From positions 32,001 to 96,000 of the IMG/VR virus record IMGVR_UViG_3300023174_000001: a stretch of DNA of 64,000 nt; one strand, written 5' to 3'. The notes below the pieces were generated by a model. The model was not told the origin of the DNA. It made no database searches and saw only the letters and a list, made by a program, of their open reading frames with translations. A program made the position numbers and the translations under genes. Each line of letters begins with the position of its first letter. Position 1 is the first letter of the stretch. The stretch comes from a virus. This document shows, piece by piece, positions 1 through 64,000 of this stretch.

Positions 1-163
1 GAAGTTCATGTAAAGGAAGACTGGACTAGCGAAGAAGTGATGGAAAGTTTCCCCGGCATAGTGGCTCATGAAGATTTTGCTATTACAGGAATTTACTTAG
101 CAAAGTTTGACAATACTAAGAAAAAGAAGTAGTATCTATAACACAAATGACAAAAGGACAATT

Positions 164-655
164 ATGCAAACATTCGTACCACTTACTAGCACTGCCACAG
201 ACATTGCTAAAGTTCTAGACAACAAGCGTCTCAACAAGCAAGCCCTAGAAGGCTGGCAGATTCTTATGACCCTGCTCGAACTAGACCCTGAAGGCAACCA
301 CCGAACACCTAAAGGCTGGGCTAATCACCCTGCCGTAAAGATGTGGCGTGGGCACGAGATGGCTCTGTTTATGTACATCTACGCAATGGTTGAAGAGTGG
401 AAGTCTCGTGGCTACAAGTCAACTATTGCTACCAAGGCTTGGAATACTGTTCAGGTTGCTATGGAAAGAAAACTAATTACTGAAGAAATCACGGCACCTG
501 CTTGGATAGAAGATGTTGAACTGTTTGAGAAAATTGCTTCTACCCACAGACTTGCTTTGCTATGCAAAGACTACGAGTGGTATTCGCAGTTCGGTTGGCC
601 AGAAGATACAGGCTCTAAACCAGAAGCATATGATTATTTCTGGCCAGTTGCCTAA
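164..655 (+). CDS. Pyrimidine-dimer DNA glycosylase-like protein (MSMEG_6728 family)
   Basis: MQTFVP...LDNKRLNKQ..E, W.NHPAVKMWRGHE and SHR/THR motifs; ATG at 164 follows an AAGGA RBS (ORF track starts at 107). Confidence 0.8.
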   Translation: MQTFVPLTSTATDIAKVLDNKRLNKQALEGWQILMTLLELDPEGNHRTPKGWANHPAVKMWRGHEMALFMYIYAMVEEWKSRGYKSTIATKAWNTVQVAMERKLITEEITAPAWIEDVELFEKIASTHRLALLCKDYEWYSQFGWPEDTGSKPEAYDYFWPVA

Positions 656-724
656 ATAATAGAACGGCGTGTCTCGCCCTGCTTTATTCTATAAAACAGT
701 GTATTCTTTTATAGAGGTAATCAT

Positions 725-1072
725 ATGAAAGATTCACGCAAAGGCGAAACACTCTGGAGTGAGTGGTTTGGCGGTGGCTACGAAAGAAACACTTCTAGTG
801 CCACTGTTTTCTACACTGAAGACCATATTGATATCCACAACGAAATAGTGAGACGAGCATTAGCCTCTGCCATTCAAAGAGACGGTATTACCGACTCTCT
901 TGGCGGGGCTTTTCGTTTACTTGACGGTCCAGTAATTGTCCTTGAAGGATACGCTGGATTTGTCGATGGAGACGATGAAATGACCTTATGTGATAAAGAT
1001 GGAATAACTACGCACGAAGATAATGCAGATAGCGTTATTCCTATCACTTGGGTTGAAATAAATGTCGATTGA
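725..1072 (+). CDS. Hypothetical protein
   Basis: ORF with GAGG RBS, overlaps the whiB start. Confidence 0.6.
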   Translation: MKDSRKGETLWSEWFGGGYERNTSSATVFYTEDHIDIHNEIVRRALASAIQRDGITDSLGGAFRLLDGPVIVLEGYAGFVDGDDEMTLCDKDGITTHEDNADSVIPITWVEINVD

Positions 1073-1529
1073 AAAAACTAAATGGCTAGCCGATTCCTTA
1101 TGTTCTAAAAAAGAGAATAAGCATATGATTGAGTGGTTCTTCTCGGAAGAGCCTGAAGAAAAGTATGCTGCTAAAAACTTATGCTTTGCTTGCCCTGTGC
1201 GAAAAGACTGTATCAAGTATGCTCTTGAAGAAAAGCAAATTTGGGGTGTATGGGGAGGTAGAGATGAAAACGAGATTCGTAGAATTCTATCCGTAGACGC
1301 TAATGGCGACGAATGCCGTAGAGAGCGTTATCCTCAGTGTCCGTTCTGTTTTGCCAGAACTGCCAAACTAAAAACTTATATTGTTGATTTGCCTGGTGGC
1401 GGTCGCTGGACTACCGCTCGTATGGTTGAGTGTACAGATTGTACTTTTGCTTGGCGTAGCCGTACAAGTGCTAATGCGGTAAACGCATACCACTTACAAA
1501 AAGAAGATAAGAAAAAGCCTAAGAAGTAA
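1062..1529 (+). CDS. whiB: WhiB-family Fe-S transcription factor with C-terminal Zn-ribbon extension
   Basis: C-x(n)-CxxCPVRKDC and WGVWGG motifs; extra CPFC and CTDC pairs. Confidence 0.88.
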   Translation: MSIEKTKWLADSLCSKKENKHMIEWFFSEEPEEKYAAKNLCFACPVRKDCIKYALEEKQIWGVWGGRDENEIRRILSVDANGDECRRERYPQCPFCFARTAKLKTYIVDLPGGGRWTTARMVECTDCTFAWRSRTSANAVNAYHLQKEDKKKPKK

Positions 1530-2732
1530 TTACAGTCTTACTGGAATTACGCTGATATTTTCTCTAGGGTCATAGTCTCCACCAAACACCATAGTCAATA
1601 GACCTGGCTTGGATTCTAATCCTGCTCTGTCCCTAAACCACTCTGAACCTGGGTCTGTTGTTGGGCACTGTACCCACAGACGGTCTCCGATATCCATTGT
1701 GCGGAAGTTGTGGAAGTGCCCTGACACCCACAGGTCTGCCCCACCTAGTGCGGTTTGACCTGCTGACTGCTGTGATAGGTACTTCAAGACATTGTTTTGA
1801 TTTGCTTGATGTCCGTGAAAAATACCAAGCATAGTTCCATTGATATCAACTGTAAGAGTTTGATGTCCAGATGCTGGATAACGGAACTCTACATGAGACA
1901 GTGCTGGGTTCTCAGCACAAGCATCTTGAACTGCTGAAGCAATCTCCACATTCCAACCATCTGCGGGGTCTGCTGACACTTGGCGAGTTACTTCATCGTG
2001 GTTTCCGTTTACTACTGGGACTATAAGCCTTTCGCAATAAGGGGCTAATGCTTTTATTTGTGCCATAAGCAATCTACGAGCAACTCTTACCTGCTCTGTA
2101 AGACCTAAGTCTGATGATGCTAAACCTTGAAGTCTTCCGTTCTGACTTGTATTGCCTTCAACATGGTCGCCCGGCAAACCTAGAACGATGGTGCCAAGAT
2201 TGAGACCCATTTTTTGTAGACCTTTGAAACGAGCCACCGATTGTGATGTCAGGTTTAGTAGTCTGTCAATTGATTGCTGAGTTCCACCAGAGCCAGTCTT
2301 CTTACCAATCTGCTGGTCGCTTGGGAATACCGCGTAAGCACCTTCACCAGTGCCCATCTTTATGCCACGCTCTGGCTTCCACTTTTTGATTTCATCAATT
2401 AGTTGCTCAGCATCAAGTTTTTCTGCTCGGTCAACACCAATTGGTAAAAGATTTACACGGACTGACTCTAGCCACTCACCGTGATAGGTCTGCCAGCGTG
2501 AGCGTCTTAGCGAAGCCACTGCCCAATCGTCAGGGTCTAGCCCAAACTCTTCAAGAATAGTTTTAGTGTCTGGGACTTCTCCAGCAGGTCTTGGCTTAGA
2601 AACAACAAAACCACCCTTAGATTCATCTACATCTAAGCGTGGTCGCCATTCTTCTGGAGTATTTGTGTATCTTATGTCAGAGCCAGATTTTCCTGGACTA
2701 GCCATATCTTCAAGACGGTCTGAGATGGTCAT
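1530..2732 (-). CDS. Calcineurin-like metallophosphoesterase / nuclease
   Basis: SDQQ, GDHVE, GNHD, FHGH, GHFH motifs; ATG at 2732 overlaps the upstream stop. Confidence 0.8.
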   Translation of the reverse strand: MTISDRLEDMASPGKSGSDIRYTNTPEEWRPRLDVDESKGGFVVSKPRPAGEVPDTKTILEEFGLDPDDWAVASLRRSRWQTYHGEWLESVRVNLLPIGVDRAEKLDAEQLIDEIKKWKPERGIKMGTGEGAYAVFPSDQQIGKKTGSGGTQQSIDRLLNLTSQSVARFKGLQKMGLNLGTIVLGLPGDHVEGNTSQNGRLQGLASSDLGLTEQVRVARRLLMAQIKALAPYCERLIVPVVNGNHDEVTRQVSADPADGWNVEIASAVQDACAENPALSHVEFRYPASGHQTLTVDINGTMLGIFHGHQANQNNVLKYLSQQSAGQTALGGADLWVSGHFHNFRTMDIGDRLWVQCPTTDPGSEWFRDRAGLESKPGLLTMVFGGDYDPRENISVIPVRL

Positions 2733-3004
2733 TATTTTCCTGCCACTAGATTGAAGCAACCGCAGTCTTTGCGACGGTGCCTATCAACGGTGCTTAGACT
2801 AATATCATAACCCTCTTCACGAAGTATCTTGGAAAGGGCAACATTGGTAACTCTGCCTGGAACACCTTCTGGAACATCAAAGGTTTCAATCAAAATCTTT
2901 TTATCTTTTTCAGACAGAACTTCTCCACCCAAAAGCAAGCCGATTTTACATAACTTAGTATTAGATTCTTTAGACGCTGATTGTAAGCGTTCTGATAGAG
3001 ACAT
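2732..3004 (-). CDS. Hypothetical small DNA-binding-like protein
   Basis: ORF coupled to the phosphoesterase; HTH-like segment ending RHRRKDCGC. Confidence 0.55.
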   Translation of the reverse strand: MSLSERLQSASKESNTKLCKIGLLLGGEVLSEKDKKILIETFDVPEGVPGRVTNVALSKILREEGYDISLSTVDRHRRKDCGCFNLVAGK

Positions 3005-3054
3005 ATCTAAATCCTTCGGTCAGGTCTGTCATTATTTATGATACTTGATAGCGG

Positions 3055-3396
3055 CTAAGAATTTACCCTTATATCAGCCTTTTTTGAACGGCGTGTCTTG
3101 GCTGGCTCTACTGGCAAATTTGGGATTAGGAATTCTTTTATAAGCGTCAATTCTGTTGTTGTCTTTATAGAGTGTGCTTCAATGGTGTTTACTCGGTCTG
3201 CTAGAGACGAGCCACCGTTTTCCCAGAGTTGGTGCTCTACTCTGTCTAGTCTGTCAGCAATCGTGCGACCATTTTTATCAACGCCAATTGCATCTCCAAT
3301 TCTTCTAGCGACCCTATAAATAGCGACAAGCGAGCCAATAATTATGCCTAGAGCAGTTATTACTGCTGCGATGGTTAGAATAAGTTCCTGAGCCAT
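3055..3396 (-). CDS. Single-TM membrane protein
   Basis: N-terminal hydrophobic helix; NGGSSL.D motif seen in actinophage membrane proteins. Confidence 0.6.
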   Translation of the reverse strand: MAQELILTIAAVITALGIIIGSLVAIYRVARRIGDAIGVDKNGRTIADRLDRVEHQLWENGGSSLADRVNTIEAHSIKTTTELTLIKEFLIPNLPVEPAKTRRSKKADIRVNS

Positions 3397-3584
3397 GGTT
3401 TAGAATAGAACTCTCGTTTTGGTCTTCGTAGTGAAGAATTATGATTATAACTATTGTATCAAAAAAGAAAATCCTTATTTTTTGTTGAGACTTGCGGCCT
3501 TTCTAAGATATTTGAATTACAAAGTGCTAATATGGTCAAACTAGAACAACGCAAAAAACGATAGAGAGACAGGCAACCTGTGGA

Positions 3585-6236
3585 TTGGGCAATGATTATC
3601 TGATGTCATCAGACCACAAAGAACGGCTAAAAAAGGCTACCGACTGGTACGCCAAGCAGAATTGGAAGATTCTCCCTTGCTACGGAATCAATGATTCTGG
3701 TCGCTGTACCTGTAATGGTCAGCACGATGAACCTAAAGATGTAGGTAAGCATCCAGCAATTGGAGATTGGAATACCCGTGCTTCCGATGATGAATTAGTT
3801 GTACAGACTTGGTGGACCAATTCCCCTGAGAACAATGTTGGCGTTGTATGCCAGAAGTCTGGCTTCTTTGTAATTGACATTGACCCACGCTCTGGTGGTA
3901 TTGACTCTTGGGAAAAGTTTCAAGAACTTATGGAGTATGACCTACCTGAAACCGTAGAAGCGTACACTGGTGCGTATTCCTACAACGGAAAAAATTCTCG
4001 TGGTCGCCACATCTATTACAGAATTGCCGACAGTGAAAAACTAATCGGAAACTTGAAATCTCTAAACTTGCCGGGCATTGACATCAAGCACAACGGTTAT
4101 GTTTTACTTGCACCGTCTCGCCACTTCTCTGGTGTGAATTACGAGTGGGTTGAGGGTAAGGCTCCTTGGCAAATTTCTATTGCGGATGCTAACGAAAAAC
4201 TGCTTTCAATTTTGCGTAAAGGTGGCCGTAGAAACACTGGAACTTCACTAGGAGACGGAGACTGGGGTTCTTTCTCTGAACTTGATTACAGTGGCGAATC
4301 TGTAGACATTGCTAAGTTTCTTGAGGAGGGTATTGACGAGGGCTCTCGTGCCGTAGATATCTATAAGTTGGCTTGTGCTCTTGCCAACAAGATGGGCGTG
4401 GATACCGAATACAAGCGTATGGCGATTGAAACACTGATGATTCGTTTCAACCACGAAAAGGTTCGCCCGCCTATGGAACTTGAGGGCCCGAATTCTTTGC
4501 TTATGCACACTCGTCGTGCCATTGAATTTGTTTCCAACAATCCAATTACAGAAGCGATTTGGCCTGGACTTCAAGATTGGGCTACTAAAAATAAAAATCA
4601 AAATGTTGCTGGCTATCAAGGTCAAGTAGAGCGTGAAAGTACTTCTGACCCAGATGATGTAGAGATTTATCAAAGCACCTCACTTCACGGAACCGTTGGT
4701 GGTGCCGTAGACGAGGCTGCTCGTAATGGAATTTCTATCGCTCAGGCTTTCGGTTCTGGCGACATTGACATTCCTAAAGACCCAGACGCTATCACTGAAG
4801 CAGAGGGTGGAACTCCAGGCAAGCGTTCCCTATCAGATATTGGTAATGGTCGTAGATTAGTAGACGCTTTTGGTTCTTCTGTTCGCTACACTCCAGGAAT
4901 TGGTTGGTTTATTTGGAACGGTCAGTACTGGAAAGCCGATGCGGAAGATTTAGGTATGCAGGAGTTGGCTAAGAAACTAGCACCAATCATTGCTTCTGAA
5001 GTTTCTCAGTACGATGACCAAGACAAGAAAAACGATGTCGTAAAGTGGGCTGGACAAGCCAAGGCTAATGGTCGCCTAAACAGTGCCATTGATAGTGCCA
5101 ACTCTGATACTCGTGTTGTCACAGCAGTTGAGTCTTGGGATGGAGATAAGCATCTTCTAGGCGTAGCAAATGGTGTAGTTGATTTGAAAACTGGTGAACT
5201 CATAAAAGGTAGACCAGAACTTCACATTACAAAGAGAGCACCTGTTGGCTATACTCAAGGACTACGCAATGTTCGTTGGGAGCAGTTTGTTGACTTTGCT
5301 ACTGGTGGAGATAAAGAACTTCAAGAATGGCTTCAGCGTGCTGCTGGATACACTCTTACTGGTTTGAATACTCAAGATGTTATGTTCTTGGTTTACGGTC
5401 CGCCGGGTTCTGGTAAGAACACATTTGTTGAAGCACTCGTAAAAGCATTAGGCACTCAGCAATACTCTTGGCCTCTAGACTCAAGTATCCTTGCCGCTAA
5501 TGATGGGTCATCTAGTAGCACTGACCTATACCACTGGGCGGAACTTCGTGGTCGTCGTATGGTTTGGGTTGACGAGTTACCAGACTCCGAGCGTCTAAAA
5601 GAAAACTCGGTAAAGAAACTTACTGGCTCATCTGAAATTTCTGCTCGTTCTCCAGGTGAAAAGCCATTCACATTTGAGTCAAGTGCTAAGTTGTGGGTCA
5701 CCACCAACCACAGACCTATCATTACTGACGAGGCTATGTGGAGAAGACTTCGCCCTGTGCCTTGGAGCAATGTTCCAGATAATCCAGACCCTGACCTAAA
5801 GGCTTACTTGTTTGACCCTGAGGGTGCTCTACCTGCTGTGCTGTCTTGGGCTGTCGAGGGAGCAATAAGATATTTGAACTCTAGTGCTAGAGACCCTCTT
5901 GGTTGGTGTACTGCTGTAAAAACTGCTGGCGAGATGTACCAAAAGAACGAAGACCGCATTGGTATGTTCTTGGAAGAAGAGACTAAGGAATCTAATGGTG
6001 GCTCCTTGGCTGTAAAGAACCTTTACTCTGTCTACCGTATGTGGTCAGAAGACCGCGGTGAAAGGGCTATGACTCAGATTGCGTTTCAGCGTAAACTCTC
6101 TGACCGTGGTCTTGATATAGTAGGACAAGGCTCTAGAGCAGAGATTCAGAATATGATTCTCTTGCCTAAGGCAGTACCAACATCAACTGATGTTGACTGG
6201 AGTGTTGTAAACAGATTCAATACAAACCGTTTCTAA
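3585..6236 (+). CDS. Bifunctional primase-polymerase fused to P4/D5-type SF3 helicase
   Basis: Prim-pol motifs (GKHP, DIDPR, GRHIYY, APSRH); D5_N-like SDIGNGRR; Walker A GPPGSGKNT. Confidence 0.92.
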   Translation: MGNDYLMSSDHKERLKKATDWYAKQNWKILPCYGINDSGRCTCNGQHDEPKDVGKHPAIGDWNTRASDDELVVQTWWTNSPENNVGVVCQKSGFFVIDIDPRSGGIDSWEKFQELMEYDLPETVEAYTGAYSYNGKNSRGRHIYYRIADSEKLIGNLKSLNLPGIDIKHNGYVLLAPSRHFSGVNYEWVEGKAPWQISIADANEKLLSILRKGGRRNTGTSLGDGDWGSFSELDYSGESVDIAKFLEEGIDEGSRAVDIYKLACALANKMGVDTEYKRMAIETLMIRFNHEKVRPPMELEGPNSLLMHTRRAIEFVSNNPITEAIWPGLQDWATKNKNQNVAGYQGQVERESTSDPDDVEIYQSTSLHGTVGGAVDEAARNGISIAQAFGSGDIDIPKDPDAITEAEGGTPGKRSLSDIGNGRRLVDAFGSSVRYTPGIGWFIWNGQYWKADAEDLGMQELAKKLAPIIASEVSQYDDQDKKNDVVKWAGQAKANGRLNSAIDSANSDTRVVTAVESWDGDKHLLGVANGVVDLKTGELIKGRPELHITKRAPVGYTQGLRNVRWEQFVDFATGGDKELQEWLQRAAGYTLTGLNTQDVMFLVYGPPGSGKNTFVEALVKALGTQQYSWPLDSSILAANDGSSSSTDLYHWAELRGRRMVWVDELPDSERLKENSVKKLTGSSEISARSPGEKPFTFESSAKLWVTTNHRPIITDEAMWRRLRPVPWSNVPDNPDPDLKAYLFDPEGALPAVLSWAVEGAIRYLNSSARDPLGWCTAVKTAGEMYQKNEDRIGMFLEEETKESNGGSLAVKNLYSVYRMWSEDRGERAMTQIAFQRKLSDRGLDIVGQGSRAEIQNMILLPKAVPTSTDVDWSVVNRFNTNRF

Positions 6237-6344
6237 GCACTTACCTACACAGATATGTTGTAGAGTAAAAATGTCTAGTTGCGGGAGAGTAACAAGATAG
6301 GGCTGGGGTCGCAAGACCTCAGTCCTCCTAACAGAAAGATAAAT

Positions 6345-7196
6345 ATGAAAATTGTAATTGGTACACCTATGTATGGTGGAAACTCTAAGAGCGTCTATGT
6401 ATCTTGCTTGACGCAACTCACTGCTTTACTAAATCAGGCAGGGCATCAAGTAAACCTTATGTCTATTACTAACGAAAGCCTAATCACTAGAGCAAGAAAT
6501 ACTCTTGCTCATATGTTTATGAAGAGCGATGCCGATGCTTTGCTATTTATTGATGGCGACCACGGATGGGTTTCTGAAGACATTGTAAAGATGGTCAACT
6601 CAGGTAAAGACCTTATTGGTGCCATCTACCCTATGAAGTCCATCAATTGGGACAATGTTCGTAAGGCTGCTCTTGCTGGTAGAGAAAATCTCGAACTCTA
6701 CTCTGGAAACTTTGCTGTTAATTTTTTGCCAGACTCTCAGACTTTTAAAGCAGACGAGCCTTTTAAGGTTCGTGATGTTGGTACTGGAATGATGTTTATT
6801 CGTCGTAATGTTTTTGAGGAGATGGCTAAATCAGATTTAGTTGCTAAATATAGAAACAACTCTCCTACTATTGAAATTGAAATGGGCGAAGAAATTAATG
6901 AGTTTTTTACTACTTACATCACGCCTGAGCCAGAGTCTATTCTTTTATCTGAAGACTATGCTTTCTGCGACATTTGGCGTAAGTTAGGTCACGATGCGTA
7001 CGCTGCTCCTTGGGTAAGAATTACTCACGCTGGTGAATATAACTTCCCTGGCTACTTCCTGAATACTTTAGAGATTCAAGGACAAGTGGAAGGTACTACA
7101 AATGGAACTTTTAGCCAGCCAGTCCCTACTGAATTGAGTCAATCAGATTCTTTACAGTCGTTGGATACCATAATCGCTGATTCTGAGTTGGAATAG
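6345..7196 (+). CDS. Glycosyltransferase (GT-A fold)-like protein
   Basis: IGTPMYGG, ESLITRARN, FIDGD, GTGMM, LSEDY motifs. Confidence 0.7.
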   Translation: MKIVIGTPMYGGNSKSVYVSCLTQLTALLNQAGHQVNLMSITNESLITRARNTLAHMFMKSDADALLFIDGDHGWVSEDIVKMVNSGKDLIGAIYPMKSINWDNVRKAALAGRENLELYSGNFAVNFLPDSQTFKADEPFKVRDVGTGMMFIRRNVFEEMAKSDLVAKYRNNSPTIEIEMGEEINEFFTTYITPEPESILLSEDYAFCDIWRKLGHDAYAAPWVRITHAGEYNFPGYFLNTLEIQGQVEGTTNGTFSQPVPTELSQSDSLQSLDTIIADSELE

Positions 7197-7785
7197 AGTC
7201 TCGGTTTAGTCCGTCAGCAATCTTTTTAAATGAAGCCCCCTGAGAGCGTTCAAAGATAATTCGGTCTTTGATTTCTTGGGGGGTTTTGTTCATTGGCCCC
7301 ATGTCTACTCCCCAAACAATTCCACGCTGGCGACGGTCTTTATGGACATCCTTCTGTCGCTCAGAGATAATCCCACGCTCCATCTCAGCCAAAGCAGACA
7401 TAATCGTAACCACGAAACGCCCTTGATAGGTGGAGGTGTCTAAGTTTAGGTCAAGCATTACCAAACGCCAATTGTTTACATTAGCCCTATCTACAATGCT
7501 CAAGAAGTCCTTCGTAGAGCGTGCCAAACGGTCTATGCGGGTGACAAATATTGCTTTGGCTTCTCCACTATCCAACCGTTTCAAAGCGTCTGTAAGGGCT
7601 GGTCTGCCCGTAATTGACTTACCTGAACGACCTTCTTCCCTAACAACTTCTACATTCTCGTACCCTGCTAGTTTGGCGGCTTGCTCTAGTTGTCTAGTCT
7701 GAACATCTAGGCTCACTCCGTCGCTGGCTTGAAGTTGAGTAGAGACTCTTGTATATAATAAAGCCAAATCTTTATTCGGTTCCAT
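7126..7785 (-). CDS. Serine recombinase (resolvase family)
   Basis: YTRVST catalytic Ser, SGKS...RP, RIDRLARS; short C-terminal DNA-binding part. Confidence 0.92.
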   Translation of the reverse strand: MEPNKDLALLYTRVSTQLQASDGVSLDVQTRQLEQAAKLAGYENVEVVREEGRSGKSITGRPALTDALKRLDSGEAKAIFVTRIDRLARSTKDFLSIVDRANVNNWRLVMLDLNLDTSTYQGRFVVTIMSALAEMERGIISERQKDVHKDRRQRGIVWGVDMGPMNKTPQEIKDRIIFERSQGASFKKIADGLNRDSIPTQNQRLWYPTTVKNLIDSIQ

Positions 7786-8128
7786 TGGTATCCGTCTGTT
7801 TTCCTTGTGCCAACTGAACCTTACGCTTTTTCTTATATTCTTTTGCCAAATGCTGTTCAGTTTTGTTCTTAGCGTGTACGGTCTTAATCATTTCTAATGA
7901 GCAACTTCTGAATGACTCCATCTTTCTTGACCCACCCCAGACATCTATCCACTCTTTACCTTTTTCGGTTTTTACATATTTTATAAATATGTATCTACCA
8001 GACCAGCCTTGAATTTTTAGTTCCGTGCCGGGCCTCACATTGCGACCATTGATTTGCATCTCAGTAGTAATTTCCCAAAGTGCGTTTGGTTTTACTGACT
8101 CTACAATTTGTTGTTTCTTTTTAGACAT
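7772..8128 (-). CDS. Hypothetical protein
   Basis: ORF with GGAG RBS, overlaps the recombinase start. Confidence 0.6.
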   Translation of the reverse strand: MSKKKQQIVESVKPNALWEITTEMQINGRNVRPGTELKIQGWSGRYIFIKYVKTEKGKEWIDVWGGSRKMESFRSCSLEMIKTVHAKNKTEQHLAKEYKKKRKVQLAQGKQTDTNGTE

Positions 8129-8158
8129 TGCTTACTCCTATCGGTAAAGACAAGCCTA

Positions 8159-9256
8159 TCATAAAGATATAGTTTTGTCAATACCCACATATTCGTGTGA
8201 ATAACTCCAGCGATTTGGGTCGATGCTCCATCTCGCTTTTCCGTCTAAGTTTAGGCCGTCTGTGCGACGCTTATGATTTTTAGATGTCGGTTTCCACAGT
8301 GCTGACTGGTCTCTGTACCCGCCAAGGCGTGGATGGCTGGTCTTAGAAAAATATCTTTTGCCGTTGTCTAAATAGTGCTGGGCAACGGCTTCTGAAATTT
8401 TTGGTCCAAAGCCAAACCCTTGAAAATCTGGTAGCACCACAAGACGGTGCTCTCTGTATGCTTCTTTTACTGTTCCAGACGGGTAAGCAAGTGAAGATGC
8501 AAACCCTACTACTGACCCGTTCCAGAGTGCCAAGTAGCAGTGTGCTGACTTGTTGAGCGATTCGGAGAGATAGTGGTGCGGAGCAAAGTGCTTCCAAACT
8601 TCGTTTGAGCAAGGATGGATTTCAAGAACCAAGTCTGGTCGATGAAGATACCTTCCCGAAGCCCACTCGCCTCTGTCAGTGTCAATAATCCAATCTGGTT
8701 CTAGATACTCAAGTACATCTCTATGACAAGTAGCAAGAACTATACCTTTTACATTATTTTTTCTGACATAGCGAGCCATCGCAGTTGAGGCAGCCTTAGC
8801 AACATTGCGGTCAATCACAGAAGTAAACTCGTCAATCAAAGCATTGTTGTGTAGAGAACGAGCCAAGTCAGCACGAAACTGCTGGCCATTTGAAAGTACA
8901 TTGTAAGGTTTTACCCACTCTGGCACCGACATAAGTCCAGCAGCAGAAAGTTTTTCATTAGCGTCTACTGGAGTATTGAAGTGCGAGGCTATTGATTGAT
9001 TTTCTTGCCAAATAAGTTTTTCTTGGATAGTCCCGAATTGGGACAAAAGTTTTGATTTTCCAGTTCCAGATGCCCCAACAATAACCCCGATGCCAAAGTC
9101 TTTAGGTAGGTCTGTAGGTAGCAGATACGGGAAAAACTGCTCTGTTCCATCTGATTTGTAGTCAAAAGGTTTTATCAGTTCTTGAGTAATATCATCTAAA
9201 ACTACCCGTGAAATAAGGGGAGTCTGAGAACGCTCTAAAGGTTTCCAGTCAGTCAT
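8159..9256 (-). CDS. ABC-type ATPase fused to GNAT acetyltransferase
   Basis: GASGTGKS, LSNGQ, IDEFTS; C-terminal RLVVLPDFQGFGFG acetyl-CoA motif. Confidence 0.85.
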   Translation of the reverse strand: MTDWKPLERSQTPLISRVVLDDITQELIKPFDYKSDGTEQFFPYLLPTDLPKDFGIGVIVGASGTGKSKLLSQFGTIQEKLIWQENQSIASHFNTPVDANEKLSAAGLMSVPEWVKPYNVLSNGQQFRADLARSLHNNALIDEFTSVIDRNVAKAASTAMARYVRKNNVKGIVLATCHRDVLEYLEPDWIIDTDRGEWASGRYLHRPDLVLEIHPCSNEVWKHFAPHHYLSESLNKSAHCYLALWNGSVVGFASSLAYPSGTVKEAYREHRLVVLPDFQGFGFGPKISEAVAQHYLDNGKRYFSKTSHPRLGGYRDQSALWKPTSKNHKRRTDGLNLDGKARWSIDPNRWSYSHEYVGIDKTISL

Positions 9257-9458
9257 AAAGATAGCCTAGCACCCGGCGTGCGACAATTGTTGTATATGGG
9301 ACAACAAAATAAAGTGCCAGACCCTTACAGGTGTCAAGTATGTAATTCCTTTTTTGTGGTACAAATGCTGGCTCGGTGCTGTGAGATGAAGCACGATGGA
9401 GTTGTCTTTGAGAGACGGCCTGAGCAGGAGCCTAGACCTAAATCAAAGGAATAAGTTA

Positions 9459-9704
9459 TTACCACTTGCCAAGTGGACACTTGGCTGCTTCTAATTTTGT
9501 CTTGAATTCCATAAAGCATCCGCATTGCTTACACTGGTCTACTACTTTGATAAGTTCTGGACACTCTCTACAGATAGCCATACGACCAGCAGCGTGACTT
9601 TCGTCAATCTTACGGGTCTTAGGGTTTAGCAGGTCTAACGGTGTTACACCGTTCTTTTCCTTGTACTGCTCCCAACGAGATTTTTTAGGCTCAGTGCTCA
9701 CCAT
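9459..9704 (-). CDS. Small Cys-rich protein
   Basis: CRECP, CKQCGC, CPLGKW. Confidence 0.65.
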   Translation of the reverse strand: MVSTEPKKSRWEQYKEKNGVTPLDLLNPKTRKIDESHAAGRMAICRECPELIKVVDQCKQCGCFMEFKTKLEAAKCPLGKW

Positions 9705-10086
9705 GGAACCTGTCTAAAGTAGTCATATCTGTATCTAATATCACAAACTCATTATTGACAAACAAGGCATTTGGAGACGACACATACATTCCATAAGGAT
9801 AATCTAAAAGGCTAAGTACTTGTGGGTTGCTTAGTAGAATGCTTCCAAAATATTCAGTGGTCTGTAGTTCTTCTAAAACTGTACCTTCTTTTAAAAATCT
9901 AACTGTAATGCCATTGTGTTCTGGGTAGTTAGCGGAGATATCCACTACCTCGTCTGCCTCTTGAAAAATAGTGGCGTGTCCTACATAAAGTGGTAAATCA
10001 TAGACGCACTGGGTATCTATAACCCAGACTAGGGGTACACCATTTACACCTTTGTGTACAAATTCAAGAGAACTATCTGTAAGCAT
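9691..10086 (-). CDS. Hypothetical protein
   Basis: ORF in the tail-fibre operon, AGGA RBS. Confidence 0.6.
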   Translation of the reverse strand: MLTDSSLEFVHKGVNGVPLVWVIDTQCVYDLPLYVGHATIFQEADEVVDISANYPEHNGITVRFLKEGTVLEELQTTEYFGSILLSNPQVLSLLDYPYGMYVSSPNALFVNNEFVILDTDMTTLDRFHGEH

Positions 10087-10095
10087 TTTATTATC

Positions 10096-10566
10096 CTAAC
10101 AGTTGTTTGGGTCAAAACCAGAGCCTGATGATGGAGAACAAGTCGCACCTGCTCCATATGGACCACAGGTGGAGGTTGATGTACAACAGCCGTAGGCAAT
10201 CTGTGCTGAAGTACATCTCCTATTAGTTCCAGTAGTTACCGTCATTGTAGAACTAAGCGTATTAGAACTTTCAGTTGCTCCTCCACCTGGATTGTTTACA
10301 GCAGTAATTGTAAAGGTATAAGTTCCATCAGTTGTTGGAGTTCCGCTAATATTTACATAAGTGTTAGCAAGATAAGTAAATGTCATTCCTGTAGGAATAG
10401 AGCCCGTTGTGACGCTTGCAGATGTAAAGTTAGAAACAACAAAACTGAGAGCGTACCCATATCCAGTGTAATAACTGCCAGTAAAAGTTCCAAAATAAAA
10501 ATTTGGTGTAGGTGCAACACTTACACCTTTTAGGGAACCAATCAGACCAGCAACTACACCAGACAT
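10096..10566 (-). CDS. Putative Ig-like virion/fibre-associated protein with Cys-rich tail
   Basis: ISGTPTTDGTYTFTITA putative-Ig motif. Confidence 0.6.
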   Translation of the reverse strand: MSGVVAGLIGSLKGVSVAPTPNFYFGTFTGSYYTGYGYALSFVVSNFTSASVTTGSIPTGMTFTYLANTYVNISGTPTTDGTYTFTITAVNNPGGGATESSNTLSSTMTVTTGTNRRCTSAQIAYGCCTSTSTCGPYGAGATCSPSSGSGFDPNNC

Positions 10567-11852
10567 TATGTTAATCCGTTACCGCTAATAATCCAAGTAG
10601 TGCCAGTTGTCTTTACTGCTGTAGCCATACCGTTGGCAGCAAGAGTTCTAGTTCCAGTAGTTCCAGCACCTGCTAAATACATTGTGTCTGTAGTAATAGC
10701 AATAGATAGTGAAACGGATGGGGCAGTAATAAATGTAAGAGTTGTTCCGATTTCAAAAGCCACATTCGTGTTGGCTGGAATAGTGTGAGTCAACGCTGTA
10801 GTAGTTGTGTAAATATGTTTACCAGCGTGTGTTGCCAGAATTGCGGTGTTGGCGGATACAGAAATTTGAGGTAGGCCAATGTAGCCAGCCGTGCTTGCTG
10901 ATGTAGCAGCGACAGCGTTGGCTGGAGTAATGGTTGGGGTAGTTCCAAATACAAGAACACCCGTACCAGTTTCGTCAGAGATAACACCTGCTAGTTGAGC
11001 AGAGGTAGTTGCTGCGTAGTAAGTGTTGCTCAGAGTTGGTTGAATCCAGAACGGAGCGTTAGTGCTTGAGTTGAAAGCAAGTGTTGAGTTATTTGTGGCT
11101 GTTCTTGCTAAGTAGGTTGTTGTATTTGCTGCTGATTGATATGGCAATGAGCCAGCAGCACCGCCCAAAACATTTGATGTTGAGCCAGATGTGGCGACAT
11201 TTAGGTTTGCTACTTGTGTTGTAGATGTAACTGTAAATGGGGCTGTGCCAGTAGCCACATTTGAGACAAATGACGGTGCTGTAACTGAGCCTGGGAATAA
11301 AGTATTTCCAGAGCCATCAAGAATGGTTGCAGTTCTTGCTAGCGTTGTAAATACGCCAGTATATTGTCTTACATAGATTGGCTCGGTGCCATCGTCTGCG
11401 GTTGCAAGTTCCACAAAACCTGCGTTTGTGGCAGTTCCACCAATACGAATTCTGAATTGGTCGTTGTCTGCCATGTTTCCATAAACAAGGTCAGTGGAGT
11501 TAGTTCCTGTAACAGTATTTATCACATAGCCAGATGTAGCAACATTTAGGTTGGCTACTTGTGTTGTTGAAGATACGGTAAACGGTGCGGTGCCTGTAGC
11601 GATGGTAGATGTAAATGTACCGCTTGTATTTACACCGCTAGTGTTAGAGACAACCAAAGCGTTGGTGATTGTTCCACCGTTAAATACCGCTGCTTGATAG
11701 CCAAGTGAAGCCCATGCGGTTGACCCAGTTCCAATTTTAAACTTTTGAGTGTCAGTTTCAAAGCCAATTTCACCAGCAGCCAAAGTTGGATTAGTGCTAG
11801 TCCAGTTTGCTGCGGTGTCTCTACGAACTTGAAGTTTAGTAGATACAGCCAT
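10566..11852 (-). CDS. Tail fibre protein with Mtd-N-like N-terminus
   Basis: QVRRDTAANW..NPTLAAGEIGFETDT.KFKIG; Thr/Ala/Gly-rich; internal APFTV.STTQVANLN repeat. Confidence 0.8.
   Translation of the reverse strand: MAVSTKLQVRRDTAANWTSTNPTLAAGEIGFETDTQKFKIGTGSTAWASLGYQAAVFNGGTITNALVVSNTSGVNTSGTFTSTIATGTAPFTVSSTTQVANLNVATSGYVINTVTGTNSTDLVYGNMADNDQFRIRIGGTATNAGFVELATADDGTEPIYVRQYTGVFTTLARTATILDGSGNTLFPGSVTAPSFVSNVATGTAPFTVTSTTQVANLNVATSGSTSNVLGGAAGSLPYQSAANTTTYLARTATNNSTLAFNSSTNAPFWIQPTLSNTYYAATTSAQLAGVISDETGTGVLVFGTTPTITPANAVAATSASTAGYIGLPQISVSANTAILATHAGKHIYTTTTALTHTIPANTNVAFEIGTTLTFITAPSVSLSIAITTDTMYLAGAGTTGTRTLAANGMATAVKTTGTTWIISGNGLT
11731..11780. repeat. 50-bp perfect direct repeat, copy 1 (copy 2 at 14033..14082)
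   Basis: CCAATTTTAAACTTTTGAGTGTCAGTTTCAAAGCCAATTTCACCAGCAGC is identical at both loci. Confidence 0.9.
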
Positions 11853-11855
11853 TTA

Positions 11856-12089
11856 CTACCCCTGTTCTGGAGGTAGTGAACTCAGTTCTTGCTGGTAAAC
11901 GCCAATGATGTTAGTAATCTCAGTAATTTTTTGCTCTGCTTCTAAGACTAAATCTCGTCTACCGTTTATTTCAGCACCCTGCTTATTTAAATTATACTGA
12001 TACCCCTCGGAAGCAAGTTGCTCGATACGCTTAATTAGCAGTTGTCTGCGTTCTTCTACTGGCAGTAGAAATGAAAAGTCTAATGTCAT
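11856..12089 (-). CDS. Small coiled-coil protein (possible fibre chaperone)
   Basis: ORF between two fibre genes, AAGGA RBS. Confidence 0.5.
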   Translation of the reverse strand: MTLDFSFLLPVEERRQLLIKRIEQLASEGYQYNLNKQGAEINGRRDLVLEAEQKITEITNIIGVYQQELSSLPPEQG

Positions 12090-12108
12090 TTTATATCCTT
12101 AGGATTTA

Positions 12109-14172
12109 TTAAGCGGCTCCACCGTCAATTGTAACTGCAAACAGTGTACCAGTGTTAGAGAGAGACATCAGTGTTGTGGTTCCGTCTCCAGCAAATGCTT
12201 GAATTAGGTTAGCAGTTCCAGCAGTAGCGTTTGCTCTTACAGCAAATGCTAATACATCGCTTGACACATTGATGCGTTGGGTGGTTGTGAAAGTTGTGGC
12301 ATAAGCAGCGTTTGTATTTACGGTTACAGCACCTGTAGAACCAGATACGGTAATACCGTTTCCAGCAACAAGGCTAGTTACACCAGATGATGCTGGGGTT
12401 ACCCAAGCGGGTACACCAGAAGTAATTGTAAGTACTTGGCTGTTATTTGCTGTTGAATAGGCCAACTGTGATGTGGTGTTTGCAGTTCCGTTGTAGAAAA
12501 TAACATTTGCCACACCAACAATGTTGGTAGCAAGGTTAGCGGAGGCTGACCTTAGGTTTGTTACTTCGGTTGTGGATGTTACGGTTATAGCATTTGCAGC
12601 AAACACATTGGCTGTAATGCTTCCGTTTGTGTCACGAACTGCAACGGTGTTGGCAGTGGCTGCTGTTGCTGTGTTGTAGCCATCTAGAAGGTCAGCGTTA
12701 AGGTTAGTAACTACTGTTGTAGATGCTACAGACAGAGGTGCTGTACCAGTTGTTTGAGTAGAAATCAACTGACCAGTAACATTTAGGCTGGTTCCAGTAG
12801 CAGCACCAAGTACAGGTGATACAAAGGTCGGGGTATTGTTCAATACAACCGCACCTGTACCTGTTACTGTGGTGAAGTCCGCGAGACGGGCATCCCAGTT
12901 GGCTGCTGTAGTTCCTGCTGTTGCAACACAAGTTAGAAGTACAGAAGTGTTAGCGGGTACTGTAATTACTTGGTTTCCACCAGAAGAGTTGACTGTCAAA
13001 ATTCCAGTGCTTCTATTCATAATATAGAAGGACCATCCAGTTGATAGTGTGCTAGTTACTGGAAGACCGACTGTTTGAGTAGTTGAGCCAGTAAATTGCT
13101 GGAAATAAGTACTTGTGCTGGTAAGAGTTGTGGTAGCGGCAGCGGTGGCAGTTGTTGAGTAACCTGTTAAAGCAGCCATTGTCTGCGTCGGGTTCAACCA
13201 AGCAGGAGCATTTGTTGAAGTGTTGTAGGAAAGAATAGAGTTGTTTACGGTTGCAACGGCAACTTTAGATGTGGTGTTGACGGCAGACTGATAAAGAAGT
13301 TGACCTTCATTTGCTGCTCCACCAGTAACATTGGCAGTAAGCGTTGAGACACCAGTTAGGTTTGCGGTGATTGTTCCAGCAGAGAAGTTTCCAGATGCAT
13401 CGCGGGCAACAATTGTCGAAACTGTGTTGGCATCGGTGATTGACTTACCTAGAACTTGGCTGGCAGAAAGAACGGTTGTACCGTTGATTTCATAAACTTT
13501 TCCAGATGCAAGGTCTATATCTTCTGAAGATGTCCAAGCAGCAGTTGCGTTTACCCAGTTTAAGGTCTTGTCGGTAGAACCCTTTACTGTAAGGCCAGCA
13601 CCGTCAGCGGTGACATTTGTTGCTCCGCCAATGTCCACTGTTGCGGTTGTGCAGGTTACTCCTTGATTAACAGAAACTCTAAATGCTGTTGCATTTGTGA
13701 TTGAAGTAATGGTTCCAGTAGTAAAGGTGCCTGTATTTTGAGTAACGGTCTGCCCAATTATAAGACCAGTGGTGTTGCTAGTAATAATAGTGTTGTTATT
13801 TGCTGTGGTTTCTACTGTTCTACCAAGAATTGCTGCTACAGAACCAAGTTCAATGTTCTTGTCGTCTACTTGAAGAGTAGAAGAGTTAAGTGAGGTAGTT
13901 GTACCGTTTACAGTTAGGTTTCCGCCAACGACAACATCGCCAGAAGTAGTAAGGCTTGTGATGCTGGCAGCACCTGCTAGGAGGGAGGCATCTTGTGAGT
14001 ACTTCAGGTTTCCCCAAAGTGTCCCCGTAACACCAATTTTAAACTTTTGAGTGTCAGTTTCAAAGCCAATTTCACCAGCAGCGAGAACAGGTGTAGCACC
14101 TGCTGCGGTTTGTGCGGTGACCCAGTTGGCAGCGGTATCTCTACGAAGTTGAATTTTAGTTAAAGCAGCCAT
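12109..14172 (-). CDS. Tail fibre protein with Mtd-N-like N-terminus
   Basis: Same N-terminal motif as 10566..11852; VTNLNADLLDG and GNLTVNGTTT fibre motifs. Confidence 0.8.
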   Translation of the reverse strand: MAALTKIQLRRDTAANWVTAQTAAGATPVLAAGEIGFETDTQKFKIGVTGTLWGNLKYSQDASLLAGAASITSLTTSGDVVVGGNLTVNGTTTSLNSSTLQVDDKNIELGSVAAILGRTVETTANNNTIITSNTTGLIIGQTVTQNTGTFTTGTITSITNATAFRVSVNQGVTCTTATVDIGGATNVTADGAGLTVKGSTDKTLNWVNATAAWTSSEDIDLASGKVYEINGTTVLSASQVLGKSITDANTVSTIVARDASGNFSAGTITANLTGVSTLTANVTGGAANEGQLLYQSAVNTTSKVAVATVNNSILSYNTSTNAPAWLNPTQTMAALTGYSTTATAAATTTLTSTSTYFQQFTGSTTQTVGLPVTSTLSTGWSFYIMNRSTGILTVNSSGGNQVITVPANTSVLLTCVATAGTTAANWDARLADFTTVTGTGAVVLNNTPTFVSPVLGAATGTSLNVTGQLISTQTTGTAPLSVASTTVVTNLNADLLDGYNTATAATANTVAVRDTNGSITANVFAANAITVTSTTEVTNLRSASANLATNIVGVANVIFYNGTANTTSQLAYSTANNSQVLTITSGVPAWVTPASSGVTSLVAGNGITVSGSTGAVTVNTNAAYATTFTTTQRINVSSDVLAFAVRANATAGTANLIQAFAGDGTTTLMSLSNTGTLFAVTIDGGAA

Positions 14173-14225
14173 TTTTTTCCTTATTTACTAGAGTATTTCT
14201 ATGGTCAAATCTATATAAAAGTGTA

Positions 14226-14963
14226 TCACGCGGAGCCACCTTCTATTTTGGCTACGCCAAGGGTAGAGGTATCTTCACCCGCTGTTGTCGGGATATTGTC
14301 TACCAAAGTAACCTCTGCTCCAGAGGCTCCCGCTTTGATAGCAATCTTTAGCGTTCCAGCCAAAGTTCCGTCTTTTATGAACTGAACTGCGGTATTTGCA
14401 CCTGGAGATGCCAAAGAAGTCGCTTGTTTATTGAGTACTAAGGAATTACTTGTAATGCTGTTGGCAGTCAAAACACCCGTTTGACTGAATCCAGCAACGA
14501 CGACATTGGCAGTTGAGACAATTTCTAGGACATTTGCTGTCCCGCCAGCACCTTTTACTATTAGAGTTGAGGTATTTGCCGTTCCAGCAACCATCGTTTG
14601 GGTGCCAGTAAATGTTTGTGATGCGGTTAGGTATGGAATTACGGCACTGTCAACAGCCAAAGTCCCCGTTGTTGTGATTGTGCCCCCAGTAAGACCTGTA
14701 CCACCAACAACACTAGACACCACATTGGACCAAGTAGTGTCGTAATTGGTGGCACCTGCCTTAGTCAACACTTGACCTTGGGCACCGCCAATTGGAATTA
14801 CGGTTACGCCCGGGTCGCCTTTAGGTCCTTGTGGCCCGGTCGCACCTTGAGGTCCATAGCCTGTAATTTTTACTATATTAGTTGACTCTTGAACAAGAAC
14901 TTTGTTGGAGTCACGAGGATTTATTTTTACTAAAAGTCTCTCGTCATTTATGTCTACTGACAT
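14226..14963 (-). CDS. Minor tail/fibre protein with short collagen-like stretch
   Basis: GPQGATGPQGPKGDPG; GGAQGQVLTK. Confidence 0.65.
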   Translation of the reverse strand: MSVDINDERLLVKINPRDSNKVLVQESTNIVKITGYGPQGATGPQGPKGDPGVTVIPIGGAQGQVLTKAGATNYDTTWSNVVSSVVGGTGLTGGTITTTGTLAVDSAVIPYLTASQTFTGTQTMVAGTANTSTLIVKGAGGTANVLEIVSTANVVVAGFSQTGVLTANSITSNSLVLNKQATSLASPGANTAVQFIKDGTLAGTLKIAIKAGASGAEVTLVDNIPTTAGEDTSTLGVAKIEGGSA

Positions 14964-15331
14964 TATCGAGTCACCTCGGCTGTCACTTTGAAGTTGCCCT
15001 CAAGTAATCTAGTTACTACTCCACCGCCAGACACCAACTCTAGGTCGTAGACATATTGACCTGCGGTTAGGGCCGCTGTGTTAGTGGCAGAGATAAGTAA
15101 ATCTACAGTTCCAGCGGTTCCGCCTAAAGCAATAGTTCCCGTATTACCAGCAGTTGTAGATAAAGTAGCAATTATGGTGTTAGAAGTAACATTTGACCTT
15201 ACTTGCATACGGGCAGTGTAGCCAGTTAGATTGTAGGCATCTCTCGCTGAGTCGGTCCAAGTAAGTTGACGCTGAAAAGTAGCACCTTGCTGGCAGGTGA
15301 TGTTATAGAGTCCAGCGATTCCGTGAGTCAT
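14963..15331 (-). CDS. Baseplate/fibre adaptor-like protein
   Basis: QGATF, YNLTGYTARMQVR, YVYDLEL...RLLEG motifs; heads the fibre operon. Confidence 0.65.
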   Translation of the reverse strand: MTHGIAGLYNITCQQGATFQRQLTWTDSARDAYNLTGYTARMQVRSNVTSNTIIATLSTTAGNTGTIALGGTAGTVDLLISATNTAALTAGQYVYDLELVSGGGVVTRLLEGNFKVTAEVTR

Positions 15332-15453
15332 AGGAACACCGTTCGGGAGTAAGGATATAGTCCCTATTATTTTACAATAAAACTGTCCTTATGACTTCGG
15401 AGCAAGACCAAAGAGACCAGTTATTAGTTGGCTTTCTTTGGCTTTATTATTGG

Positions 15454-15657
15454 TTAGCGAAGTAAAAGTTTGGCAGTTTCGTCTATGACTTCAGTTGCCG
15501 ATACTTTTATAGCATCTTTATTTTCGGTCCAATGGTGGAGACAAAATAGTAGTTCGCCAGACTCCATAGTGACATGTACATATGCTTGTGCTCCACAAGC
15601 ATCGCAGCGGTCTTCATTTGTTATTACATAGTCGGGTACTTCTATTTTTGTGTCCAT
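15454..15657 (-). CDS. Small Zn-binding actinobacterial-type protein
   Basis: DRCDACGAQAYV...LLFCLHH. Confidence 0.65.
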   Translation of the reverse strand: MDTKIEVPDYVITNEDRCDACGAQAYVHVTMESGELLFCLHHWTENKDAIKVSATEVIDETAKLLLR

Positions 15658-15683
15658 AAGACAAGTATAGGATAAAATAAACT

Positions 15684-15911
15684 ATGCTTGATTTATTAGA
15701 AAGACCTGACACCCAGAATACCGACACGGATGATTCAGAACACTTTGCACATTATGCCGAAAAAGCAAAGGTTACCGAGGGGTACATTATGGGAACTCCC
15801 GTAATAGCCTTATGTGGCAAGGTTTTCATACCGTTCAGAGACCCCGAAAAACTAAGGATTTGTCCAGATTGTAAAGAAATTTTAGACGCACTATTTGCTC
15901 CGTCAGAGTAA
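15684..15911 (+). CDS. DUF3039-family protein
   Basis: HFAHY...GTPVIALCGKVFIP.RDP...CPDCKEI. Confidence 0.85.
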   Translation: MLDLLERPDTQNTDTDDSEHFAHYAEKAKVTEGYIMGTPVIALCGKVFIPFRDPEKLRICPDCKEILDALFAPSE

Positions 15912-15959
15912 TACTCCTAAATCACCCTTATACTAATATCTCTTCCCAACTACATAAAG

Positions 15960-18008
15960 GTGCCTACATTGTCTATTTTTTCATTCGAACTCAACAAAGA
16001 ATTTGTTAACGGTTATAAAGAGAAAGAGTCGCCTTTTGGTTTCAAAGACGCTGCTGGCAACTCTGTAGGGGAAATTACATTTCTTCGCACATACTCACGC
16101 AAAAAAGAAGATGGAACTAAGGAAACTTGGTCGGAGGTTTGTGAGCGTGTAACTAACGGTACTTATTCTCTACAAAAGGACTACGCAAAGCAACAGCGTC
16201 TTCCTTGGTCAGATGCTAAGGCTGCTGCGTCTGCTAAAGAATTCTTTGACCGTTTGTTTGACCTCAAGTGGTCTCCACCAGGCCGTGGTCTATCTCAAAT
16301 GGGTACTGACCTTGTAAATCGTCAGAAGAACTCCGCTTCGCTTCAGAACTGTGCCTTCGTTTCTACTAACGAAATGACTAAGAACAATCCAGGCAAGCCA
16401 TTCGCATTCCTAATGGAAGCGTCTATGTTAGGTGTGGGTGTTGGATTTGATGACAAGGGTGCGGACAAGGGTTTTGAGATTCACGCACCCGGAGATGTTC
16501 AGGCTTATGCTATTCCCGACACTCGTGAAGGTTGGCAGGAATCTACAGTTGCTCTAATCAACTCATTCCTAAAAGCAGAACAAGCAACTCTAGAATTTGA
16601 CTACAGCGAGATTAGACCGTACGGTGCCCCTATTGCTACATTCGGTGGCACTGCTTCTGGACCTAAACCACTTATTGATTTACACGACGCTATTCGTAAA
16701 ATCTTCAATGGTCGTGCTGGTGAACTTCTAAACACGGTAGACATCGCTGATATTGGAAACCTTATTGGTCGTTGTGTTGTGTCTGGAAATGTTCGTCGCT
16801 CTGCTGAACTTTTGATTGGTCGCATTGACGATGACAACTTCCTAAACCTAAAGAACGCTGAAGCGTTCCCTGCTCGCAACTCTTATGATTCAGAAGAGCC
16901 TGGCTGGGGTTGGATGTCAAACAACTCAGTAATGGTAAATGTTGGAACTGACTTTTCAAAAATTATTGATGGCATTGTTCGCAACGGTGAGCCTGGCGTT
17001 ATTTGGGAAGACATCTCTAAGGCTTATGGTCGCCTTGCTGACCCAATCAACAACAAGGACTGGCGTATTGCTGGGTACAACCCTTGTGCGGAGCAGAGCC
17101 TTGAGTCATACGAAATGTGTACTCTAGTTGAGACTTACCTAAACCGCCACACTGATGTTGAGGACTTCAAGCGAACCCTAAAGTTTGCTTACCTTTACGC
17201 CAAGACCGTGACTCTTCTTCCTACACACTGGGAAGAGACCAACGCAATCATGCAACGCAACCGTCGTATCGGAACTTCTATCTCTGGTATCGCAAACTTT
17301 GCTGATAACAAAGGACTACCTGTACTTCGTACTTGGATGGATGAAGGCTATGCGGTAGTAAAAAAGTATGACTCTGTTTATTCTGAGTGGCTAGGTGTTC
17401 GTGAGTCAATCAAGACTACGACTGTCAAGCCATCTGGAACTGTGTCTATCTTGGCTGGAGAATCTCCTGGTGCTCACTGGTCTCCAGGTGGAGAGTACTT
17501 CAACCGTGCTATCCGTTTTGGAAATGATGACCCTCAGTTGGCTCTATTCAAGATGGCTAACTACAAAGTTGAGCCAGCGTCTGAAAACCCAGAGCACACT
17601 TCTGTTGTCTACTTCCCAATCAAGGCAAGTGCTAAGCGTGCTGAGAAAGATGTGAGTATTTACGAGAAGATGAACTTGGCTGCTACTGCTCAGCGGTACT
17701 GGTCAGATAACTCTGTGTCTGTAACTATCTCTTTCAATCCAGATACAGAGGCTAACGACATTCAAAAGGTTCTTCATATGTATGACGGAAGCCTGAAGAC
17801 TGTTTCGTTCTTGCCGTCTGGAAACTTTACATATAAGCAAATGCCGTACACGCAGATTACTAAAGAAGAGTATGAAGAATCTCAGGGTAAATTGTTCCCT
17901 ATTGATTTTGCTGGTATCTACGCTGGTCTAGGTCTAGATGGAATTGGTGAGGCATACTGCACCACAGATGCCTGTGAAATCAAGTTGATTGTAGAAAATC
18001 AGAAGTAA
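15960..18008 (+). CDS. nrdJ: Class II (B12-dependent) ribonucleotide reductase
   Basis: PPGRG, NCAF, GNVRRSA, NPCAEQ, TVKPSGT and C-terminal CTTDAC. Confidence 0.93.
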   Translation: MPTLSIFSFELNKEFVNGYKEKESPFGFKDAAGNSVGEITFLRTYSRKKEDGTKETWSEVCERVTNGTYSLQKDYAKQQRLPWSDAKAAASAKEFFDRLFDLKWSPPGRGLSQMGTDLVNRQKNSASLQNCAFVSTNEMTKNNPGKPFAFLMEASMLGVGVGFDDKGADKGFEIHAPGDVQAYAIPDTREGWQESTVALINSFLKAEQATLEFDYSEIRPYGAPIATFGGTASGPKPLIDLHDAIRKIFNGRAGELLNTVDIADIGNLIGRCVVSGNVRRSAELLIGRIDDDNFLNLKNAEAFPARNSYDSEEPGWGWMSNNSVMVNVGTDFSKIIDGIVRNGEPGVIWEDISKAYGRLADPINNKDWRIAGYNPCAEQSLESYEMCTLVETYLNRHTDVEDFKRTLKFAYLYAKTVTLLPTHWEETNAIMQRNRRIGTSISGIANFADNKGLPVLRTWMDEGYAVVKKYDSVYSEWLGVRESIKTTTVKPSGTVSILAGESPGAHWSPGGEYFNRAIRFGNDDPQLALFKMANYKVEPASENPEHTSVVYFPIKASAKRAEKDVSIYEKMNLAATAQRYWSDNSVSVTISFNPDTEANDIQKVLHMYDGSLKTVSFLPSGNFTYKQMPYTQITKEEYEESQGKLFPIDFAGIYAGLGLDGIGEAYCTTDACEIKLIVENQK

Positions 18009-18013
18009 TTAAG

Positions 18014-18727
18014 ATGGAAAATCAAAAAATAAATAAATATGTTTCTGAAGGGTTTACTCAAGTTCAAGGCTGGGTAGAGCCAGAAATTTTTGAGTTCTTG
18101 GATTTCCTATCTAAGCATGTTTCTAGGGGGAAAGGTGTAGTAGAAATTGGAATCCATCATGGACAATTTTTCTTTGGACTTCGGGCCTTATTACCTAGCC
18201 CTGAGTTATCTGTGGCAATAGATGTATTTGAGCATCAGCAAGAGTACAACATAGACCAGAGTGGTTGGGGTAATCTTGAAATTTTTTCTGACAATATAAA
18301 AAAGTATGACCCGCATTTGGGAGAAAATATAGAAATAATTGTTGGGGATTCTACTCTAGGTGCTAATGTTGAAAAACTAAAGTCAATGGTCTCGTCGGTT
18401 AGATACATATCTATTGATGGCGGTCACACTAGAAACCATGTCATGCATGATTTGTATACGGCTGAGTCGATAATTTCCGAAGATGGAGTAATCATTGTTG
18501 ACGATTTTCTACACCCGCACTGGTTGGGAGTTACTGACGGCACAATAGAGTTTATTAGTAGAGGCACTTCTATAGTCCCATTTGCTATTGGCTATAACAA
18601 ACTTTACATGTGCAAATTAAGTAGCCATAAAAAGTTTTATGAGGCTATTGAAAATAGTAAATTCAAGCACGAAGAAGAATTTATCCAAGGATGTAAACTT
18701 TGGACTGTCTATCAGATAGGAAGATAA
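18014..18727 (+). CDS. Class I SAM-dependent methyltransferase
   Basis: VEIGIHHG, IDGGH, IVDDF. Confidence 0.8.
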   Translation: MENQKINKYVSEGFTQVQGWVEPEIFEFLDFLSKHVSRGKGVVEIGIHHGQFFFGLRALLPSPELSVAIDVFEHQQEYNIDQSGWGNLEIFSDNIKKYDPHLGENIEIIVGDSTLGANVEKLKSMVSSVRYISIDGGHTRNHVMHDLYTAESIISEDGVIIVDDFLHPHWLGVTDGTIEFISRGTSIVPFAIGYNKLYMCKLSSHKKFYEAIENSKFKHEEEFIQGCKLWTVYQIGR

Positions 18728-18948
18728 TGAGCGTAATTGTGTACAGCAACCCAAATTGCACTGCGTGTGAGCAAACCAAACGATTCCTAACTGTCAAAGG
18801 TGTGGTGTTTGAATCTAAAATGATTTCTGACAGCCCTGAAGTATTTTCTCTTATTGAAGAGAAAGGATATAAGTCAGCACCAGTAGTTGTTGTTGGGAGT
18901 GACAGTTGGTCTGGTTTTAGATTAGATAAGTTGAGTGAGTTGCTCTAG
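18727..18948 (+). CDS. nrdH: NrdH-like glutaredoxin
   Basis: YSNPNCTAC, SAPVV, WSGFR. Confidence 0.88.
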   Translation: MSVIVYSNPNCTACEQTKRFLTVKGVVFESKMISDSPEVFSLIEEKGYKSAPVVVVGSDSWSGFRLDKLSELL

Positions 18949-19130
18949 TGCCTACTTACGAATATCTTTGTGAAAAATGTAGCACTGGCTACAAAGAAAC
19001 TCGTGGTATGAACGAGCCTGAAAAAAATACGACTTGTGCTGCTAAGGGTTGTGGTGGTAATCTCAAGAGAGTATTCACCGCTCCCCCTATTCAGTTTAAA
19101 GGCTCTGGCTTCAGTTCTAGTAGGGGATAA
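18948..19130 (+). CDS. FmdB-family Zn-ribbon protein
   Basis: MPTYEYLC..C, FKGSGF. Confidence 0.8.
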   Translation: MPTYEYLCEKCSTGYKETRGMNEPEKNTTCAAKGCGGNLKRVFTAPPIQFKGSGFSSSRG

Positions 19131-19149
19131 CTAAAGAAAGAGACTCTCT

Positions 19150-19470
19150 GTGTCAACACCAGATTCCTCCCCGTTTGTTCTTCCGTTTCTATCTGAAGAG
19201 AAGGGGATGCCAATTTGTTCTGAGATTGACCCTGAGTTATTCTTCCCCCAAGATGTTGAGGGCAATAAACTTGCCAGTTATTACGACGAAAGAGGGGCCA
19301 AAAAAATCTGCTCTACTTGCGTGTACAAGGTGGACTGCCTAGTTTACGCTTTCAAAAATGGTGAAATTGGTATTTGGGGTGGAACTACCGATGGCCAAAG
19401 AAAACATATGAGAAGAGATATGAAAATCTCTGGTCTCACTATTGAAGAAATAGCCTTACAACAAAAGTAG
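19150..19470 (+). CDS. whiB: WhiB-family transcription factor
   Basis: CSEIDPELFFP, CSTC, C, GIWGGTT. Confidence 0.88.
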   Translation: MSTPDSSPFVLPFLSEEKGMPICSEIDPELFFPQDVEGNKLASYYDERGAKKICSTCVYKVDCLVYAFKNGEIGIWGGTTDGQRKHMRRDMKISGLTIEEIALQQK

Positions 19471-19498
19471 TAAAATAGAAGTAGACCCTGGGAGAGGG

Positions 19499-19801
19499 GT
19501 GAATTACTCACATCTACCTAGGGAGAAAACCTTGAAAGTATTACTAACAATCCTCAAGAGAACCATCGCTCTTGTAATCCTAAAAGTCAGTGCTGTTTTG
19601 GCTGCTGGCTCTATCGGTGGCGTTGAACTATGGAAGTCAGCATTGATTGCTGCTTTTGTTGGAGTCATGGAAGTCGCTGAGTCATTGGCTCGTGCTTATG
19701 TTGTTGATGGCGTGCTTGACCAAGATGAAATCAACATTGCTTTTGCTTCTTCAGCAGAGGCTGCTTTGGCTGAAACTAAGAAGAGCAAGTCTTCAGAATA
19801 A
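19499..19801 (+). CDS. Small membrane protein (holin-like)
   Basis: Two hydrophobic segments; DGVLDQDEIN tail. Confidence 0.5.
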   Translation: MNYSHLPREKTLKVLLTILKRTIALVILKVSAVLAAGSIGGVELWKSALIAAFVGVMEVAESLARAYVVDGVLDQDEINIAFASSAEAALAETKKSKSSE

Positions 19802-19854
19802 TCTGCTAGTATTTCCTTACAACTAGGAGTACGACCAAGTTGCATAACTAAATA

Positions 19855-19886
19855 GAAAACCCCCCTATTAGCGTCGGGGGGTTTTC
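19855..19886. terminator. Intrinsic terminator between convergent genes
   Basis: GAAAACCCCCC / GGGGGGTTTTC stem. Confidence 0.75.
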
Positions 19887-19897
19887 ATTTTTAAGGA

Positions 19898-20362
19898 CTA
19901 AGCCTTTTTGATTTTAGTTCTGGCTACTCCGTAGTACAAAGGGTTAGAAGAACTCAATCCCATTGCTTTGGCAATCTTGGTTAGTGAAATTCCATTGTCT
20001 TCATACTCACGGCGAAGTGCTTCGTGGTACGCTTCAACGCTCTGCTCTTTAGCAATAAGAATTCTCTGTACTGCTTCAGCCAACTGCTCTGGCGTAGCCT
20101 TGCTACGATTACGCTTGGTTGACGGTGCCACATCTGAGGTAGTCACGCGACGACGAACGCCAGCGTAAGTAACTCCAACAGCCTGAGCGATTGCGATTAG
20201 TGAGCCACCCTTGTTGTAATACTCAACAAGTAGGCGAGTGTATTCACGACTAGCGTCGTGCTGGGGGGACTTGGTGATACGAGAACCGTAAGCCTGTCTT
20301 GCTAGTGGTAGCAATTCAATTAGGCGTGGGGCGTATTCCTGTGTTAGTTCGTTGTTCTTCAT
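19898..20362 (-). CDS. Tandem-HTH DNA-binding protein
   Basis: Two similar units GSLIAIAQAVGVTY and ISLTKIAKAMGLSS. Confidence 0.6.
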   Translation of the reverse strand: MKNNELTQEYAPRLIELLPLARQAYGSRITKSPQHDASREYTRLLVEYYNKGGSLIAIAQAVGVTYAGVRRRVTTSDVAPSTKRNRSKATPEQLAEAVQRILIAKEQSVEAYHEALRREYEDNGISLTKIAKAMGLSSSNPLYYGVARTKIKKA

Positions 20363-20511
20363 TATCTATCCTTTGGTATTTGTCATTTGGTCAAGAACCT
20401 TTATACCTGATTATAGGCACAAGTTCTATTAGATAGCAAATTAATACAATAAGCCCAAGGCGAACAAGTTGTGCTAGTATCTATAAGCAAATCAATAACA
20501 TAGGAGTAAAT

Positions 20512-20646
20512 ATGGCAAAGAGCAAGGGTGGCGGAAAGCCAGTACCAGAAGTAAAGAGTTCTGGTAGACAGAACGGCAAGGCTAGTAAGAAACGCCCTAA
20601 GATTTTTGACAAAGAAAAGCGTCGCTTAGTTGTAAAAACTAACTAA
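20512..20646 (+). CDS. 44-aa basic peptide (not in ORF track)
   Basis: AGGAG RBS; MAKSKGGGKPVPEVKSSGRQNGKASKKRPKIFDKEKRRLVVKTN. Confidence 0.6.
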   Translation: MAKSKGGGKPVPEVKSSGRQNGKASKKRPKIFDKEKRRLVVKTN

Positions 20647-20690
20647 GTGTGATACCATATCTATATAACTAAATAGTGAAGCAACACCAA

Positions 20691-21035
20691 GGGGATGCCT
20701 GGTTTCGACTGGGAGACTTTAGTATGGTGAAGCACGCAGAGATGGCGGTCTCTCTTGAACCCGCTAAAACAATAAATGCTGAATCTCGTTCCGCATTCGC
20801 TCTTGCTGCGTAATCTTTAGTTAGGTTGCGTTCGCATTTGCCCCTAGAAAAGCAGTAGTTCTCGCTGGGCATCTAGGTTTCAAATAAAGAGAACAACCAA
20901 AGCCACGCAAGTGGAACGGTCTAGTGGCACTGCCGACCTGAAACGCAGTGTGTAGCAAACCGTGGCTGGTAAGCCTAAGCGTGTAGAAGAACATATAAAC
21001 CTTTCAGGACAGGGGTTCGACTCCCCTCATCTCCA
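20691..21035 (+). ncRNA. ssrA: tmRNA, tag (A)AESRSAFALAA
   Basis: GGGGATG/CATCTCC acceptor stem with G3-U, TTCGAC, resume context ATAAAT-GCT, tag ending ALAA-stop, T-arm GGGGTTCGACTCCCC; CCA not encoded. Confidence 0.95.
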
Positions 21036-21038
21036 CGC

Positions 21039-21295
21039 TTGCAGACAAAGAGAGCGTACAGCGGTCTGCCCAGCCTAGGTAATGGAAACTCTCAAGGACT
21101 GGCGTAGCCAAGGTGCTACGAGTCGATTCGGTAAGTAGTAGTCGGTAGTGCAAATCTACACAGTCCACAAAAGGCTCTTTACTGCTGAGTCCACAAAACC
21201 AACCAGCAGAGTGAAAACTTGAGACGACTCGTAAGAGTGGGAACCTCTGGAACCAAGGTCCAAACTTGGGAAAAGTCAGTACTAGGTTTGCCAAA
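21039..21295 (+). ncRNA. Unassigned structured RNA A
   Basis: Nested stems AGCCTAG/CTAGGTT, TCTCAAG/CTTGAGA, CGTAGC/GCTACG, CTGCTG/CAGCAG, ACTC-GTAA-GAGT, CCAAG/CTTGG; no credible ORF. Confidence 0.55.
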
Positions 21296-21313
21296 CTTTT
21301 TTGGTGTGTTGTA

Positions 21314-21342
21314 TTGACAAATGTATTTTTTGTCTGTACTAT
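21314..21342 (+). promoter_or_regulatory. SigA-type promoter
   Basis: TTGACA-N17-TACTAT. Confidence 0.75.
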
Positions 21343-21350
21343 CAAAATAT

Positions 21351-21512
21351 CAAAACTGCAAAGTGCGAGGAGTTAGGCACTCCCTAGCAACCCCTCCTAG
21401 TAACGAACCCGTGAGATGAAAAGATTGCCTTGGTAATCCAAATAGTCAATACCCTAGTAGACAACGGTACGGCGAGCAGTGAGACCAATTCACGATTGGG
21501 TTTGTAGTTTTG
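21351..21512 (+). ncRNA. Unassigned structured RNA B
   Basis: 12-bp closing stem CAAAACTGCAAA/TTTGTAGTTTTG beginning at the predicted TSS; internal hairpins. Confidence 0.55.
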
Positions 21513-21548
21513 TAAGTATTACTGAAAAGTAAAAATATACTTCTTGGC

Positions 21549-21611
21549 TGGATAGTCAAGGGGAGGGTTGTCTGTCAAGGCAGATACTAGGTTCGATACC
21601 TAGCAATCCAC
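21549..21611 (+). ncRNA. tRNA-like element lacking a proper D-arm
   Basis: Acceptor-like TGGATAG/CAATCCA, T-arm CTAGG-TTCGATA-CCTAG, stem-loop containing GTC. Confidence 0.5.
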
Positions 21612-21636
21612 AAACAGAGTGGCGACGGTTGCTCTG

Positions 21637-21790
21637 GAGTATGGCTGAACAACTCCAATCTTCAGATGGGGGAGTAAGGCACTATCGGACACTAGCGTGT
21701 CGTCTTAGCGGACAAACGATAGGTGTGCTGAAAAGCGGGCTAAGAACCGAACTGAATTGGCACTGGTAGTAAAATGCAGTCTACCTACTC
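21637..21790 (+). ncRNA. Structured RNA C (possibly manA-motif-like)
   Basis: GAGTA/TACTC and GGCTG/CAGTC closing stems, multibranch GCAC/GTGC, CTATCG/CGATAG, GACAC/GTGTC; resemblance to manA is from memory only. Confidence 0.5.
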
Positions 21791-21843
21791 ACATCACTCC
21801 ACGCTGGAGCCTCATTAGGTGAAAGCAATGTGGAGTGATATCC

Positions 21844-21914
21844 GCGTGTGTAGTTCAATGGTAGAACTCCAGTTTTCCAAACTGGTAGCGTAGGTTCGAT
21901 TCCTACTACACGCT
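21844..21914 (+). tRNA. tRNA-Gly(TCC)
   Basis: Cloverleaf: GCGTGTG/TACACGC, anticodon arm CCAGT-TTTCCAA-ACTGG, GGTTCGATTCC. Confidence 0.95.
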
Positions 21915-21915
21915 C

Positions 21916-21953
21916 GAAGCCTCACTTCCCGCCTCTCTGGAAGTGGGGCTTTT
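21916..21953 (+). terminator. Intrinsic terminator closing the RNA island
   Basis: AAGCCTCACTTCC/GGAAGTGGGGCTT plus T tract. Confidence 0.75.
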
Positions 21954-22058
21954 CAACTATTTGGAGTATGCTTTGTATAAATTTGTGTTTAGGTTTATAC
22001 TGCCTGAATGTCCAAAAAACGATACATTATTATATAACTTTTAGAGAAAGAGCGATAA

Positions 22059-22466
22059 ATGACTAATGATTACCAACCTCACTTTGATACTGACCTAGAG
22101 CGTGGCAAAGTTGGGGAAGACCTTCTCAATACTTTCTTGGCTGATTTGGCTGGAAAGAAGTTCGAGGTAAAGACTGACTATCGTGCTTGGGAAACTGGCA
22201 ACTTTTACATTGAGACTTGGCAGTACCGACAGCCAGACGCAAGTGATAAAAAAGAATCTGGAATCAATATCACACAGGCGGAGTACTGGTGCTTTGCTGG
22301 GCCGAACAAAAATGGGTTTGTAATGATACAAACTGAAGCCTTGAAAGAACTACTTAGGGCAACTGAATATCCTGTAGCACATCAGCCAATCTCGACGCTT
22401 GACACAAACGCCAGTAAAGGTAGGCTGGTGCCAGTAGTGGATGTTCTCAGAAAGATTGGTCTGTGA
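22059..22466 (+). CDS. PD-(D/E)xK nuclease-like protein
   Basis: FEVKTD...TGNFYIET motif. Confidence 0.55.
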   Translation: MTNDYQPHFDTDLERGKVGEDLLNTFLADLAGKKFEVKTDYRAWETGNFYIETWQYRQPDASDKKESGINITQAEYWCFAGPNKNGFVMIQTEALKELLRATEYPVAHQPISTLDTNASKGRLVPVVDVLRKIGL

Positions 22467-22595
22467 TGAACGAAATTGGTTGGGTGTTTCTTGCTTATGT
22501 TTTGATATTCGGTTTAGTAAACTTGGTTGGTATAATCTATATAAATAGATGCGTTGCTCCAACTCAGAAATCTATAGACAGAAAGATAAAAAGAA

Positions 22596-22925
22596 ATGCA
22601 CGAAGATAGTTTCATTGAGAAGTTCAAAGCAAGCCTTGGAGACAAGTCCCTTGCTTTTTCTAATACCTTAAGCAAGATTTTCACTAAAGACGAACCTGAA
22701 ATCGTCGACGGTCCTAAGGTAAAGATAGACAAAGAAGACTATGAACTTATGGCTGTGTCTTGGAAAGAGTTGGGTGCTTCTCAAGAGAGAGAAGAACTTA
22801 GGTATGTTCTAAAGCAGATGGCTAAAATGGCTGAGTTGCACACAGATAAAAGTTTTATAGAGGGGATAAACCTTGTCTTGAAAGAGATAGAGGATAGAGA
22901 AAGAAAGAGTCAAGGCAATGACTAA
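22596..22925 (+). CDS. Hypothetical protein
   Basis: ORF coupled to the downstream GT. Confidence 0.55.
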   Translation: MHEDSFIEKFKASLGDKSLAFSNTLSKIFTKDEPEIVDGPKVKIDKEDYELMAVSWKELGASQEREELRYVLKQMAKMAELHTDKSFIEGINLVLKEIEDRERKSQGND

Positions 22926-23664
22926 ATCTTTAAACGCTAGCCAAGCAATCACGGAGAAGTCTTTAAAGATAGGGATAGTAATACCATTAAGAATGACTCC
23001 TGATAGGGAGAGGTCTTTTTACCATGTTTTTAAGTGGCTGGCAAATGAGTTTGTCGACATCCCTCTCTATATAAGCGACAGCGACGGAGAGCGATTCAAT
23101 GTGTCTGAGGCTAGAAACCGTGGGTGCTTAGAAGCCATAAACGATGGTGTCGACATTCTTATGGTTCTAGATGCTGACACCACTATCACCAACAGGCCTA
23201 ATTTGGATGAGGCTTTTGAGTTAGCGACTTTGGGCGTTTTAAGTATGACTAAATTGCATATACAACTTAGTGCCAGAGAAAGCGAGGAAATATTTGCTGG
23301 TGCAGAAGTAAAGAATAAAGACTTTGATTTGACTGAAATAGAGAATTCGCCCGGTGGATTGTGGGTGTTCTCAGTCGAAGTGTTCCAGAAAATAAACGGT
23401 TGGGATGAGCGTTTTATTGGTTGGGGATTTGAGGATAACTCGCTAATTAAGGCATACGAAAAAATATATGCTAAAAAAGTTCACAGAATAGACTCAATTG
23501 CTGTGGCTTTTAATAATGAAACTAGGGACTATACTCCCGAATCTCTTCGCAAGAATGAAGAAAAATATGAGCATTATGAGGCTATCTCCAGTAAAAAAGA
23601 AATGTTAAAAATGGTGAGTAAAAATATGGTTCACTTGGATAAAAAGGAAGTTACGCTTGACTAA
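22918..23664 (+). CDS. Glycosyltransferase (GT2/GT7-like)
   Basis: IVIPLR, ARNRG, DADT, GWDERFIGWGFED. Confidence 0.8.
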   Translation: MTKSLNASQAITEKSLKIGIVIPLRMTPDRERSFYHVFKWLANEFVDIPLYISDSDGERFNVSEARNRGCLEAINDGVDILMVLDADTTITNRPNLDEAFELATLGVLSMTKLHIQLSARESEEIFAGAEVKNKDFDLTEIENSPGGLWVFSVEVFQKINGWDERFIGWGFEDNSLIKAYEKIYAKKVHRIDSIAVAFNNETRDYTPESLRKNEEKYEHYEAISSKKEMLKMVSKNMVHLDKKEVTLD

Positions 23665-25201
23665 GTTTTTAGACACCAATGAAGCGGTCGTGTACCACGG
23701 AAACTGCTTAGACAAACTAAAAGAATTGCCTGACAATTCCATTGATGCGATTGTCACTGACCCACCTTATGGCTTAGGTAATGCTGACCCTGAATACATT
23801 ATGTCTGCTCTAAAGATGTGGATGGATGGGGATAGAGAACATATCCCTGCTGGTAAAGGTTTTATGGGAAAGCAGTGGGATGCTTTTGTTCCACCACCTG
23901 CTGTGTGGGATGAATGTTTTAGAGTGCTAAAGCCAGGTGGACACATCTTGGTATTCGCTGGCACACGCACGCAAGACCTTATGGGGCTTAGCGTAAGAAT
24001 GGCTGGCTTTGAGATTAGAGACAGCATCTCTTGGATTTATGGTTCTGGCTTTCCTAAGTCGCTCGACATCAGTAAGGCATTAGACAAGATGGCTGGGGCT
24101 GAACGCGAAGTACTTGGTCGCAATCCGAACAGTCGTGAGAACGCCACTAAGGAAAACACTCTTTATGAGAGTGGAACTGTGGGCAAGACAGACTTTATTA
24201 CAGCACCTGCTACTGACGCTGCTAAGCAATGGGAGGGTTGGGGCACTGCTCTAAAGCCAGCAGTCGAGCCAATCATCGTTGGTCGCAAGCCACTTTCAGA
24301 AAAAAATGTATCTCTCAATGTATTGAAGTGGGGAACTGGTGGCATCAACATAGACGCTAGTCGCATTGGTCGTGCTGATAATGATGTATCAAGTGCTGGA
24401 GCACGAACCGCAACATTTGGAACGCAAGAAACTGTATCTGGTGGAGATGGTTCTGGTGGCTGGGAGCAGAACAGTGGGGGTCGCTTTCCAGCAAACCTAA
24501 TCTTCACTCACGCAGAAGACTGCGTAGAAATCGGCGTAGTAGAAGAGTCTTATGCGATAAACAAGACTGAGGAGTGGACTGGCTTCGGACAGAAAGAACG
24601 CCCCGACTACCAAAGTTCAGAACAGAAAGTGTCGACGGTCCTATATGAATGTGTAGACTGGTGTCCTGTAAAGGAACTAGATGAGCAAAGTGGGATTCTA
24701 AAGTCTGGTTCTATGGACAGCATTACAAAAGGCTATGACCCTGAAACTTTCAATACTTTTGGTAAGCAGTACGCTCGTAGGGTTGTTCACAAGGGAGACT
24801 CTGGTGGGGCATCTCGCTTCTTCTATGTTGCTAAGGCAAATAAGAAAGATAGAAACGAAGGTCTCGACGGTCTTATGGAAAAGGGTAAGGTCTACAACGG
24901 AACATCGGAAGACAGTGCTGGTAAAGCACCGGGTTCAGTAGAGGACAAGTTCTCCACTAAGCCACAAACTAATTTCCACCCAACGGTGAAGCCGACATCC
25001 CTAATGGAATACCTTGTAGCACTTGTGTGTCCTGTTGGTGGAGTTGTGCTTGACCCATTTACTGGGAGTGGAAGTACTGGCAAGGCTGCTATCCGTAAGG
25101 GTATGAAGTTTATTGGTATTGAAATGACAGACGAGTATTTACCAATCATCAAGGGTCGCCTTGAACACGAAATCAACAAGAAGAACGGAAGCCTATTCTA
25201 A
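23657..25201 (+). CDS. DNA N6-A/N4-C methyltransferase (beta type)
   Basis: TDPPY, HPTVKP, DPFTGSGSTG. Confidence 0.9.
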   Translation: MTKFLDTNEAVVYHGNCLDKLKELPDNSIDAIVTDPPYGLGNADPEYIMSALKMWMDGDREHIPAGKGFMGKQWDAFVPPPAVWDECFRVLKPGGHILVFAGTRTQDLMGLSVRMAGFEIRDSISWIYGSGFPKSLDISKALDKMAGAEREVLGRNPNSRENATKENTLYESGTVGKTDFITAPATDAAKQWEGWGTALKPAVEPIIVGRKPLSEKNVSLNVLKWGTGGINIDASRIGRADNDVSSAGARTATFGTQETVSGGDGSGGWEQNSGGRFPANLIFTHAEDCVEIGVVEESYAINKTEEWTGFGQKERPDYQSSEQKVSTVLYECVDWCPVKELDEQSGILKSGSMDSITKGYDPETFNTFGKQYARRVVHKGDSGGASRFFYVAKANKKDRNEGLDGLMEKGKVYNGTSEDSAGKAPGSVEDKFSTKPQTNFHPTVKPTSLMEYLVALVCPVGGVVLDPFTGSGSTGKAAIRKGMKFIGIEMTDEYLPIIKGRLEHEINKKNGSLF

Positions 25202-25491
25202 TGACAATTATCAGACCGCTATTTGACAGAGTACTAATTGAGCAAATCAAAGCACAGGAGACAACTTCTGGTGGCTTGATTATTCCAGACAGTGCTCAGA
25301 CCCCGCCGCAAGAGGCAATCGTAATTGCTGTTGGTGAGGGAAAGCGAAACTCTAATGGTGAACTAAACCCTATTGGTGTGGCTGTGGGGGACAGAGTTAT
25401 CTTCTCGCAGTACTCAGGCACAAAGGTTGAGTATGACGGTAAGTCATACATCCTTATGAATGTGGCTGACTTGTTCGCTGTGGTGGAATAG
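25201..25491 (+). CDS. groES: Co-chaperonin GroES
   Basis: IRPLFDRVL, TSGGLIIPDSA, AVGEG, VGDRVIFSQYSGT. Confidence 0.93.
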   Translation: MTIIRPLFDRVLIEQIKAQETTSGGLIIPDSAQTPPQEAIVIAVGEGKRNSNGELNPIGVAVGDRVIFSQYSGTKVEYDGKSYILMNVADLFAVVE

Positions 25492-26561
25492 TGCCTGAGG
25501 AAGAAGAAGAACTAAAGAGTCCCCTCGCTAAAGCAACTGCTAATGCTTTAGACCACCAAAAGAAACTGCTACACGCCACAAGCGAGGCTCTAGACGCTGT
25601 TTTCAATATGGGCTGTGAAGTCGGAGTTGCTGAAGAGCGAGACCGAATTGTAAAATGGATTGAAGAGAATGTCTCTGAGTGGGGCTCTAAAGAAGATGGG
25701 CTCTATGTGAAAAGAGACCACTTTGATTCAGATGATTTACTTGCCTTTATTAGAGGAGAGAAAAATGAGCATTGAAGCCTATGACTATGGCAAACAAGAT
25801 GGGGCTAAAGAAGAACGAGAACGCATCATCAAACTGCTAGAAGAGATGCAGGAAACCGCTTTGGCAACTGAAACAAATGAAGGAAGTAAGACTGCTTGGG
25901 TTTTAGAGAATGCTATTGCTCTTATCAAAGGAGAAACAAATGGATAAAGTTATTTGCGAGCACGACCTACTACACATTTATAATAAACACGAGTGTGATG
26001 GGTGCTGTGCTCAATACATACTTACAGAAGAAACTAAATAGAAAGAATAAATAAGATGGATGAATTAGAGTGTAATTACTTAGGTTTTATCAGTACTACC
26101 GATGCTGGACTACAGACATTCTTTGCTGTGGTTATGACTGCTTTAGTAGTGGTCCTTGGTGCTAGTTTGGTTGGTGCTATAACAACTAAGAACAGACTGG
26201 CTAGTGAACTAAAGAAAGAAAAAGAGACAAATGAGCAAAGAAATTCATCAAAGTAAGGCAAGTATTTTTACCTTCATTTCTATTGTTTTAGTGATGCTTG
26301 GAGTGCTGGCTTACGGATTTTCGGTTGTAGAAACCGATTACATCGACGGTCCTAAGGAAAGAATGGCAGAAGAATGTAAAAAACTCTGGCTAGAACAGGG
26401 TGAGGAAGTAGCAGTAAAAAATGGATGCTAAAGAACTTGGTACTGAAATAGATGCTCTTGATGAAAAGATTGAGTTGCTTGGTATTGAGATTGATGTCAT
26501 CGGGGAACACATCAAGGCTCTAGGTTTAAAAATACAAAGACTACGGGATGGAATGACTGAG
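25491..26561 (+). CDS. Run of short hypothetical ORFs (25491-25775, ~25765-25947, 26056-26256, 26231-26431 and smaller)
   Basis: Overlapping start/stop ORFs with GGAG RBS; two share EER(D/E)RI.K. Confidence 0.5.
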
Positions 26562-27451
26562 TGAAGATTTACATTGCTGGTCCAATGTCAGGACACGAAG
26601 ATTGGAACTTTCCAGCATTCTTTGAGGCTGAAGAGAAACTGAAGGAACTAGGATATGAAACGCTCAACCCAGCCACTAATGACGGTGCTAGTCTCGAAGT
26701 TGCCATACAAAATGCAATATCCGCTCGTGATAGTGGGGCTACTTGGTCTTCTTATATGCGGCGTGATTTATCTAATCTTTGTTTATCCGATGCTGTATGT
26801 GTACTGCCAAATTGGAAGAGCAGTAAAGGTGCTTCGCTCGAAGTTCAAGTCGCACAAGCCTTAGGCATTCCTATCTACATACTAAAAGATGGAGTGCTAA
26901 CTCCACGAGTAACTGTGATTGGTATTGCTGGCTATGCTCGAAGTGGTAAAGATACTGTTGCTGATTACTTAGTAGAACATTATGGATATGAAAAAGTATC
27001 TTTCTCAACGCCGATGAAAGAGGCGATGTATCGCTTGAACCCACGCATCACCATAAATGAAAGTGTAAACAATCCAATACGAATTGGTGTAGATGTTTAT
27101 GGTTGGGAAGGTCTGAAAGAGCGTAGCCCAGATGTCCGCGGTCTGCTACAACGCTTTGGCACCGAAGTTGGTCGTGAGATGTTTGGTGAGAACTTCTGGG
27201 TGGACTACGCTCTGAACTCTATCGTCGACGGCACTAAGGTAGTAATCTCTGATGTCAGATATCCAAACGAAGTCAATGCTATAAAAGCATTAGGTGGGAA
27301 AGTTTATAGAGTCGAGAGAGATGGAGTTGGCCCTGCTAACTCTCACGCTTCTGAAAATGGGCTGGATGGTTATGAGTTTGATGGAGAACTTCAAAACAAC
27401 GAAAGTGTGGAGTGGTTGTACAGGCTTATTGAGAATCAAATACTAAATTAG
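26561..27451 (+). CDS. DUF4406 (deoxyribosyltransferase-like) fused to dNMP kinase
   Basis: IYIAGPMSG, LNPA, W.SSKGA.LE; then GYARSGKDT, R.LLQ.FGTE, DVRYPNE. Confidence 0.85.
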   Translation: MKIYIAGPMSGHEDWNFPAFFEAEEKLKELGYETLNPATNDGASLEVAIQNAISARDSGATWSSYMRRDLSNLCLSDAVCVLPNWKSSKGASLEVQVAQALGIPIYILKDGVLTPRVTVIGIAGYARSGKDTVADYLVEHYGYEKVSFSTPMKEAMYRLNPRITINESVNNPIRIGVDVYGWEGLKERSPDVRGLLQRFGTEVGREMFGENFWVDYALNSIVDGTKVVISDVRYPNEVNAIKALGGKVYRVERDGVGPANSHASENGLDGYEFDGELQNNESVEWLYRLIENQILN

Positions 27452-27458
27452 AGGAAGT

Positions 27459-28142
27459 ATGAAAATAGGCATTGTCATACCTTGGAGACCTCAGCCGAGT
27501 AGGTTAGAGACTAAGAAATTTATAGTCAAACACTACAAAGAAATGTTTCCTGATGCGAAGATTTACTTTGCCGATAAAAAAGGCGAGAAATGGAACATGA
27601 GTGGTAGTAGAAATCTTGGTTGCGACAAGGCAATAGCAGATGGTTGCGATGTCATAGTTGTGTCTGATGCTGACATGTATGTTAAGAAAGACAGAATCTT
27701 AGACGCTTGCGAGATTTCTATCAAGCAGGGGATTGTGTCTAACCCTTATGGAAAAATTGTGTTCCTTGATGATAAGGACTCCAATCTTTTTATGAGTAAT
27801 CAGGATAAGTTTTTTGAAGATACTAAAGAACTTCTCAAGGTCTACCCTGCTCTATATGGGGGAGTATACACAATCACTCCAAGCACATTCAAGGAACTAA
27901 ACGGCTGGGATGAAAGATTTAGTGCGTGGGGGTTTGAAGATTTGGCGTTTAGAGACACCCACAAAAAGATTACTGGTCTTGATTTCTATAAAACTGGCGG
28001 ATTAGGTGTCTGGCTTGGCCACGAAGACAGAGATAAAAGTTTAGAAAGTGTAAATGAAAAACTTTATAATAACTTCTATAAGAGTTTGAGCAAGAATGAA
28101 TTGGCAGATTGGATAAAAGGAAATAGATTTGAACTTCTATGA
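27459..28142 (+). CDS. Glycosyltransferase (paralog of 22918..23664)
   Basis: IVIPWR, DADM, GWDERFSAWGFED. Confidence 0.8.
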   Translation: MKIGIVIPWRPQPSRLETKKFIVKHYKEMFPDAKIYFADKKGEKWNMSGSRNLGCDKAIADGCDVIVVSDADMYVKKDRILDACEISIKQGIVSNPYGKIVFLDDKDSNLFMSNQDKFFEDTKELLKVYPALYGGVYTITPSTFKELNGWDERFSAWGFEDLAFRDTHKKITGLDFYKTGGLGVWLGHEDRDKSLESVNEKLYNNFYKSLSKNELADWIKGNRFELL

Positions 28143-28458
28143 TGAAATAAAAAATGCTATGGGGCCTAAGTATTACGACAGAGACGGCAAAAAGATTACT
28201 CAAGAAGAGTGGGGGTCTTTGACTCAAGACAGGTCTTATAAAACTATTGGCAGTTTTGAAGTCCTAGCAAATGGGGAAAGAATATCAGTTTCTACTGCTT
28301 GGATTGGGGCTGACTACGATGGGACTCAGCAAAGGCTCTATGAAACTATGGTGTTTGGTGGTCGCAATAGTGGGCTAACTAGGTTCTATGCCACGGAACT
28401 TGAGGCTATGTTGGGGCATCACGATGTGGTTGATATAGTACAAGACACCCTTTATTAG
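28129..28458 (+). CDS. Hypothetical protein
   Basis: VSTAWIG.D...YETMVFGG phage-type motif. Confidence 0.6.
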   Translation: MNFYDEIKNAMGPKYYDRDGKKITQEEWGSLTQDRSYKTIGSFEVLANGERISVSTAWIGADYDGTQQRLYETMVFGGRNSGLTRFYATELEAMLGHHDVVDIVQDTLY

Positions 28459-28476
28459 ATAGGGTAAAATTGGGCT

Positions 28477-28818
28477 ATGGACATCCCAGAGCAAGTAATC
28501 GTAGGAACGCAGACATTTGATATTGTCGTGCGTAATAGAAAAGACGATGGTATGCTCAATGACGGAACCTTTGGCTACACACTAGATACTGAAAATCTGA
28601 TTGTGATTGACAGTGCTTTATCGCATAGTAGGCAGAAAGTAACGCTCCTACACGAAGTTTTACACGCTATCGGGTTTGTATATGACACATCTGTAAAGCC
28701 TAAGAAGAGCGACGAGTTCTCTATTTGGGAGCATTATTTCATTGGTATTTATGAAGAGGGACTTCTTTTGGTTCTCAGGGACAATCCAGACCTACTTGAG
28801 TATCTAAGACACGCTTAG
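28477..28818 (+). CDS. HExxH metalloprotein-like protein
   Basis: TLLHEVLHAI; TAAAAT 6 nt before ATG (leaderless). Confidence 0.65.
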   Translation: MDIPEQVIVGTQTFDIVVRNRKDDGMLNDGTFGYTLDTENLIVIDSALSHSRQKVTLLHEVLHAIGFVYDTSVKPKKSDEFSIWEHYFIGIYEEGLLLVLRDNPDLLEYLRHA

Positions 28819-28874
28819 GAAAAAAGTTCTAAATTACCTTGTCTTGTATTCATTTCCTGTGCTATCATCTTTAT

Positions 28875-28976
28875 GTAGTTAGTTCCTTCCATTCTAATTA
28901 CACGGGTAGTTGTTCATAGTTGCTCGTCTCCTTTCGGGGAAAACCCTCTGCCTTCGGGTAGGGGGTTTTCTTTTTA
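28875..28976 (+). ncRNA. Candidate sRNA
   Basis: Upstream TGcTATCAT -10, G-U-rich hairpins, C(TTCG)G terminator. Confidence 0.5.
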
Positions 28977-29074
28977 CTGTGAAAAAAGTAGCGTAGGGAA
29001 TGTAAAAATGGTAGTGTTTATTTGACGGTGGATACAGGGGTGTGTCCTTAGTCATTTGCATATACATAACAAAG

Positions 29075-29104
29075 AAAAACCCCCTGCTTTTGGCGGGGGG
29101 TTTT
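29075..29104 (-). terminator. Intrinsic terminator after the M23 gene
   Basis: AAAAACCCCCTGC/GCGGGGGTTTT. Confidence 0.75.
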
Positions 29105-29125
29105 ACTTATTCCTTGTCGGAAACT

Positions 29126-29644
29126 TTATGCCTTCTTGGTAGGAACTACCTTCTTTACAGCAGTCGCAACCTTAGCAGCAACAGTTGGCTTCTTGTCTTC
29201 GCCGTCTAGGTTAGCAAGAATGTGCTTCAGTGGGTCAACCAACTTTTCGTAAGCACATAGGTGAACCTTGACATCCTTACCAATTGACAAGTGGAGGTGG
29301 GCCCCGGTACTTGCTGAGCCGCTAGGGGTGTTCTTACCGCCACCTACAAGACCAACTACAGTCTCGCCACCAGCAACCTTGTCGCCCTTCTTTAGAGTTG
29401 AAGGCTTTGAAAGGTGTGCGTAGATTACGAACAACTTGTCGAATGTGCTGTGGATTAGGTAGTTTCCTAGAACATCGCTCCAGCCAGTTTCCATAACTGT
29501 TCCTGAAGTGATTGCCTTGATTGGAGAGTTCTCCTTTGGAGACCAGTCCTGACCACGGTGTGGTCTTCCGTTTCTGTATGGTGCTAGGTTTCCAAACTCG
29601 TCGTTGCGAGTTGCTTTTGGAAATGGTTCAAAATACTTTGCCAT
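29126..29644 (-). CDS. M23 peptidase (endolysin-like)
   Basis: HRGQD, YAHL, STGAHLHL; ATG at 29644 after AAGGA. Confidence 0.88.
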   Translation of the reverse strand: MAKYFEPFPKATRNDEFGNLAPYRNGRPHRGQDWSPKENSPIKAITSGTVMETGWSDVLGNYLIHSTFDKLFVIYAHLSKPSTLKKGDKVAGGETVVGLVGGGKNTPSGSASTGAHLHLSIGKDVKVHLCAYEKLVDPLKHILANLDGEDKKPTVAAKVATAVKKVVPTKKA

Positions 29645-29666
29645 TGTTTTCCTTATTGTTAGTTGA

Positions 29667-30737
29667 TTATTTTTCTTCGGTGATTGGACCGCCAACAACC
29701 CAAGCAGAACAAGTTCTTGATGCGGCACACTTGAAATCAAATGCTTCGCAGTATCCTAGTTCTGCTTGGTCAATAGCATCCCAAGCATTTTGTTGACCAG
29801 AATCGCCAGCGGAAATTCCACCCTCGATACAGTCCAACATCTTTGGTGTGCGAATAAACATTACGCAGTTCCCGCACACACTCTTTTTTGCGTCAACCAC
29901 TGGTAGTGACCAACGCTTGGCTTTTTCAGCCCAAAACTCTTCATTAGGTTCTTTAGGATTTAGTGGTCCATAGCCAGCGGTCTCGATTGCTTTTTCTCTG
30001 TTAGCAAGATTGACAGCAATATCCTGAGTCGCTGGTGGACAAGAATCGTCGTCTAGGGCAAAAACCATCGACGCTACTAATGGATTCATTGAGGCAGTTT
30101 CTTTACTGCGTGGGTGAAGTTTAGGGAGTAGGTCATTGTCTTGAACATACTTAGGGTTGTTGGGCTTACCAGAGCGAACAAGTTTTAAGAAAGCATTTAC
30201 ACGAGCCATAGCCCAAGAGTTTCTGTTTTGGTCTGGGCGGTGAGAAGTTGAGAACGCACCCGCTCCACGGCGATAGACAGCCTTGAGTTTTGCTAGCGTA
30301 ACCTTGCGACCATTCTTTGCTTTAGCGTTGTGCTCTTCGACTTTCTTTTCAAGAGCCTTAGTAATCTCGGCAGTGAAAGTAATTCCTTTACCTGTATCTG
30401 CTGAGCCTTCTTTGTTCTTATCAGAGCCTTTGATTTGGTCTTTCTTAGGTGCTGGCTTAGAACCTGCTGTGGCAGTAACAACAACGCCATCTGGAATAAC
30501 AGCAAAGCGACATTTGCCATCTGGCTCCACTTCAGCAGAAATGATTGAGCACTCAGAGCCACCTCTGTATAGAACACAGTTTGAGCACTTTACGCCAATG
30601 GCAGCGACTTCGTTAGCCTCGGCTGCTTCGTAGCCAGCCCAAATGCCAGTCTCGTCTTCATTAAACTTGCCATACTTCTGAGCGAGTAGGAGCAACGCAT
30701 TAGCGAGGTCTCTCTCTTCAGGGTTTAAATTAGGCAT
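29667..30737 (-). CDS. Multi-module Cys-rich hypothetical protein
   Basis: Two CxNC-containing modules flank an AVYRRGAGA...WAMARVNAFL module. Confidence 0.6.
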   Translation of the reverse strand: MPNLNPEERDLANALLLLAQKYGKFNEDETGIWAGYEAAEANEVAAIGVKCSNCVLYRGGSECSIISAEVEPDGKCRFAVIPDGVVVTATAGSKPAPKKDQIKGSDKNKEGSADTGKGITFTAEITKALEKKVEEHNAKAKNGRKVTLAKLKAVYRRGAGAFSTSHRPDQNRNSWAMARVNAFLKLVRSGKPNNPKYVQDNDLLPKLHPRSKETASMNPLVASMVFALDDDSCPPATQDIAVNLANREKAIETAGYGPLNPKEPNEEFWAEKAKRWSLPVVDAKKSVCGNCVMFIRTPKMLDCIEGGISAGDSGQQNAWDAIDQAELGYCEAFDFKCAASRTCSAWVVGGPITEEK

Positions 30738-30755
30738 AGGTTTATTGTAAGACTT

Positions 30756-31210
30756 TTAGGACTTCTTGATTTTCTTAGAAACTGGCTTTTCTTCTTCTTC
30801 TTCTTCTTCTTCTTCTTCTGGCTTCTCATAGCGAAGTGGGAAAGTAAGCACCCAGATGCCAAGTGTCAGAGCAATTAACTTTCCAGTCAGGTCTTTAGCA
30901 GAACCCTCCAGTACTAGCCAAGCCACAGCCATACCTAGTAGGGTCCAAGCCTGACCGATGATGTCCTTTAGCAGTTCTATTAGGAAGTTCTTCATTATTT
31001 ATCTTCTTTCTTGCCAGCGAAGTATCCACCGATAATACCGATTAGACCTACGAGGGCGTTCTGTACCAGAGCGATTGCGTCTGGGTTTGTTCCTACTACT
31101 TCGCCAAGCATTTGCTGGGCATTTAGCATTGCTACATACTCACCAATGACCACTGTGCCAATAAACGCAAGTATGCCTATGGTGATGATTACCATGAGTT
31201 TGTCTTTCAT
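30756..31210 (-). CDS. Two small 2-TM membrane proteins (30756-30995, 30995-31210), holin-like
   Basis: Hydrophobic helices with charged tails; (GAA)10 poly-Glu in the first. Confidence 0.6.
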
Positions 31211-31626
31211 TACTTTTCTTCTTTCTGAGCAAGTGCTCGTTTGGCTTTTAGTTCCTCAAAGTCTTTTACTTTTGTGTCTCCCATATACCCCCACGCATAA
31301 CCACCTGCGATAAGTGCGTGATTGACGGACTGTCCATCTCCGTCAAGGTATAGCCAGCCCAGAACGCGACCATACTTCTCTGATGAGTCTGGCTTCTCTG
31401 TTCTGATAACGATGACTGTGGCAGCCTTTAGTTTCTTCTTGAGAAGTTCTTTGACTTCAAGACCAAGAACCTTTTCTGCCTTATCTGTTGTGCGAGACTC
31501 TGGGGTGTCAATGCCAGCAAGACGAACTCGCTTGGTGATTGAAATGTCAAAGCCTAAGTCAATGTCGACATCGATAGTGTCTCCGTCAACTACTGCCAAG
31601 ACACTCTTGACTCTGTATTCGTACAT
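31210..31626 (-). CDS. Thermonuclease (SNase) family nuclease
   Basis: VDGDT, RLAGIDTPE, KYGRVL. Confidence 0.9.
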   Translation of the reverse strand: MYEYRVKSVLAVVDGDTIDVDIDLGFDISITKRVRLAGIDTPESRTTDKAEKVLGLEVKELLKKKLKAATVIVIRTEKPDSSEKYGRVLGWLYLDGDGQSVNHALIAGGYAWGYMGDTKVKDFEELKAKRALAQKEEK

Positions 31627-31628
31627 AC

Positions 31629-34355
31629 TTACTTTCCTATTCTTCTTGAACCGCTTGAGCCTGTGGAGCCACCTGCTGAAACGGCTGCTGATGTAGCAGC
31701 ACCTGCTGCTGCTTGTACTGCGACACCTGCTGCGACAACAGCAGTGACCACAATCTTCTTAGACTCTTCACGCTTTGCTGGAGACATATCCGCACCTGCG
31801 TTGCCAAAGAAGTTGAGGAGTTCTACTGCCCCTGCTAAACCTGGGATGGCTGCTAGTTCTGGTGAAAGTTCAATGTCATCTTGCTCGGCAGCAAGGTAGA
31901 GAGCATCCAACGCTTGTTTGTACTCTGGTGAGCCCTCTTCTGCTGTCTCAAAGACAACAAGGGCTGCTTCTACAAGTTGCTCTGCTTGTGCTTCGGTCAG
32001 TTCGGTAGGGTCTACTGCTTCTAAGTCGACATCCATAAGGTTCTCAATAACGGCAGGAATTTCGGCTGAACCCTTTTCTGGTTCTGGTTCTGGCTGAATT
32101 GGGGCTGGGGTATCAAGAATGGTTTCTAAGTCAGTGAAAGAGATGTCAGAGTTTATGTTGATTTCTAGGGGAGATGTTGCTTCTTCTAGAGACGCTTCTG
32201 CCTGTGTCTTAGTGGCTAATGCTACAGATTCACCTTCAACTGCTACTTGAAGGTTTGCTTCTTCTGTGGCTAAGTTTTGGGAAGCAAGTGCTTGTTCTGA
32301 TTGGGCGGAAGTTAGGGTTTGGGTCTTGGAGTTGTGTTCAGTCTCGGCCAAGCCTTCTTGTTCTATCGCATTGCTTAAGTTATTCCCGGCCTTCGCCTTC
32401 GCTGCCTCCCTAGTTTCTTTCTCTGAAAGGGCTTCTTCGTAAGAAGTTTGGGCATCGTTATGCTTTTCCTGGGAGTGGAGTAGGTCTTCCTGAGCCGAGT
32501 TATATAATCCTTGCTTCTGAGACTTATTACTTAGTGCTAAGTCATAAACGCTAGTAAGGCTATTTAGATTACTTTGGGCTTCGGAAGTTGCTGGTTGAAC
32601 CTGCTGTAAAATTGCGTAGGCTGAGTTCTCTATTTCGGCTAAAGCAATAAGAGTGTAGTAAGCGTTTGTTGTTGCTTGGGCTGCGAGTTGCTGGTTAGCC
32701 TGTGCTGTCTGCCACTCTTCCTCTGCTTGCTGGTTAGCAAGAACGGTAGCGTCATAGTAGACCTGTGCGTTATTTAGAGCAGGTAGTAGGTTAGGGTTCT
32801 TGACCATTGGAGTTGGTTGATTCTGTGAATACCAAGATGCTGGAACTACACCCCAATTAGTATTTGACTGATAGTAAAGGGTGGAACAGGCTCCACCACC
32901 CCACTCATAGAACCAAGCGTCAATGGCGTAAGACCGACCTGCTTGTAGGGAAGTAGAGTTCCAGTTTCCGCCACAGCCTTTTAGATACCAGTTGTTGATG
33001 ACATTGACCCCGTTGACATTCATATAGAAGCCATCGTCTGCTTGGTTCATAAGATAGGTAATGTTTTCGGTTGGTGTGATGTAGCCCGTGTAGTGAATCA
33101 TTACTCGGTCATTGCCACAACCCAAGATGTTTCCGCCACCCCAGTTGGCTTCTATATTGGTAAGAGTGGTGGTTAGACATAAGTTATAGGCAGTATCTGA
33201 ACGCTCTGGGTATGCTGAGTTTAGGTTGTTGTAAACCTTTACAGTAAGACCTTGTACTGTCGCCTCTCCTTGCCCTGATGGAATAAGAAGATTGTCGTAG
33301 TTCCACTGTGCTTGTGTAAGTTGATTGGTTGCTACCTGTAAGTTTGTGCGTGTGTTATTTACTGTTGCTTCGGCACCTACATACTCGTTATAAACGATGT
33401 TGTAGTCAGCAATTAGTGAGTTATAGGTGCTGATGTAATCTGTTGTGCCTGTGTGTGCTTGGTCGTAGTTCTGCTGTGCTTGGTCTTGAGTTGCCTTGAC
33501 TGCGTTGTAATTACTCTGTGCTTCTGCCTTATTAGTGCTGGCAGTGGTTAGTTCCTGCTGTGCTTGGTCTAGGTTTGATTGTGCTACTTGTAAGGCTTCT
33601 GTTGCTTGTGCTGTTAGCAACTTGGCGTTGTTGAAAGTGATGAGTGCGTTGTTGGTGATTTCTATTTGAGTAGTCAGAGATGCGTCAGCAGACGAAAGAA
33701 TATCTCTCTTTTGTTGGACATCTTGCTTGACTAACGAAAGAGTAGTCAGAGACGCGTCAGCAAGGGCTTGAGCATCCCTAGTTGCTTGGGCTTTCTCTTC
33801 GTAGGTGGCTGTGGCGGTAGAAAAAAGGGCTCTATTGTCGACGGTCCTCTGTTGTGCTAAAGAATAGTCAGCAAGGGTTTTGGTTAGGGTCTGCTTAGCC
33901 TTGTTGTATGTGGCTAAGTCTTCCTTGGCTGTGGAGATTTTGGCTTCTAGGGTGGCAATCTGAGTGGAAATGGTTTGGATTGCTGGGCCTAGTTGAGGCT
34001 TTAGGGCTGGGTCAAGCAAATCTTTATTAGAGAGTTGTGCCAGTTTAGACTTGTATTGTGATAGAGTATTTTGTAAAGCAGTAATGTCTGCTTCGGAAAT
34101 GATTGGAGTTAGAGATGCAAATTTCGTTTGACGGTTTTGAAATTGGTAGTTATCTACTAGGTGTTGCGACACCTTTTGTTGTTGCGATGGTGATTGCTGT
34201 AATCCAGACAATCCGAGGTAAGTAGTCGCTAAAGCAGACTGAGCCATACATAATGGCGTAGAGAAAATAAGCACTGTCAGAGCAATCTGAGGTGCTTTTC
34301 TTCTTTTATTATATTTCTTTGAATGCTCTCCCTCACCCTTTTTGGGGTGTAGCAC
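31629..34355 (-). CDS. Large secreted/membrane coiled-coil protein with PA14 domain
   Basis: Signal-like N-terminus, Q/A-rich heptads, ADDGF...WFYEWGGGA PA14 motif, hydrophobic C-terminus. Confidence 0.7.
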   Translation of the reverse strand: MLHPKKGEGEHSKKYNKRRKAPQIALTVLIFSTPLCMAQSALATTYLGLSGLQQSPSQQQKVSQHLVDNYQFQNRQTKFASLTPIISEADITALQNTLSQYKSKLAQLSNKDLLDPALKPQLGPAIQTISTQIATLEAKISTAKEDLATYNKAKQTLTKTLADYSLAQQRTVDNRALFSTATATYEEKAQATRDAQALADASLTTLSLVKQDVQQKRDILSSADASLTTQIEITNNALITFNNAKLLTAQATEALQVAQSNLDQAQQELTTASTNKAEAQSNYNAVKATQDQAQQNYDQAHTGTTDYISTYNSLIADYNIVYNEYVGAEATVNNTRTNLQVATNQLTQAQWNYDNLLIPSGQGEATVQGLTVKVYNNLNSAYPERSDTAYNLCLTTTLTNIEANWGGGNILGCGNDRVMIHYTGYITPTENITYLMNQADDGFYMNVNGVNVINNWYLKGCGGNWNSTSLQAGRSYAIDAWFYEWGGGACSTLYYQSNTNWGVVPASWYSQNQPTPMVKNPNLLPALNNAQVYYDATVLANQQAEEEWQTAQANQQLAAQATTNAYYTLIALAEIENSAYAILQQVQPATSEAQSNLNSLTSVYDLALSNKSQKQGLYNSAQEDLLHSQEKHNDAQTSYEEALSEKETREAAKAKAGNNLSNAIEQEGLAETEHNSKTQTLTSAQSEQALASQNLATEEANLQVAVEGESVALATKTQAEASLEEATSPLEININSDISFTDLETILDTPAPIQPEPEPEKGSAEIPAVIENLMDVDLEAVDPTELTEAQAEQLVEAALVVFETAEEGSPEYKQALDALYLAAEQDDIELSPELAAIPGLAGAVELLNFFGNAGADMSPAKREESKKIVVTAVVAAGVAVQAAAGAATSAAVSAGGSTGSSGSRRIGK

Positions 34356-34363
34356 GCAATTTC

Positions 34364-34600
34364 CTAACTATCTGGTGATGGATTTCCTAGTTGATTTGCC
34401 CACACGACTTCACGAACTTCATCCATCAAATTGAAAGACGCTTCTAAAAGAGCCTCAGTTTGAAGGAGTAAATCAGCCTTTGAGTGTGGGTAGATAGGGT
34501 CTAAAAGTTGTTCGTGGACTTCGTTTACAACGGCAGTGGCTAATCTAATTCTTCTCAGATTGGCTTCTACTGCGAGTTGGTAATCATCTAATCCAGACAT
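34364..34600 (-). CDS. Hypothetical protein
   Basis: ORF; TAAAAT just upstream of ATG. Confidence 0.5.
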   Translation of the reverse strand: MSGLDDYQLAVEANLRRIRLATAVVNEVHEQLLDPIYPHSKADLLLQTEALLEASFNLMDEVREVVWANQLGNPSPDS

Positions 34601-34694
34601 AATTCATTTTACCGCACTTTTGATAGGGGGACTTACACTATACAAGTTTGGTGAATATGTATAGAAAATGGCAAAAACTATACAGGTTTAGTGT

Positions 34695-35012
34695 GGAGAT
34701 ACTAGCAAGAAATAGCGAAAGAAAATGCGTGAAATTGGATAGTATCTAATGTATCGTTTTTTCTTGGGTTGGTTAGATACTAGCAAGATTTACAGATTAT
34801 TATTTGCGTTTCGTGCTAGTATGCCAAAAAGGGAAATTTGGGGATACTAGCAAAGAAATACAAAAGTTATTTGTAGTTTCGTGATAGTATCCTATATCTA
34901 ATAGTATCTAACTATCTAATAGATTGAATTCCCTATACGCGTTAAGAGAGTGTTCCATGGGTTATGGGAAACTCAATCTATTAGAAAATTAGGTCTGTTA
35001 GATAGTTAGATA
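34695..35012. repeat. AT-rich iteron-like and inverted repeat region (candidate origin)
   Basis: GATACTAGCAA at 34698, 34776, 34843; TATCTAACTATCTAA/TTAGATAGTTAGATA inverted pair. Confidence 0.6.
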
Positions 35013-35017
35013 TTTTT

Positions 35018-36415
35018 TTGGACACTTCTAGGGAAAAACAGAAATTTGTGCTAGAGTGGGAGAAACTGAAAGTTGAGGTACATATGTCTTTTTATGGTTT
35101 GGACATGACGCAAGAAGAAGCACTTGCTGATTTGGAAAAAGTAAAGAAGTTTGGGAGTCGTGATGGTCGCGTCTGTGTTTGTGGACACGGACTTGGTTAT
35201 CACGCTTTTATCGATGGTCGTGGGGTTTACAAATGTAATGCTCAAAAGCAGACTTGTCCTTGTAAGAACCCAAGACCAGTTTTGACTACTGACAATGTGA
35301 AAGCGTTTTTATTCAAGACACACGGAAGTGCTGGTCTACACGCTTTGGGTCAAGGTATTGCCAACGCTAGCAAACTTGATAACTCAGTTGAGTGGATTAT
35401 TGATTTAGTATGCGACAGATGTGGGGCAGAAAATGTTGTCCCTTGTCCAGTAAATCAAAACGGGGTAGTAATGTTCAAAGCAACTGGTTATGACAAGTTG
35501 CTATGTAGAGATTGCCGTTCGGTAAAGTAAGAAACAAGGAGACGAAATGACAGAGAAAAAAGTAGTACCTAAACCAACTACCAATATTTGGACCGAGAAA
35601 GAACTCAAAGAAGAATTTGCTCCTATGCTCTTAGAGCAAGCAAAGTTTTATAATGCTAACTATGAGTGGGAGCAGGGCTGGGCTCTTTATCCTAATCATC
35701 GCGGTGAGTTCCGTTTAGTAGTTTTCTTTGACCCTAACTATGTGCCAAGAAGTATTCAGTGTAAAGATATTGACCCAGCACCTAAATGCTGGACAGTTGT
35801 TTGCTTGAACAAGGCGGGTAAAATTGTAATGGGCTATGGTTGGGGTGAGAGAAACTATTTTGAGACAATTGATGAAGCCAGAGAAGAATTTGGCAAAACT
35901 GCTTTAGAGATAGAGCGAAGTTTCAATATGGCTGAAGTTACAAAACTCACACCACGCAGAGCACTATGTGGCTCTTGTATGAAAACTCACGACTGGGATG
36001 AAGAGAAACAAGAGTACTTCGGAATGTGGGAGTTTCAACCACACCGTGAATTTGACTCAACCTATGACGGTTGTAGAGGATGGGACTAATGGAAGAGAAA
36101 GATATCTTTCAGCAAATTGATGAAGTCTTTGAAGATGTCGTAACTGTCTTTACCATTGAAGTAGGTGGAGAAAGTTTCAAGATAACCTCAATGGCAGAAA
36201 TTCCAACTGAGAAAATGATGGAGTTTTTTGTAGGTCCAACGGATGTACATTTGAAGTTCAAAGATATGCTTGACCTAATCGCTATGTGTTTGATAAACCC
36301 AGAAGATATAGTAAGAATCAAACAGATGAAAATGAAAAGAATGATGGAGTTTGTTTCTAGTTGGGTAGAGCAAAGTTCAGATGCGTCAATGGGAGATGGA
36401 GAAGAAATTGACTAA
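35018..36415 (+). CDS. Three hypothetical proteins (35018-35530 Cys-rich, 35547-36089, 36080-36415)
   Basis: Contiguous co-oriented ORFs. Confidence 0.6.
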
Positions 36416-37076
36416 GCCCCACTACAACATTCTGATTGCTACCCCAGGTAGAACAATACATGGCCCCTATGTCAAAAGTTTAGTAGAAACCACAAAGTGG
36501 CTAAATGAGAGAGGCCTAACCTATAAGTTTCTAAACTATGGTTCCTCTCTTGTTTCTCAAGCAAGAGAATGTACTGCCATAGATTCAGATACATCCAACT
36601 GGGAGACACACGAAATTGGTTCGGGTAAATATACCTATGACCGAATTGTTTGGATTGACTCTGACATCTCTTGGGGAGCCGAAGCATTTGAGAAACTAAT
36701 CACAAGTGAGCACGAAATCATTAGCGGTATGTATTACACACAGATTGGCGATATGTCAGTTTCTGTTTCTATGTTTGCCCCCGATGGAAAAAGTCCTGTC
36801 AACTGTAAAGAACTAGATTTCTTTATGGTCGATGAACCAATAGAAATCTTCGGTGCTGGGTTCGGGTTTATTTCAATGAAGTCTGGTGTCTTTGAGCGTA
36901 TGCAAAGACCTTGGTTCAGAATAGAAAGAATTGACCACCCGCTATTCAAGATTACTTTAGATATCGGTGAAGACTATTCTTGGTGTATGAACGCTAGACG
37001 AGCAGGTATGAAAGTGATGCTTGACCCAAGTATCAAAGTAAATCACCACAAGGAAAGCGTATGGAGCCTGAGATAA
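36381..37076 (+). CDS. Glycosyltransferase-like protein (related to 6345..7196)
   Basis: ILIATPG, WIDSD, GFGF, GEDYSWC. Confidence 0.7.
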   Translation: MRQWEMEKKLTKPHYNILIATPGRTIHGPYVKSLVETTKWLNERGLTYKFLNYGSSLVSQARECTAIDSDTSNWETHEIGSGKYTYDRIVWIDSDISWGAEAFEKLITSEHEIISGMYYTQIGDMSVSVSMFAPDGKSPVNCKELDFFMVDEPIEIFGAGFGFISMKSGVFERMQRPWFRIERIDHPLFKITLDIGEDYSWCMNARRAGMKVMLDPSIKVNHHKESVWSLR

Positions 37077-37206
37077 TTGGAAGACCCAAGTGTGGTTTTT
37101 GTGCTACAGGACATCACGACAACTGTAAAAAAGAAATCAAGTACCACGACAAGATTTGGGTTTGCGAATGTGCCCACGAAGTAAAAGAGCAAGATAAACT
37201 CATTGA

Positions 37207-37872
37207 ATGATTGACTACACCATAAGACCCGTCTCATCAAAAGACGCTAACTTGATGGTTGTAGAAAATCACTACCTCCACCGAAGAGCCAGCACTATGT
37301 TTGCTTATGGTTTATTTGATGGCGAAGAAATGATTGGTTGTGTAATTTATGGAAAGCCAGCATCACCTAGCGTTTGCGTTGGAGTTTGTGGCAAAGATGA
37401 GTCCTCTAATGTTTTAGAACTAACTCGTCTTTGGATAAAAGATGGCACTCCTAAAAATACAGAGTCTTATTTGATTGGCCGAAGCCTAAGACTTTTGCCT
37501 AAGGAAAAAGATATAGTAATCTCTTACGCTGAAATTGGTGCTGGTCATATCGGAATTGTGTATCAAGCAACTAACTGGATTTACACTGGAATGTCTGACC
37601 GCCATGTTGAGTGGAGACTGGATGGGAAATCTGGCTCCCACTCTCGTCATATCTTTGATGCCCACGGTGGAGTGAATGGTGCGAAAGCATACTACGGTGA
37701 TAGACTTGAAAGACACGAGCGACCACGAAAGCATCGCTATGTGTATTTCAACTCTTCCTCGAAACAGAGGAAGAAAGAACTGCTGGATAAGTTGAAATAT
37801 AAAATCCAGCCTTACCCAAAGAAAGATACAAAAGATGAGTTGGATAACAAATCTATTCAAGAAGAAGCCTAA
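37207..37872 (+). CDS. Mom-like adenine modification enzyme (GNAT fold)
   Basis: HYLHR, ELTRLW, NTESYLI, SYAE...H.G.VYQATNWIYTG, KHRY. Confidence 0.82.
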   Translation: MIDYTIRPVSSKDANLMVVENHYLHRRASTMFAYGLFDGEEMIGCVIYGKPASPSVCVGVCGKDESSNVLELTRLWIKDGTPKNTESYLIGRSLRLLPKEKDIVISYAEIGAGHIGIVYQATNWIYTGMSDRHVEWRLDGKSGSHSRHIFDAHGGVNGAKAYYGDRLERHERPRKHRYVYFNSSSKQRKKELLDKLKYKIQPYPKKDTKDELDNKSIQEEA

Positions 37873-38203
37873 GCGTCTTCCTGCCCGTGATGCGATTGGT
37901 CGCTTCCTTGCCGATGACAATGGCAATATTCTTTACACTGATTCACCTGCCGAACTAATTGAAAAGGCAAAAGCAAAAGCGTTGAAGAAGGATAGAGAAC
38001 TACTAAACCGAATCAACACTATTCACAAATTGACAACCTCTACAACTTGTGGTTGTGGTGGAGATTGTAAGTGTGCTTCAGAAAAGCCAGCCGTAAAAAA
38101 GCCAGCCGTAAAGAAAACAGCATCTAAACCTGTCGCAAAGAAGCCAGTTGCTAAAAAGACAACTTCAACAACTGCTAAGAAAGCAACACCAAAAAAGAAG
38201 TAA
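37835..38203 (+). CDS. Basic protein with histone-H1-like PAVKK tail
   Basis: KPAVKKPAVKK...KKATPKKK; RDAIGRF. Confidence 0.6.
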   Translation: MSWITNLFKKKPKRLPARDAIGRFLADDNGNILYTDSPAELIEKAKAKALKKDRELLNRINTIHKLTTSTTCGCGGDCKCASEKPAVKKPAVKKTASKPVAKKPVAKKTTSTTAKKATPKKK

Positions 38204-38483
38204 TTTCAAAACACTTTTTAGAATTAGCCCCGTAAAAATCTAATCCTTGATTTTTCGGGGTTTTTTCTATGTTTGTAAATGAAAAAGGTACCCCGGTCCC
38301 TCACCAGGGGCAAAATTTCGCCCAAAGCAGATTTCGCCAATAGCGTATAGTGGGAACTGTCGGGGTCTAGCCTCGACGGGTAGAGGCGTTCTTTGAATTG
38401 CGTAATTGCAAACAGAATGGGTTGAGTGGTCAGCAGCCTCTCCCCCGTCTGGCCACTCAACTCTTAGTGTTAGGTAATTACTT

Positions 38484-39413
38484 ATGACAGACGCAATTGA
38501 GAGAGACCCGTTTGCCAAACCTGAGTTGGAACTTCCAGATGTCCAAATCGACACCCCTATAAATCTCAGACCCGACCTCAGTCTCCACGGAATTGAAGAG
38601 ACCGACCGTGGCGTATGTCTGGACACATTTGAAAATAGACAAGCGTTGCGTAGGGCTAAGTTCAATTGGCTTCCCGTCTACGCTCTAAACGGAGTTCCGA
38701 CTGGACTAATCCAAGCCCTCTCCCCGGAGATGCAGAGCCAGCAACGGCTAATGTCGCTTGAAGAAAAGTTAGCAATTCTTTCGGACCCTAAAGATAAAAA
38801 TTCTGATTATATAACTGGCTATGACTTATTAGCCGAGTCTGCTTCAGACTACATCGCACCTCCTTGGGTACTTGGAGCAACACGGGCTTGGGCTAAGCAA
38901 CAGAATTCAGGCGAACTCTTGCATGGAAAAAAGGAACTCCCTTTTCCTCGACGCTGTAAAGCAATCAAAGATGATGGCATCAGATGTCAACTCTGGTCTG
39001 GGGGCCGAGGGGCAGACGATGGCTTGTGCCGCGTTCATTTGGGCTCCTTACGCAATAAACCTACCGACTCAGTTGAGCGTGCCCGTCATCGACTTACTCA
39101 AGCAACTCCATCCGCCGTTGATGTTCTCGAACAACTTATGGACAACGCTGAGTCCGAACCCGTCAAACTCAAGGCGGCCACCGAAATTCTTGACCGTGCT
39201 GGCATTCGTGCTGGTATTGACATCAATACCGATGTCACTATTGATGTCCGCCCCGCAGCATCCATCATCTCCGAACGGTTGGAGCGTTTAGCAAATAACG
39301 CCATAGAAGCACAACGGCGTTTACAATCAGCCCAGAGCGAACACGAGACTATAATAGAAGCAGAGGTCGTAGAAGACGACAAGAAAACCGAGACCGATGT
39401 CAAACCTGAATAG
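38484..39413 (+). CDS. Hypothetical protein, possibly terminase small subunit-like
   Basis: RCKA...G.RC...CRVH finger and VKLKAATEILDRAG motif. Confidence 0.4.
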   Translation: MTDAIERDPFAKPELELPDVQIDTPINLRPDLSLHGIEETDRGVCLDTFENRQALRRAKFNWLPVYALNGVPTGLIQALSPEMQSQQRLMSLEEKLAILSDPKDKNSDYITGYDLLAESASDYIAPPWVLGATRAWAKQQNSGELLHGKKELPFPRRCKAIKDDGIRCQLWSGGRGADDGLCRVHLGSLRNKPTDSVERARHRLTQATPSAVDVLEQLMDNAESEPVKLKAATEILDRAGIRAGIDINTDVTIDVRPAASIISERLERLANNAIEAQRRLQSAQSEHETIIEAEVVEDDKKTETDVKPE

Positions 39414-39591
39414 TATAGTAGAACAACTAACGGCGTTGACGGAGGGGCTTCACGAAGATGTTAAACTAGCGTCGACCAGATTGGAACACATCAGGCTGAC
39501 GGCGAGGGCCAACGAAGCGGTCAACATTCTTCACGACCTTATGCTATTCCAGGATGCGGAAGGCCAAGATGCCAACACCGACGGCGAGTGA
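39397..39591 (+). CDS. Hypothetical protein
   Basis: ORF overlapping both neighbours. Confidence 0.5.
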   Translation: MSNLNSIVEQLTALTEGLHEDVKLASTRLEHIRLTARANEAVNILHDLMLFQDAEGQDANTDGE

Positions 39592-40333
39592 ATTACGCGA
39601 ACGCTTCATATCTAAAGCATTAGAGTATGTCGGTTATGAGACACTCAACGGCTTGGAGAATGTCTTCGGTCAACGGCTAGGTCTGAACGGCAAGCCATGG
39701 AACGGAATGTTTATTGATGTCGTCGCCGCAGAAGCGGGCGTGCGTTTACCTGTAGCACACACGGTGTCGACGGTAGCACTTGCCCATTACCTGGGTAGGG
39801 GTTTTTTCCATGTAAGACCACGGCGAGGAGATATCGTCTTCTTCCAAACATCAACGGCAAGCGAATTCGGTATGCCTCACATTGGTATCGTTCTGGACAC
39901 TAAACGGCACGCCACTGACGGTATTATACAAACCGTCGAAGCAATGACGGCAAGCGGATTGCCTAAAAAAGCACAAACACCTAACGGTGTCTATGTACGC
40001 ACCCGTCATCAAACGGAGGTCATTGGATACGCCAGACCAAAATATAAGACGGCTAGCCCTTTGACCCCAAATGAGAACGCACCAGAAGTAGTGCCCGCTC
40101 AGGTCCGAAGTGGGATAAAGCATAAGAGCGTTGTCCATGTGCAGATGGCGTTGTCTAAGGTGACCGGGATTACAGGCTTGCCAAGAGGACACTTTGACGC
40201 AAAGACCAAACTTGCTTACGCAAAGTTCCAAAGAGACATTGGTTATGTGGGCATCTCTGCGTCTGGAGACGCTGACTATAACTCCTTGAAATTACTGGGC
40301 GAACTAACGGGCTTCTTCAACGCAAAGCCATAG
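39554..40333 (+). CDS. CHAP-like domain plus peptidoglycan-binding-like protein
   Basis: PW(N)GMF, PRRGDIVFF, HIGIV, IGYARP; C-terminal KFQRDIG. Confidence 0.65.
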   Translation: MRKAKMPTPTASELRERFISKALEYVGYETLNGLENVFGQRLGLNGKPWNGMFIDVVAAEAGVRLPVAHTVSTVALAHYLGRGFFHVRPRRGDIVFFQTSTASEFGMPHIGIVLDTKRHATDGIIQTVEAMTASGLPKKAQTPNGVYVRTRHQTEVIGYARPKYKTASPLTPNENAPEVVPAQVRSGIKHKSVVHVQMALSKVTGITGLPRGHFDAKTKLAYAKFQRDIGYVGISASGDADYNSLKLLGELTGFFNAKP

Positions 40334-40746
40334 CACAGACCACTGACATTCTGTTGGCGGGAACAAATCCTTATGCTTTTCCAGGCTCAGCGGCTGAAGG
40401 CGGGAAGCCGCGACGGCGGCTGGCATGGAAATAAATCTTAATCGTTATGCGATTCTGCTTGACAAATCCCAAAAATCGCTTTAGGATATGTTCCATATCC
40501 TAAAGTAATTCCAGATATACTTGGCCCGGAACCCCAGTAAACAAGCGGGAGGCGGACCCCGGCCTAAATAAAAACATAAGACGGCAAGCCCTTATGCTAC
40601 ACATTTCAAACGGCGAGCGGGTGACTGAACGAAACAAACGGCAAGCGAAAAGACGGCAAGCCTGGGTACCCCCTTTTTCCATGCAGATGACGGCTTGCCT
40701 TCAACGGGGTATAGAATAAACACATAACGGCAAGCAACGGCAAGCC

Positions 40747-41277
40747 ATGAGCAATAGAAAGATAACGGATATGACATTTGACGAGTGGGTAAAGGTAGGG
40801 TTCGATAACGGGTGGGTTGGTGCTCCTATATGCGAGACGCATGACGGCTTGCCTACAACAGAGGCTGAAGACAAAGAGTTTGAAGAGGGTGGAGACCCTT
40901 GCATTCATATCCTGCGTCTGTACGACACTGTTGAGCAGAAATTAGAAATTGAAGAGAACCATTCGCCATCTGTGTGGCGTGCAACAAACTCTGGACTTGG
41001 CGTTTCTGATTTAGGCTAAATCTTAAAATCACAGGTTTTGTGATGTTTTATGATAAAACCTATGAGACACATAGAACTGCACACAATTGAATCCTCTAAG
41101 GATGTCGCTACTGCTAACGAGGTTGGCCTGGAAGTGGCCGGGGCGGAAACTTGCGAGGAATGTTTCCAGCAAGTTGGCGAAAGTCCACTAAGCAAGAAGT
41201 TTGTCCCCTTTGTCTTTGCCCTAGATGATGAGGCAGAGTGGGTCGTCTGCTTCGAGTGTGCGTCTCCCATCCTCTAG
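40747..41277 (+). CDS. Two small hypothetical proteins (40747-41019, 41050-41277)
   Basis: ORFs; CETHDG and CxxC pairs. Confidence 0.55.
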
Positions 41278-41290
41278 CCCCCATCTAGCA

Positions 41291-41357
41291 ACCAGGTTAC
41301 CCTTTTTTCCATGCAAGTGGATTCCATGCTGACGCATGGAAAAAGAGGGGACCTGGT
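41291..41357. repeat. CCATGC/GCATGG palindrome cassette, copy 1 (others ~45891-45943, 50037-50084, 50815-50880, 52761-52806)
   Basis: TTTTCCWTGC-N-TCCATGC-N3/4-GCATGGAAAA at five loci. Confidence 0.85.
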
Positions 41358-41419
41358 TTTTTGCTTCCTCCCGGCTTCTCATCAGAACTCCTTATGCTTT
41401 TCCGGGGGATACCCTGAAG

Positions 41420-41481
41420 ATTTCGCTCACAGCGAACAAGATAATCTTGACATCCGGGAATGAATCTGGAATGATTGAGTT
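41420..41481 (+). promoter_or_regulatory. ClgR-type box plus SigR/SigH-type promoter
   Basis: TTTCGC-N5-GCGAACA then GGAAT-N17-GTT. Confidence 0.65.
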
Positions 41482-41692
41482 ATAGATAGTATGAACCAAA
41501 TAGAAACACCAGAAAAAAAGATTTCCAAAACCGGGAATAAATCTGGGAGAAGTTTAGTTCTACTTATTACAACTGAATAAAAAGTCAAGGACACGCCAAA
41601 AAAAGTTTTTGAAATGAACTTGACAAGTGTAAGACCCTGTGCTTATACTTTCTAATACCAAATACAAATGCGTCAATTACTAAGGAGACCAA

Positions 41693-42217
41693 GTGAACGC
41701 AAAGACAGAAAAGGACTGTGCTGGCAAGGCACTTTACCTAGAGTTCCGTAAAGAGAACTACACCTACCAAATGATTGCCACTCCACCTGCGATAGATGTG
41801 AATGGCAACTTCATCCCTGCGTGTGCTATGGAGAGAAGACTCTCTTCTTATCACCCACGCAAAAACTGGAACTTTACCAGCGTTCCTGTGAACGACTCAT
41901 TCAAGATTGAGCGTGATGCTAGTGGCGATTTCTCACAGATAGATTTAACATCTGCTGGCGAGATTGGTGCTCTTCACATTCAGCGTTTGTTCGCTCGCAC
42001 CATTGACTCTCTATTCCACAGAGGTTGGACTTTGTTCAAGACACCTGTGGCAGTAGAAGTAACTTACAAGGACTTGGCAACAATCAAGTCTGGTAAGACT
42101 TCCAATGACCTTATTAGACGCATCGAGCGTTCTCGTAAGCACTTTGGATTCCCAGAAGAACTCTTCGACCAACCAGTCGTTGAGCCAACCACTGTCACAC
42201 TGACACCAGTAGTCTAA
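41693..42217 (+). CDS. Hypothetical protein
   Basis: AAGGAG RBS; upstream TTGACA...TATACT promoter. Confidence 0.65.
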   Translation: MNAKTEKDCAGKALYLEFRKENYTYQMIATPPAIDVNGNFIPACAMERRLSSYHPRKNWNFTSVPVNDSFKIERDASGDFSQIDLTSAGEIGALHIQRLFARTIDSLFHRGWTLFKTPVAVEVTYKDLATIKSGKTSNDLIRRIERSRKHFGFPEELFDQPVVEPTTVTLTPVV

Positions 42218-42233
42218 GAATAGGAGACCAATT

Positions 42234-43271
42234 ATGACTACAATCAACCCAACACAAACACCAACCCAGCAAGCAGTTGCTTGGACACGAGACCAAGTTA
42301 GATTGCACCCTAATCTGCCAGAACTACTAAACGCAGTCGTGGGTCAAACTCTAAACTCGGTTTCTGCATCTGACCTTAACCTTGTATTTGACGAGACAAC
42401 TGGTAAAGCAGTTATTCGTAATCGTGATGCAAATCCAGTTAGGAAAATTATGAACGCAGTCGATGCTCTCGCTGGCGAAAGTTTTTACCTGCGACCAAAT
42501 GGTCACAAGTATTACACTCGCTCGTGGGGTCAGCACACTGATGTTGAAGTTGTTCGCAACCAAAGAGCCAGTGAGCGTGGAAAATCAATCCTGCTCTATG
42601 GTGCTCCGGGAACTGGCAAGACTGCTATGTTCGAGGGTGCGTTTGGTGACGACCTAATCACAGTTCTTGGAACTGGCGACACCGAAGTTGGCGACCTAGT
42701 TGGTGGCTATGTTCAAACTGTTGCTGGTGGATTCGAGTGGATTGATGGGCCGCTGGTTCAAGCAGCAGAGCAAGGTAAAGTTTTGCTCATTGACGAGATT
42801 GGTCTAATCGACCCTAAGGTCTTGTCTGTTGTTTATGGACTTATGGATGGTCGTAAAGAACTCAAAGTAACTGCCAACCCTGAACGAGCAATCGTTAAGG
42901 CACAGCCGGGATTCTTTGTGGTTGCTGCGACTAACCCAAATGCTCCGGGAGTAAATCTTTCAGAGGCACTTCTATCTCGCTTTGGTATTCAAGCAGAAAT
43001 GACAACTGACTGGTCGCTTGCTCGTAAGTTAGGCGTTCCAGCACAAGCAGTAACTTGTGCACAGAACCTGTTCAAAAAGCAACAGTCTGACGAGGTCAAC
43101 TGGTCTCCACAGATGCGTGAACTTTTGGACTTCCGTGACATCGCAGAAGACTTGGGAACTGAATGGGCTGTAAGCAATCTAATTGCTCAAGCACCATTCG
43201 AGGACAGAGCGATTGTCGCAGATGTATTTACTCGTGTCTTTGGCACAGAGTTCAAGCCAGCCAAAATCTAG
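42234..43271 (+). CDS. MoxR/CbbQ-type AAA+ ATPase
   Basis: GAPGTGKT, WIDGPL, LLIDEI, ATNP, ALLSRF. Confidence 0.88.
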   Translation: MTTINPTQTPTQQAVAWTRDQVRLHPNLPELLNAVVGQTLNSVSASDLNLVFDETTGKAVIRNRDANPVRKIMNAVDALAGESFYLRPNGHKYYTRSWGQHTDVEVVRNQRASERGKSILLYGAPGTGKTAMFEGAFGDDLITVLGTGDTEVGDLVGGYVQTVAGGFEWIDGPLVQAAEQGKVLLIDEIGLIDPKVLSVVYGLMDGRKELKVTANPERAIVKAQPGFFVVAATNPNAPGVNLSEALLSRFGIQAEMTTDWSLARKLGVPAQAVTCAQNLFKKQQSDEVNWSPQMRELLDFRDIAEDLGTEWAVSNLIAQAPFEDRAIVADVFTRVFGTEFKPAKI

Positions 43272-43425
43272 GTCTCCCAAACAGAGATTTTGGCTAAAGG
43301 GGGGGAGTGGGTCGACAAAATCCCCACTCCCTCTACCCCAAAAAAAGTTTTGAAAAATAGGGAATAATACTTGACTAATGTCAGTTATAACTTATACAAT
43401 GTAGTTATTACACGAAAGGACTCAA

Positions 43426-45294
43426 ATGAGCCACTACAAATTAGATACTAAGCCAGTAGGTCGCACGCACTATGACTGGCTAGGCGTTGGTGCTAGCGTT
43501 GGAAAACTGGTCAACCAGTGGTCGCTACGCAACGACCTAGTTGTTGGTCTGGTCGAAGAGACCACCATTGGTGCACCTGCTTGTTTCAACCCTGCTAGTG
43601 CCGAGATTGAAGTTTGCATCAGCAAAGCATTTGGCAATGGAACTACTGCCAAAGAAGTTGGCGAACTAACTCAACGCAAGAACCAACTAAAGCACGCTGT
43701 TGCGACTGGTGCGATTTATCACGAGGCACTTCACGCTCGTGTTTCACGCTGGTCATTAGAGCAAGCATCCAAAGACCTAACTGCGAGAGAGTGGCGTTTC
43801 CTAAACTCTATGGAAGAGTCTCGTATCGAGTTCTGGGGTTGCAAGTATGTTCCACAGAACAGAACCCTACTTCGTGCTTGTGCGATTGAGATTGTCATTG
43901 GCGACTTGGAATCACACATTGAAAATGTTTCTAAGGTTGATGCCGCTGCGAACCTTGCGTTGCTAACTTTGGCTCGTGTTGATGCTGGCGTTCTAGACGA
44001 GAGAGACATTGTTGACTCTGTTCAGAAAATCCTTACCGAAGTTTTGAGCGAAGAAGTTATTTCTAAGTTGCGTGCTATCTGGAAAGATTTCCAGAACCAC
44101 CAAGACCACGCTAACGCTCTTCCACTTTACGACCTAACTCGTGAGTTCCTAAAAGTTCTAGACGAGCGTAAAGAAGAGACTGGCGAAGAAGAGGGTCAAG
44201 AACCAGAGGGCGAATGTGGCAAGCCGGGTGGAGAGCCGGGCACTGGAACTGGTAAGGGCGAACCTACACCAGAACAGATTAAAGAGTTCAAGGACTTTAT
44301 CGAAAAGGTCAAGGATGCTATCCAAGACATCAAAGAGCAGGTTCAGATTGCTAACCAGACTGAACTAGACGATGAACTCGATGCAGAAGAACGCAAAGAA
44401 GAAGTCGAGGCTCGTGAGCAAAAAGCAAACCAGCAGAAAGAAAACAAGAAAGAATCTAAAAAGGTTTTTGACAACACCTCAACTGATTCTCACATCACCA
44501 CTGCTGGAACTAAATCACGCTTAGTTGAATCTCGTAATCCAACTGGCGATGAAGTTGCTAGTGCTAATCGAATTGCTAACGCTCTGCGTAAAGCAAAGTA
44601 TCGTGAGCGTTCACAGACTCGCATTGGTAGTGTTGTTCCACCGGGTCGCTTGCGTTCTCGTGCTGTCGTTCAAGGTCAAGCACAAAAGGCTCGTGGTATC
44701 TTCACACCAGTCGAGGCTTGGAGAACTACTAAGCGTAAGACCACAGAAGACCCTACGCTGAATGTTGGCATTATGGTTGACATCTCTGGCTCTATGCGAC
44801 CAGCAATGACACCAATGGCTATTACTGCTTGGGTTATGTCAGAGGCTGTTCACAGAGTTCAGGGCAAGTCAGCAATGGTCTACTATGGTCAGGATGTATT
44901 CGCACCACTTAAGCCGGGACAGCGTTTGACTAAGGTCAACACTTTCACAGCACCAGACTCTACCGAAGAGTTTGATAGAGCGTTCAAGGCTCTAGACGGT
45001 GGCTTGGGTATCACTCACGCTGACGGTGCTAAGTTGCTTGTGATTGTTTCTGACGGTCATTACCGACCTGACCAGAAAGCAAAAGCACGCAAGATGCTGA
45101 AAGAGGCTGACCGTAATGGCGTGGCTATTCTGTGGTTGACCTTTGACGGTAAAGTTGCTGAACCGACTGAACTGTTGAGCGGAACTGCTGGCAAGGTTGT
45201 ATCACTGGCGAGCAACGAATCACCGACCAGAGCATCACAGGTTATCGGTGAGACCGCAGCCAAAGTTCTGTCGGCTATCGGTTCAAGGGTCTAA
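43426..45294 (+). CDS. VWA-domain protein (CobT-like) with N-terminal HExxH
   Basis: HEALH, EESRIE, acidic linker, MIDAS DISGS, VSDG. Confidence 0.85.
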   Translation: MSHYKLDTKPVGRTHYDWLGVGASVGKLVNQWSLRNDLVVGLVEETTIGAPACFNPASAEIEVCISKAFGNGTTAKEVGELTQRKNQLKHAVATGAIYHEALHARVSRWSLEQASKDLTAREWRFLNSMEESRIEFWGCKYVPQNRTLLRACAIEIVIGDLESHIENVSKVDAAANLALLTLARVDAGVLDERDIVDSVQKILTEVLSEEVISKLRAIWKDFQNHQDHANALPLYDLTREFLKVLDERKEETGEEEGQEPEGECGKPGGEPGTGTGKGEPTPEQIKEFKDFIEKVKDAIQDIKEQVQIANQTELDDELDAEERKEEVEAREQKANQQKENKKESKKVFDNTSTDSHITTAGTKSRLVESRNPTGDEVASANRIANALRKAKYRERSQTRIGSVVPPGRLRSRAVVQGQAQKARGIFTPVEAWRTTKRKTTEDPTLNVGIMVDISGSMRPAMTPMAITAWVMSEAVHRVQGKSAMVYYGQDVFAPLKPGQRLTKVNTFTAPDSTEEFDRAFKALDGGLGITHADGAKLLVIVSDGHYRPDQKAKARKMLKEADRNGVAILWLTFDGKVAEPTELLSGTAGKVVSLASNESPTRASQVIGETAAKVLSAIGSRV

Positions 45295-45396
45295 CGGCTC
45301 GTGTAGGGGTCGGCTTGCTAAACGGCAAGCCTATCCCTATAATAAATAACGGCAAGCCTAACGGCTCGCCTAAACGACAAAGAGACGGCAAGCGTA

Positions 45397-45837
45397 ATGG
45401 CGTGCCAGATAAGGAGACTCACGGTGGGTCAGTATCACATTTTAGTAAACATAGATAAGCAGGAGTGGGTAGACCCTCACGGCTTAGGTCTAGGCTCAAA
45501 GCAATGGGAGAGTCAGGTTGGTTGCGAGGGTTCGCTATCAGACGCTATGTATGTCCTCACAATGACAAGCCCGGATAGTGGTGGTGGAGATTTACCACGC
45601 ACAGACATTTCAGGTCGCTGGTGTGGAGATAGGGTTTTGATTGTAGGAGACTACACAGGGGCAGATGCAGTTCCAGGATTTACTGGGGCTGACGCTATCT
45701 ACCAACTGGCTACGCAAAGTCCTGATTACAAGAACATAACTGGCGAAGTTCGTGAGGCGTTCTCCAAAATCTTCGAGATTGCTTATGTCCAAGAGAACAT
45801 TGGCAGTCATACATTCTGGAAGAGAACTCTGGTCTAG
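45397..45837 (+). CDS. Hypothetical protein
   Basis: GQYH..VN.DK.E, GRW.GDR...GDY; true start probably GTG near 45424. Confidence 0.6.
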   Translation: MACQIRRLTVGQYHILVNIDKQEWVDPHGLGLGSKQWESQVGCEGSLSDAMYVLTMTSPDSGGGDLPRTDISGRWCGDRVLIVGDYTGADAVPGFTGADAIYQLATQSPDYKNITGEVREAFSKIFEIAYVQENIGSHTFWKRTLV

Positions 45838-45997
45838 CCTCTAAATAAAATAATCCCCTGCGAGTCAGGGGATTTTTTATGCTCGAAAAATAGGGTGTCC
45901 ACTTTTTCCATGCAAGATGGTTTCCATGCTTCGCATGGAAAAACACAAGACCCTAGTGCTTCTTATGCTTTTTCTTCTCCCTCTGGGCTCATCTTCC

Positions 45998-46059
45998 TGT
46001 TCGCTAGGGGCGAACAAGAAACATTGACAATCAGGAATGAAATGCCATACGCTTAGGTT
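45998..46059 (+). promoter_or_regulatory. Perfect ClgR-type palindrome plus promoter
   Basis: TGTTCGC-TAGGG-GCGAACA; TTGACA at 46024; GGAAT-N18-GTT at 46034. Confidence 0.7.
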
Positions 46060-46071
46060 ATAGTTAGAGTA

Positions 46072-46377
46072 ATGACAAAACGATTGGAGACCAAAATGGA
46101 ATACTCAACCCTTTTCCCAACAGTAGTTCTAGTTGCTCGCTCTCAGGGCGAGCGTGGGCAGTATGGTGGCAGAAAGGCATACAAGATTTATGTAAGCAAG
46201 TTTTCAGATAATCGCTGGTGCGTGTTTATGTCTTGGGGCAAAGAAGAAATGCCTAACTCTTGGATGGGCAGTGAAAAGATTTTTGCCACAGAGCAGAGAG
46301 CAGTTCAGTTTGCTTGGGACAAGTTCTACGAGAAGATTGACAAAGGCTACACAGAACGAGTTTTTGAAACTAATTAA
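46072..46377 (+). CDS. WGR-domain-like protein
   Basis: K.Y.I, SWGK, EKIDKGY. Confidence 0.6.
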   Translation: MTKRLETKMEYSTLFPTVVLVARSQGERGQYGGRKAYKIYVSKFSDNRWCVFMSWGKEEMPNSWMGSEKIFATEQRAVQFAWDKFYEKIDKGYTERVFETN

Positions 46378-46457
46378 AAATAAACTTGACATTTGGGAAT
46401 AAATCCTGAATAATCTAGTTATAGTTATTATAGAAGTTCTTTTGAAAGGAGAACAGA

Positions 46458-48613
46458 ATGGCTGAACGATTCACCACTCAGGTAATAAAGGTAAGCACAG
46501 ACGCAGACTACGCTATGTGGATTGCCGAAGATGGCTCTTATGGAATGTCCGACATACTCGTATTTAGAGAAGAAGACTTGGAAGACGAGCACTGGGAGAT
46601 TTTCAATGAACTCGGAGACAACGAGAGATTTGAGTTCGTCAAAGCAGTAATAAACAAAGAAGACCTATCACAATGGAAAGAGCAGGTATAAAAATGAACG
46701 AAGAGTTCAAGTGCCCTACTTGTAGTGGCTACATCCCTAACAACGATAACATTGGTGCTTACGCTGGTGCTATCTCTCGCAAAGACAACAAGACTGAAAT
46801 CTGTTCCGCTTGTGGAATGGATGAGGCTCTTGCTGACTTCAAGCAACATCTCAGAAAAGAATCTGGTATCGCTTGGCAGTCAACTGTTTTGGAAGAAATG
46901 GTTGAGCACCTAGACGACAACGAGATTTCATTACTCGTCAACGCTCTAAATGACGCAGTTGCCGAAATCTGTGAGTCATACGACATCAAGTAAAAACTTA
47001 GGCGTGTTGGGCTTGACAAATGTCAGCCCAGCACCCTATACTAAATAAGTAATAATAAAAGTTCTCTTGAAAGGAGACCTGCCAAATGGCAAACTACTAC
47101 GAATCAGCACGCACCAACTACTTCTTGGTTAAGGACATTGACGCGTTCAAGAAAGAACTTGAAATGGTCAAGTCTCTTGAAGTGTGTGTCGAACACAAGA
47201 ACCTGAAAGATTATGTCTGCTTGCTCGGTGACAGCGAGGGTGGATTTGCTTTCGACTACTATGACGACAGCCTAGAAGATTACATTGAAATCGACTGGGA
47301 GGGTATTTTCAAAAAGCACCTACAAGATGATTCAGTAGCAATCATTATGGGTGCTGGTTCAGAGAAACTCCGTTACATTCGTGGCTACGCCTATGCGTTC
47401 AACAACAAGGGTGAGACCAAGTTCCTCAGCCTAGACGACATCTACGAAATGGCTAAGCCTCTTGGCTCAGACATTCAGAAAGCAGAATACTAAAATGGAA
47501 ACTAAAATCACTAAGCACACTTTCTATCCAGATGGAGAGAATGGCAACATCCCTGATGTTGAGTTAGTCAGCGTTCTAGGAGACGACAGAGACATGAGTG
47601 CTCACTTCCTATGGCGTGGCACTAAGCAATGGCTCGCTATGAGCAAGGACAACCCTTATGGCGATAACCAATGGCTAGTAGTCGAGACTGACTACTCCGA
47701 AGAGTTCCAAGAGTGGCTTGACGAAGAGTTGAGTGGCTATGACAGTTTGGAAACTATGTTTGGCACGATAGATTTTCTGCCTAACGAGTCCTACCTATTT
47801 ATTGTAGAAAGAGCAGGTGTCTAATGACACAGGTAAGCAAAGCAATCGAGTATCTATCTAAGTTAGACCCTAACGAAGAAATAGCGTTTACTGGTTATTG
47901 GGTGAAGAGTGATGTTGAGGAAAACAACAACATCAAACTTACTGACGAACAGTGGGAGACGATTTGTTGGAAACACGAAGACAACATTGAAGTCCACATT
48001 GACGAAATAGTCGAGTTGGTTTTATCACAGGAGGAAACAAATGAGTAAGCAAGTTTATTTCGTAGTTTATTACGACACCGAAGATAAGCAACTTTACCAA
48101 GACACTGGGACTTTATTGGCTCGTTTTGGTGAGGGCTCTATCTGGGACAGCGAAGAAGAAGAGTGGAATCATGAAACAGAAATCTCTGTCTTAGCAGAGG
48201 CTCAGAACGCAATGGACACTGTAATCAGTAATACAGCAGTCTAAGCATTGACAGCGAGAGCCACTTACCCTATACTTGTAGGGTAGGTGGCAATCGCCAT
48301 TTCAAAAAAGAAGTAAAATGATTTAGAAAAGAAAGTTGGTAACTTTATGAAAAAGTTCACAGTAATCGCAGAAATAAACTTCGAGGTTTATGACACTGAC
48401 GAGTTTTCGGCTGAGCGTCAAGGGCGTATTGCCCTAGCACGATTCGTTGGAGACCCTGATGCAAATGGCTACAAAGACGAATACGCAGACTTGCCTACTC
48501 CGTCTATCCATCCAATCAGAGTTAGAGTCGCAGACGAGAATGGAAAGTTCTTGGCTGGCTGGAATCCAGCAGACTTAGACGAGGCTGAACCGAAAGAAAA
48601 AGACGCAGAGTAA
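46458..48613 (+). CDS. Cluster of small acidic hypothetical proteins (46458-46691, 46673-46993, 47086-47493, 47462-47824, 47824-48048, 48041-48244, 48347-48613)
   Basis: Co-oriented ORFs, several with GAAAGGAGA RBS or coupled stops. Confidence 0.6.
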
Positions 48614-48642
48614 TCTGCCCCGAATAGAAAGACAAAAAGACA

Positions 48643-48927
48643 ATGAACCTAGCACAAGCACTCGGTCACACGATTAGAAAAAATCGTCTTGCCAATGGTA
48701 TGACACTCAGAGACCTGAGCGTAAAGTCAAACACTTCACTTGGCTATCTATCTGAGATTGAAAGAGGAACGAAAGAAGTTTCTTCCACAGTCTTGGAGAG
48801 TATTGCTAAGGGATTGGGAACACCTCTCTACACGATTGTCTCAGGCTCGGCTTTGGAGATGATGTATTCATCTACCGAAATCATTGACGAACCCAGCAGA
48901 CACATGGAAAACCTAGTAACCCTATAA
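48643..48927 (+). CDS. clgR: ClgR-like XRE transcriptional regulator
   Basis: TLRDLS...SLGYLSEIERGTKEVSS..L.SI matches the ClgR-type signature SLGYLSE(V/I)ERG.KE.SS. Confidence 0.72.
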   Translation: MNLAQALGHTIRKNRLANGMTLRDLSVKSNTSLGYLSEIERGTKEVSSTVLESIAKGLGTPLYTIVSGSALEMMYSSTEIIDEPSRHMENLVTL

Positions 48928-49179
48928 AAAGCATAAGAAAGACAAAGATGAATACTTTAATGATGTTGTCAAACGAATCGACTGTTGATGTGAACCTACT
49001 CGCTGAGAGTCAGGAACTATTCGACCTAATCAAAAAGAACACCCCTTACAACGAACTTTTGGAGTGGGTGAACGAGAACTTCTAGTTCTCTGTGGGCGAA
49101 CAAAAAAGTTTGGCATTTCGGAATAAAATGTCGTTGTATCGTGTTATAGTTTATGTAGCAAGAAAAACGAAAGTTCCGA

Positions 49180-49560
49180 TTGCTACCTCAGACCAAAAGG
49201 CTCTGGGAAATACATAAAGACGAAGGATGTGGCAAAGTGGCAAAAACACTTACCCCAACTGTAAAAGGCAAGTCAGTCGAACTAGGCTGGTCTGCCGAAG
49301 TTAGACAAGCGTTAGAGAAGTATCGTAACGCCCTAGAAGCGAAGAAGGAAGCAGACAAGGCTAAGGCTGAGGCTGAGGTCATTCTTCGTGAGCAACTCGG
49401 TGACGCTGAGTTCGCTACCATTGGTGGCTCAAAGGCATTCAAGATGTCTCAGGTCATTATGGAAAGAGTGGACAACGCAAAGTTGTTAGCCGAGTTCCCA
49501 GCAGTTCACGCAGAAGTTCTGGTTGACGGTTCTTACGAGTTCATCAAGACCGTAAACTAG
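49180..49560 (+). CDS. Hypothetical protein
   Basis: ORF; start probably a later GTG. Confidence 0.55.
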   Translation: MLPQTKRLWEIHKDEGCGKVAKTLTPTVKGKSVELGWSAEVRQALEKYRNALEAKKEADKAKAEAEVILREQLGDAEFATIGGSKAFKMSQVIMERVDNAKLLAEFPAVHAEVLVDGSYEFIKTVN

Positions 49561-50295
49561 AAACGGCTTGGCTAGCCGTATCACCTGATACCTTAGTGCC
49601 TAAGATACACGGCTAGTCAAAACGGCAAGCCCCTTAACCGATAACGGTTAGGGGGTTTTGCTTTACCCTAACGGCTAGCCCTGCACGGATAAGACGGCAA
49701 GCACAAACGGCAAGCCCCTATACGCAATGACGGCAAGCCTTATGCGTTCTTATGTAATAAGCCCCCGCAGAAGCCAACGGGTCGTCTTTTTTACGCTCTA
49801 TGTATAGACGCACACAAAAACCTGACGGGTCGTGTTTTTAAGAAACAGAAGCAGAGGAGAAGCAGAAGCCAGATGACTGATGACACATGGGGGAAAAGCA
49901 TAAGACCTTATGAAATAAAGCCAGATGGAAGCGAAGATGGAAGGGAGATGGAAGCGAAGGGGGAGAAGTAAAAGCATAAGAAAGCAAAGAACCAAGCAGA
50001 TGAGATAGAAGACGCAAAAAAATGTGGGTGTAAAGATTTTCCTTGCGAGCCTCAGATTTTTTGTCCATGCCTCGCATGGAAAAACAAGGGACTTGACTTT
50101 TTTTGGATTTTGTTTTTTTTGTTTTCTTTTTTTTATTTTGGATTTGGATTTGGATTTTTATTTCTCTTATGTTTTTAATCTTGATTTGTTCCCAGTTATC
50201 GTGTTCGCCCTGAGCAAACAAAAAAGATTGGCACTAGGGAATAAAAACCTTGCTTATCGTGTTATCTTATGTATAGGCACTAAGGAGGTGATTTT

Positions 50296-50451
50296 ATGAA
50301 GTGTAAAGTTTGGTTAGTCGTCAAGTATGACAACTCTATTCCTGCGACCTGCGTGGAGTTTGAGTGGGCAGATTTGGCTGTTGCGACTGCTTTTGTTCAA
50401 TGGTTCAACCTGAACAATAGCGACAGACACGCCTCAATAGAGGCAGAGTAG
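50296..50451 (+). CDS. 51-aa protein (not in ORF track)
   Basis: AAGGAGGTGA RBS; MKCKVWLVVKYD... Confidence 0.6.
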   Translation: MKCKVWLVVKYDNSIPATCVEFEWADLAVATAFVQWFNLNNSDRHASIEAE

Positions 50452-50526
50452 TCCTGAGACCTGAGCAAGTCCTAAAAAGGCTCACACACACATTTCCTGG
50501 GTCCAGGAAACTACATAGGAGACAAA

Positions 50527-51418
50527 GTGAAAAGAAAACTAGAACTGGAAGTCAAAACTGTTGATACCATTTTGGACATTTTAGGTGGATTGCTTCACGC
50601 TGGGATGGAGATGGAAAAGTTTTTGGAAAATGAAGGGCAACCTGTTCCTAAAAAACTTAGAAAACAAAATGCTAGAACTTTGATGGCTCACATGGAACTG
50701 GCAATGGCACTTCGTTCAGTTGAGATTGCTGAACTGGAAGAAGTGTTCGCTCTCGAACAAAACTAAATAAAAAGATTCCACCTCGAAAGAGGTGGGATTT
50801 TTTTATCAAAAAAATAGGGTTAGAGGTTTTTCCATGCGTTCCATGAGTCCATGCCTCGCATGGAAAAAGCGACCACCTGGCTTCGCCCGGCTTCGCCCGG
50901 CTTCGCTTGCTTCTTCTGGTTCTTATGCTTTATCTGGCTGATGAGTTCTCCCTCCCTGTTCGCTGTGAGCAAACAAGAAAGTTTGCTGTATGGGAAGAAA
51001 AAGGGACTGTATTGGGTTATTATTTGTATAGGCACTAAGGAGGTGAAAAATGGAAAACTTACAGACAACAGAGGTGACGCTTACAAGCGACTGCACTTGC
51101 GTTGATGAGGATGGCAACTACATTGAAGAATGTTTTGGTTGCTGGGATGACTCTAAGTATGACTTAGGGGAGTTAGTATCAACTGTTCAGACTGAAAAAG
51201 GCTGGACTCAGGTTGCTGTCGAATACAAGGGAGTTTCATGGCGTAGAGTTTCTGGCGAGTTCTTTATGGACTTCGATACCGAAAACTTGATTCGAGCATT
51301 CTCCCTCAATGGTGACTTCAGATTGGTATTTACCTATACCAATGGAGAGTTATCACTTGTTCGATACTCGCATGATGAGCCAACTGGGACTGGCAAGATT
51401 ATCTTCAAGGCAATCTAG
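50527..51418 (+). CDS. Two hypothetical proteins (50527-50766, 51050-51418)
   Basis: Strong RBS before each. Confidence 0.6.
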
Positions 51419-51540
51419 TCTCCCTAACCTGAGCAAGTTATAAAAAGGCTCAAAAAAACTTTTGGGATTCGGGAATAAAAACTGAGTTCCTAGTGTTATA
51501 GTTATTGTAGTTCGAAAAAAGTTTCTTGAAAGGAGACCCC

Positions 51541-52005
51541 ATGAACAACACCCTAACCCCGGCGAGCGAGCGTCAAATCTCGTTCCTTAACTCTCTACTT
51601 GCTGAGCGTGAGAACACGCTAGTCGTAGAGTTCGCTGGCTTGACTTCTAAGCAAGCCTCAGAGTTCATTGGGACTCTAATCAACGCCCCTAAGCGTGTTG
51701 CTGGTGTTCGTGCCGACTTCCCGGTTTTAGAGGGTATGTATCGCAACAACGCTGGCGTTATCTACAAGGTTCAGGCTAGCCGAGAGACTGGTCGCCTTTA
51801 CGCCAAGTTCCTTGATGTTGCTATGCGTAAGTTCGAGTTCGAGGCTGGTGCAATGCGTAACCTCAGTGCCGAAATGCGTATGAGCGTGGAGGAGGCTAAG
51901 GCGTTCGGTGTCGAATACGGTTTCTGCGTAGTCTGTGGAAAGTTCCTTACCGACCCTGTATCTGTTGCTCAGGGTATCGGCCCGGTCTGTATCACTAAGG
52001 TCTAA
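51541..52005 (+). CDS. DUF6011-like Zn-finger protein
   Basis: ASERQ..F N-terminal motif; CVVCGKFLTDPVSVAQGIGPVC. Confidence 0.75.
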   Translation: MNNTLTPASERQISFLNSLLAERENTLVVEFAGLTSKQASEFIGTLINAPKRVAGVRADFPVLEGMYRNNAGVIYKVQASRETGRLYAKFLDVAMRKFEFEAGAMRNLSAEMRMSVEEAKAFGVEYGFCVVCGKFLTDPVSVAQGIGPVCITKV

Positions 52006-52009
52006 GCCG

Positions 52010-52345
52010 ATACGGTTCACCCCCTAGAAAGCCCTTGCTGGAAACGGCAAGGGTTTTTTAGTATCTGGCACGGCTGGCTTGCTGAACACGGCTGGCAAGA
52101 CTAACGGCTGGCTTGTAGAGACGGCTAGGGTTTGACGGCTGGCAAGGGTAAAGGCTTGCTAAAAGCCAACGGCTAGCCTTTTTGACGGCTTGCTCTAACG
52201 GCTAGCCCCTTAAATGACTAACGGCTCGCCTTTATGACGGCAAGCGTGTAAATAATCAACGGCAAGCCTTATAAGAGTTAAAAAGCCAACGGTGAGCCTT
52301 TTTTGGACTGGTATGTAGGTAAGCGTGAAAAAAGCCAACGGTAAG
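52010..52345 (+). repeat. Dense ACGGCWNGC repeat field
   Basis: About 14 co-oriented copies at short irregular spacing; similar fields ~40580-40750, 45290-45400, 49560-49740. Confidence 0.8.
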
Positions 52346-52349
52346 CCTT

Positions 52350-53280
52350 TTTAATAAAATAATAAAAAGTCGCAAGAGGACTTGCGAAAAAGCATAAGAA
52401 ATGCAAAAAAGCATAAAAAGGCGAAGAAATGCGAAAAAAGAGGCGAAGAAGCGAAGGCGAAGAAAATAAATAAAAGCAAAAAGAGGCGAAGGCGAGGAAA
52501 AATAAAAGCATAAGACACATAGAAAAAATGGATACCTGCAAAAAAAAACTGATGCCTCAGCGAAAAAACCTGATGCCTCAAAAAAAGATTCATGGGAAAT
52601 GAAAGTTTCACTCTGGCGAAAGAAGTTTCAGGCTGGCTGAGGCTGGAAAAGTGCGTCTAGATAGGCTCTGGGAAGCCTATTCAGGCGTGAAAGCGTGAAA
52701 AGTGGGGGAAGGTGCGTAGTTTCAGGAAAAAGCGAAGGGGAGGGAGTCGAAAAGAGGGTGAGGGGTTTTTCCATGCAAGTTTTTAGTCCATGCTTCGCAT
52801 GGAAAACTAGATGACCGGGCTTGCTTCCAGGTAAGCCTCCCATCCAGGATTTCCAGGGCCTGGAGGAAGAAAAAGCATAAGGATAAAGAAAAAAGCGAAG
52901 GAAGCGGCTCATCTCATGTGAAAAAGAAATGAAAAAGAAAGAAGAAAGAAAGAAAAAGCAAAAAGTATAGAAGAACTGATGAGTAAAGTCAAGCGAGTCG
53001 AAAAAAGTTTTCCATCTTGCATGGAAAATAAAGCCGCGTGCTTCACTTTGCGGCACAAGGAAGTTGAGTGGATTCATGTATCCTCAGGTCGAGGAAGAAA
53101 AAGTATAGATAATGTTTTATGTTTGTCAAGTCGATTTGTAAAAAAGTTGATGAGTCCCATGCAACTCTGCTTCTGGAAAATAGGGTAGCCGCATTTTCCA
53201 TGTGCCGCAGTTTGCTTTTTCACTTGACTTTTCCTGCTTCTTGTGTTTTTTCTTATTATAACTTTTTGATAACAGCGTCT
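52350..53280. other. Non-coding purine-skewed low-complexity tract
   Basis: A/G-rich plus strand with AAAAGCATAA, GCGAAG and CTGATGCCTCA repeats. Confidence 0.7.
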
Positions 53281-53347
53281 TCAGTCGGGAATAAATGTTG
53301 GGCTTCATGGGTTATCTATCATGTAGGCACTAAGGGAGGTGATTAGT

Positions 53348-56300
53348 ATGGTCAAGTTCTATTTTATTTTTGATGGCTTCGGTTATCCACTTTGCGAGAA
53401 GCACTCAGGAGGGTTGCTTCTTGGGGTGGATACTCACCTGAGTTGTCATGCTTGCGACAAACTCGATAAGGAGTAGTCGTCAGCGAAGTTGCTCCCCTGA
53501 TTAAGTTCAGGGGGGCAATTTTTTTTGCATGGGCAGGAAAAAAGTTGCCGTGCGTGCATGGAAACTCTTGCCGCCTGGCTTGATGCCGATACATGATGAA
53601 TCGCAATGGGATTTGTGTGCCGAAGATTTTTTTTTGGAACGCCGTTTATTTTCTTTTTCTTTTTTTCTGCAACACGGGAATAATTTGTCACCTGTGAGTG
53701 TTATTATATATGTAGGCACTAAGGAGGTGATTGATATGGCAAAAACTTACAAGATTGGACTTGTGTTTTCTTTCGAACCTGAGGGAGAACACGCCGACAT
53801 CTTCGAGGGCATGGACAAGACCGAGGAACAACTCATCGTGTTAATGAAGAACCTCGTGTGTGAGGACATCGATAGATATGTGAAATACAACGAAGTCTTC
53901 GAAGGTCTTTCAGTAGAAATTATAGAAGAGTAATCTTCGCCGAACCCTCTGGGAATAATTTGTCAGGGGGTTCGGTTAATATCTTTATAGGCACTAAGGG
54001 AGGTGAGAACTATGGAACTAACAGAACTAGAAGCATTAGCAGTAAAGTCTATCTACACCGATTACCACGCTGGAGCAACTAACGCCGATGAAGCGTTGCA
54101 CGCTTTAGAACAACTAATCAATGGCGGGCTAACACCTTGCGACAAGTGTGGCGACAAGATACAGACAGATATCCACGCCGAAGAACTCGGTATGTGCGTT
54201 GATTGCTCTAACGAGTATTTCAGTCATGAAGAGTAGGAACTAACGCCGACTCATCTCAAGACCCTCGAACAGAAATGTTCGGGGGTTTTGTTTTACGCCG
54301 AGAGGCTGAGCCGCTTCCATCACGCATGGAATAAGCGGCTACCCCGGTTCGCCTCCGTGCGAGGAAAAATACTTACGCCGATTGGGAATAAAAGTGAGGC
54401 GATTGTGGTTTATATTAATGAAGGAAGATTGGAGAAAGAAATGTTTGTAGAGAAAAAAGGTGATGCTGAACTAGCAGAACTATTTGCTTTGGGACTTATC
54501 GCCGAACCAGAAGATAATGGAACGCTTGTGTTAGTGCCGTGTGCCGACCCTGTTATGTGTGAGATACACGGAACTTATTGGATTGAGAAAAGAATAAAAA
54601 AAGTCTTGACACCGACCAAGTAAAGTTGTATAGTAGTAGTATGTCAATGAAAGGACACCGATAATGAACCAAGATAAACTAATCGCCGTTTGTGAAAAAC
54701 TCTATGACAAGCGTGGTGCTAGTGCTATTTACGACTACATCAACGCTAATCACCGAGAACTAGATTGGTATTTTTGCCAGCCTTGCGACACCGATACACC
54801 AGCAACTAACCAACTAAAATGCTTAGTTTGTGGAAGTGCCGTGCTTCTAGGGTATCAAGATAAGTTCGCCGAGTTCATGTAATCCAAATCGAACCAAGAC
54901 CTCGTGCTGAAAAGTGCGAGGTTTGGTTTTTAGCAATCCAGGTGCACGGAAAAACAGAACACCCAGGCACTTGACAAAAAGAGTTTCATCAATAACAATA
55001 GAAACAACAACACCGAAAGGAAACAAAATGAACTACGAGTTCTTATTTACAATGTGGGAGTGTATTGGTTGCCGTCTGCTTTACAACGACGAGCAAGACA
55101 AATGCACCAACTGCAAAAACAAGTGCGAGCCAATTAAAATCAAAGGCGTAAGGGCATAAACTCCGTTATCAAAAAGTTATACGGAAATGCTTGACAATGC
55201 CGTTCATTACAATAAACTAGAAGTGTAGTGAAACAACTAACAAGGAGATAAAAATGAAGATTCTTATTGGATTACTAGGTATCTGGTGCTTTTGGAACGC
55301 TTTGCGTATTACCGACCAACTCGGTCATGTAATGGTTTTTGGTGGCGACCAAAGTGTTCTTTGGGCTGGATTAGTTTTATTCTTATCTGGAACTTTTGGC
55401 TGTGTTATTGCCATCTGTGCTGAAAAGAAGTAGCCAACACCGAAAAGTCCCCTCATCTCAGGTGGGGGGATTTTTTCTGCCCATGCCATTTTGGTAGGCG
55501 GCAGGTTTTTCCATGCTCCCGTGTTGGATTTTTTTTTTCGGATACGGGAATAATTTCTCCATCATCGTGGTTGTCTTATGTATGAGCAAAGAAAGGAGAA
55601 ATCCAATGGACACCGACAAGAACAAAACTTGGGAAGAGTGGCTAAATACGCCTGGGAACGCTAAGAAGTTTCTAGAGTGGGTATTTGACCCTAAAGTAGA
55701 TGCCGAACTAGAAGCCCTTGCAAAAGAAACCAACTAAGGAAAGAGAAACTGTGAGAACTAAACTAACTCAGGAAAGAATCACCGAACTGGACAAACTTGA
55801 CCGAATTAGAACTTACGACTTGCTATACCGAGCGATGTCTGTGGGGCTAATTCCGTTTCAGCCGAACCTTAGGCTAAAGCGTATGGTCAGAGTAAAGAAG
55901 TCTGGCAACTAAAAACACCGAAAACATTTTTTACCAAATGGGAATAAAATGTCGGACTAATGTGTTATTATCAGTATGTGAGTAATCACAAAGACAAAAA
56001 GACAAAGGAGATAAAGTGGCTTCATCAGCAACTTACACCGTTACACTAACGACTAACTCTACGAGTTACATTACAACTATCACCACTCCGTCTAGCGACG
56101 AAGAAACTATTTACGAGTTGGCGATAGAACGCATCAAAGAAGAAGATGGCTTTGATTTATCTGGACACCGATTAGTTGATACAACTTACGAAGTATTGGA
56201 AGTGTGGGACTAATAATGAGTGCTACCGATTACAACGACCTAAGCAGACACATTGGACACAAGGTGGAAGTAGTTACTTACGCCGATACTAATGTCGCCA

Positions 56301-57438
56301 TTGAGTGCGAAGAGTGTAGTGAAGTGCTACTGGACTTTGATAAAGAAGTTGAGTGCGAGAACCACACTTGGACTTTACAAATGAATCTTCCGAACATACC
56401 AATTCGCAACTACTGCGAAGAGTGTGGTGCGATAGGAGAAGCCGACCCCGATGATGTAGCAGAACAAATCCGACTATTAGGAGAGAACGAATAATGATGA
56501 ATAACACCGAACTACTTAATTATCTACAAGACAAGGTAGGTGAATTGTTTGAGAACATCAGACATGACGACACCTATGGCGATTTCAGAGATGGTGCTAA
56601 AGATTACCTAATCCAAATCACAGACATAATCGCAGAACTACAAAGGGAGAACCTAAATGAATCAGGAAACTAAAATCAACACCGATAAGTTATCCCCTGA
56701 GTTTTATGTGTGGGAGAACGACTACGAAGAAGTCTGGGCTACTGAGAGTAATCCTTTCTTCGTAATCCGTAATGGCGAGATGCGAATCATCGTCAAGAGT
56801 GCCGATGAATCACAAGAGATAATCAGATACACCGATGCTCTGGAGAAGTTTGGCATCACTACCGATAAAGAACTAGAAGAGTGGTCTGGGAAGAGTGAAG
56901 AACTATTCTCAGTTGGTATGAATCCTTGGTTTGAGATTTGGTCTGTGAAAGACACCGAGTTTTACTCAGAGCCATACTTTGACCTGAAAGAAGCCATCGC
57001 ACAAGCCGAAGTAATGCTTGCCGAGTATCCAACTGGCATCGTAGATTAGTCAGAACTAAAAAGGAAAGCCCATGCTGAAGAGCATGGGTTTTCTTATGTT
57101 ATTCCGAAACACCTGGGTATCCACTTTTTCCGTGTGCCGTGATGGTTGCCTTCATCTGCTAAGTTGTTCTCATGTCAGTATTTCATCAAGCGACCCCCGT
57201 AAAACTCGTAAATGCAGATGAAGAACGCATTTCCTTCATCTATTTCTTATCTGGTGGGGAATACGACAGTAAGTTTGTGCTGGTTTCTTCCGTTATTACA
57301 CCGAATTATGAAGAAACAGCAGTATTCATCTGCAACGACTCAACTGGCGAAGAAGCAGAGTGGGAGAACACATTGGCAAAAATCTATCATGTGGATACAG
57401 AAGAAGTGCTAAACAAGATGGGATACACAACAAAGTAG
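53348..57438 (+). CDS. Array of small hypothetical genes (53348-53476, 53736-53933, 54012-54236, 54441-54623, 54664-54882, 55028-55159, 55254-55433, 55606-55737, 56016-56213, 56204-56494, 56657-57049, 57172-57438)
   Basis: Mostly with their own promoter and strong RBS; many carry CxxC pairs. Confidence 0.6.
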
Positions 57439-57442
57439 CCGC

Positions 57443-58006
57443 TTGACATGGAAAATAATAAGACTTATTATTAGCCGCAAAGAAGAAATGACGAAAGGAA
57501 CTCAGATGGGCACAAATGTTCATGGTCTGAAGCCAAAGCACTCCGTAGGCGAGCAGTTTGGTAGAAATGTTTGGGGCTGGACTCCGTTGATGGGCTACAT
57601 CTCAGCACAGCACAAGAAGTTTGAGAAGTTGTTTGAGAAAAACCGACTCACAGAACTGCAAGCCAACAAAATTGCCGATGCATTATTTGACGACATCGCA
57701 TCTGGCAAGGCCGAAGCATACGCCGATAAGTTTATGAATAAAATCGCTACCCTCCCTGAAGTCCCATGTGAATTTTGCGAGGCCACAGGCATCAGAAAAG
57801 ATGCCGTAGGCATGGAAAAGGGTATGACCCACCTAGTGCTAGACCCCCGCCTCGCTCAACAACTTGGAAGACAGCGTGGGTGGTGCAATGGATGCTTTGG
57901 TTATGGGATGAAGAAGAGTTCCGACAGTGCTTACTATCTAGAACTTACGGATGTAGTGGAATTCGCCGAGTTCTTACGCAACTGTGGTGGAGCAAAAATA
58001 TCTTAA
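57443..58006 (+). CDS. Hypothetical Zn-finger protein (paralog of 58272..58811)
   Basis: RNVWGW, CEFCEATG, CNGCFGYG, EFAEFL..CGG. Confidence 0.65.
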   Translation: MTWKIIRLIISRKEEMTKGTQMGTNVHGLKPKHSVGEQFGRNVWGWTPLMGYISAQHKKFEKLFEKNRLTELQANKIADALFDDIASGKAEAYADKFMNKIATLPEVPCEFCEATGIRKDAVGMEKGMTHLVLDPRLAQQLGRQRGWCNGCFGYGMKKSSDSAYYLELTDVVEFAEFLRNCGGAKIS

Positions 58007-58271
58007 AAAATCTTTTGCGACACGCTTGACAAATGTCAGATGTGTTGTGTAGATTATCTATGTATCCACTCGACAACGAAAGGCAGATACAAATGTACGA
58101 AGACTACGAAGACGAAAAACAGTATGTTAGAGAACTTTACTGGGAGTCAAAAGGTTTGGGCGGTTACGACAGAGTTACCGTAGAGCCGATTGTTTTAGCA
58201 GGAGAAGAAATCTCTTGCCCTAAGTGCAACAGGATAAGAGACAAAGCAATAATCGAACAACACTTGCCTAA

Positions 58272-58811
58272 GTGCAGTGGGACTGGAGAATAAAAATGGG
58301 TATGGATGTTTATGGCACTAAGCCGAAGAACGAAACTGGAGAATACTTCCGCCGTAATGTTTGGGGCTGGAGAGGTCTTTGGGACTACTGCTTAGATACT
58401 TTTGAGATTGCTAACAAAGTAGAAGATGGGCACTCTAATAGTGGAGATGGTCTAAACGCCGAGAACAGCAGACAACTTGCTGAGCAGATGAAAGCAGACA
58501 TAGCAAGTGGTGCCGCTCAGGACTACATCACAGCACGCAATCACAAACTGGCTAGTTTAGAGAGACTCGCTTGCGATACATGTGCTGGCACTGGTATTCG
58601 TACCGATGATGTTGGTGTCTTCCACGATATGCCGACAAGAGAGTTGTCTCCAGAGATGGCATCACTAACTGGTCGCACACACGGATTCTGTAATGCTTGC
58701 TCTGGTGAGGGTAAGACAGACGACTGGGAAACTAACTATCAGTTCGACCTAGAAGACATTAAAGAGTTTGCCGAGTTCGTTGAGAACTCTGGTGGATTTA
58801 GGATTTGCTAA
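58272..58811 (+). CDS. Hypothetical Zn-finger protein
   Basis: MGMDVYG, RNVWGW, CDTCAGTG, CNACSGEG, SGGFRIC. Confidence 0.7.
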   Translation: MQWDWRIKMGMDVYGTKPKNETGEYFRRNVWGWRGLWDYCLDTFEIANKVEDGHSNSGDGLNAENSRQLAEQMKADIASGAAQDYITARNHKLASLERLACDTCAGTGIRTDDVGVFHDMPTRELSPEMASLTGRTHGFCNACSGEGKTDDWETNYQFDLEDIKEFAEFVENSGGFRIC

Positions 58812-58814
58812 AAG

Positions 58815-59075
58815 ATGGAGAATAAAATGAAAGCAAAGACAAAAACAGAAACAAAAATGAATACCGTTGCTTGGGATTGGTTTATCGCAAGATATACCAA
58901 GATGGGCTACAAATCACTCAACCAGTTTGCTATCGCAACTGGACTACAAAAGAGTAGCCTAAGTCGCTACTTTCATCGCCAACGCCAGATGCCGTCAGGC
59001 ATGATGGCAACACTTTGCCGAGAACTCAAAGTAACTCCTAACGAGTTGATGCGAGCCCTTGGGGAGTGGCAATAA
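58815..59075 (+). CDS. XRE/Cro-like HTH protein
   Basis: SLNQFAIATGLQKSSLSRYF...P. Confidence 0.75.
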   Translation: MENKMKAKTKTETKMNTVAWDWFIARYTKMGYKSLNQFAIATGLQKSSLSRYFHRQRQMPSGMMATLCRELKVTPNELMRALGEWQ

Positions 59076-59239
59076 GACCCCGCTATAAGTAGCAAACACC
59101 TGAGGTATGTGTCTAAAATGCCTCTTTTTCTCCATAAACACCGATTTATGGGGTAAAATAGACCTCACAACTGAATATAGTGTCACTTCGACAATAAACG
59201 ACCCCAGTGCTAACTAACAAGGAAAGGTAAGGTCGCTAA

Positions 59240-59800
59240 ATGAAAAAGTATGTATTAAGTGCCAGCATAGTTTTAACTCTCGCTGGTTGTACTGCATCTG
59301 CCTCAATAGCAGATATGCAAACAGCATTAGTAACACCTATTAGTGCCGTAAAAGAAAAACAAACAGCATCTAAAGAAGTATCAGTTACTCACTCTCTAAT
59401 CAAAGAGGCTAAGAGTAGGCGTAATACCGTTAGGATGCAAAAACTAATAAAGTATCTGAAGACCCGTGTAAATAGGACTTCCTATGTGTTTTCAGGTTCC
59501 AGTCCCCGTGGGTGGGACTGCTCAGGTATGGTTCGATGGACTTACGAGCAATTTGGTTTAGAAATACCACACTCCGCTAATAAGCAAGCACACATAGGAC
59601 AAAGAGTGTCTAAACCAAAACAGGGAGATATCGTTGTATTCGCATACAAAGGCTCCACCTCTTTCTACCACTCCGCCATCTATATTGGAAATGGCAAAAT
59701 TATCAACGCACATTACGAGGCTGACTCCACGATTATTCAGCCACTTACCGACTACAAAAGTAGTCAGATAAGGTTCGTAAGGTTAGTGCCCACCATGTAA
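59240..59800 (+). CDS. NlpC/P60 (C40) peptidase with signal/lipobox
   Basis: LAGC lipobox-like, YVFSG, DCSG, GDIV, HSAIYIGNG. Confidence 0.9.
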   Translation: MKKYVLSASIVLTLAGCTASASIADMQTALVTPISAVKEKQTASKEVSVTHSLIKEAKSRRNTVRMQKLIKYLKTRVNRTSYVFSGSSPRGWDCSGMVRWTYEQFGLEIPHSANKQAHIGQRVSKPKQGDIVVFAYKGSTSFYHSAIYIGNGKIINAHYEADSTIIQPLTDYKSSQIRFVRLVPTM

Positions 59801-59939
59801 AGGAACTCCCCGTCAGAAATGGCGGGGATTTTCTTTTACCGATAGACCTGGGTGGCAGGTTTTTCCTTTCAGGAATGTGCTTGACAACGGGAATATTTTG
59901 CTATAACTTATAGTTATTACACATGACGAAAGGCTTCAA

Positions 59940-62308
59940 ATGAAGACAATGTTTATTTCTATCCCTGTTGGGGCTCTACTTGTGATGCTAGCGTTTAGCA
60001 TCAAGGCTGGGCTAATCAATCTAACTGCCGTTCAGGTGGCTGGAATGCTAGGTGGTATTGCTCTCCTAATTGGTGGTGCTGTTGGCATCGTTGATGTTTG
60101 GCAGAACAGACCTGCTCAGTTCCGCCGTATGAGGAAAGGTCGTAGAGGCTAATGCGTATCAGACTTATATCAACTACCGACCCTTACACCGACCTAAAGG
60201 CTGGAGACGAGGGAGAAGTTATCTCTACTAAGCAGAGCAATTGGCTTGGCTTTATTGACTACAGACTAGAAGTTCAGTGGGACAATGGCTCAACTCTGGC
60301 TCTCTATGAATCTCAGGATAAGTGGGAAGTAATCTCAGAGTAGAGATGCTTGACAATGATACCGATTGACTGTATCCTTATAGCAACACAAACGACAGAA
60401 AGACCCTAATGACAACACCAGTAATTATTGACACCGAGATAGCAGAAGTTATGAAGGCTATCGACACAAAGCGTAGTCGCATCTATCTACTGAATGAGCG
60501 TATTGCTTACAACAAAAAGCACGCTTGGCTATCAAGAGATACAGAGACTAAAGAAATAGAGCGAGACAAACTCGATAAAGAGGTTGCCGAACTCGTAGAG
60601 AAACTTAGAACCTTAGAAAGTTTCTACACTGGCTGGTCTCGTGCGTTTTTAGTGCGGAATAGTAATGGACACATTCACAGGAGTCGTGAGTGCGGTACTT
60701 GCTTTGACACAACTCAGTATGTTTGGCTTACCGATATGTCTGGTCGTGATGAACTAGAGATTGCGTTCCTTGCTGGTGAAAAGGCTTGTACTGTTTGCTA
60801 CTCTCACGCCCCGTCTTCTTACTTTCTTCGTGAGAGCGGATTAGAAGACCCAGAAGTTACTGAGGCTCGTTTGGCTCGTCAGGCTCGTAAGGCAGAGATT
60901 GAGGCCAAGCGTCTGAAGACTGGCATCTGGAATCCAGATGGCACACCGCTAGTGGTGCTTGAATACGCATTTAGTAGATACAAGACTGAGGTCAAGGCAG
61001 AAAGAACTGCTCAGTCAATTGCGGTCAATATGCTAGTTGGTATTCAAAGTATGGGTCGCTCACCTGAAGAGATTGAGCGTAGCAAAGATGCTATTGAAAC
61101 TATCTTGATTGCCTTGGCTCACAAGCGAGGCACTTCAGTTGAGGAACAGCGTTCTCTAATTCAGACTAAAGCCGATGCTATGATAAAAAAGAACAAGCGT
61201 GATTATCCAGATGTGAATTGGTCTTCAAGATAAGCATCTAGGTTTGGGCTATAATTGGATTACTTACAGCAAAGGATTATGATGGCAGAAGAAAAAGCAT
61301 CTCCTACACCAAATAACTTCACTCAAATGAGTGCCGAAGATATGCACGCTCTCATCGAGAAAGAGGGCAAGAACTTTGTCACTCAGACTGAAGAGGGAGA
61401 TATACCGCTAAATGACTACCTAGCATCAGAGGGGTTTGACCTTACTCGGTTGATGAACCTATTCTTTGCTTTTGAGTACTTTGAGCGTAGCAACCCTAGT
61501 CAAAAGAATTACGATGGCAGATATGGCTTGTTGTATGAAATTGTATATACTGAACTGGGTAAGTTGCTTGGCAATGACCTATACGGACCTGAGTATGTAA
61601 TAGGTCTATAAACTAGACACAAACAAAGAAAGACAAAAAGACGATGATACACAGGCTACTAAAATCCATAAGCGGTATTGGTTTCAGACTTGGCCACTGG
61701 GCACAGTGGCAGTCAATGAAATTCCCTAGCAAGAAATACCGAAAGAGATACTTGACAAATGTCCTAGGCTATGCCTATGATTATCTTGTTGGAAAAATCC
61801 AACAACTAAAAGCCGAAAGGAAAAAGTAATGTCAGAAAAACTAATTGGGTTTACCGATGATGAAATCGCATTTGCTGTATCAGTACTAAAGTACACAGGA
61901 ACTAAACTTAAGGAACAGCACGATGCTAGCCACTCAGGTGTAGACCAGTTGCTAATCAACAGTTGGGCTATCTCGACAAGCGAACTGCTATCTAAGTTTG
62001 AGGTACTGCTACCAACACCAGAGCCTTCAATCGCCGATGAAGACATTCCAGAGCGACCAGAGGCATAATTTATGCTCTTAGATAGAAAAGCCCCCCTAGC
62101 AGTCGCTAAGGGGGTTTTTCTCTGCTATGATTGACATTTGTCAAGTCAATCGAGGTGAATTATGGAACTATTTATTGCTCTAGCAACAATTTTTATATTT
62201 GTTTGTCTAACTGGGCTATCTATACTCTTCATAGCATTTTGGTTAGTAAATTCTGTTCTCGGAAGTAAAGAATCTCGGATAGATTACGGATTAGACGAAG
62301 AAGATTAG
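59940..62308 (+). CDS. Hypothetical genes (59940-60152 membrane, 60152-60343 DUF4314-like, 60409-61233, 61255-61611, 61644-61829, 61829-62068, 62162-62308)
   Basis: Co-oriented ORFs; DPY...G..V.WDNGS.L motif in 60152-60343. Confidence 0.6.
62085..62120 (+). terminator. Intrinsic terminator (others at ~45852, 50774, 52028, 54259, 55446, 57065, 59807)
   Basis: GC stems followed by T tracts after gene groups. Confidence 0.7.
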
Positions 62309-62354
62309 TAAAGACCCCCTTGACTTATTTATCAACATTTGATAGCATAAGGAT

Positions 62355-63350
62355 ATGGAAACAATGACGAAAGGACAGAATATGTCTAAAAAACTAACTG
62401 TCGCATATAGCGACGACTACCTAAATTGGAAACTAGGTTCAGGTGATGGCAATCACCCTACAAAGCCTATCCGAGCAAAGATTGCTACCGACCATCTGGT
62501 TGAGGAACTTGGTGCGGACAATGTAGAAATCATTGAGCCTGAGTTCAGAGATGGAGACAGAGCCAAGATTGAATCTATCCACGACCCCGTTTATGTGTCT
62601 CAGGTAATTGATGATGGAATATCTTTTGACTGGACTGAACAGAGGCCAGAGATGGGGCACACCGCTGCTCAGATGTTCTCAGGTACAGTACGCCTAGTCG
62701 AGAAGATGCTGGCTGGTGAAACTCAGGTTGGTTTCAATCCTCAAGGTGCTAAGCATCACGCACAAGAGGGTTGGAGCGAAGGCTTCTGTGTATTCAATGA
62801 CCACGCTTGGGCTGCCAAAGAGTTCGTAAAGAATGGGCTCAAGGTTGTGTATATCGACTGGGATGTGAATGCTGGAGATGGTGTTCAGAATTTGCTTGCG
62901 GACACTGACATTCCAACTTTCAGTATCCACGGACACGGAATCTATCCAACTCACTCAGACACTTGGCTCAAAGAAGCAGGTACAAGTGATAACTATGTTT
63001 ACCAAAATGATGAGCAACACTGGTACAACTACTGCTTACAGCGAGACCAAGGCGACGAGGCTTTCAAGTGGGCTATTGATGAGATTGCCAAGAAGGTTGC
63101 CGAGTACAAGCCTGATGTCATTCTGCTAGCAACTGGAGCAGATGGGCACGAAGGCGAACACTGGGGCCTAAAGTACACATATGATGGCTACCACTATGCC
63201 GCTGGAGTGATTGCTGACCTAGCAAACAAGTATTCGGATGGTCGTGTACTCATTGGTGGTGCGGGTGGGTATCAACCATTCACACATACACCGAGAGTAT
63301 GGGCCAATGTGGTCAAAGATATCTATCAGCAGACTCAGAAATCTGAGTAG
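62355..63350 (+). CDS. Histone-deacetylase/AcuC-family Zn deacylase
   Basis: HP..P.R, GAKHHA, GFCVFND, IDWDVNAGDG, SIH, GADGH, GGGY-like GAGGY. Confidence 0.88.
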   Translation: METMTKGQNMSKKLTVAYSDDYLNWKLGSGDGNHPTKPIRAKIATDHLVEELGADNVEIIEPEFRDGDRAKIESIHDPVYVSQVIDDGISFDWTEQRPEMGHTAAQMFSGTVRLVEKMLAGETQVGFNPQGAKHHAQEGWSEGFCVFNDHAWAAKEFVKNGLKVVYIDWDVNAGDGVQNLLADTDIPTFSIHGHGIYPTHSDTWLKEAGTSDNYVYQNDEQHWYNYCLQRDQGDEAFKWAIDEIAKKVAEYKPDVILLATGADGHEGEHWGLKYTYDGYHYAAGVIADLANKYSDGRVLIGGAGGYQPFTHTPRVWANVVKDIYQQTQKSE

Positions 63351-63441
63351 ATGCTAGGATTGCGATGCGGGGAGATGTAAATCTCCTCCTGCATCGTGAT
63401 TTGCACGAAAAACAGGGGTGACCCAGGTCAAGGAGTAGTAA

Positions 63442-63782
63442 ATGTTTGAATTTTGGAGCATCGTAGTGCTCGTAGTAGGTCTTCCACTGATTGCATGGCT
63501 CGCTTGGGTCGTTGACCACAAGAATGACTTCTTCGATAACGAGGATGAAGATGAAATTAAGCCACTTTTGGGTGTAGTAGCACCTAAAACTAAAGAAAAA
63601 GAGGAAAAATAATGCCAAATTGGTGGATTATCGTAAGAGATATCGTTTGGGCTTCAGTTCTTGCTATTTTAGCCGTGATTTTGACTGTTTTGGTCGCTCT
63701 TTTTGCTCCAAGTAGCCTCGGACTCATCTGCGGACTTGGATTTTCAGCAATTGCGTTGTCAATTCTGGCTTTACGAGACTAA
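63442..63782 (+). CDS. Two small membrane proteins (63442-63612, 63612-63782)
   Basis: AAGGAG RBS, TAATG coupling, hydrophobic. Confidence 0.55.
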
Positions 63783-64000
63783 TTTAGCCTGGGTTGCCAT
63801 TTTTTCATTGTAAATGATAAGAAATGGCAATTCCACCAGTAGCAAACACTACTTGCGTAGTTTTGCATACCGATATAGCCTTTTATTAGGGACAATCGCC
63901 CACTTGGGGCCAAATAATAGAAAGAAAAATGACACAATGAGTAAAATCAAAAAAGCAAACCAGAGTTTGCCACCCAATATAAAGTGGATGCTGGAAGATT

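Follow-up and report, generated by a model that had tools for sequence, protein, structure and literature searches.

An 18.5-kb block of the phage genome recorded as IMGVR_UViG_3300023174_000001 is filled with small genes and carries 16 copies of a motif of the form GGAAT-N18-GTT, which raises the question of what these sites are and which sigma factor, if any, reads them. The original prediction took them for promoters of the SigH/SigR type, served either by the stress sigma factor of the host or by a phage ECF sigma encoded outside the window, that is, outside the 64,000-nt stretch (positions 32,001 to 96,000 of the record) whose numbering is used below.

Repeated two-block motif in the small-gene array

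A pattern search recovered all 16 sites on the + strand with the coordinates, spacings and single GGAAG variant that had been claimed for them. GGAAT-N17-19-GTT is present at 15 of them and GGAAG-N18-GTT at the sixteenth (50993), and the spacer is N18 in 14 sites and N17 in two (41457 and 46396). They are listed here with scores, where given, on a two-block weight matrix.

41457..41481, + strand, SigH-type site: GGAAT-N17-GTT, 24.9 bits; overlapped by TTGACA-17-AATGAT at 41447-41475
41534..41559, + strand, SigH-type site: N18; GTT then CTACTT, no TAnnnT; 122 nt upstream of gene 41693
43361..43386, + strand, SigH-type site: N18; precedes the 622-aa CobT-like gene 43426; TTGACT-18-TACAAT embedded at 43371-43400
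46034..46059, + strand, SigH-type site: N18; GTT followed by ATAGT (TATAGT); TTGACA 4 bp upstream
46396..46420, + strand, SigH-type site: N17; TATAGT; 28.9 bits; overlaps TTGACA-17-AATAAT at 46386-46414
49120..49145, + strand, SigH-type site: N18; hexamer TATAGT; TTGGCA 4 bp upstream
50238..50263, + strand, SigH-type site: N18; hexamer TATCTT; leader AGGCACTAAGGAGGTGA, then a 51-aa gene at 50296
50993..51018, + strand, SigH-type site: -35 GGAAG, N18; hexamer TATTAT; 26.0 bits; gene start 51050
51472..51497, + strand, SigH-type site: N18; TATAGT; top score, 29.7 bits; downstream gene 51541 with DUF6011
53288..53313, + strand, SigH-type site: N18; hexamer TATCTA, without T at -7; 42-aa gene start 53348
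53677..53702, + strand, SigH-type site: N18; hexamer TATTAT; gene start 53736
53952..53977, + strand, SigH-type site: N18; TAATAT; within a hairpin (CCGAACCCTCTG ... CAGGGGGTTCGG); gene start 54012
54385..54410, + strand, SigH-type site: N18; GTT then TATATT; gene start 54441
55547..55572, + strand, SigH-type site: N18; GTT then GTCTTA, no TAnnnT; gene start 55606
55941..55966, + strand, SigH-type site: N18; hexamer TATTAT; gene start 56016
59890..59915, + strand, SigH-type site: N18; hexamer TATTAC; TTGACA 3 bp upstream; gene at 59940

The product of gene 59940 is a hydrophobic protein of 70 aa that looks membrane-like by eye.

Comparison with shuffled sequence bore out the density of the motif: on the + strand of 41001-60500 there are 15 matches against 0.83 +/- 0.91 in shuffled sequence, and 1000 dinucleotide-preserving shuffles never gave more than five. 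Over the whole window and both strands, 18 matches stand against 6.42 +/- 2.52, a count reached in none of 100 shuffles. On the weight matrix, which was derived from the 16 sites, these reach 21.9-29.7 bits; the runners-up in the 135,069-bp genome (12.6 and 12.1 bits) are both one-base-shifted readings of true sites, and the top unrelated match on either strand reaches 11.9 bits, a gap whose size is partly circular, given that these sites also served for training.

The conserved bases extend past those originally described. In the -35 block, GGAA is invariant, preceded by G in 14/16 and followed by T in 15/16 (the exception being G), A in 14/16 and A in 15/16, and in the -10 block each base of GTT is invariant and is followed by A (13/16) and T (14/16). 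Counted from the G of GTT, T at +7 is present in 12 sites, T at +11 in 15 and a purine at +12 in all. Among the 17 GGAA[TG][AG][AT] words listed on the + strand from 41534 to 59890, GTT follows at N18 in 14 and at N17 in one, and the two words without it are 53093 (GGAAG) and 59872 (GGAATGT). The spacers between the blocks are mutually unrelated in sequence; the blocks and their distance are what is fixed. In relatives whose proteins are 95% and 75% identical, GGAA(T/G)-N17/18-GTT is kept at orthologous places, and in a 73% relative (L005) one site reads GGAAC, so that variation is limited to the fifth base, which counts in favor of a SigH-type reading.

Gene context of the sites

The coding strand carries every site, and each stands ahead of a short leader, generally with a strong Shine-Dalgarno site, and of a small gene or a short series of them. 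The claim that they are intergenic holds: 14 of the 16 stand just upstream of start codons (13-38 nt downstream of index +14, counted from the G of GTT), and the eight sites labeled 'cds' by the crude ORF map overlap only short, spurious ORFs. At 13 of these 14 start-proximal sites a Shine-Dalgarno-like word precedes the start codon, the one without being 49120 (start at +23). The remaining two sites, 41457 and 41534, form a tandem pair 200 and 122 nt upstream of gene 41693. Larger repeated cassettes hold several of the sites; five have in common the leader AGGCACTAAGG(G)AGGTGA, and in others a GTTCGC...GCGAAC hairpin recurs upstream, together with TTTTCCATGC...GCATGG elements. Most of the small array genes have no family match: in a Pfam scan of 20 array proteins, six reached the curated family cut-off and eight had no match listed at E<=0.05.

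Phage genome and host

The genome is complete at 135,069 bp (~135 kb), with direct terminal repeats and an estimated completeness of 100%. It is a large freshwater phage genome of the lytic type, and it encodes a tmRNA with the tag ...AFALAA. By primase and the CobT-like protein, its nearest relatives are Actinomycetia phage DSL-LC01 and phages of Microbacterium and Gordonia. The host is an actinobacterium, given the two WhiB genes of the phage and its Microbacterium-phage relatives.

Fit to actinobacterial SigH promoters

In the available part of the source, the Corynebacterium glutamicum SigH consensus is gGGAAta ... t/cGTTgaa, with GGAAT-N18-19-GTT, and sigma-H tolerates GGAAN (PMC10012870). 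As given there, this consensus fits the phage sites, including their flanking bases and the single GGAAG variant. To the same extent, the sites have in common with the SigH/SigR/SigE promoters of Corynebacterium, Mycobacterium and Streptomyces a -35 of gGGAATa, an 18-nt spacer and a -10 of GTT, as well as a fixed GGAA with a variable fifth base. They differ from promoters of this type in standing on a lytic-type genome in 16 copies within 18.5 kb, in a -35 lengthened to GGGAATAA(A/T), and in a GTT followed by ATnnT, which gives a sigma-A hexamer in nine sites; none of the 16 has C before GTT, whereas promoters shared with SigE read cGTT.

A SigH of the required kind may be available in the infected cell. 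The family SigH_actino was found in all five freshwater actinobacterial genomes tested, above the curated cut-off in four, these genomes representing candidate host lineages picked through a WhiB search and none being the true host. In four of the five, GGAATA-N17-GTT lies <=400 bp upstream of sigH, in every case N18 when counted from GGAAT; in the fifth, Planktophila (G001), no site was seen upstream of sigH. In these four sigH promoters GTT is followed by C or T, without TAnnnT.

A second phage lineage with the motif and its own sigma factor

The same box at the same spacing (GGGAATAA-N16-GTT) recurs in a pair of phages, G006 and G007, that are nearly unrelated to the phage described here. 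G006 (95.8 kb, complete) has eight GGAATA[AT]-N16-GTT sites at 35549-45384, and G007 has four further sites in four loci covering ~20 kb of its 87.6-kb record. Only a few genes are common to G006 and our phage, with identities of 74.6% for RNR and 22-53% for the others. Each of the pair encodes an ECF sigma (87 and 80 bits against TIGR02937) for which the top NCBIfam family is SigH_actino (108.7 and 100.4 bits), and over 169 residues the G006 sigma shares 38% identity with a Planktophila SigH ortholog. The gene for the sigma directly follows one such site, the first, in either phage. This independent lineage links the motif to a SigH-like sigma. The arrays are alike in placing identical ECF-type promoters, with GGGAATAA and N18, before small genes; they differ in that no sigma is detectable in our phage and in the TAnnnT hexamer, present in 9/16 sites here and 0/12 there (Fisher p=0.0028). 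Regulons of phage-encoded ECF sigmas are also reportedly known from phiEco32 (gp36) and its relatives.

Search for a sigma factor in the phage genome

The suggestion that an ECF sigma might be encoded outside the window did not survive a search of the complete genome. PF04542 and PF08281 gave no match at E<=1, and six-frame searches with PF04542, PF08281, PF04545 and TIGR02937 (E up to 1-10) yielded a single helix-turn-helix fragment, at 13.7 bits with TIGR02937, the profile that detects the G006 and G007 sigmas. With the G006 sigma as query, the best values were E 0.8 (tblastn) and E 0.55 (phmmer), and no homolog was found. As far as detectable, a sigma-70-family gene is absent from the phage. 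An anti-sigma-like zf-HC2 protein, or another candidate trigger of SigH, was likewise not found in the phage.

Overlay of sigma-A signals

In the nine sites with TAnnnT, the sigma-A-type hexamer uses the last T of GTT. The bases of a sigma-A extended -10 are frequent throughout (G-14 16/16, T-12 16/16, A-11 13/16, T-10 14/16, T-7 12/16), which counts against the SigH reading, while the hexamer is missing from seven sites, three of which also have no A at -11. No hexamer resembling TTGACA was found 16-18 nt before the -10 of the sites, where the sequence reads GAATAA or AATAAA, and a sigma-70 scan lists only one of the 16 on its own hexamers (46037, ATGAAA-16-TATAGT, 9 of 12). The remaining sigma-70 matches near the sites are separate TTGACA promoters at an offset of ~10 bp. 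The TTGACA elements said to be interleaved with the sites are indeed present at 41447, 46386 and 43371 (TTGACT), each overlapping a site, with a full TTGACA-N17/18 promoter at that offset extending across at least three sites in all. The array as a whole holds about 12 canonical TTGACA-N16-18-TAnnnT promoters that had been missed:

41620..41649, + strand, canonical sigma-A-type promoter: TTGACA-18-TATACT
47013, 48248, 54606, 54971, 55191, 58026 and 60350, + strand, further canonical sigma-A-type promoters, in addition to the three overlapping SigH-type sites

A further canonical-promoter match, at 57443, falls on the start of an ORF.

The position of the start site cannot separate the SigH from the sigma-A reading, since, counting from the G of GTT, SigH numbering gives +1 at index 12 and sigma-A numbering at index 14, and both are conserved pyrimidine-purine steps.

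Plain sigma-A promoters also drive the homologous arrays of relatives, which counts against the SigH reading and suggests a possible origin of GTT in the -10 context of sigma-A promoters (TGTTATAAT). The array of L008 has TTGACAAATGTCAG...TATACAAT and that of Pumpernickel TTGACA...TAnnnT. DSL-LC01 resembles our phage in a homologous region, where an AAA ATPase and the CobT-like gene are accompanied by numerous small genes that are individually preceded by a terminator hairpin and then a promoter, and in the TGTTATA(A/G)T context of the -10; the + strand of its first 50 kb holds 25 copies of TGTTATA. It differs in having no GGAAT box, with no GGAAT-N17-19-GTT match on that strand of the first 50 kb, and in a -10 flanked by the palindrome GATTCTA-N12-TAGAATC.

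Alternative readers of the sites

One alternative, which we regard as unlikely, is that the sites are sigma-A promoters composed of a box plus an extended -10, with a phage factor reading the GGGAATAA box and appropriating sigma in the manner of T4 middle promoters; they would then form a phage-timed middle class. T4 middle promoters combine a MotA box with a sigma-70 -10, together with AsiA. The phage sites resemble them in a conserved non-canonical box at the -35 place with a good (extended) -10, and in the canonical promoters that stand in tandem with them, as T4 early promoters do with middle ones; they differ in that the box is a known sigma -35 element at its known spacing, a match that this alternative would have to leave to coincidence. 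The hexamer in nine sites, the invariant G-14 and the promoters of the homologous arrays all favor it, as does a geometry in common with the canonical promoters of the phage itself, the upstream boxes of TTGACA-AATGTC...-TATACT and GGAATAA-AATGTC...-TATAGT being nearly equidistant from the hexamer; the seven sites without TAnnnT, three of them without A-11, speak against it. Candidates for the box reader are either WhiB-like protein or a 182-aa double helix-turn-helix protein at the array end. The latter is found at 70-87% identity in G000 and three motif-carrying relatives, and the motif-less DSL-LC01 has only a 14.8-bit partial match; however, this correlation comes from close relatives only, the top structural matches of the protein are ParB/KorB-type DNA-binding domains that are not distinctive (Z 5-6), and G006 and G007, in which this extended box, at this spacing, goes with a SigH-like sigma, have no homolog of it.

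It is considerably less probable that the phage has a sigma of its own, split or so divergent that the profiles used would miss it. High divergence is common among phage sigma factors, phages of the same habitat carry SigH-like sigmas, as seen in G006 and G007, and the many array proteins without a family match would leave room for one; a sigma-4 mimic or a very divergent phage sigma may have been missed by profile searches. Against this stand the negative searches of the complete genome and the contrast in sigma-A overlay with G006 and G007, which is as expected where a dedicated sigma is lacking. Finally, a non-promoter element, such as a repressor operator or a duplicated-cassette boundary, would explain the cassettes with common leaders and hairpins that hold several sites, but is highly improbable given the unrelated spacers between fixed blocks, the constant distance to start codons, the restriction to the coding strand and the occurrence of the motif at the sigma-linked sites of G006 and G007.

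Host SigH as the probable reader

We consider it probable that the 16 promoters are read by the SigH of the host and double as sigma-A promoters. The sites would thus form one class of promoters, of the SigH/SigR (ECF) type known from actinobacteria, with a -35 of gGGAATAA preceded by an A/T-rich stretch, an 18-nt spacer, a -10 of GTT and a putative start region with conserved T-R-T-A-G 11-15 nt past the G of GTT. This part of the original prediction gains support from the actinobacterial host, the consensus fit, SigH and its motif in candidate host lineages and the sigmas of G006 and G007, and the option of a phage ECF sigma is dropped. Because the complete genome has no sigma gene, a host SigH-type ECF sigma on the host RNA polymerase core would be the most likely reader.

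In the proposed mechanism, the phage would have hybridized these promoters with housekeeping signals, TAnnnT and the G at -14 corresponding to an actinobacterial sigma-A extended -10. Sigma-A would give the same transcription units a basal activity, and release of SigH by its anti-sigma during thiol-oxidative or heat stress would raise it. Since the anti-sigma normally keeps SigH bound, a lytic phage relying on SigH for 16 promoters would need a stress or a trigger, which counts against the proposal. Initiation by SigH, dual use by sigma-A, the timing of expression and the identity of the host are all predictions from sequence.

The broader reading, to which we give slightly less than an even chance, is that a lytic-type actinophage without a sigma of its own has placed 18 kb of small genes, probably for host takeover, under host SigH through 16 hybrid promoters also usable by sigma-A. 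If so, phage gene expression would follow the host's redox state, for instance under sunlight-driven oxidative stress in surface freshwater, and neighboring phage lineages would reach the same end with a SigH-like sigma of their own. These sites would then be the first case described in which a class of phage promoters is designed for an ECF sigma of the host.

Motif Statistics and Anatomy

Sixteen promoter-like sites of the form GGAAT-N17/18-GTT occupy the + strand between 41457 and 59915 of the window, and the coordinates and strand given for this array in the original prediction were borne out by our count of 15 GGAAT matches together with a GGAAG variant at 50993, the sixteenth of the set. 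Over the whole window, GGAAT-N17-19-GTT matched 18 times, compared with 6.42 ± 2.52 in shuffled sequences, and 15 of these 18 matches were on the + strand at 41457-59915. The comparison with shuffled sequence that the prediction had named as its check came out in its favor, as the + strand of 41001-60500 contained 15 GGAAT-N17/18-GTT matches vs 0.83 ± 0.91 (maximum 5) in 1000 dinucleotide-preserving shuffles. Fourteen sites have an 18-nt spacer and the other two a 17-nt spacer. With a two-block weight matrix, the 16 sites scored 21.9-29.7 bits and the rest of the 135,069-bp genome, on both strands, no more than 12.6 bits, a gap that is partly circular because the matrix was trained on the same sites.

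The GGAAT-N18-GTT core stood, but the conserved unit proved longer than had been described. In the -35 block, the invariant GGAA (16/16) is preceded by G in 14 sites and followed by T (15/16), A (14/16) and A (15/16). In the -10 block, G, T and T are each present in all 16 sites, followed by A (13/16) and T (14/16), with T at +7 in 12 (indices count nucleotides after the G of GTT). Conservation extends into the start region, with T at +11 (15/16), a purine at +12 (16/16), T at +13 (12/16), A at +14 (12/16) and G at +15 (10/16). The spacer sequences are unrelated to one another. An A-rich tract lies 14-20 nt 5' of GGAAT (A in 9-11 of the 16 sites), and by eye a TTGACA-like hexamer is often found 3-4 bp 5' of the sites (four perfect and four partial copies).

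A start codon follows 13-38 nt 3' of 14 of the 16 sites (counted from +14), and a Shine-Dalgarno-like word precedes 13 of those 14 start codons, the one behind site 49120 lacking it. The sites at 41457 and 41534 form a tandem pair ahead of a gene at 41693. Most genes behind the sites encode 42-174 aa without a family match, apart from one for a CobT-like protein of 622 aa and one for a DUF6011 protein. The array also contains about a dozen canonical TTGACA-N16-18-TAnnnT promoters, and the predicted interleaving with TTGACA-type elements was seen in three of them, which overlap a GGAAT site with an offset of ~10 bp.

The Phage and Its Host Phylum

The window covers bases 32001-96000 of an IMG/VR virus whose 135-kb genome has direct terminal repeats and an estimated completeness of 100%. 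A megablast search of the phage collection with 41000-60000 gave no match, i.e., no near-identical relative there. The primase shares 67.6% identity with its counterpart in Actinomycetia phage DSL-LC01 and ~50% with those of Microbacterium phages of ~190 kb, and all 21 records matched by the CobT-like protein are Actinomycetia, Microbacterium or Gordonia phages. DSL-LC01 is described as a metagenome-assembled phage with a predicted Actinomycetia host (PMC10611076). Genes bearing on host and transcription are as follows.

Window 1062-1529, WhiB-family gene
Window 19150-19470, WhiB-family gene
Window 20691-21036, tmRNA with tag AESRSAFALAA
Window 21844-21915, tRNA-Gly(TCC)

From the WhiB genes and the relatives, the host is assigned to Actinobacteria, despite the phage GC content of 43%; GGAAT-N18-GTT is the SigH/SigR consensus of that phylum. 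A Bacillus-type or other low-GC Firmicutes host, suggested by the 43% GC and strong Shine-Dalgarno sequences, was rejected on the same WhiB genes and relatives. When the phage tmRNA was compared with five actinobacterial genomes, its last 30 nt alone matched, in two of the five. The 155-aa WhiB protein is extended at its C-terminus by a zinc-ribbon-like segment (CxxC...CxxC) and a lysine-rich tail. As WhiB proteins bind region 4 of the housekeeping sigma factor, sigma-A, the pair are candidates for remodeling host transcription.

Five freshwater actinobacterial genomes reached via WhiB loci (Planktophila, Nanopelagicales, two Microbacteriaceae and acSTL) were taken as candidate lineages, not as the identified host. 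All five have a SigH_actino match, above the curated cut-off in four, and GGAATA-N17-GTT occurs within 400 bp 5' of sigH, the gene for this redox/heat stress ECF sigma, in four of the five, with the same spacing as in 14 of the 16 phage sites.

The Same Motif in Phages with a SigH-Like Sigma

IMG/VR was scanned for GGGAATAA-N16-GTTATA; at least 119 stretches matched, and all 119 were examined. Among the matches listed, most were single and apparently due to chance, and clusters were found only in relatives of this phage and in two phages almost unrelated to it, G006 and G007.

G006, IMGVR_UViG_3300025418_000694: 95,817 bp, complete, GC 43.6%, freshwater actinophage
G006 35617-36111, sigma gene
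G007, IMGVR_UViG_3300032265_000877: 87.6-kb record, 92% complete, freshwater actinophage
G007 84465-84983, sigma gene

G006 carries eight GGAATA[AT]-N16-GTT sites on one strand (35549-45384), and G007 carries four in four loci (~20 kb of the 87.6-kb record). Both encode an ECF sigma that scores above the cut-off of TIGR02937 (87 and 80 bits, respectively), and among NCBIfam families SigH_actino ranks first for both (108.7 bits, first of 74 families, and 100.4 bits, first of 57, respectively), with scores below the equivalog cut-off of 251 bits. Over 169 residues, the G006 sigma shares 38% identity with the Planktophila SigH ortholog, and it is 36% identical to a Microbacteriaceae ortholog. In both phages, one GGGAATAA-N16-GTT site stands directly 5' of the sigma gene and an array of the same sites comes after this gene; such an autoregulatory layout is typical of ECF sigmas. 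This sigma appears to be a phage copy of the host stress sigma that regulates its own gene, and the reader of the G006/G007 sites is evidently SigH-like. A related-locus search with the G006 sigma, alone or aligned with that of G007, recovered those two contigs only; the peptide patterns were poor, so that the result is no measure of frequency.

A WhiB-like match indicates that G006 is also an actinophage. Its ribonucleotide reductase (48168-50195) is 74.6% identical to that of the present phage (window 15960-18008), which suggests a common gene pool or host group for two otherwise nearly unrelated phages. A further 15 matching segments are 22-53% identical.

These data bear on the strongest alternative, in which sigma-A together with a phage box-binding factor reads the sites. 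The identical extended box and spacing occur in two nearly unrelated lineages of similar GC content, one of which has a SigH-like sigma that is evidently the reader, and an unrelated box-binding factor is therefore unlikely.

Search for a Phage-Encoded Sigma

The original prediction had left room for an ECF sigma encoded elsewhere in the phage, and profile searches of the complete genome argue against it, since they returned one helix-turn-helix fragment and no sigma. In six-frame searches of the complete genome, Sigma70_r2 and Sigma70_r4_2 found nothing at E<=1. Sigma70_r4 gave a single match of about 25-26 bits over 21 residues, in an ORF first called as 223 aa, and TIGR02937, the general sigma-70/ECF model, hit the same fragment at 13.7 bits. 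A zf-HC2 anti-sigma was also searched for in the phage and none was found. PHROG scans revealed no polymerase or other transcription function in the three giant proteins.

Genome 95937-96485 (window 63937 onward), 182-aa double helix-turn-helix protein (the true start shortens the 223-aa ORF)
Genome 103432-111903, giant ORF of 2823 aa, no PHROG match
Genome 112534-125217, giant ORF of 4227 aa, single PHROG family of unknown function
Genome 127304-132166, giant ORF of 1620 aa, portal/protease-like segment (PHROG)

The 182-aa protein is conserved at 70-87% in three relatives. Its AlphaFold model (pLDDT 75.7, pTM 0.46) has two helix-turn-helix domains with a disordered linker between them. Foldseek found nothing at E<=0.001, and many sigma-A chains are among its weak matches (E 0.06-1, TM ~0.2). 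The top VIA-align matches were DNA-binding domains of ParB/Spo0J and KorB at Z 5-6, with the G20C small terminase at Z 3.9, all in the non-distinctive range. With a Sigma70_r4 match of 21 residues and best folds of the ParB/KorB type in that range, the protein was rejected as a sigma and is treated as a putative double helix-turn-helix DNA binder. Its gene is just 5' of a gap (genome 96836-97005) that contains two direct repeats of ~55 bp and is followed by a 468-aa ORF. By position and length, this ORF may be the large terminase, and the 182-aa protein and the repeat gap could correspond to a small terminase and the pac site it acts on. It is very unlikely that a hidden phage sigma reads the sites.

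Other Elements in and near the Array

Window 34698-34860, window 19804 and 20472, genome 25695-25745: third promoter-like class, outside the array
Window 39687-40737, 45322-45385, 49622-49730, 52070-52259: 9-mer ACGGC[ATC][AGC]GC arrays
Window 41324, 45924, 50065, 50849, 52788, 57070: six copies of the palindrome CCATGC-N2-6-GCATGG with TTTTT/AAAAA flanks
Window 37207-37872, in or beside the array: Mom-family protein (150 bits)
Window 62355-63350, in or beside the array: histone-deacetylase-family protein (156 bits)

The third class consists of GATACTAGCA ~39 nt 5' of (C)GTGCTAGTAT, which are mutual reverse complements, and 3-4 copies lie in a 417-bp divergent control region (34601-35017). Of the 30 + strand genome copies of the 9-mer, 28 fall in four long stretches of non-coding DNA within the array, and a relative at 50% (L008) has a similar TTGACGGCTCGCC array. 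These arrays may be protein-binding sites, e.g., for the ParB/KorB-like double helix-turn-helix protein. The palindrome is usually inside a larger repeated cassette 5' of promoters. The histone-deacetylase-like protein, used as a query against genome contigs in a search for the host, found no relative.

Conservation and Loss of the Motif among Relatives

Relatives were IMG/VR contigs reached via the CobT-like protein. Those at 95-99% identity (L003, L004 and L012) have 8, 12 and 3 + strand motif matches, and the two at 75% (L006 and L007) have seven each. Between orthologous sites, variation is confined to the fifth base of GGAAN and the spacer. Two sites remain in L005 (73%), one of them GGAAC. 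In L008-L011 (50% and 43%), the motif is gone, and TTGACAAATGTCAG...TATACAAT or TTGACA-N17-TATGAT is found at the same places. In DSL-LC01, GATTCTAAAGATGTTATAATAGAATC comes after a terminator hairpin, and within the first 50 kb the + strand contains 25 copies of TGTTATA and no GGAAT-N17-19-GTT. Microbacterium phage Pumpernickel has ordinary TTGACA...TAnnnT promoters. In DSL-LC01 (22565-41578), a GC-rich hairpin and GATTCTAAAGATGTTATAATAGAATC stand ahead of each small gene, and GATTCTAAAGATGTTATAATAGAATC is a perfect extended -10 within a 7-bp inverted repeat, an arrangement that resembles an operator around the -10.

Presence of the motif in close relatives and absence from distant ones indicate that the GGAAT class is a recent innovation of one sub-lineage. 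Canonical and GGAAT sites of this phage share a common geometry (TTGACA-AATGTC...TATACT and GGAATAA-AATGTC...TATAGT). We infer that the class is recent and is laid over an ancestral sigma-A framework.

Overlay of a Sigma-A -10 Element

In the SigH numbering of PMC10012870, the T of GGAAT is at -31. GTT would then occupy -12 to -10 and +1 would be index 12, where a purine is present in 16/16 sites, preceded by T in 15/16. In a sigma-A reading, -12 would be the last T of GTT, which opens a hexamer of the pattern T(16) A(13) T(14) w n T(12); -14 is occupied by G in 16/16, and +1 would be index 14, where 12/16 sites have A and 12/16 have T just before it. The two predicted starts are just 2 nt apart, and mapping of transcription start sites alone cannot separate the readings.

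A complete TAnnnT, starting at the last T of GTT, is present in 9 of the 16 sites, compared with ~1 expected (an estimate from base composition) and with 0 of 12 in G006 and G007 (Fisher p=0.0028); the four host sigH promoters of the candidate lineages have none. Among the seven sites without it, 41457 and 43361 are overlapped by a TTGACA promoter, 59890 has TTGACA 3 bp 5' at a non-standard spacing (by eye), and 41534 has a canonical promoter, that at 41620, 60 nt further 3'. The overlay would be explained most simply if a sigma-less phage kept the transcription units behind the sites open to sigma-A, and if phages supplying their own sigma, such as G006 and G007, needed no such access at their sites.

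Reading of the Sites and Implications

It is fairly probable that the sites are promoters of the SigH type, that a SigH-type sigma of the host reads them, and that they also serve as sigma-A promoters. An anti-sigma normally keeps SigH sequestered, and the zf-HC2 search of the phage revealed no phage trigger for the release of SigH. Two freshwater metatranscriptome runs cover shares of 0.11 and 0.07 of the stretch as assembled contigs, some of which cross promoters (e.g., records at 49071-49318 and 51423-45), and one starts at 43416. As assembled contigs show neither starts, strand nor level, these RNA data are neutral on the sigma used and on firing. That the sites are not promoters is highly improbable.

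SigH/SigR promoters and phage-encoded ECF sigmas are already known. What appears to be new is an array of SigH-type promoters, hybridized with sigma-A -10 boxes, on a phage without a sigma; our literature search, whose coverage excluded most subscription journals, found no report of host-ECF-dependent phage promoter arrays. Temporal programs of phages run on the host housekeeping sigma, phage sigmas, phage polymerases or sigma-remodeling factors. If the reading is true, phages would have one more strategy, a large set of promoters directed at a stress (ECF) sigma of the host, and infection would be coupled to the physiological state of bacteria that are among the most abundant in freshwater. 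A comparative system is at hand, with hybrid SigH/sigma-A sites in a sigma-less phage vs G006 and G007, whose SigH-type sites lack a sigma-A box and which have their own autoregulated SigH-like sigma.
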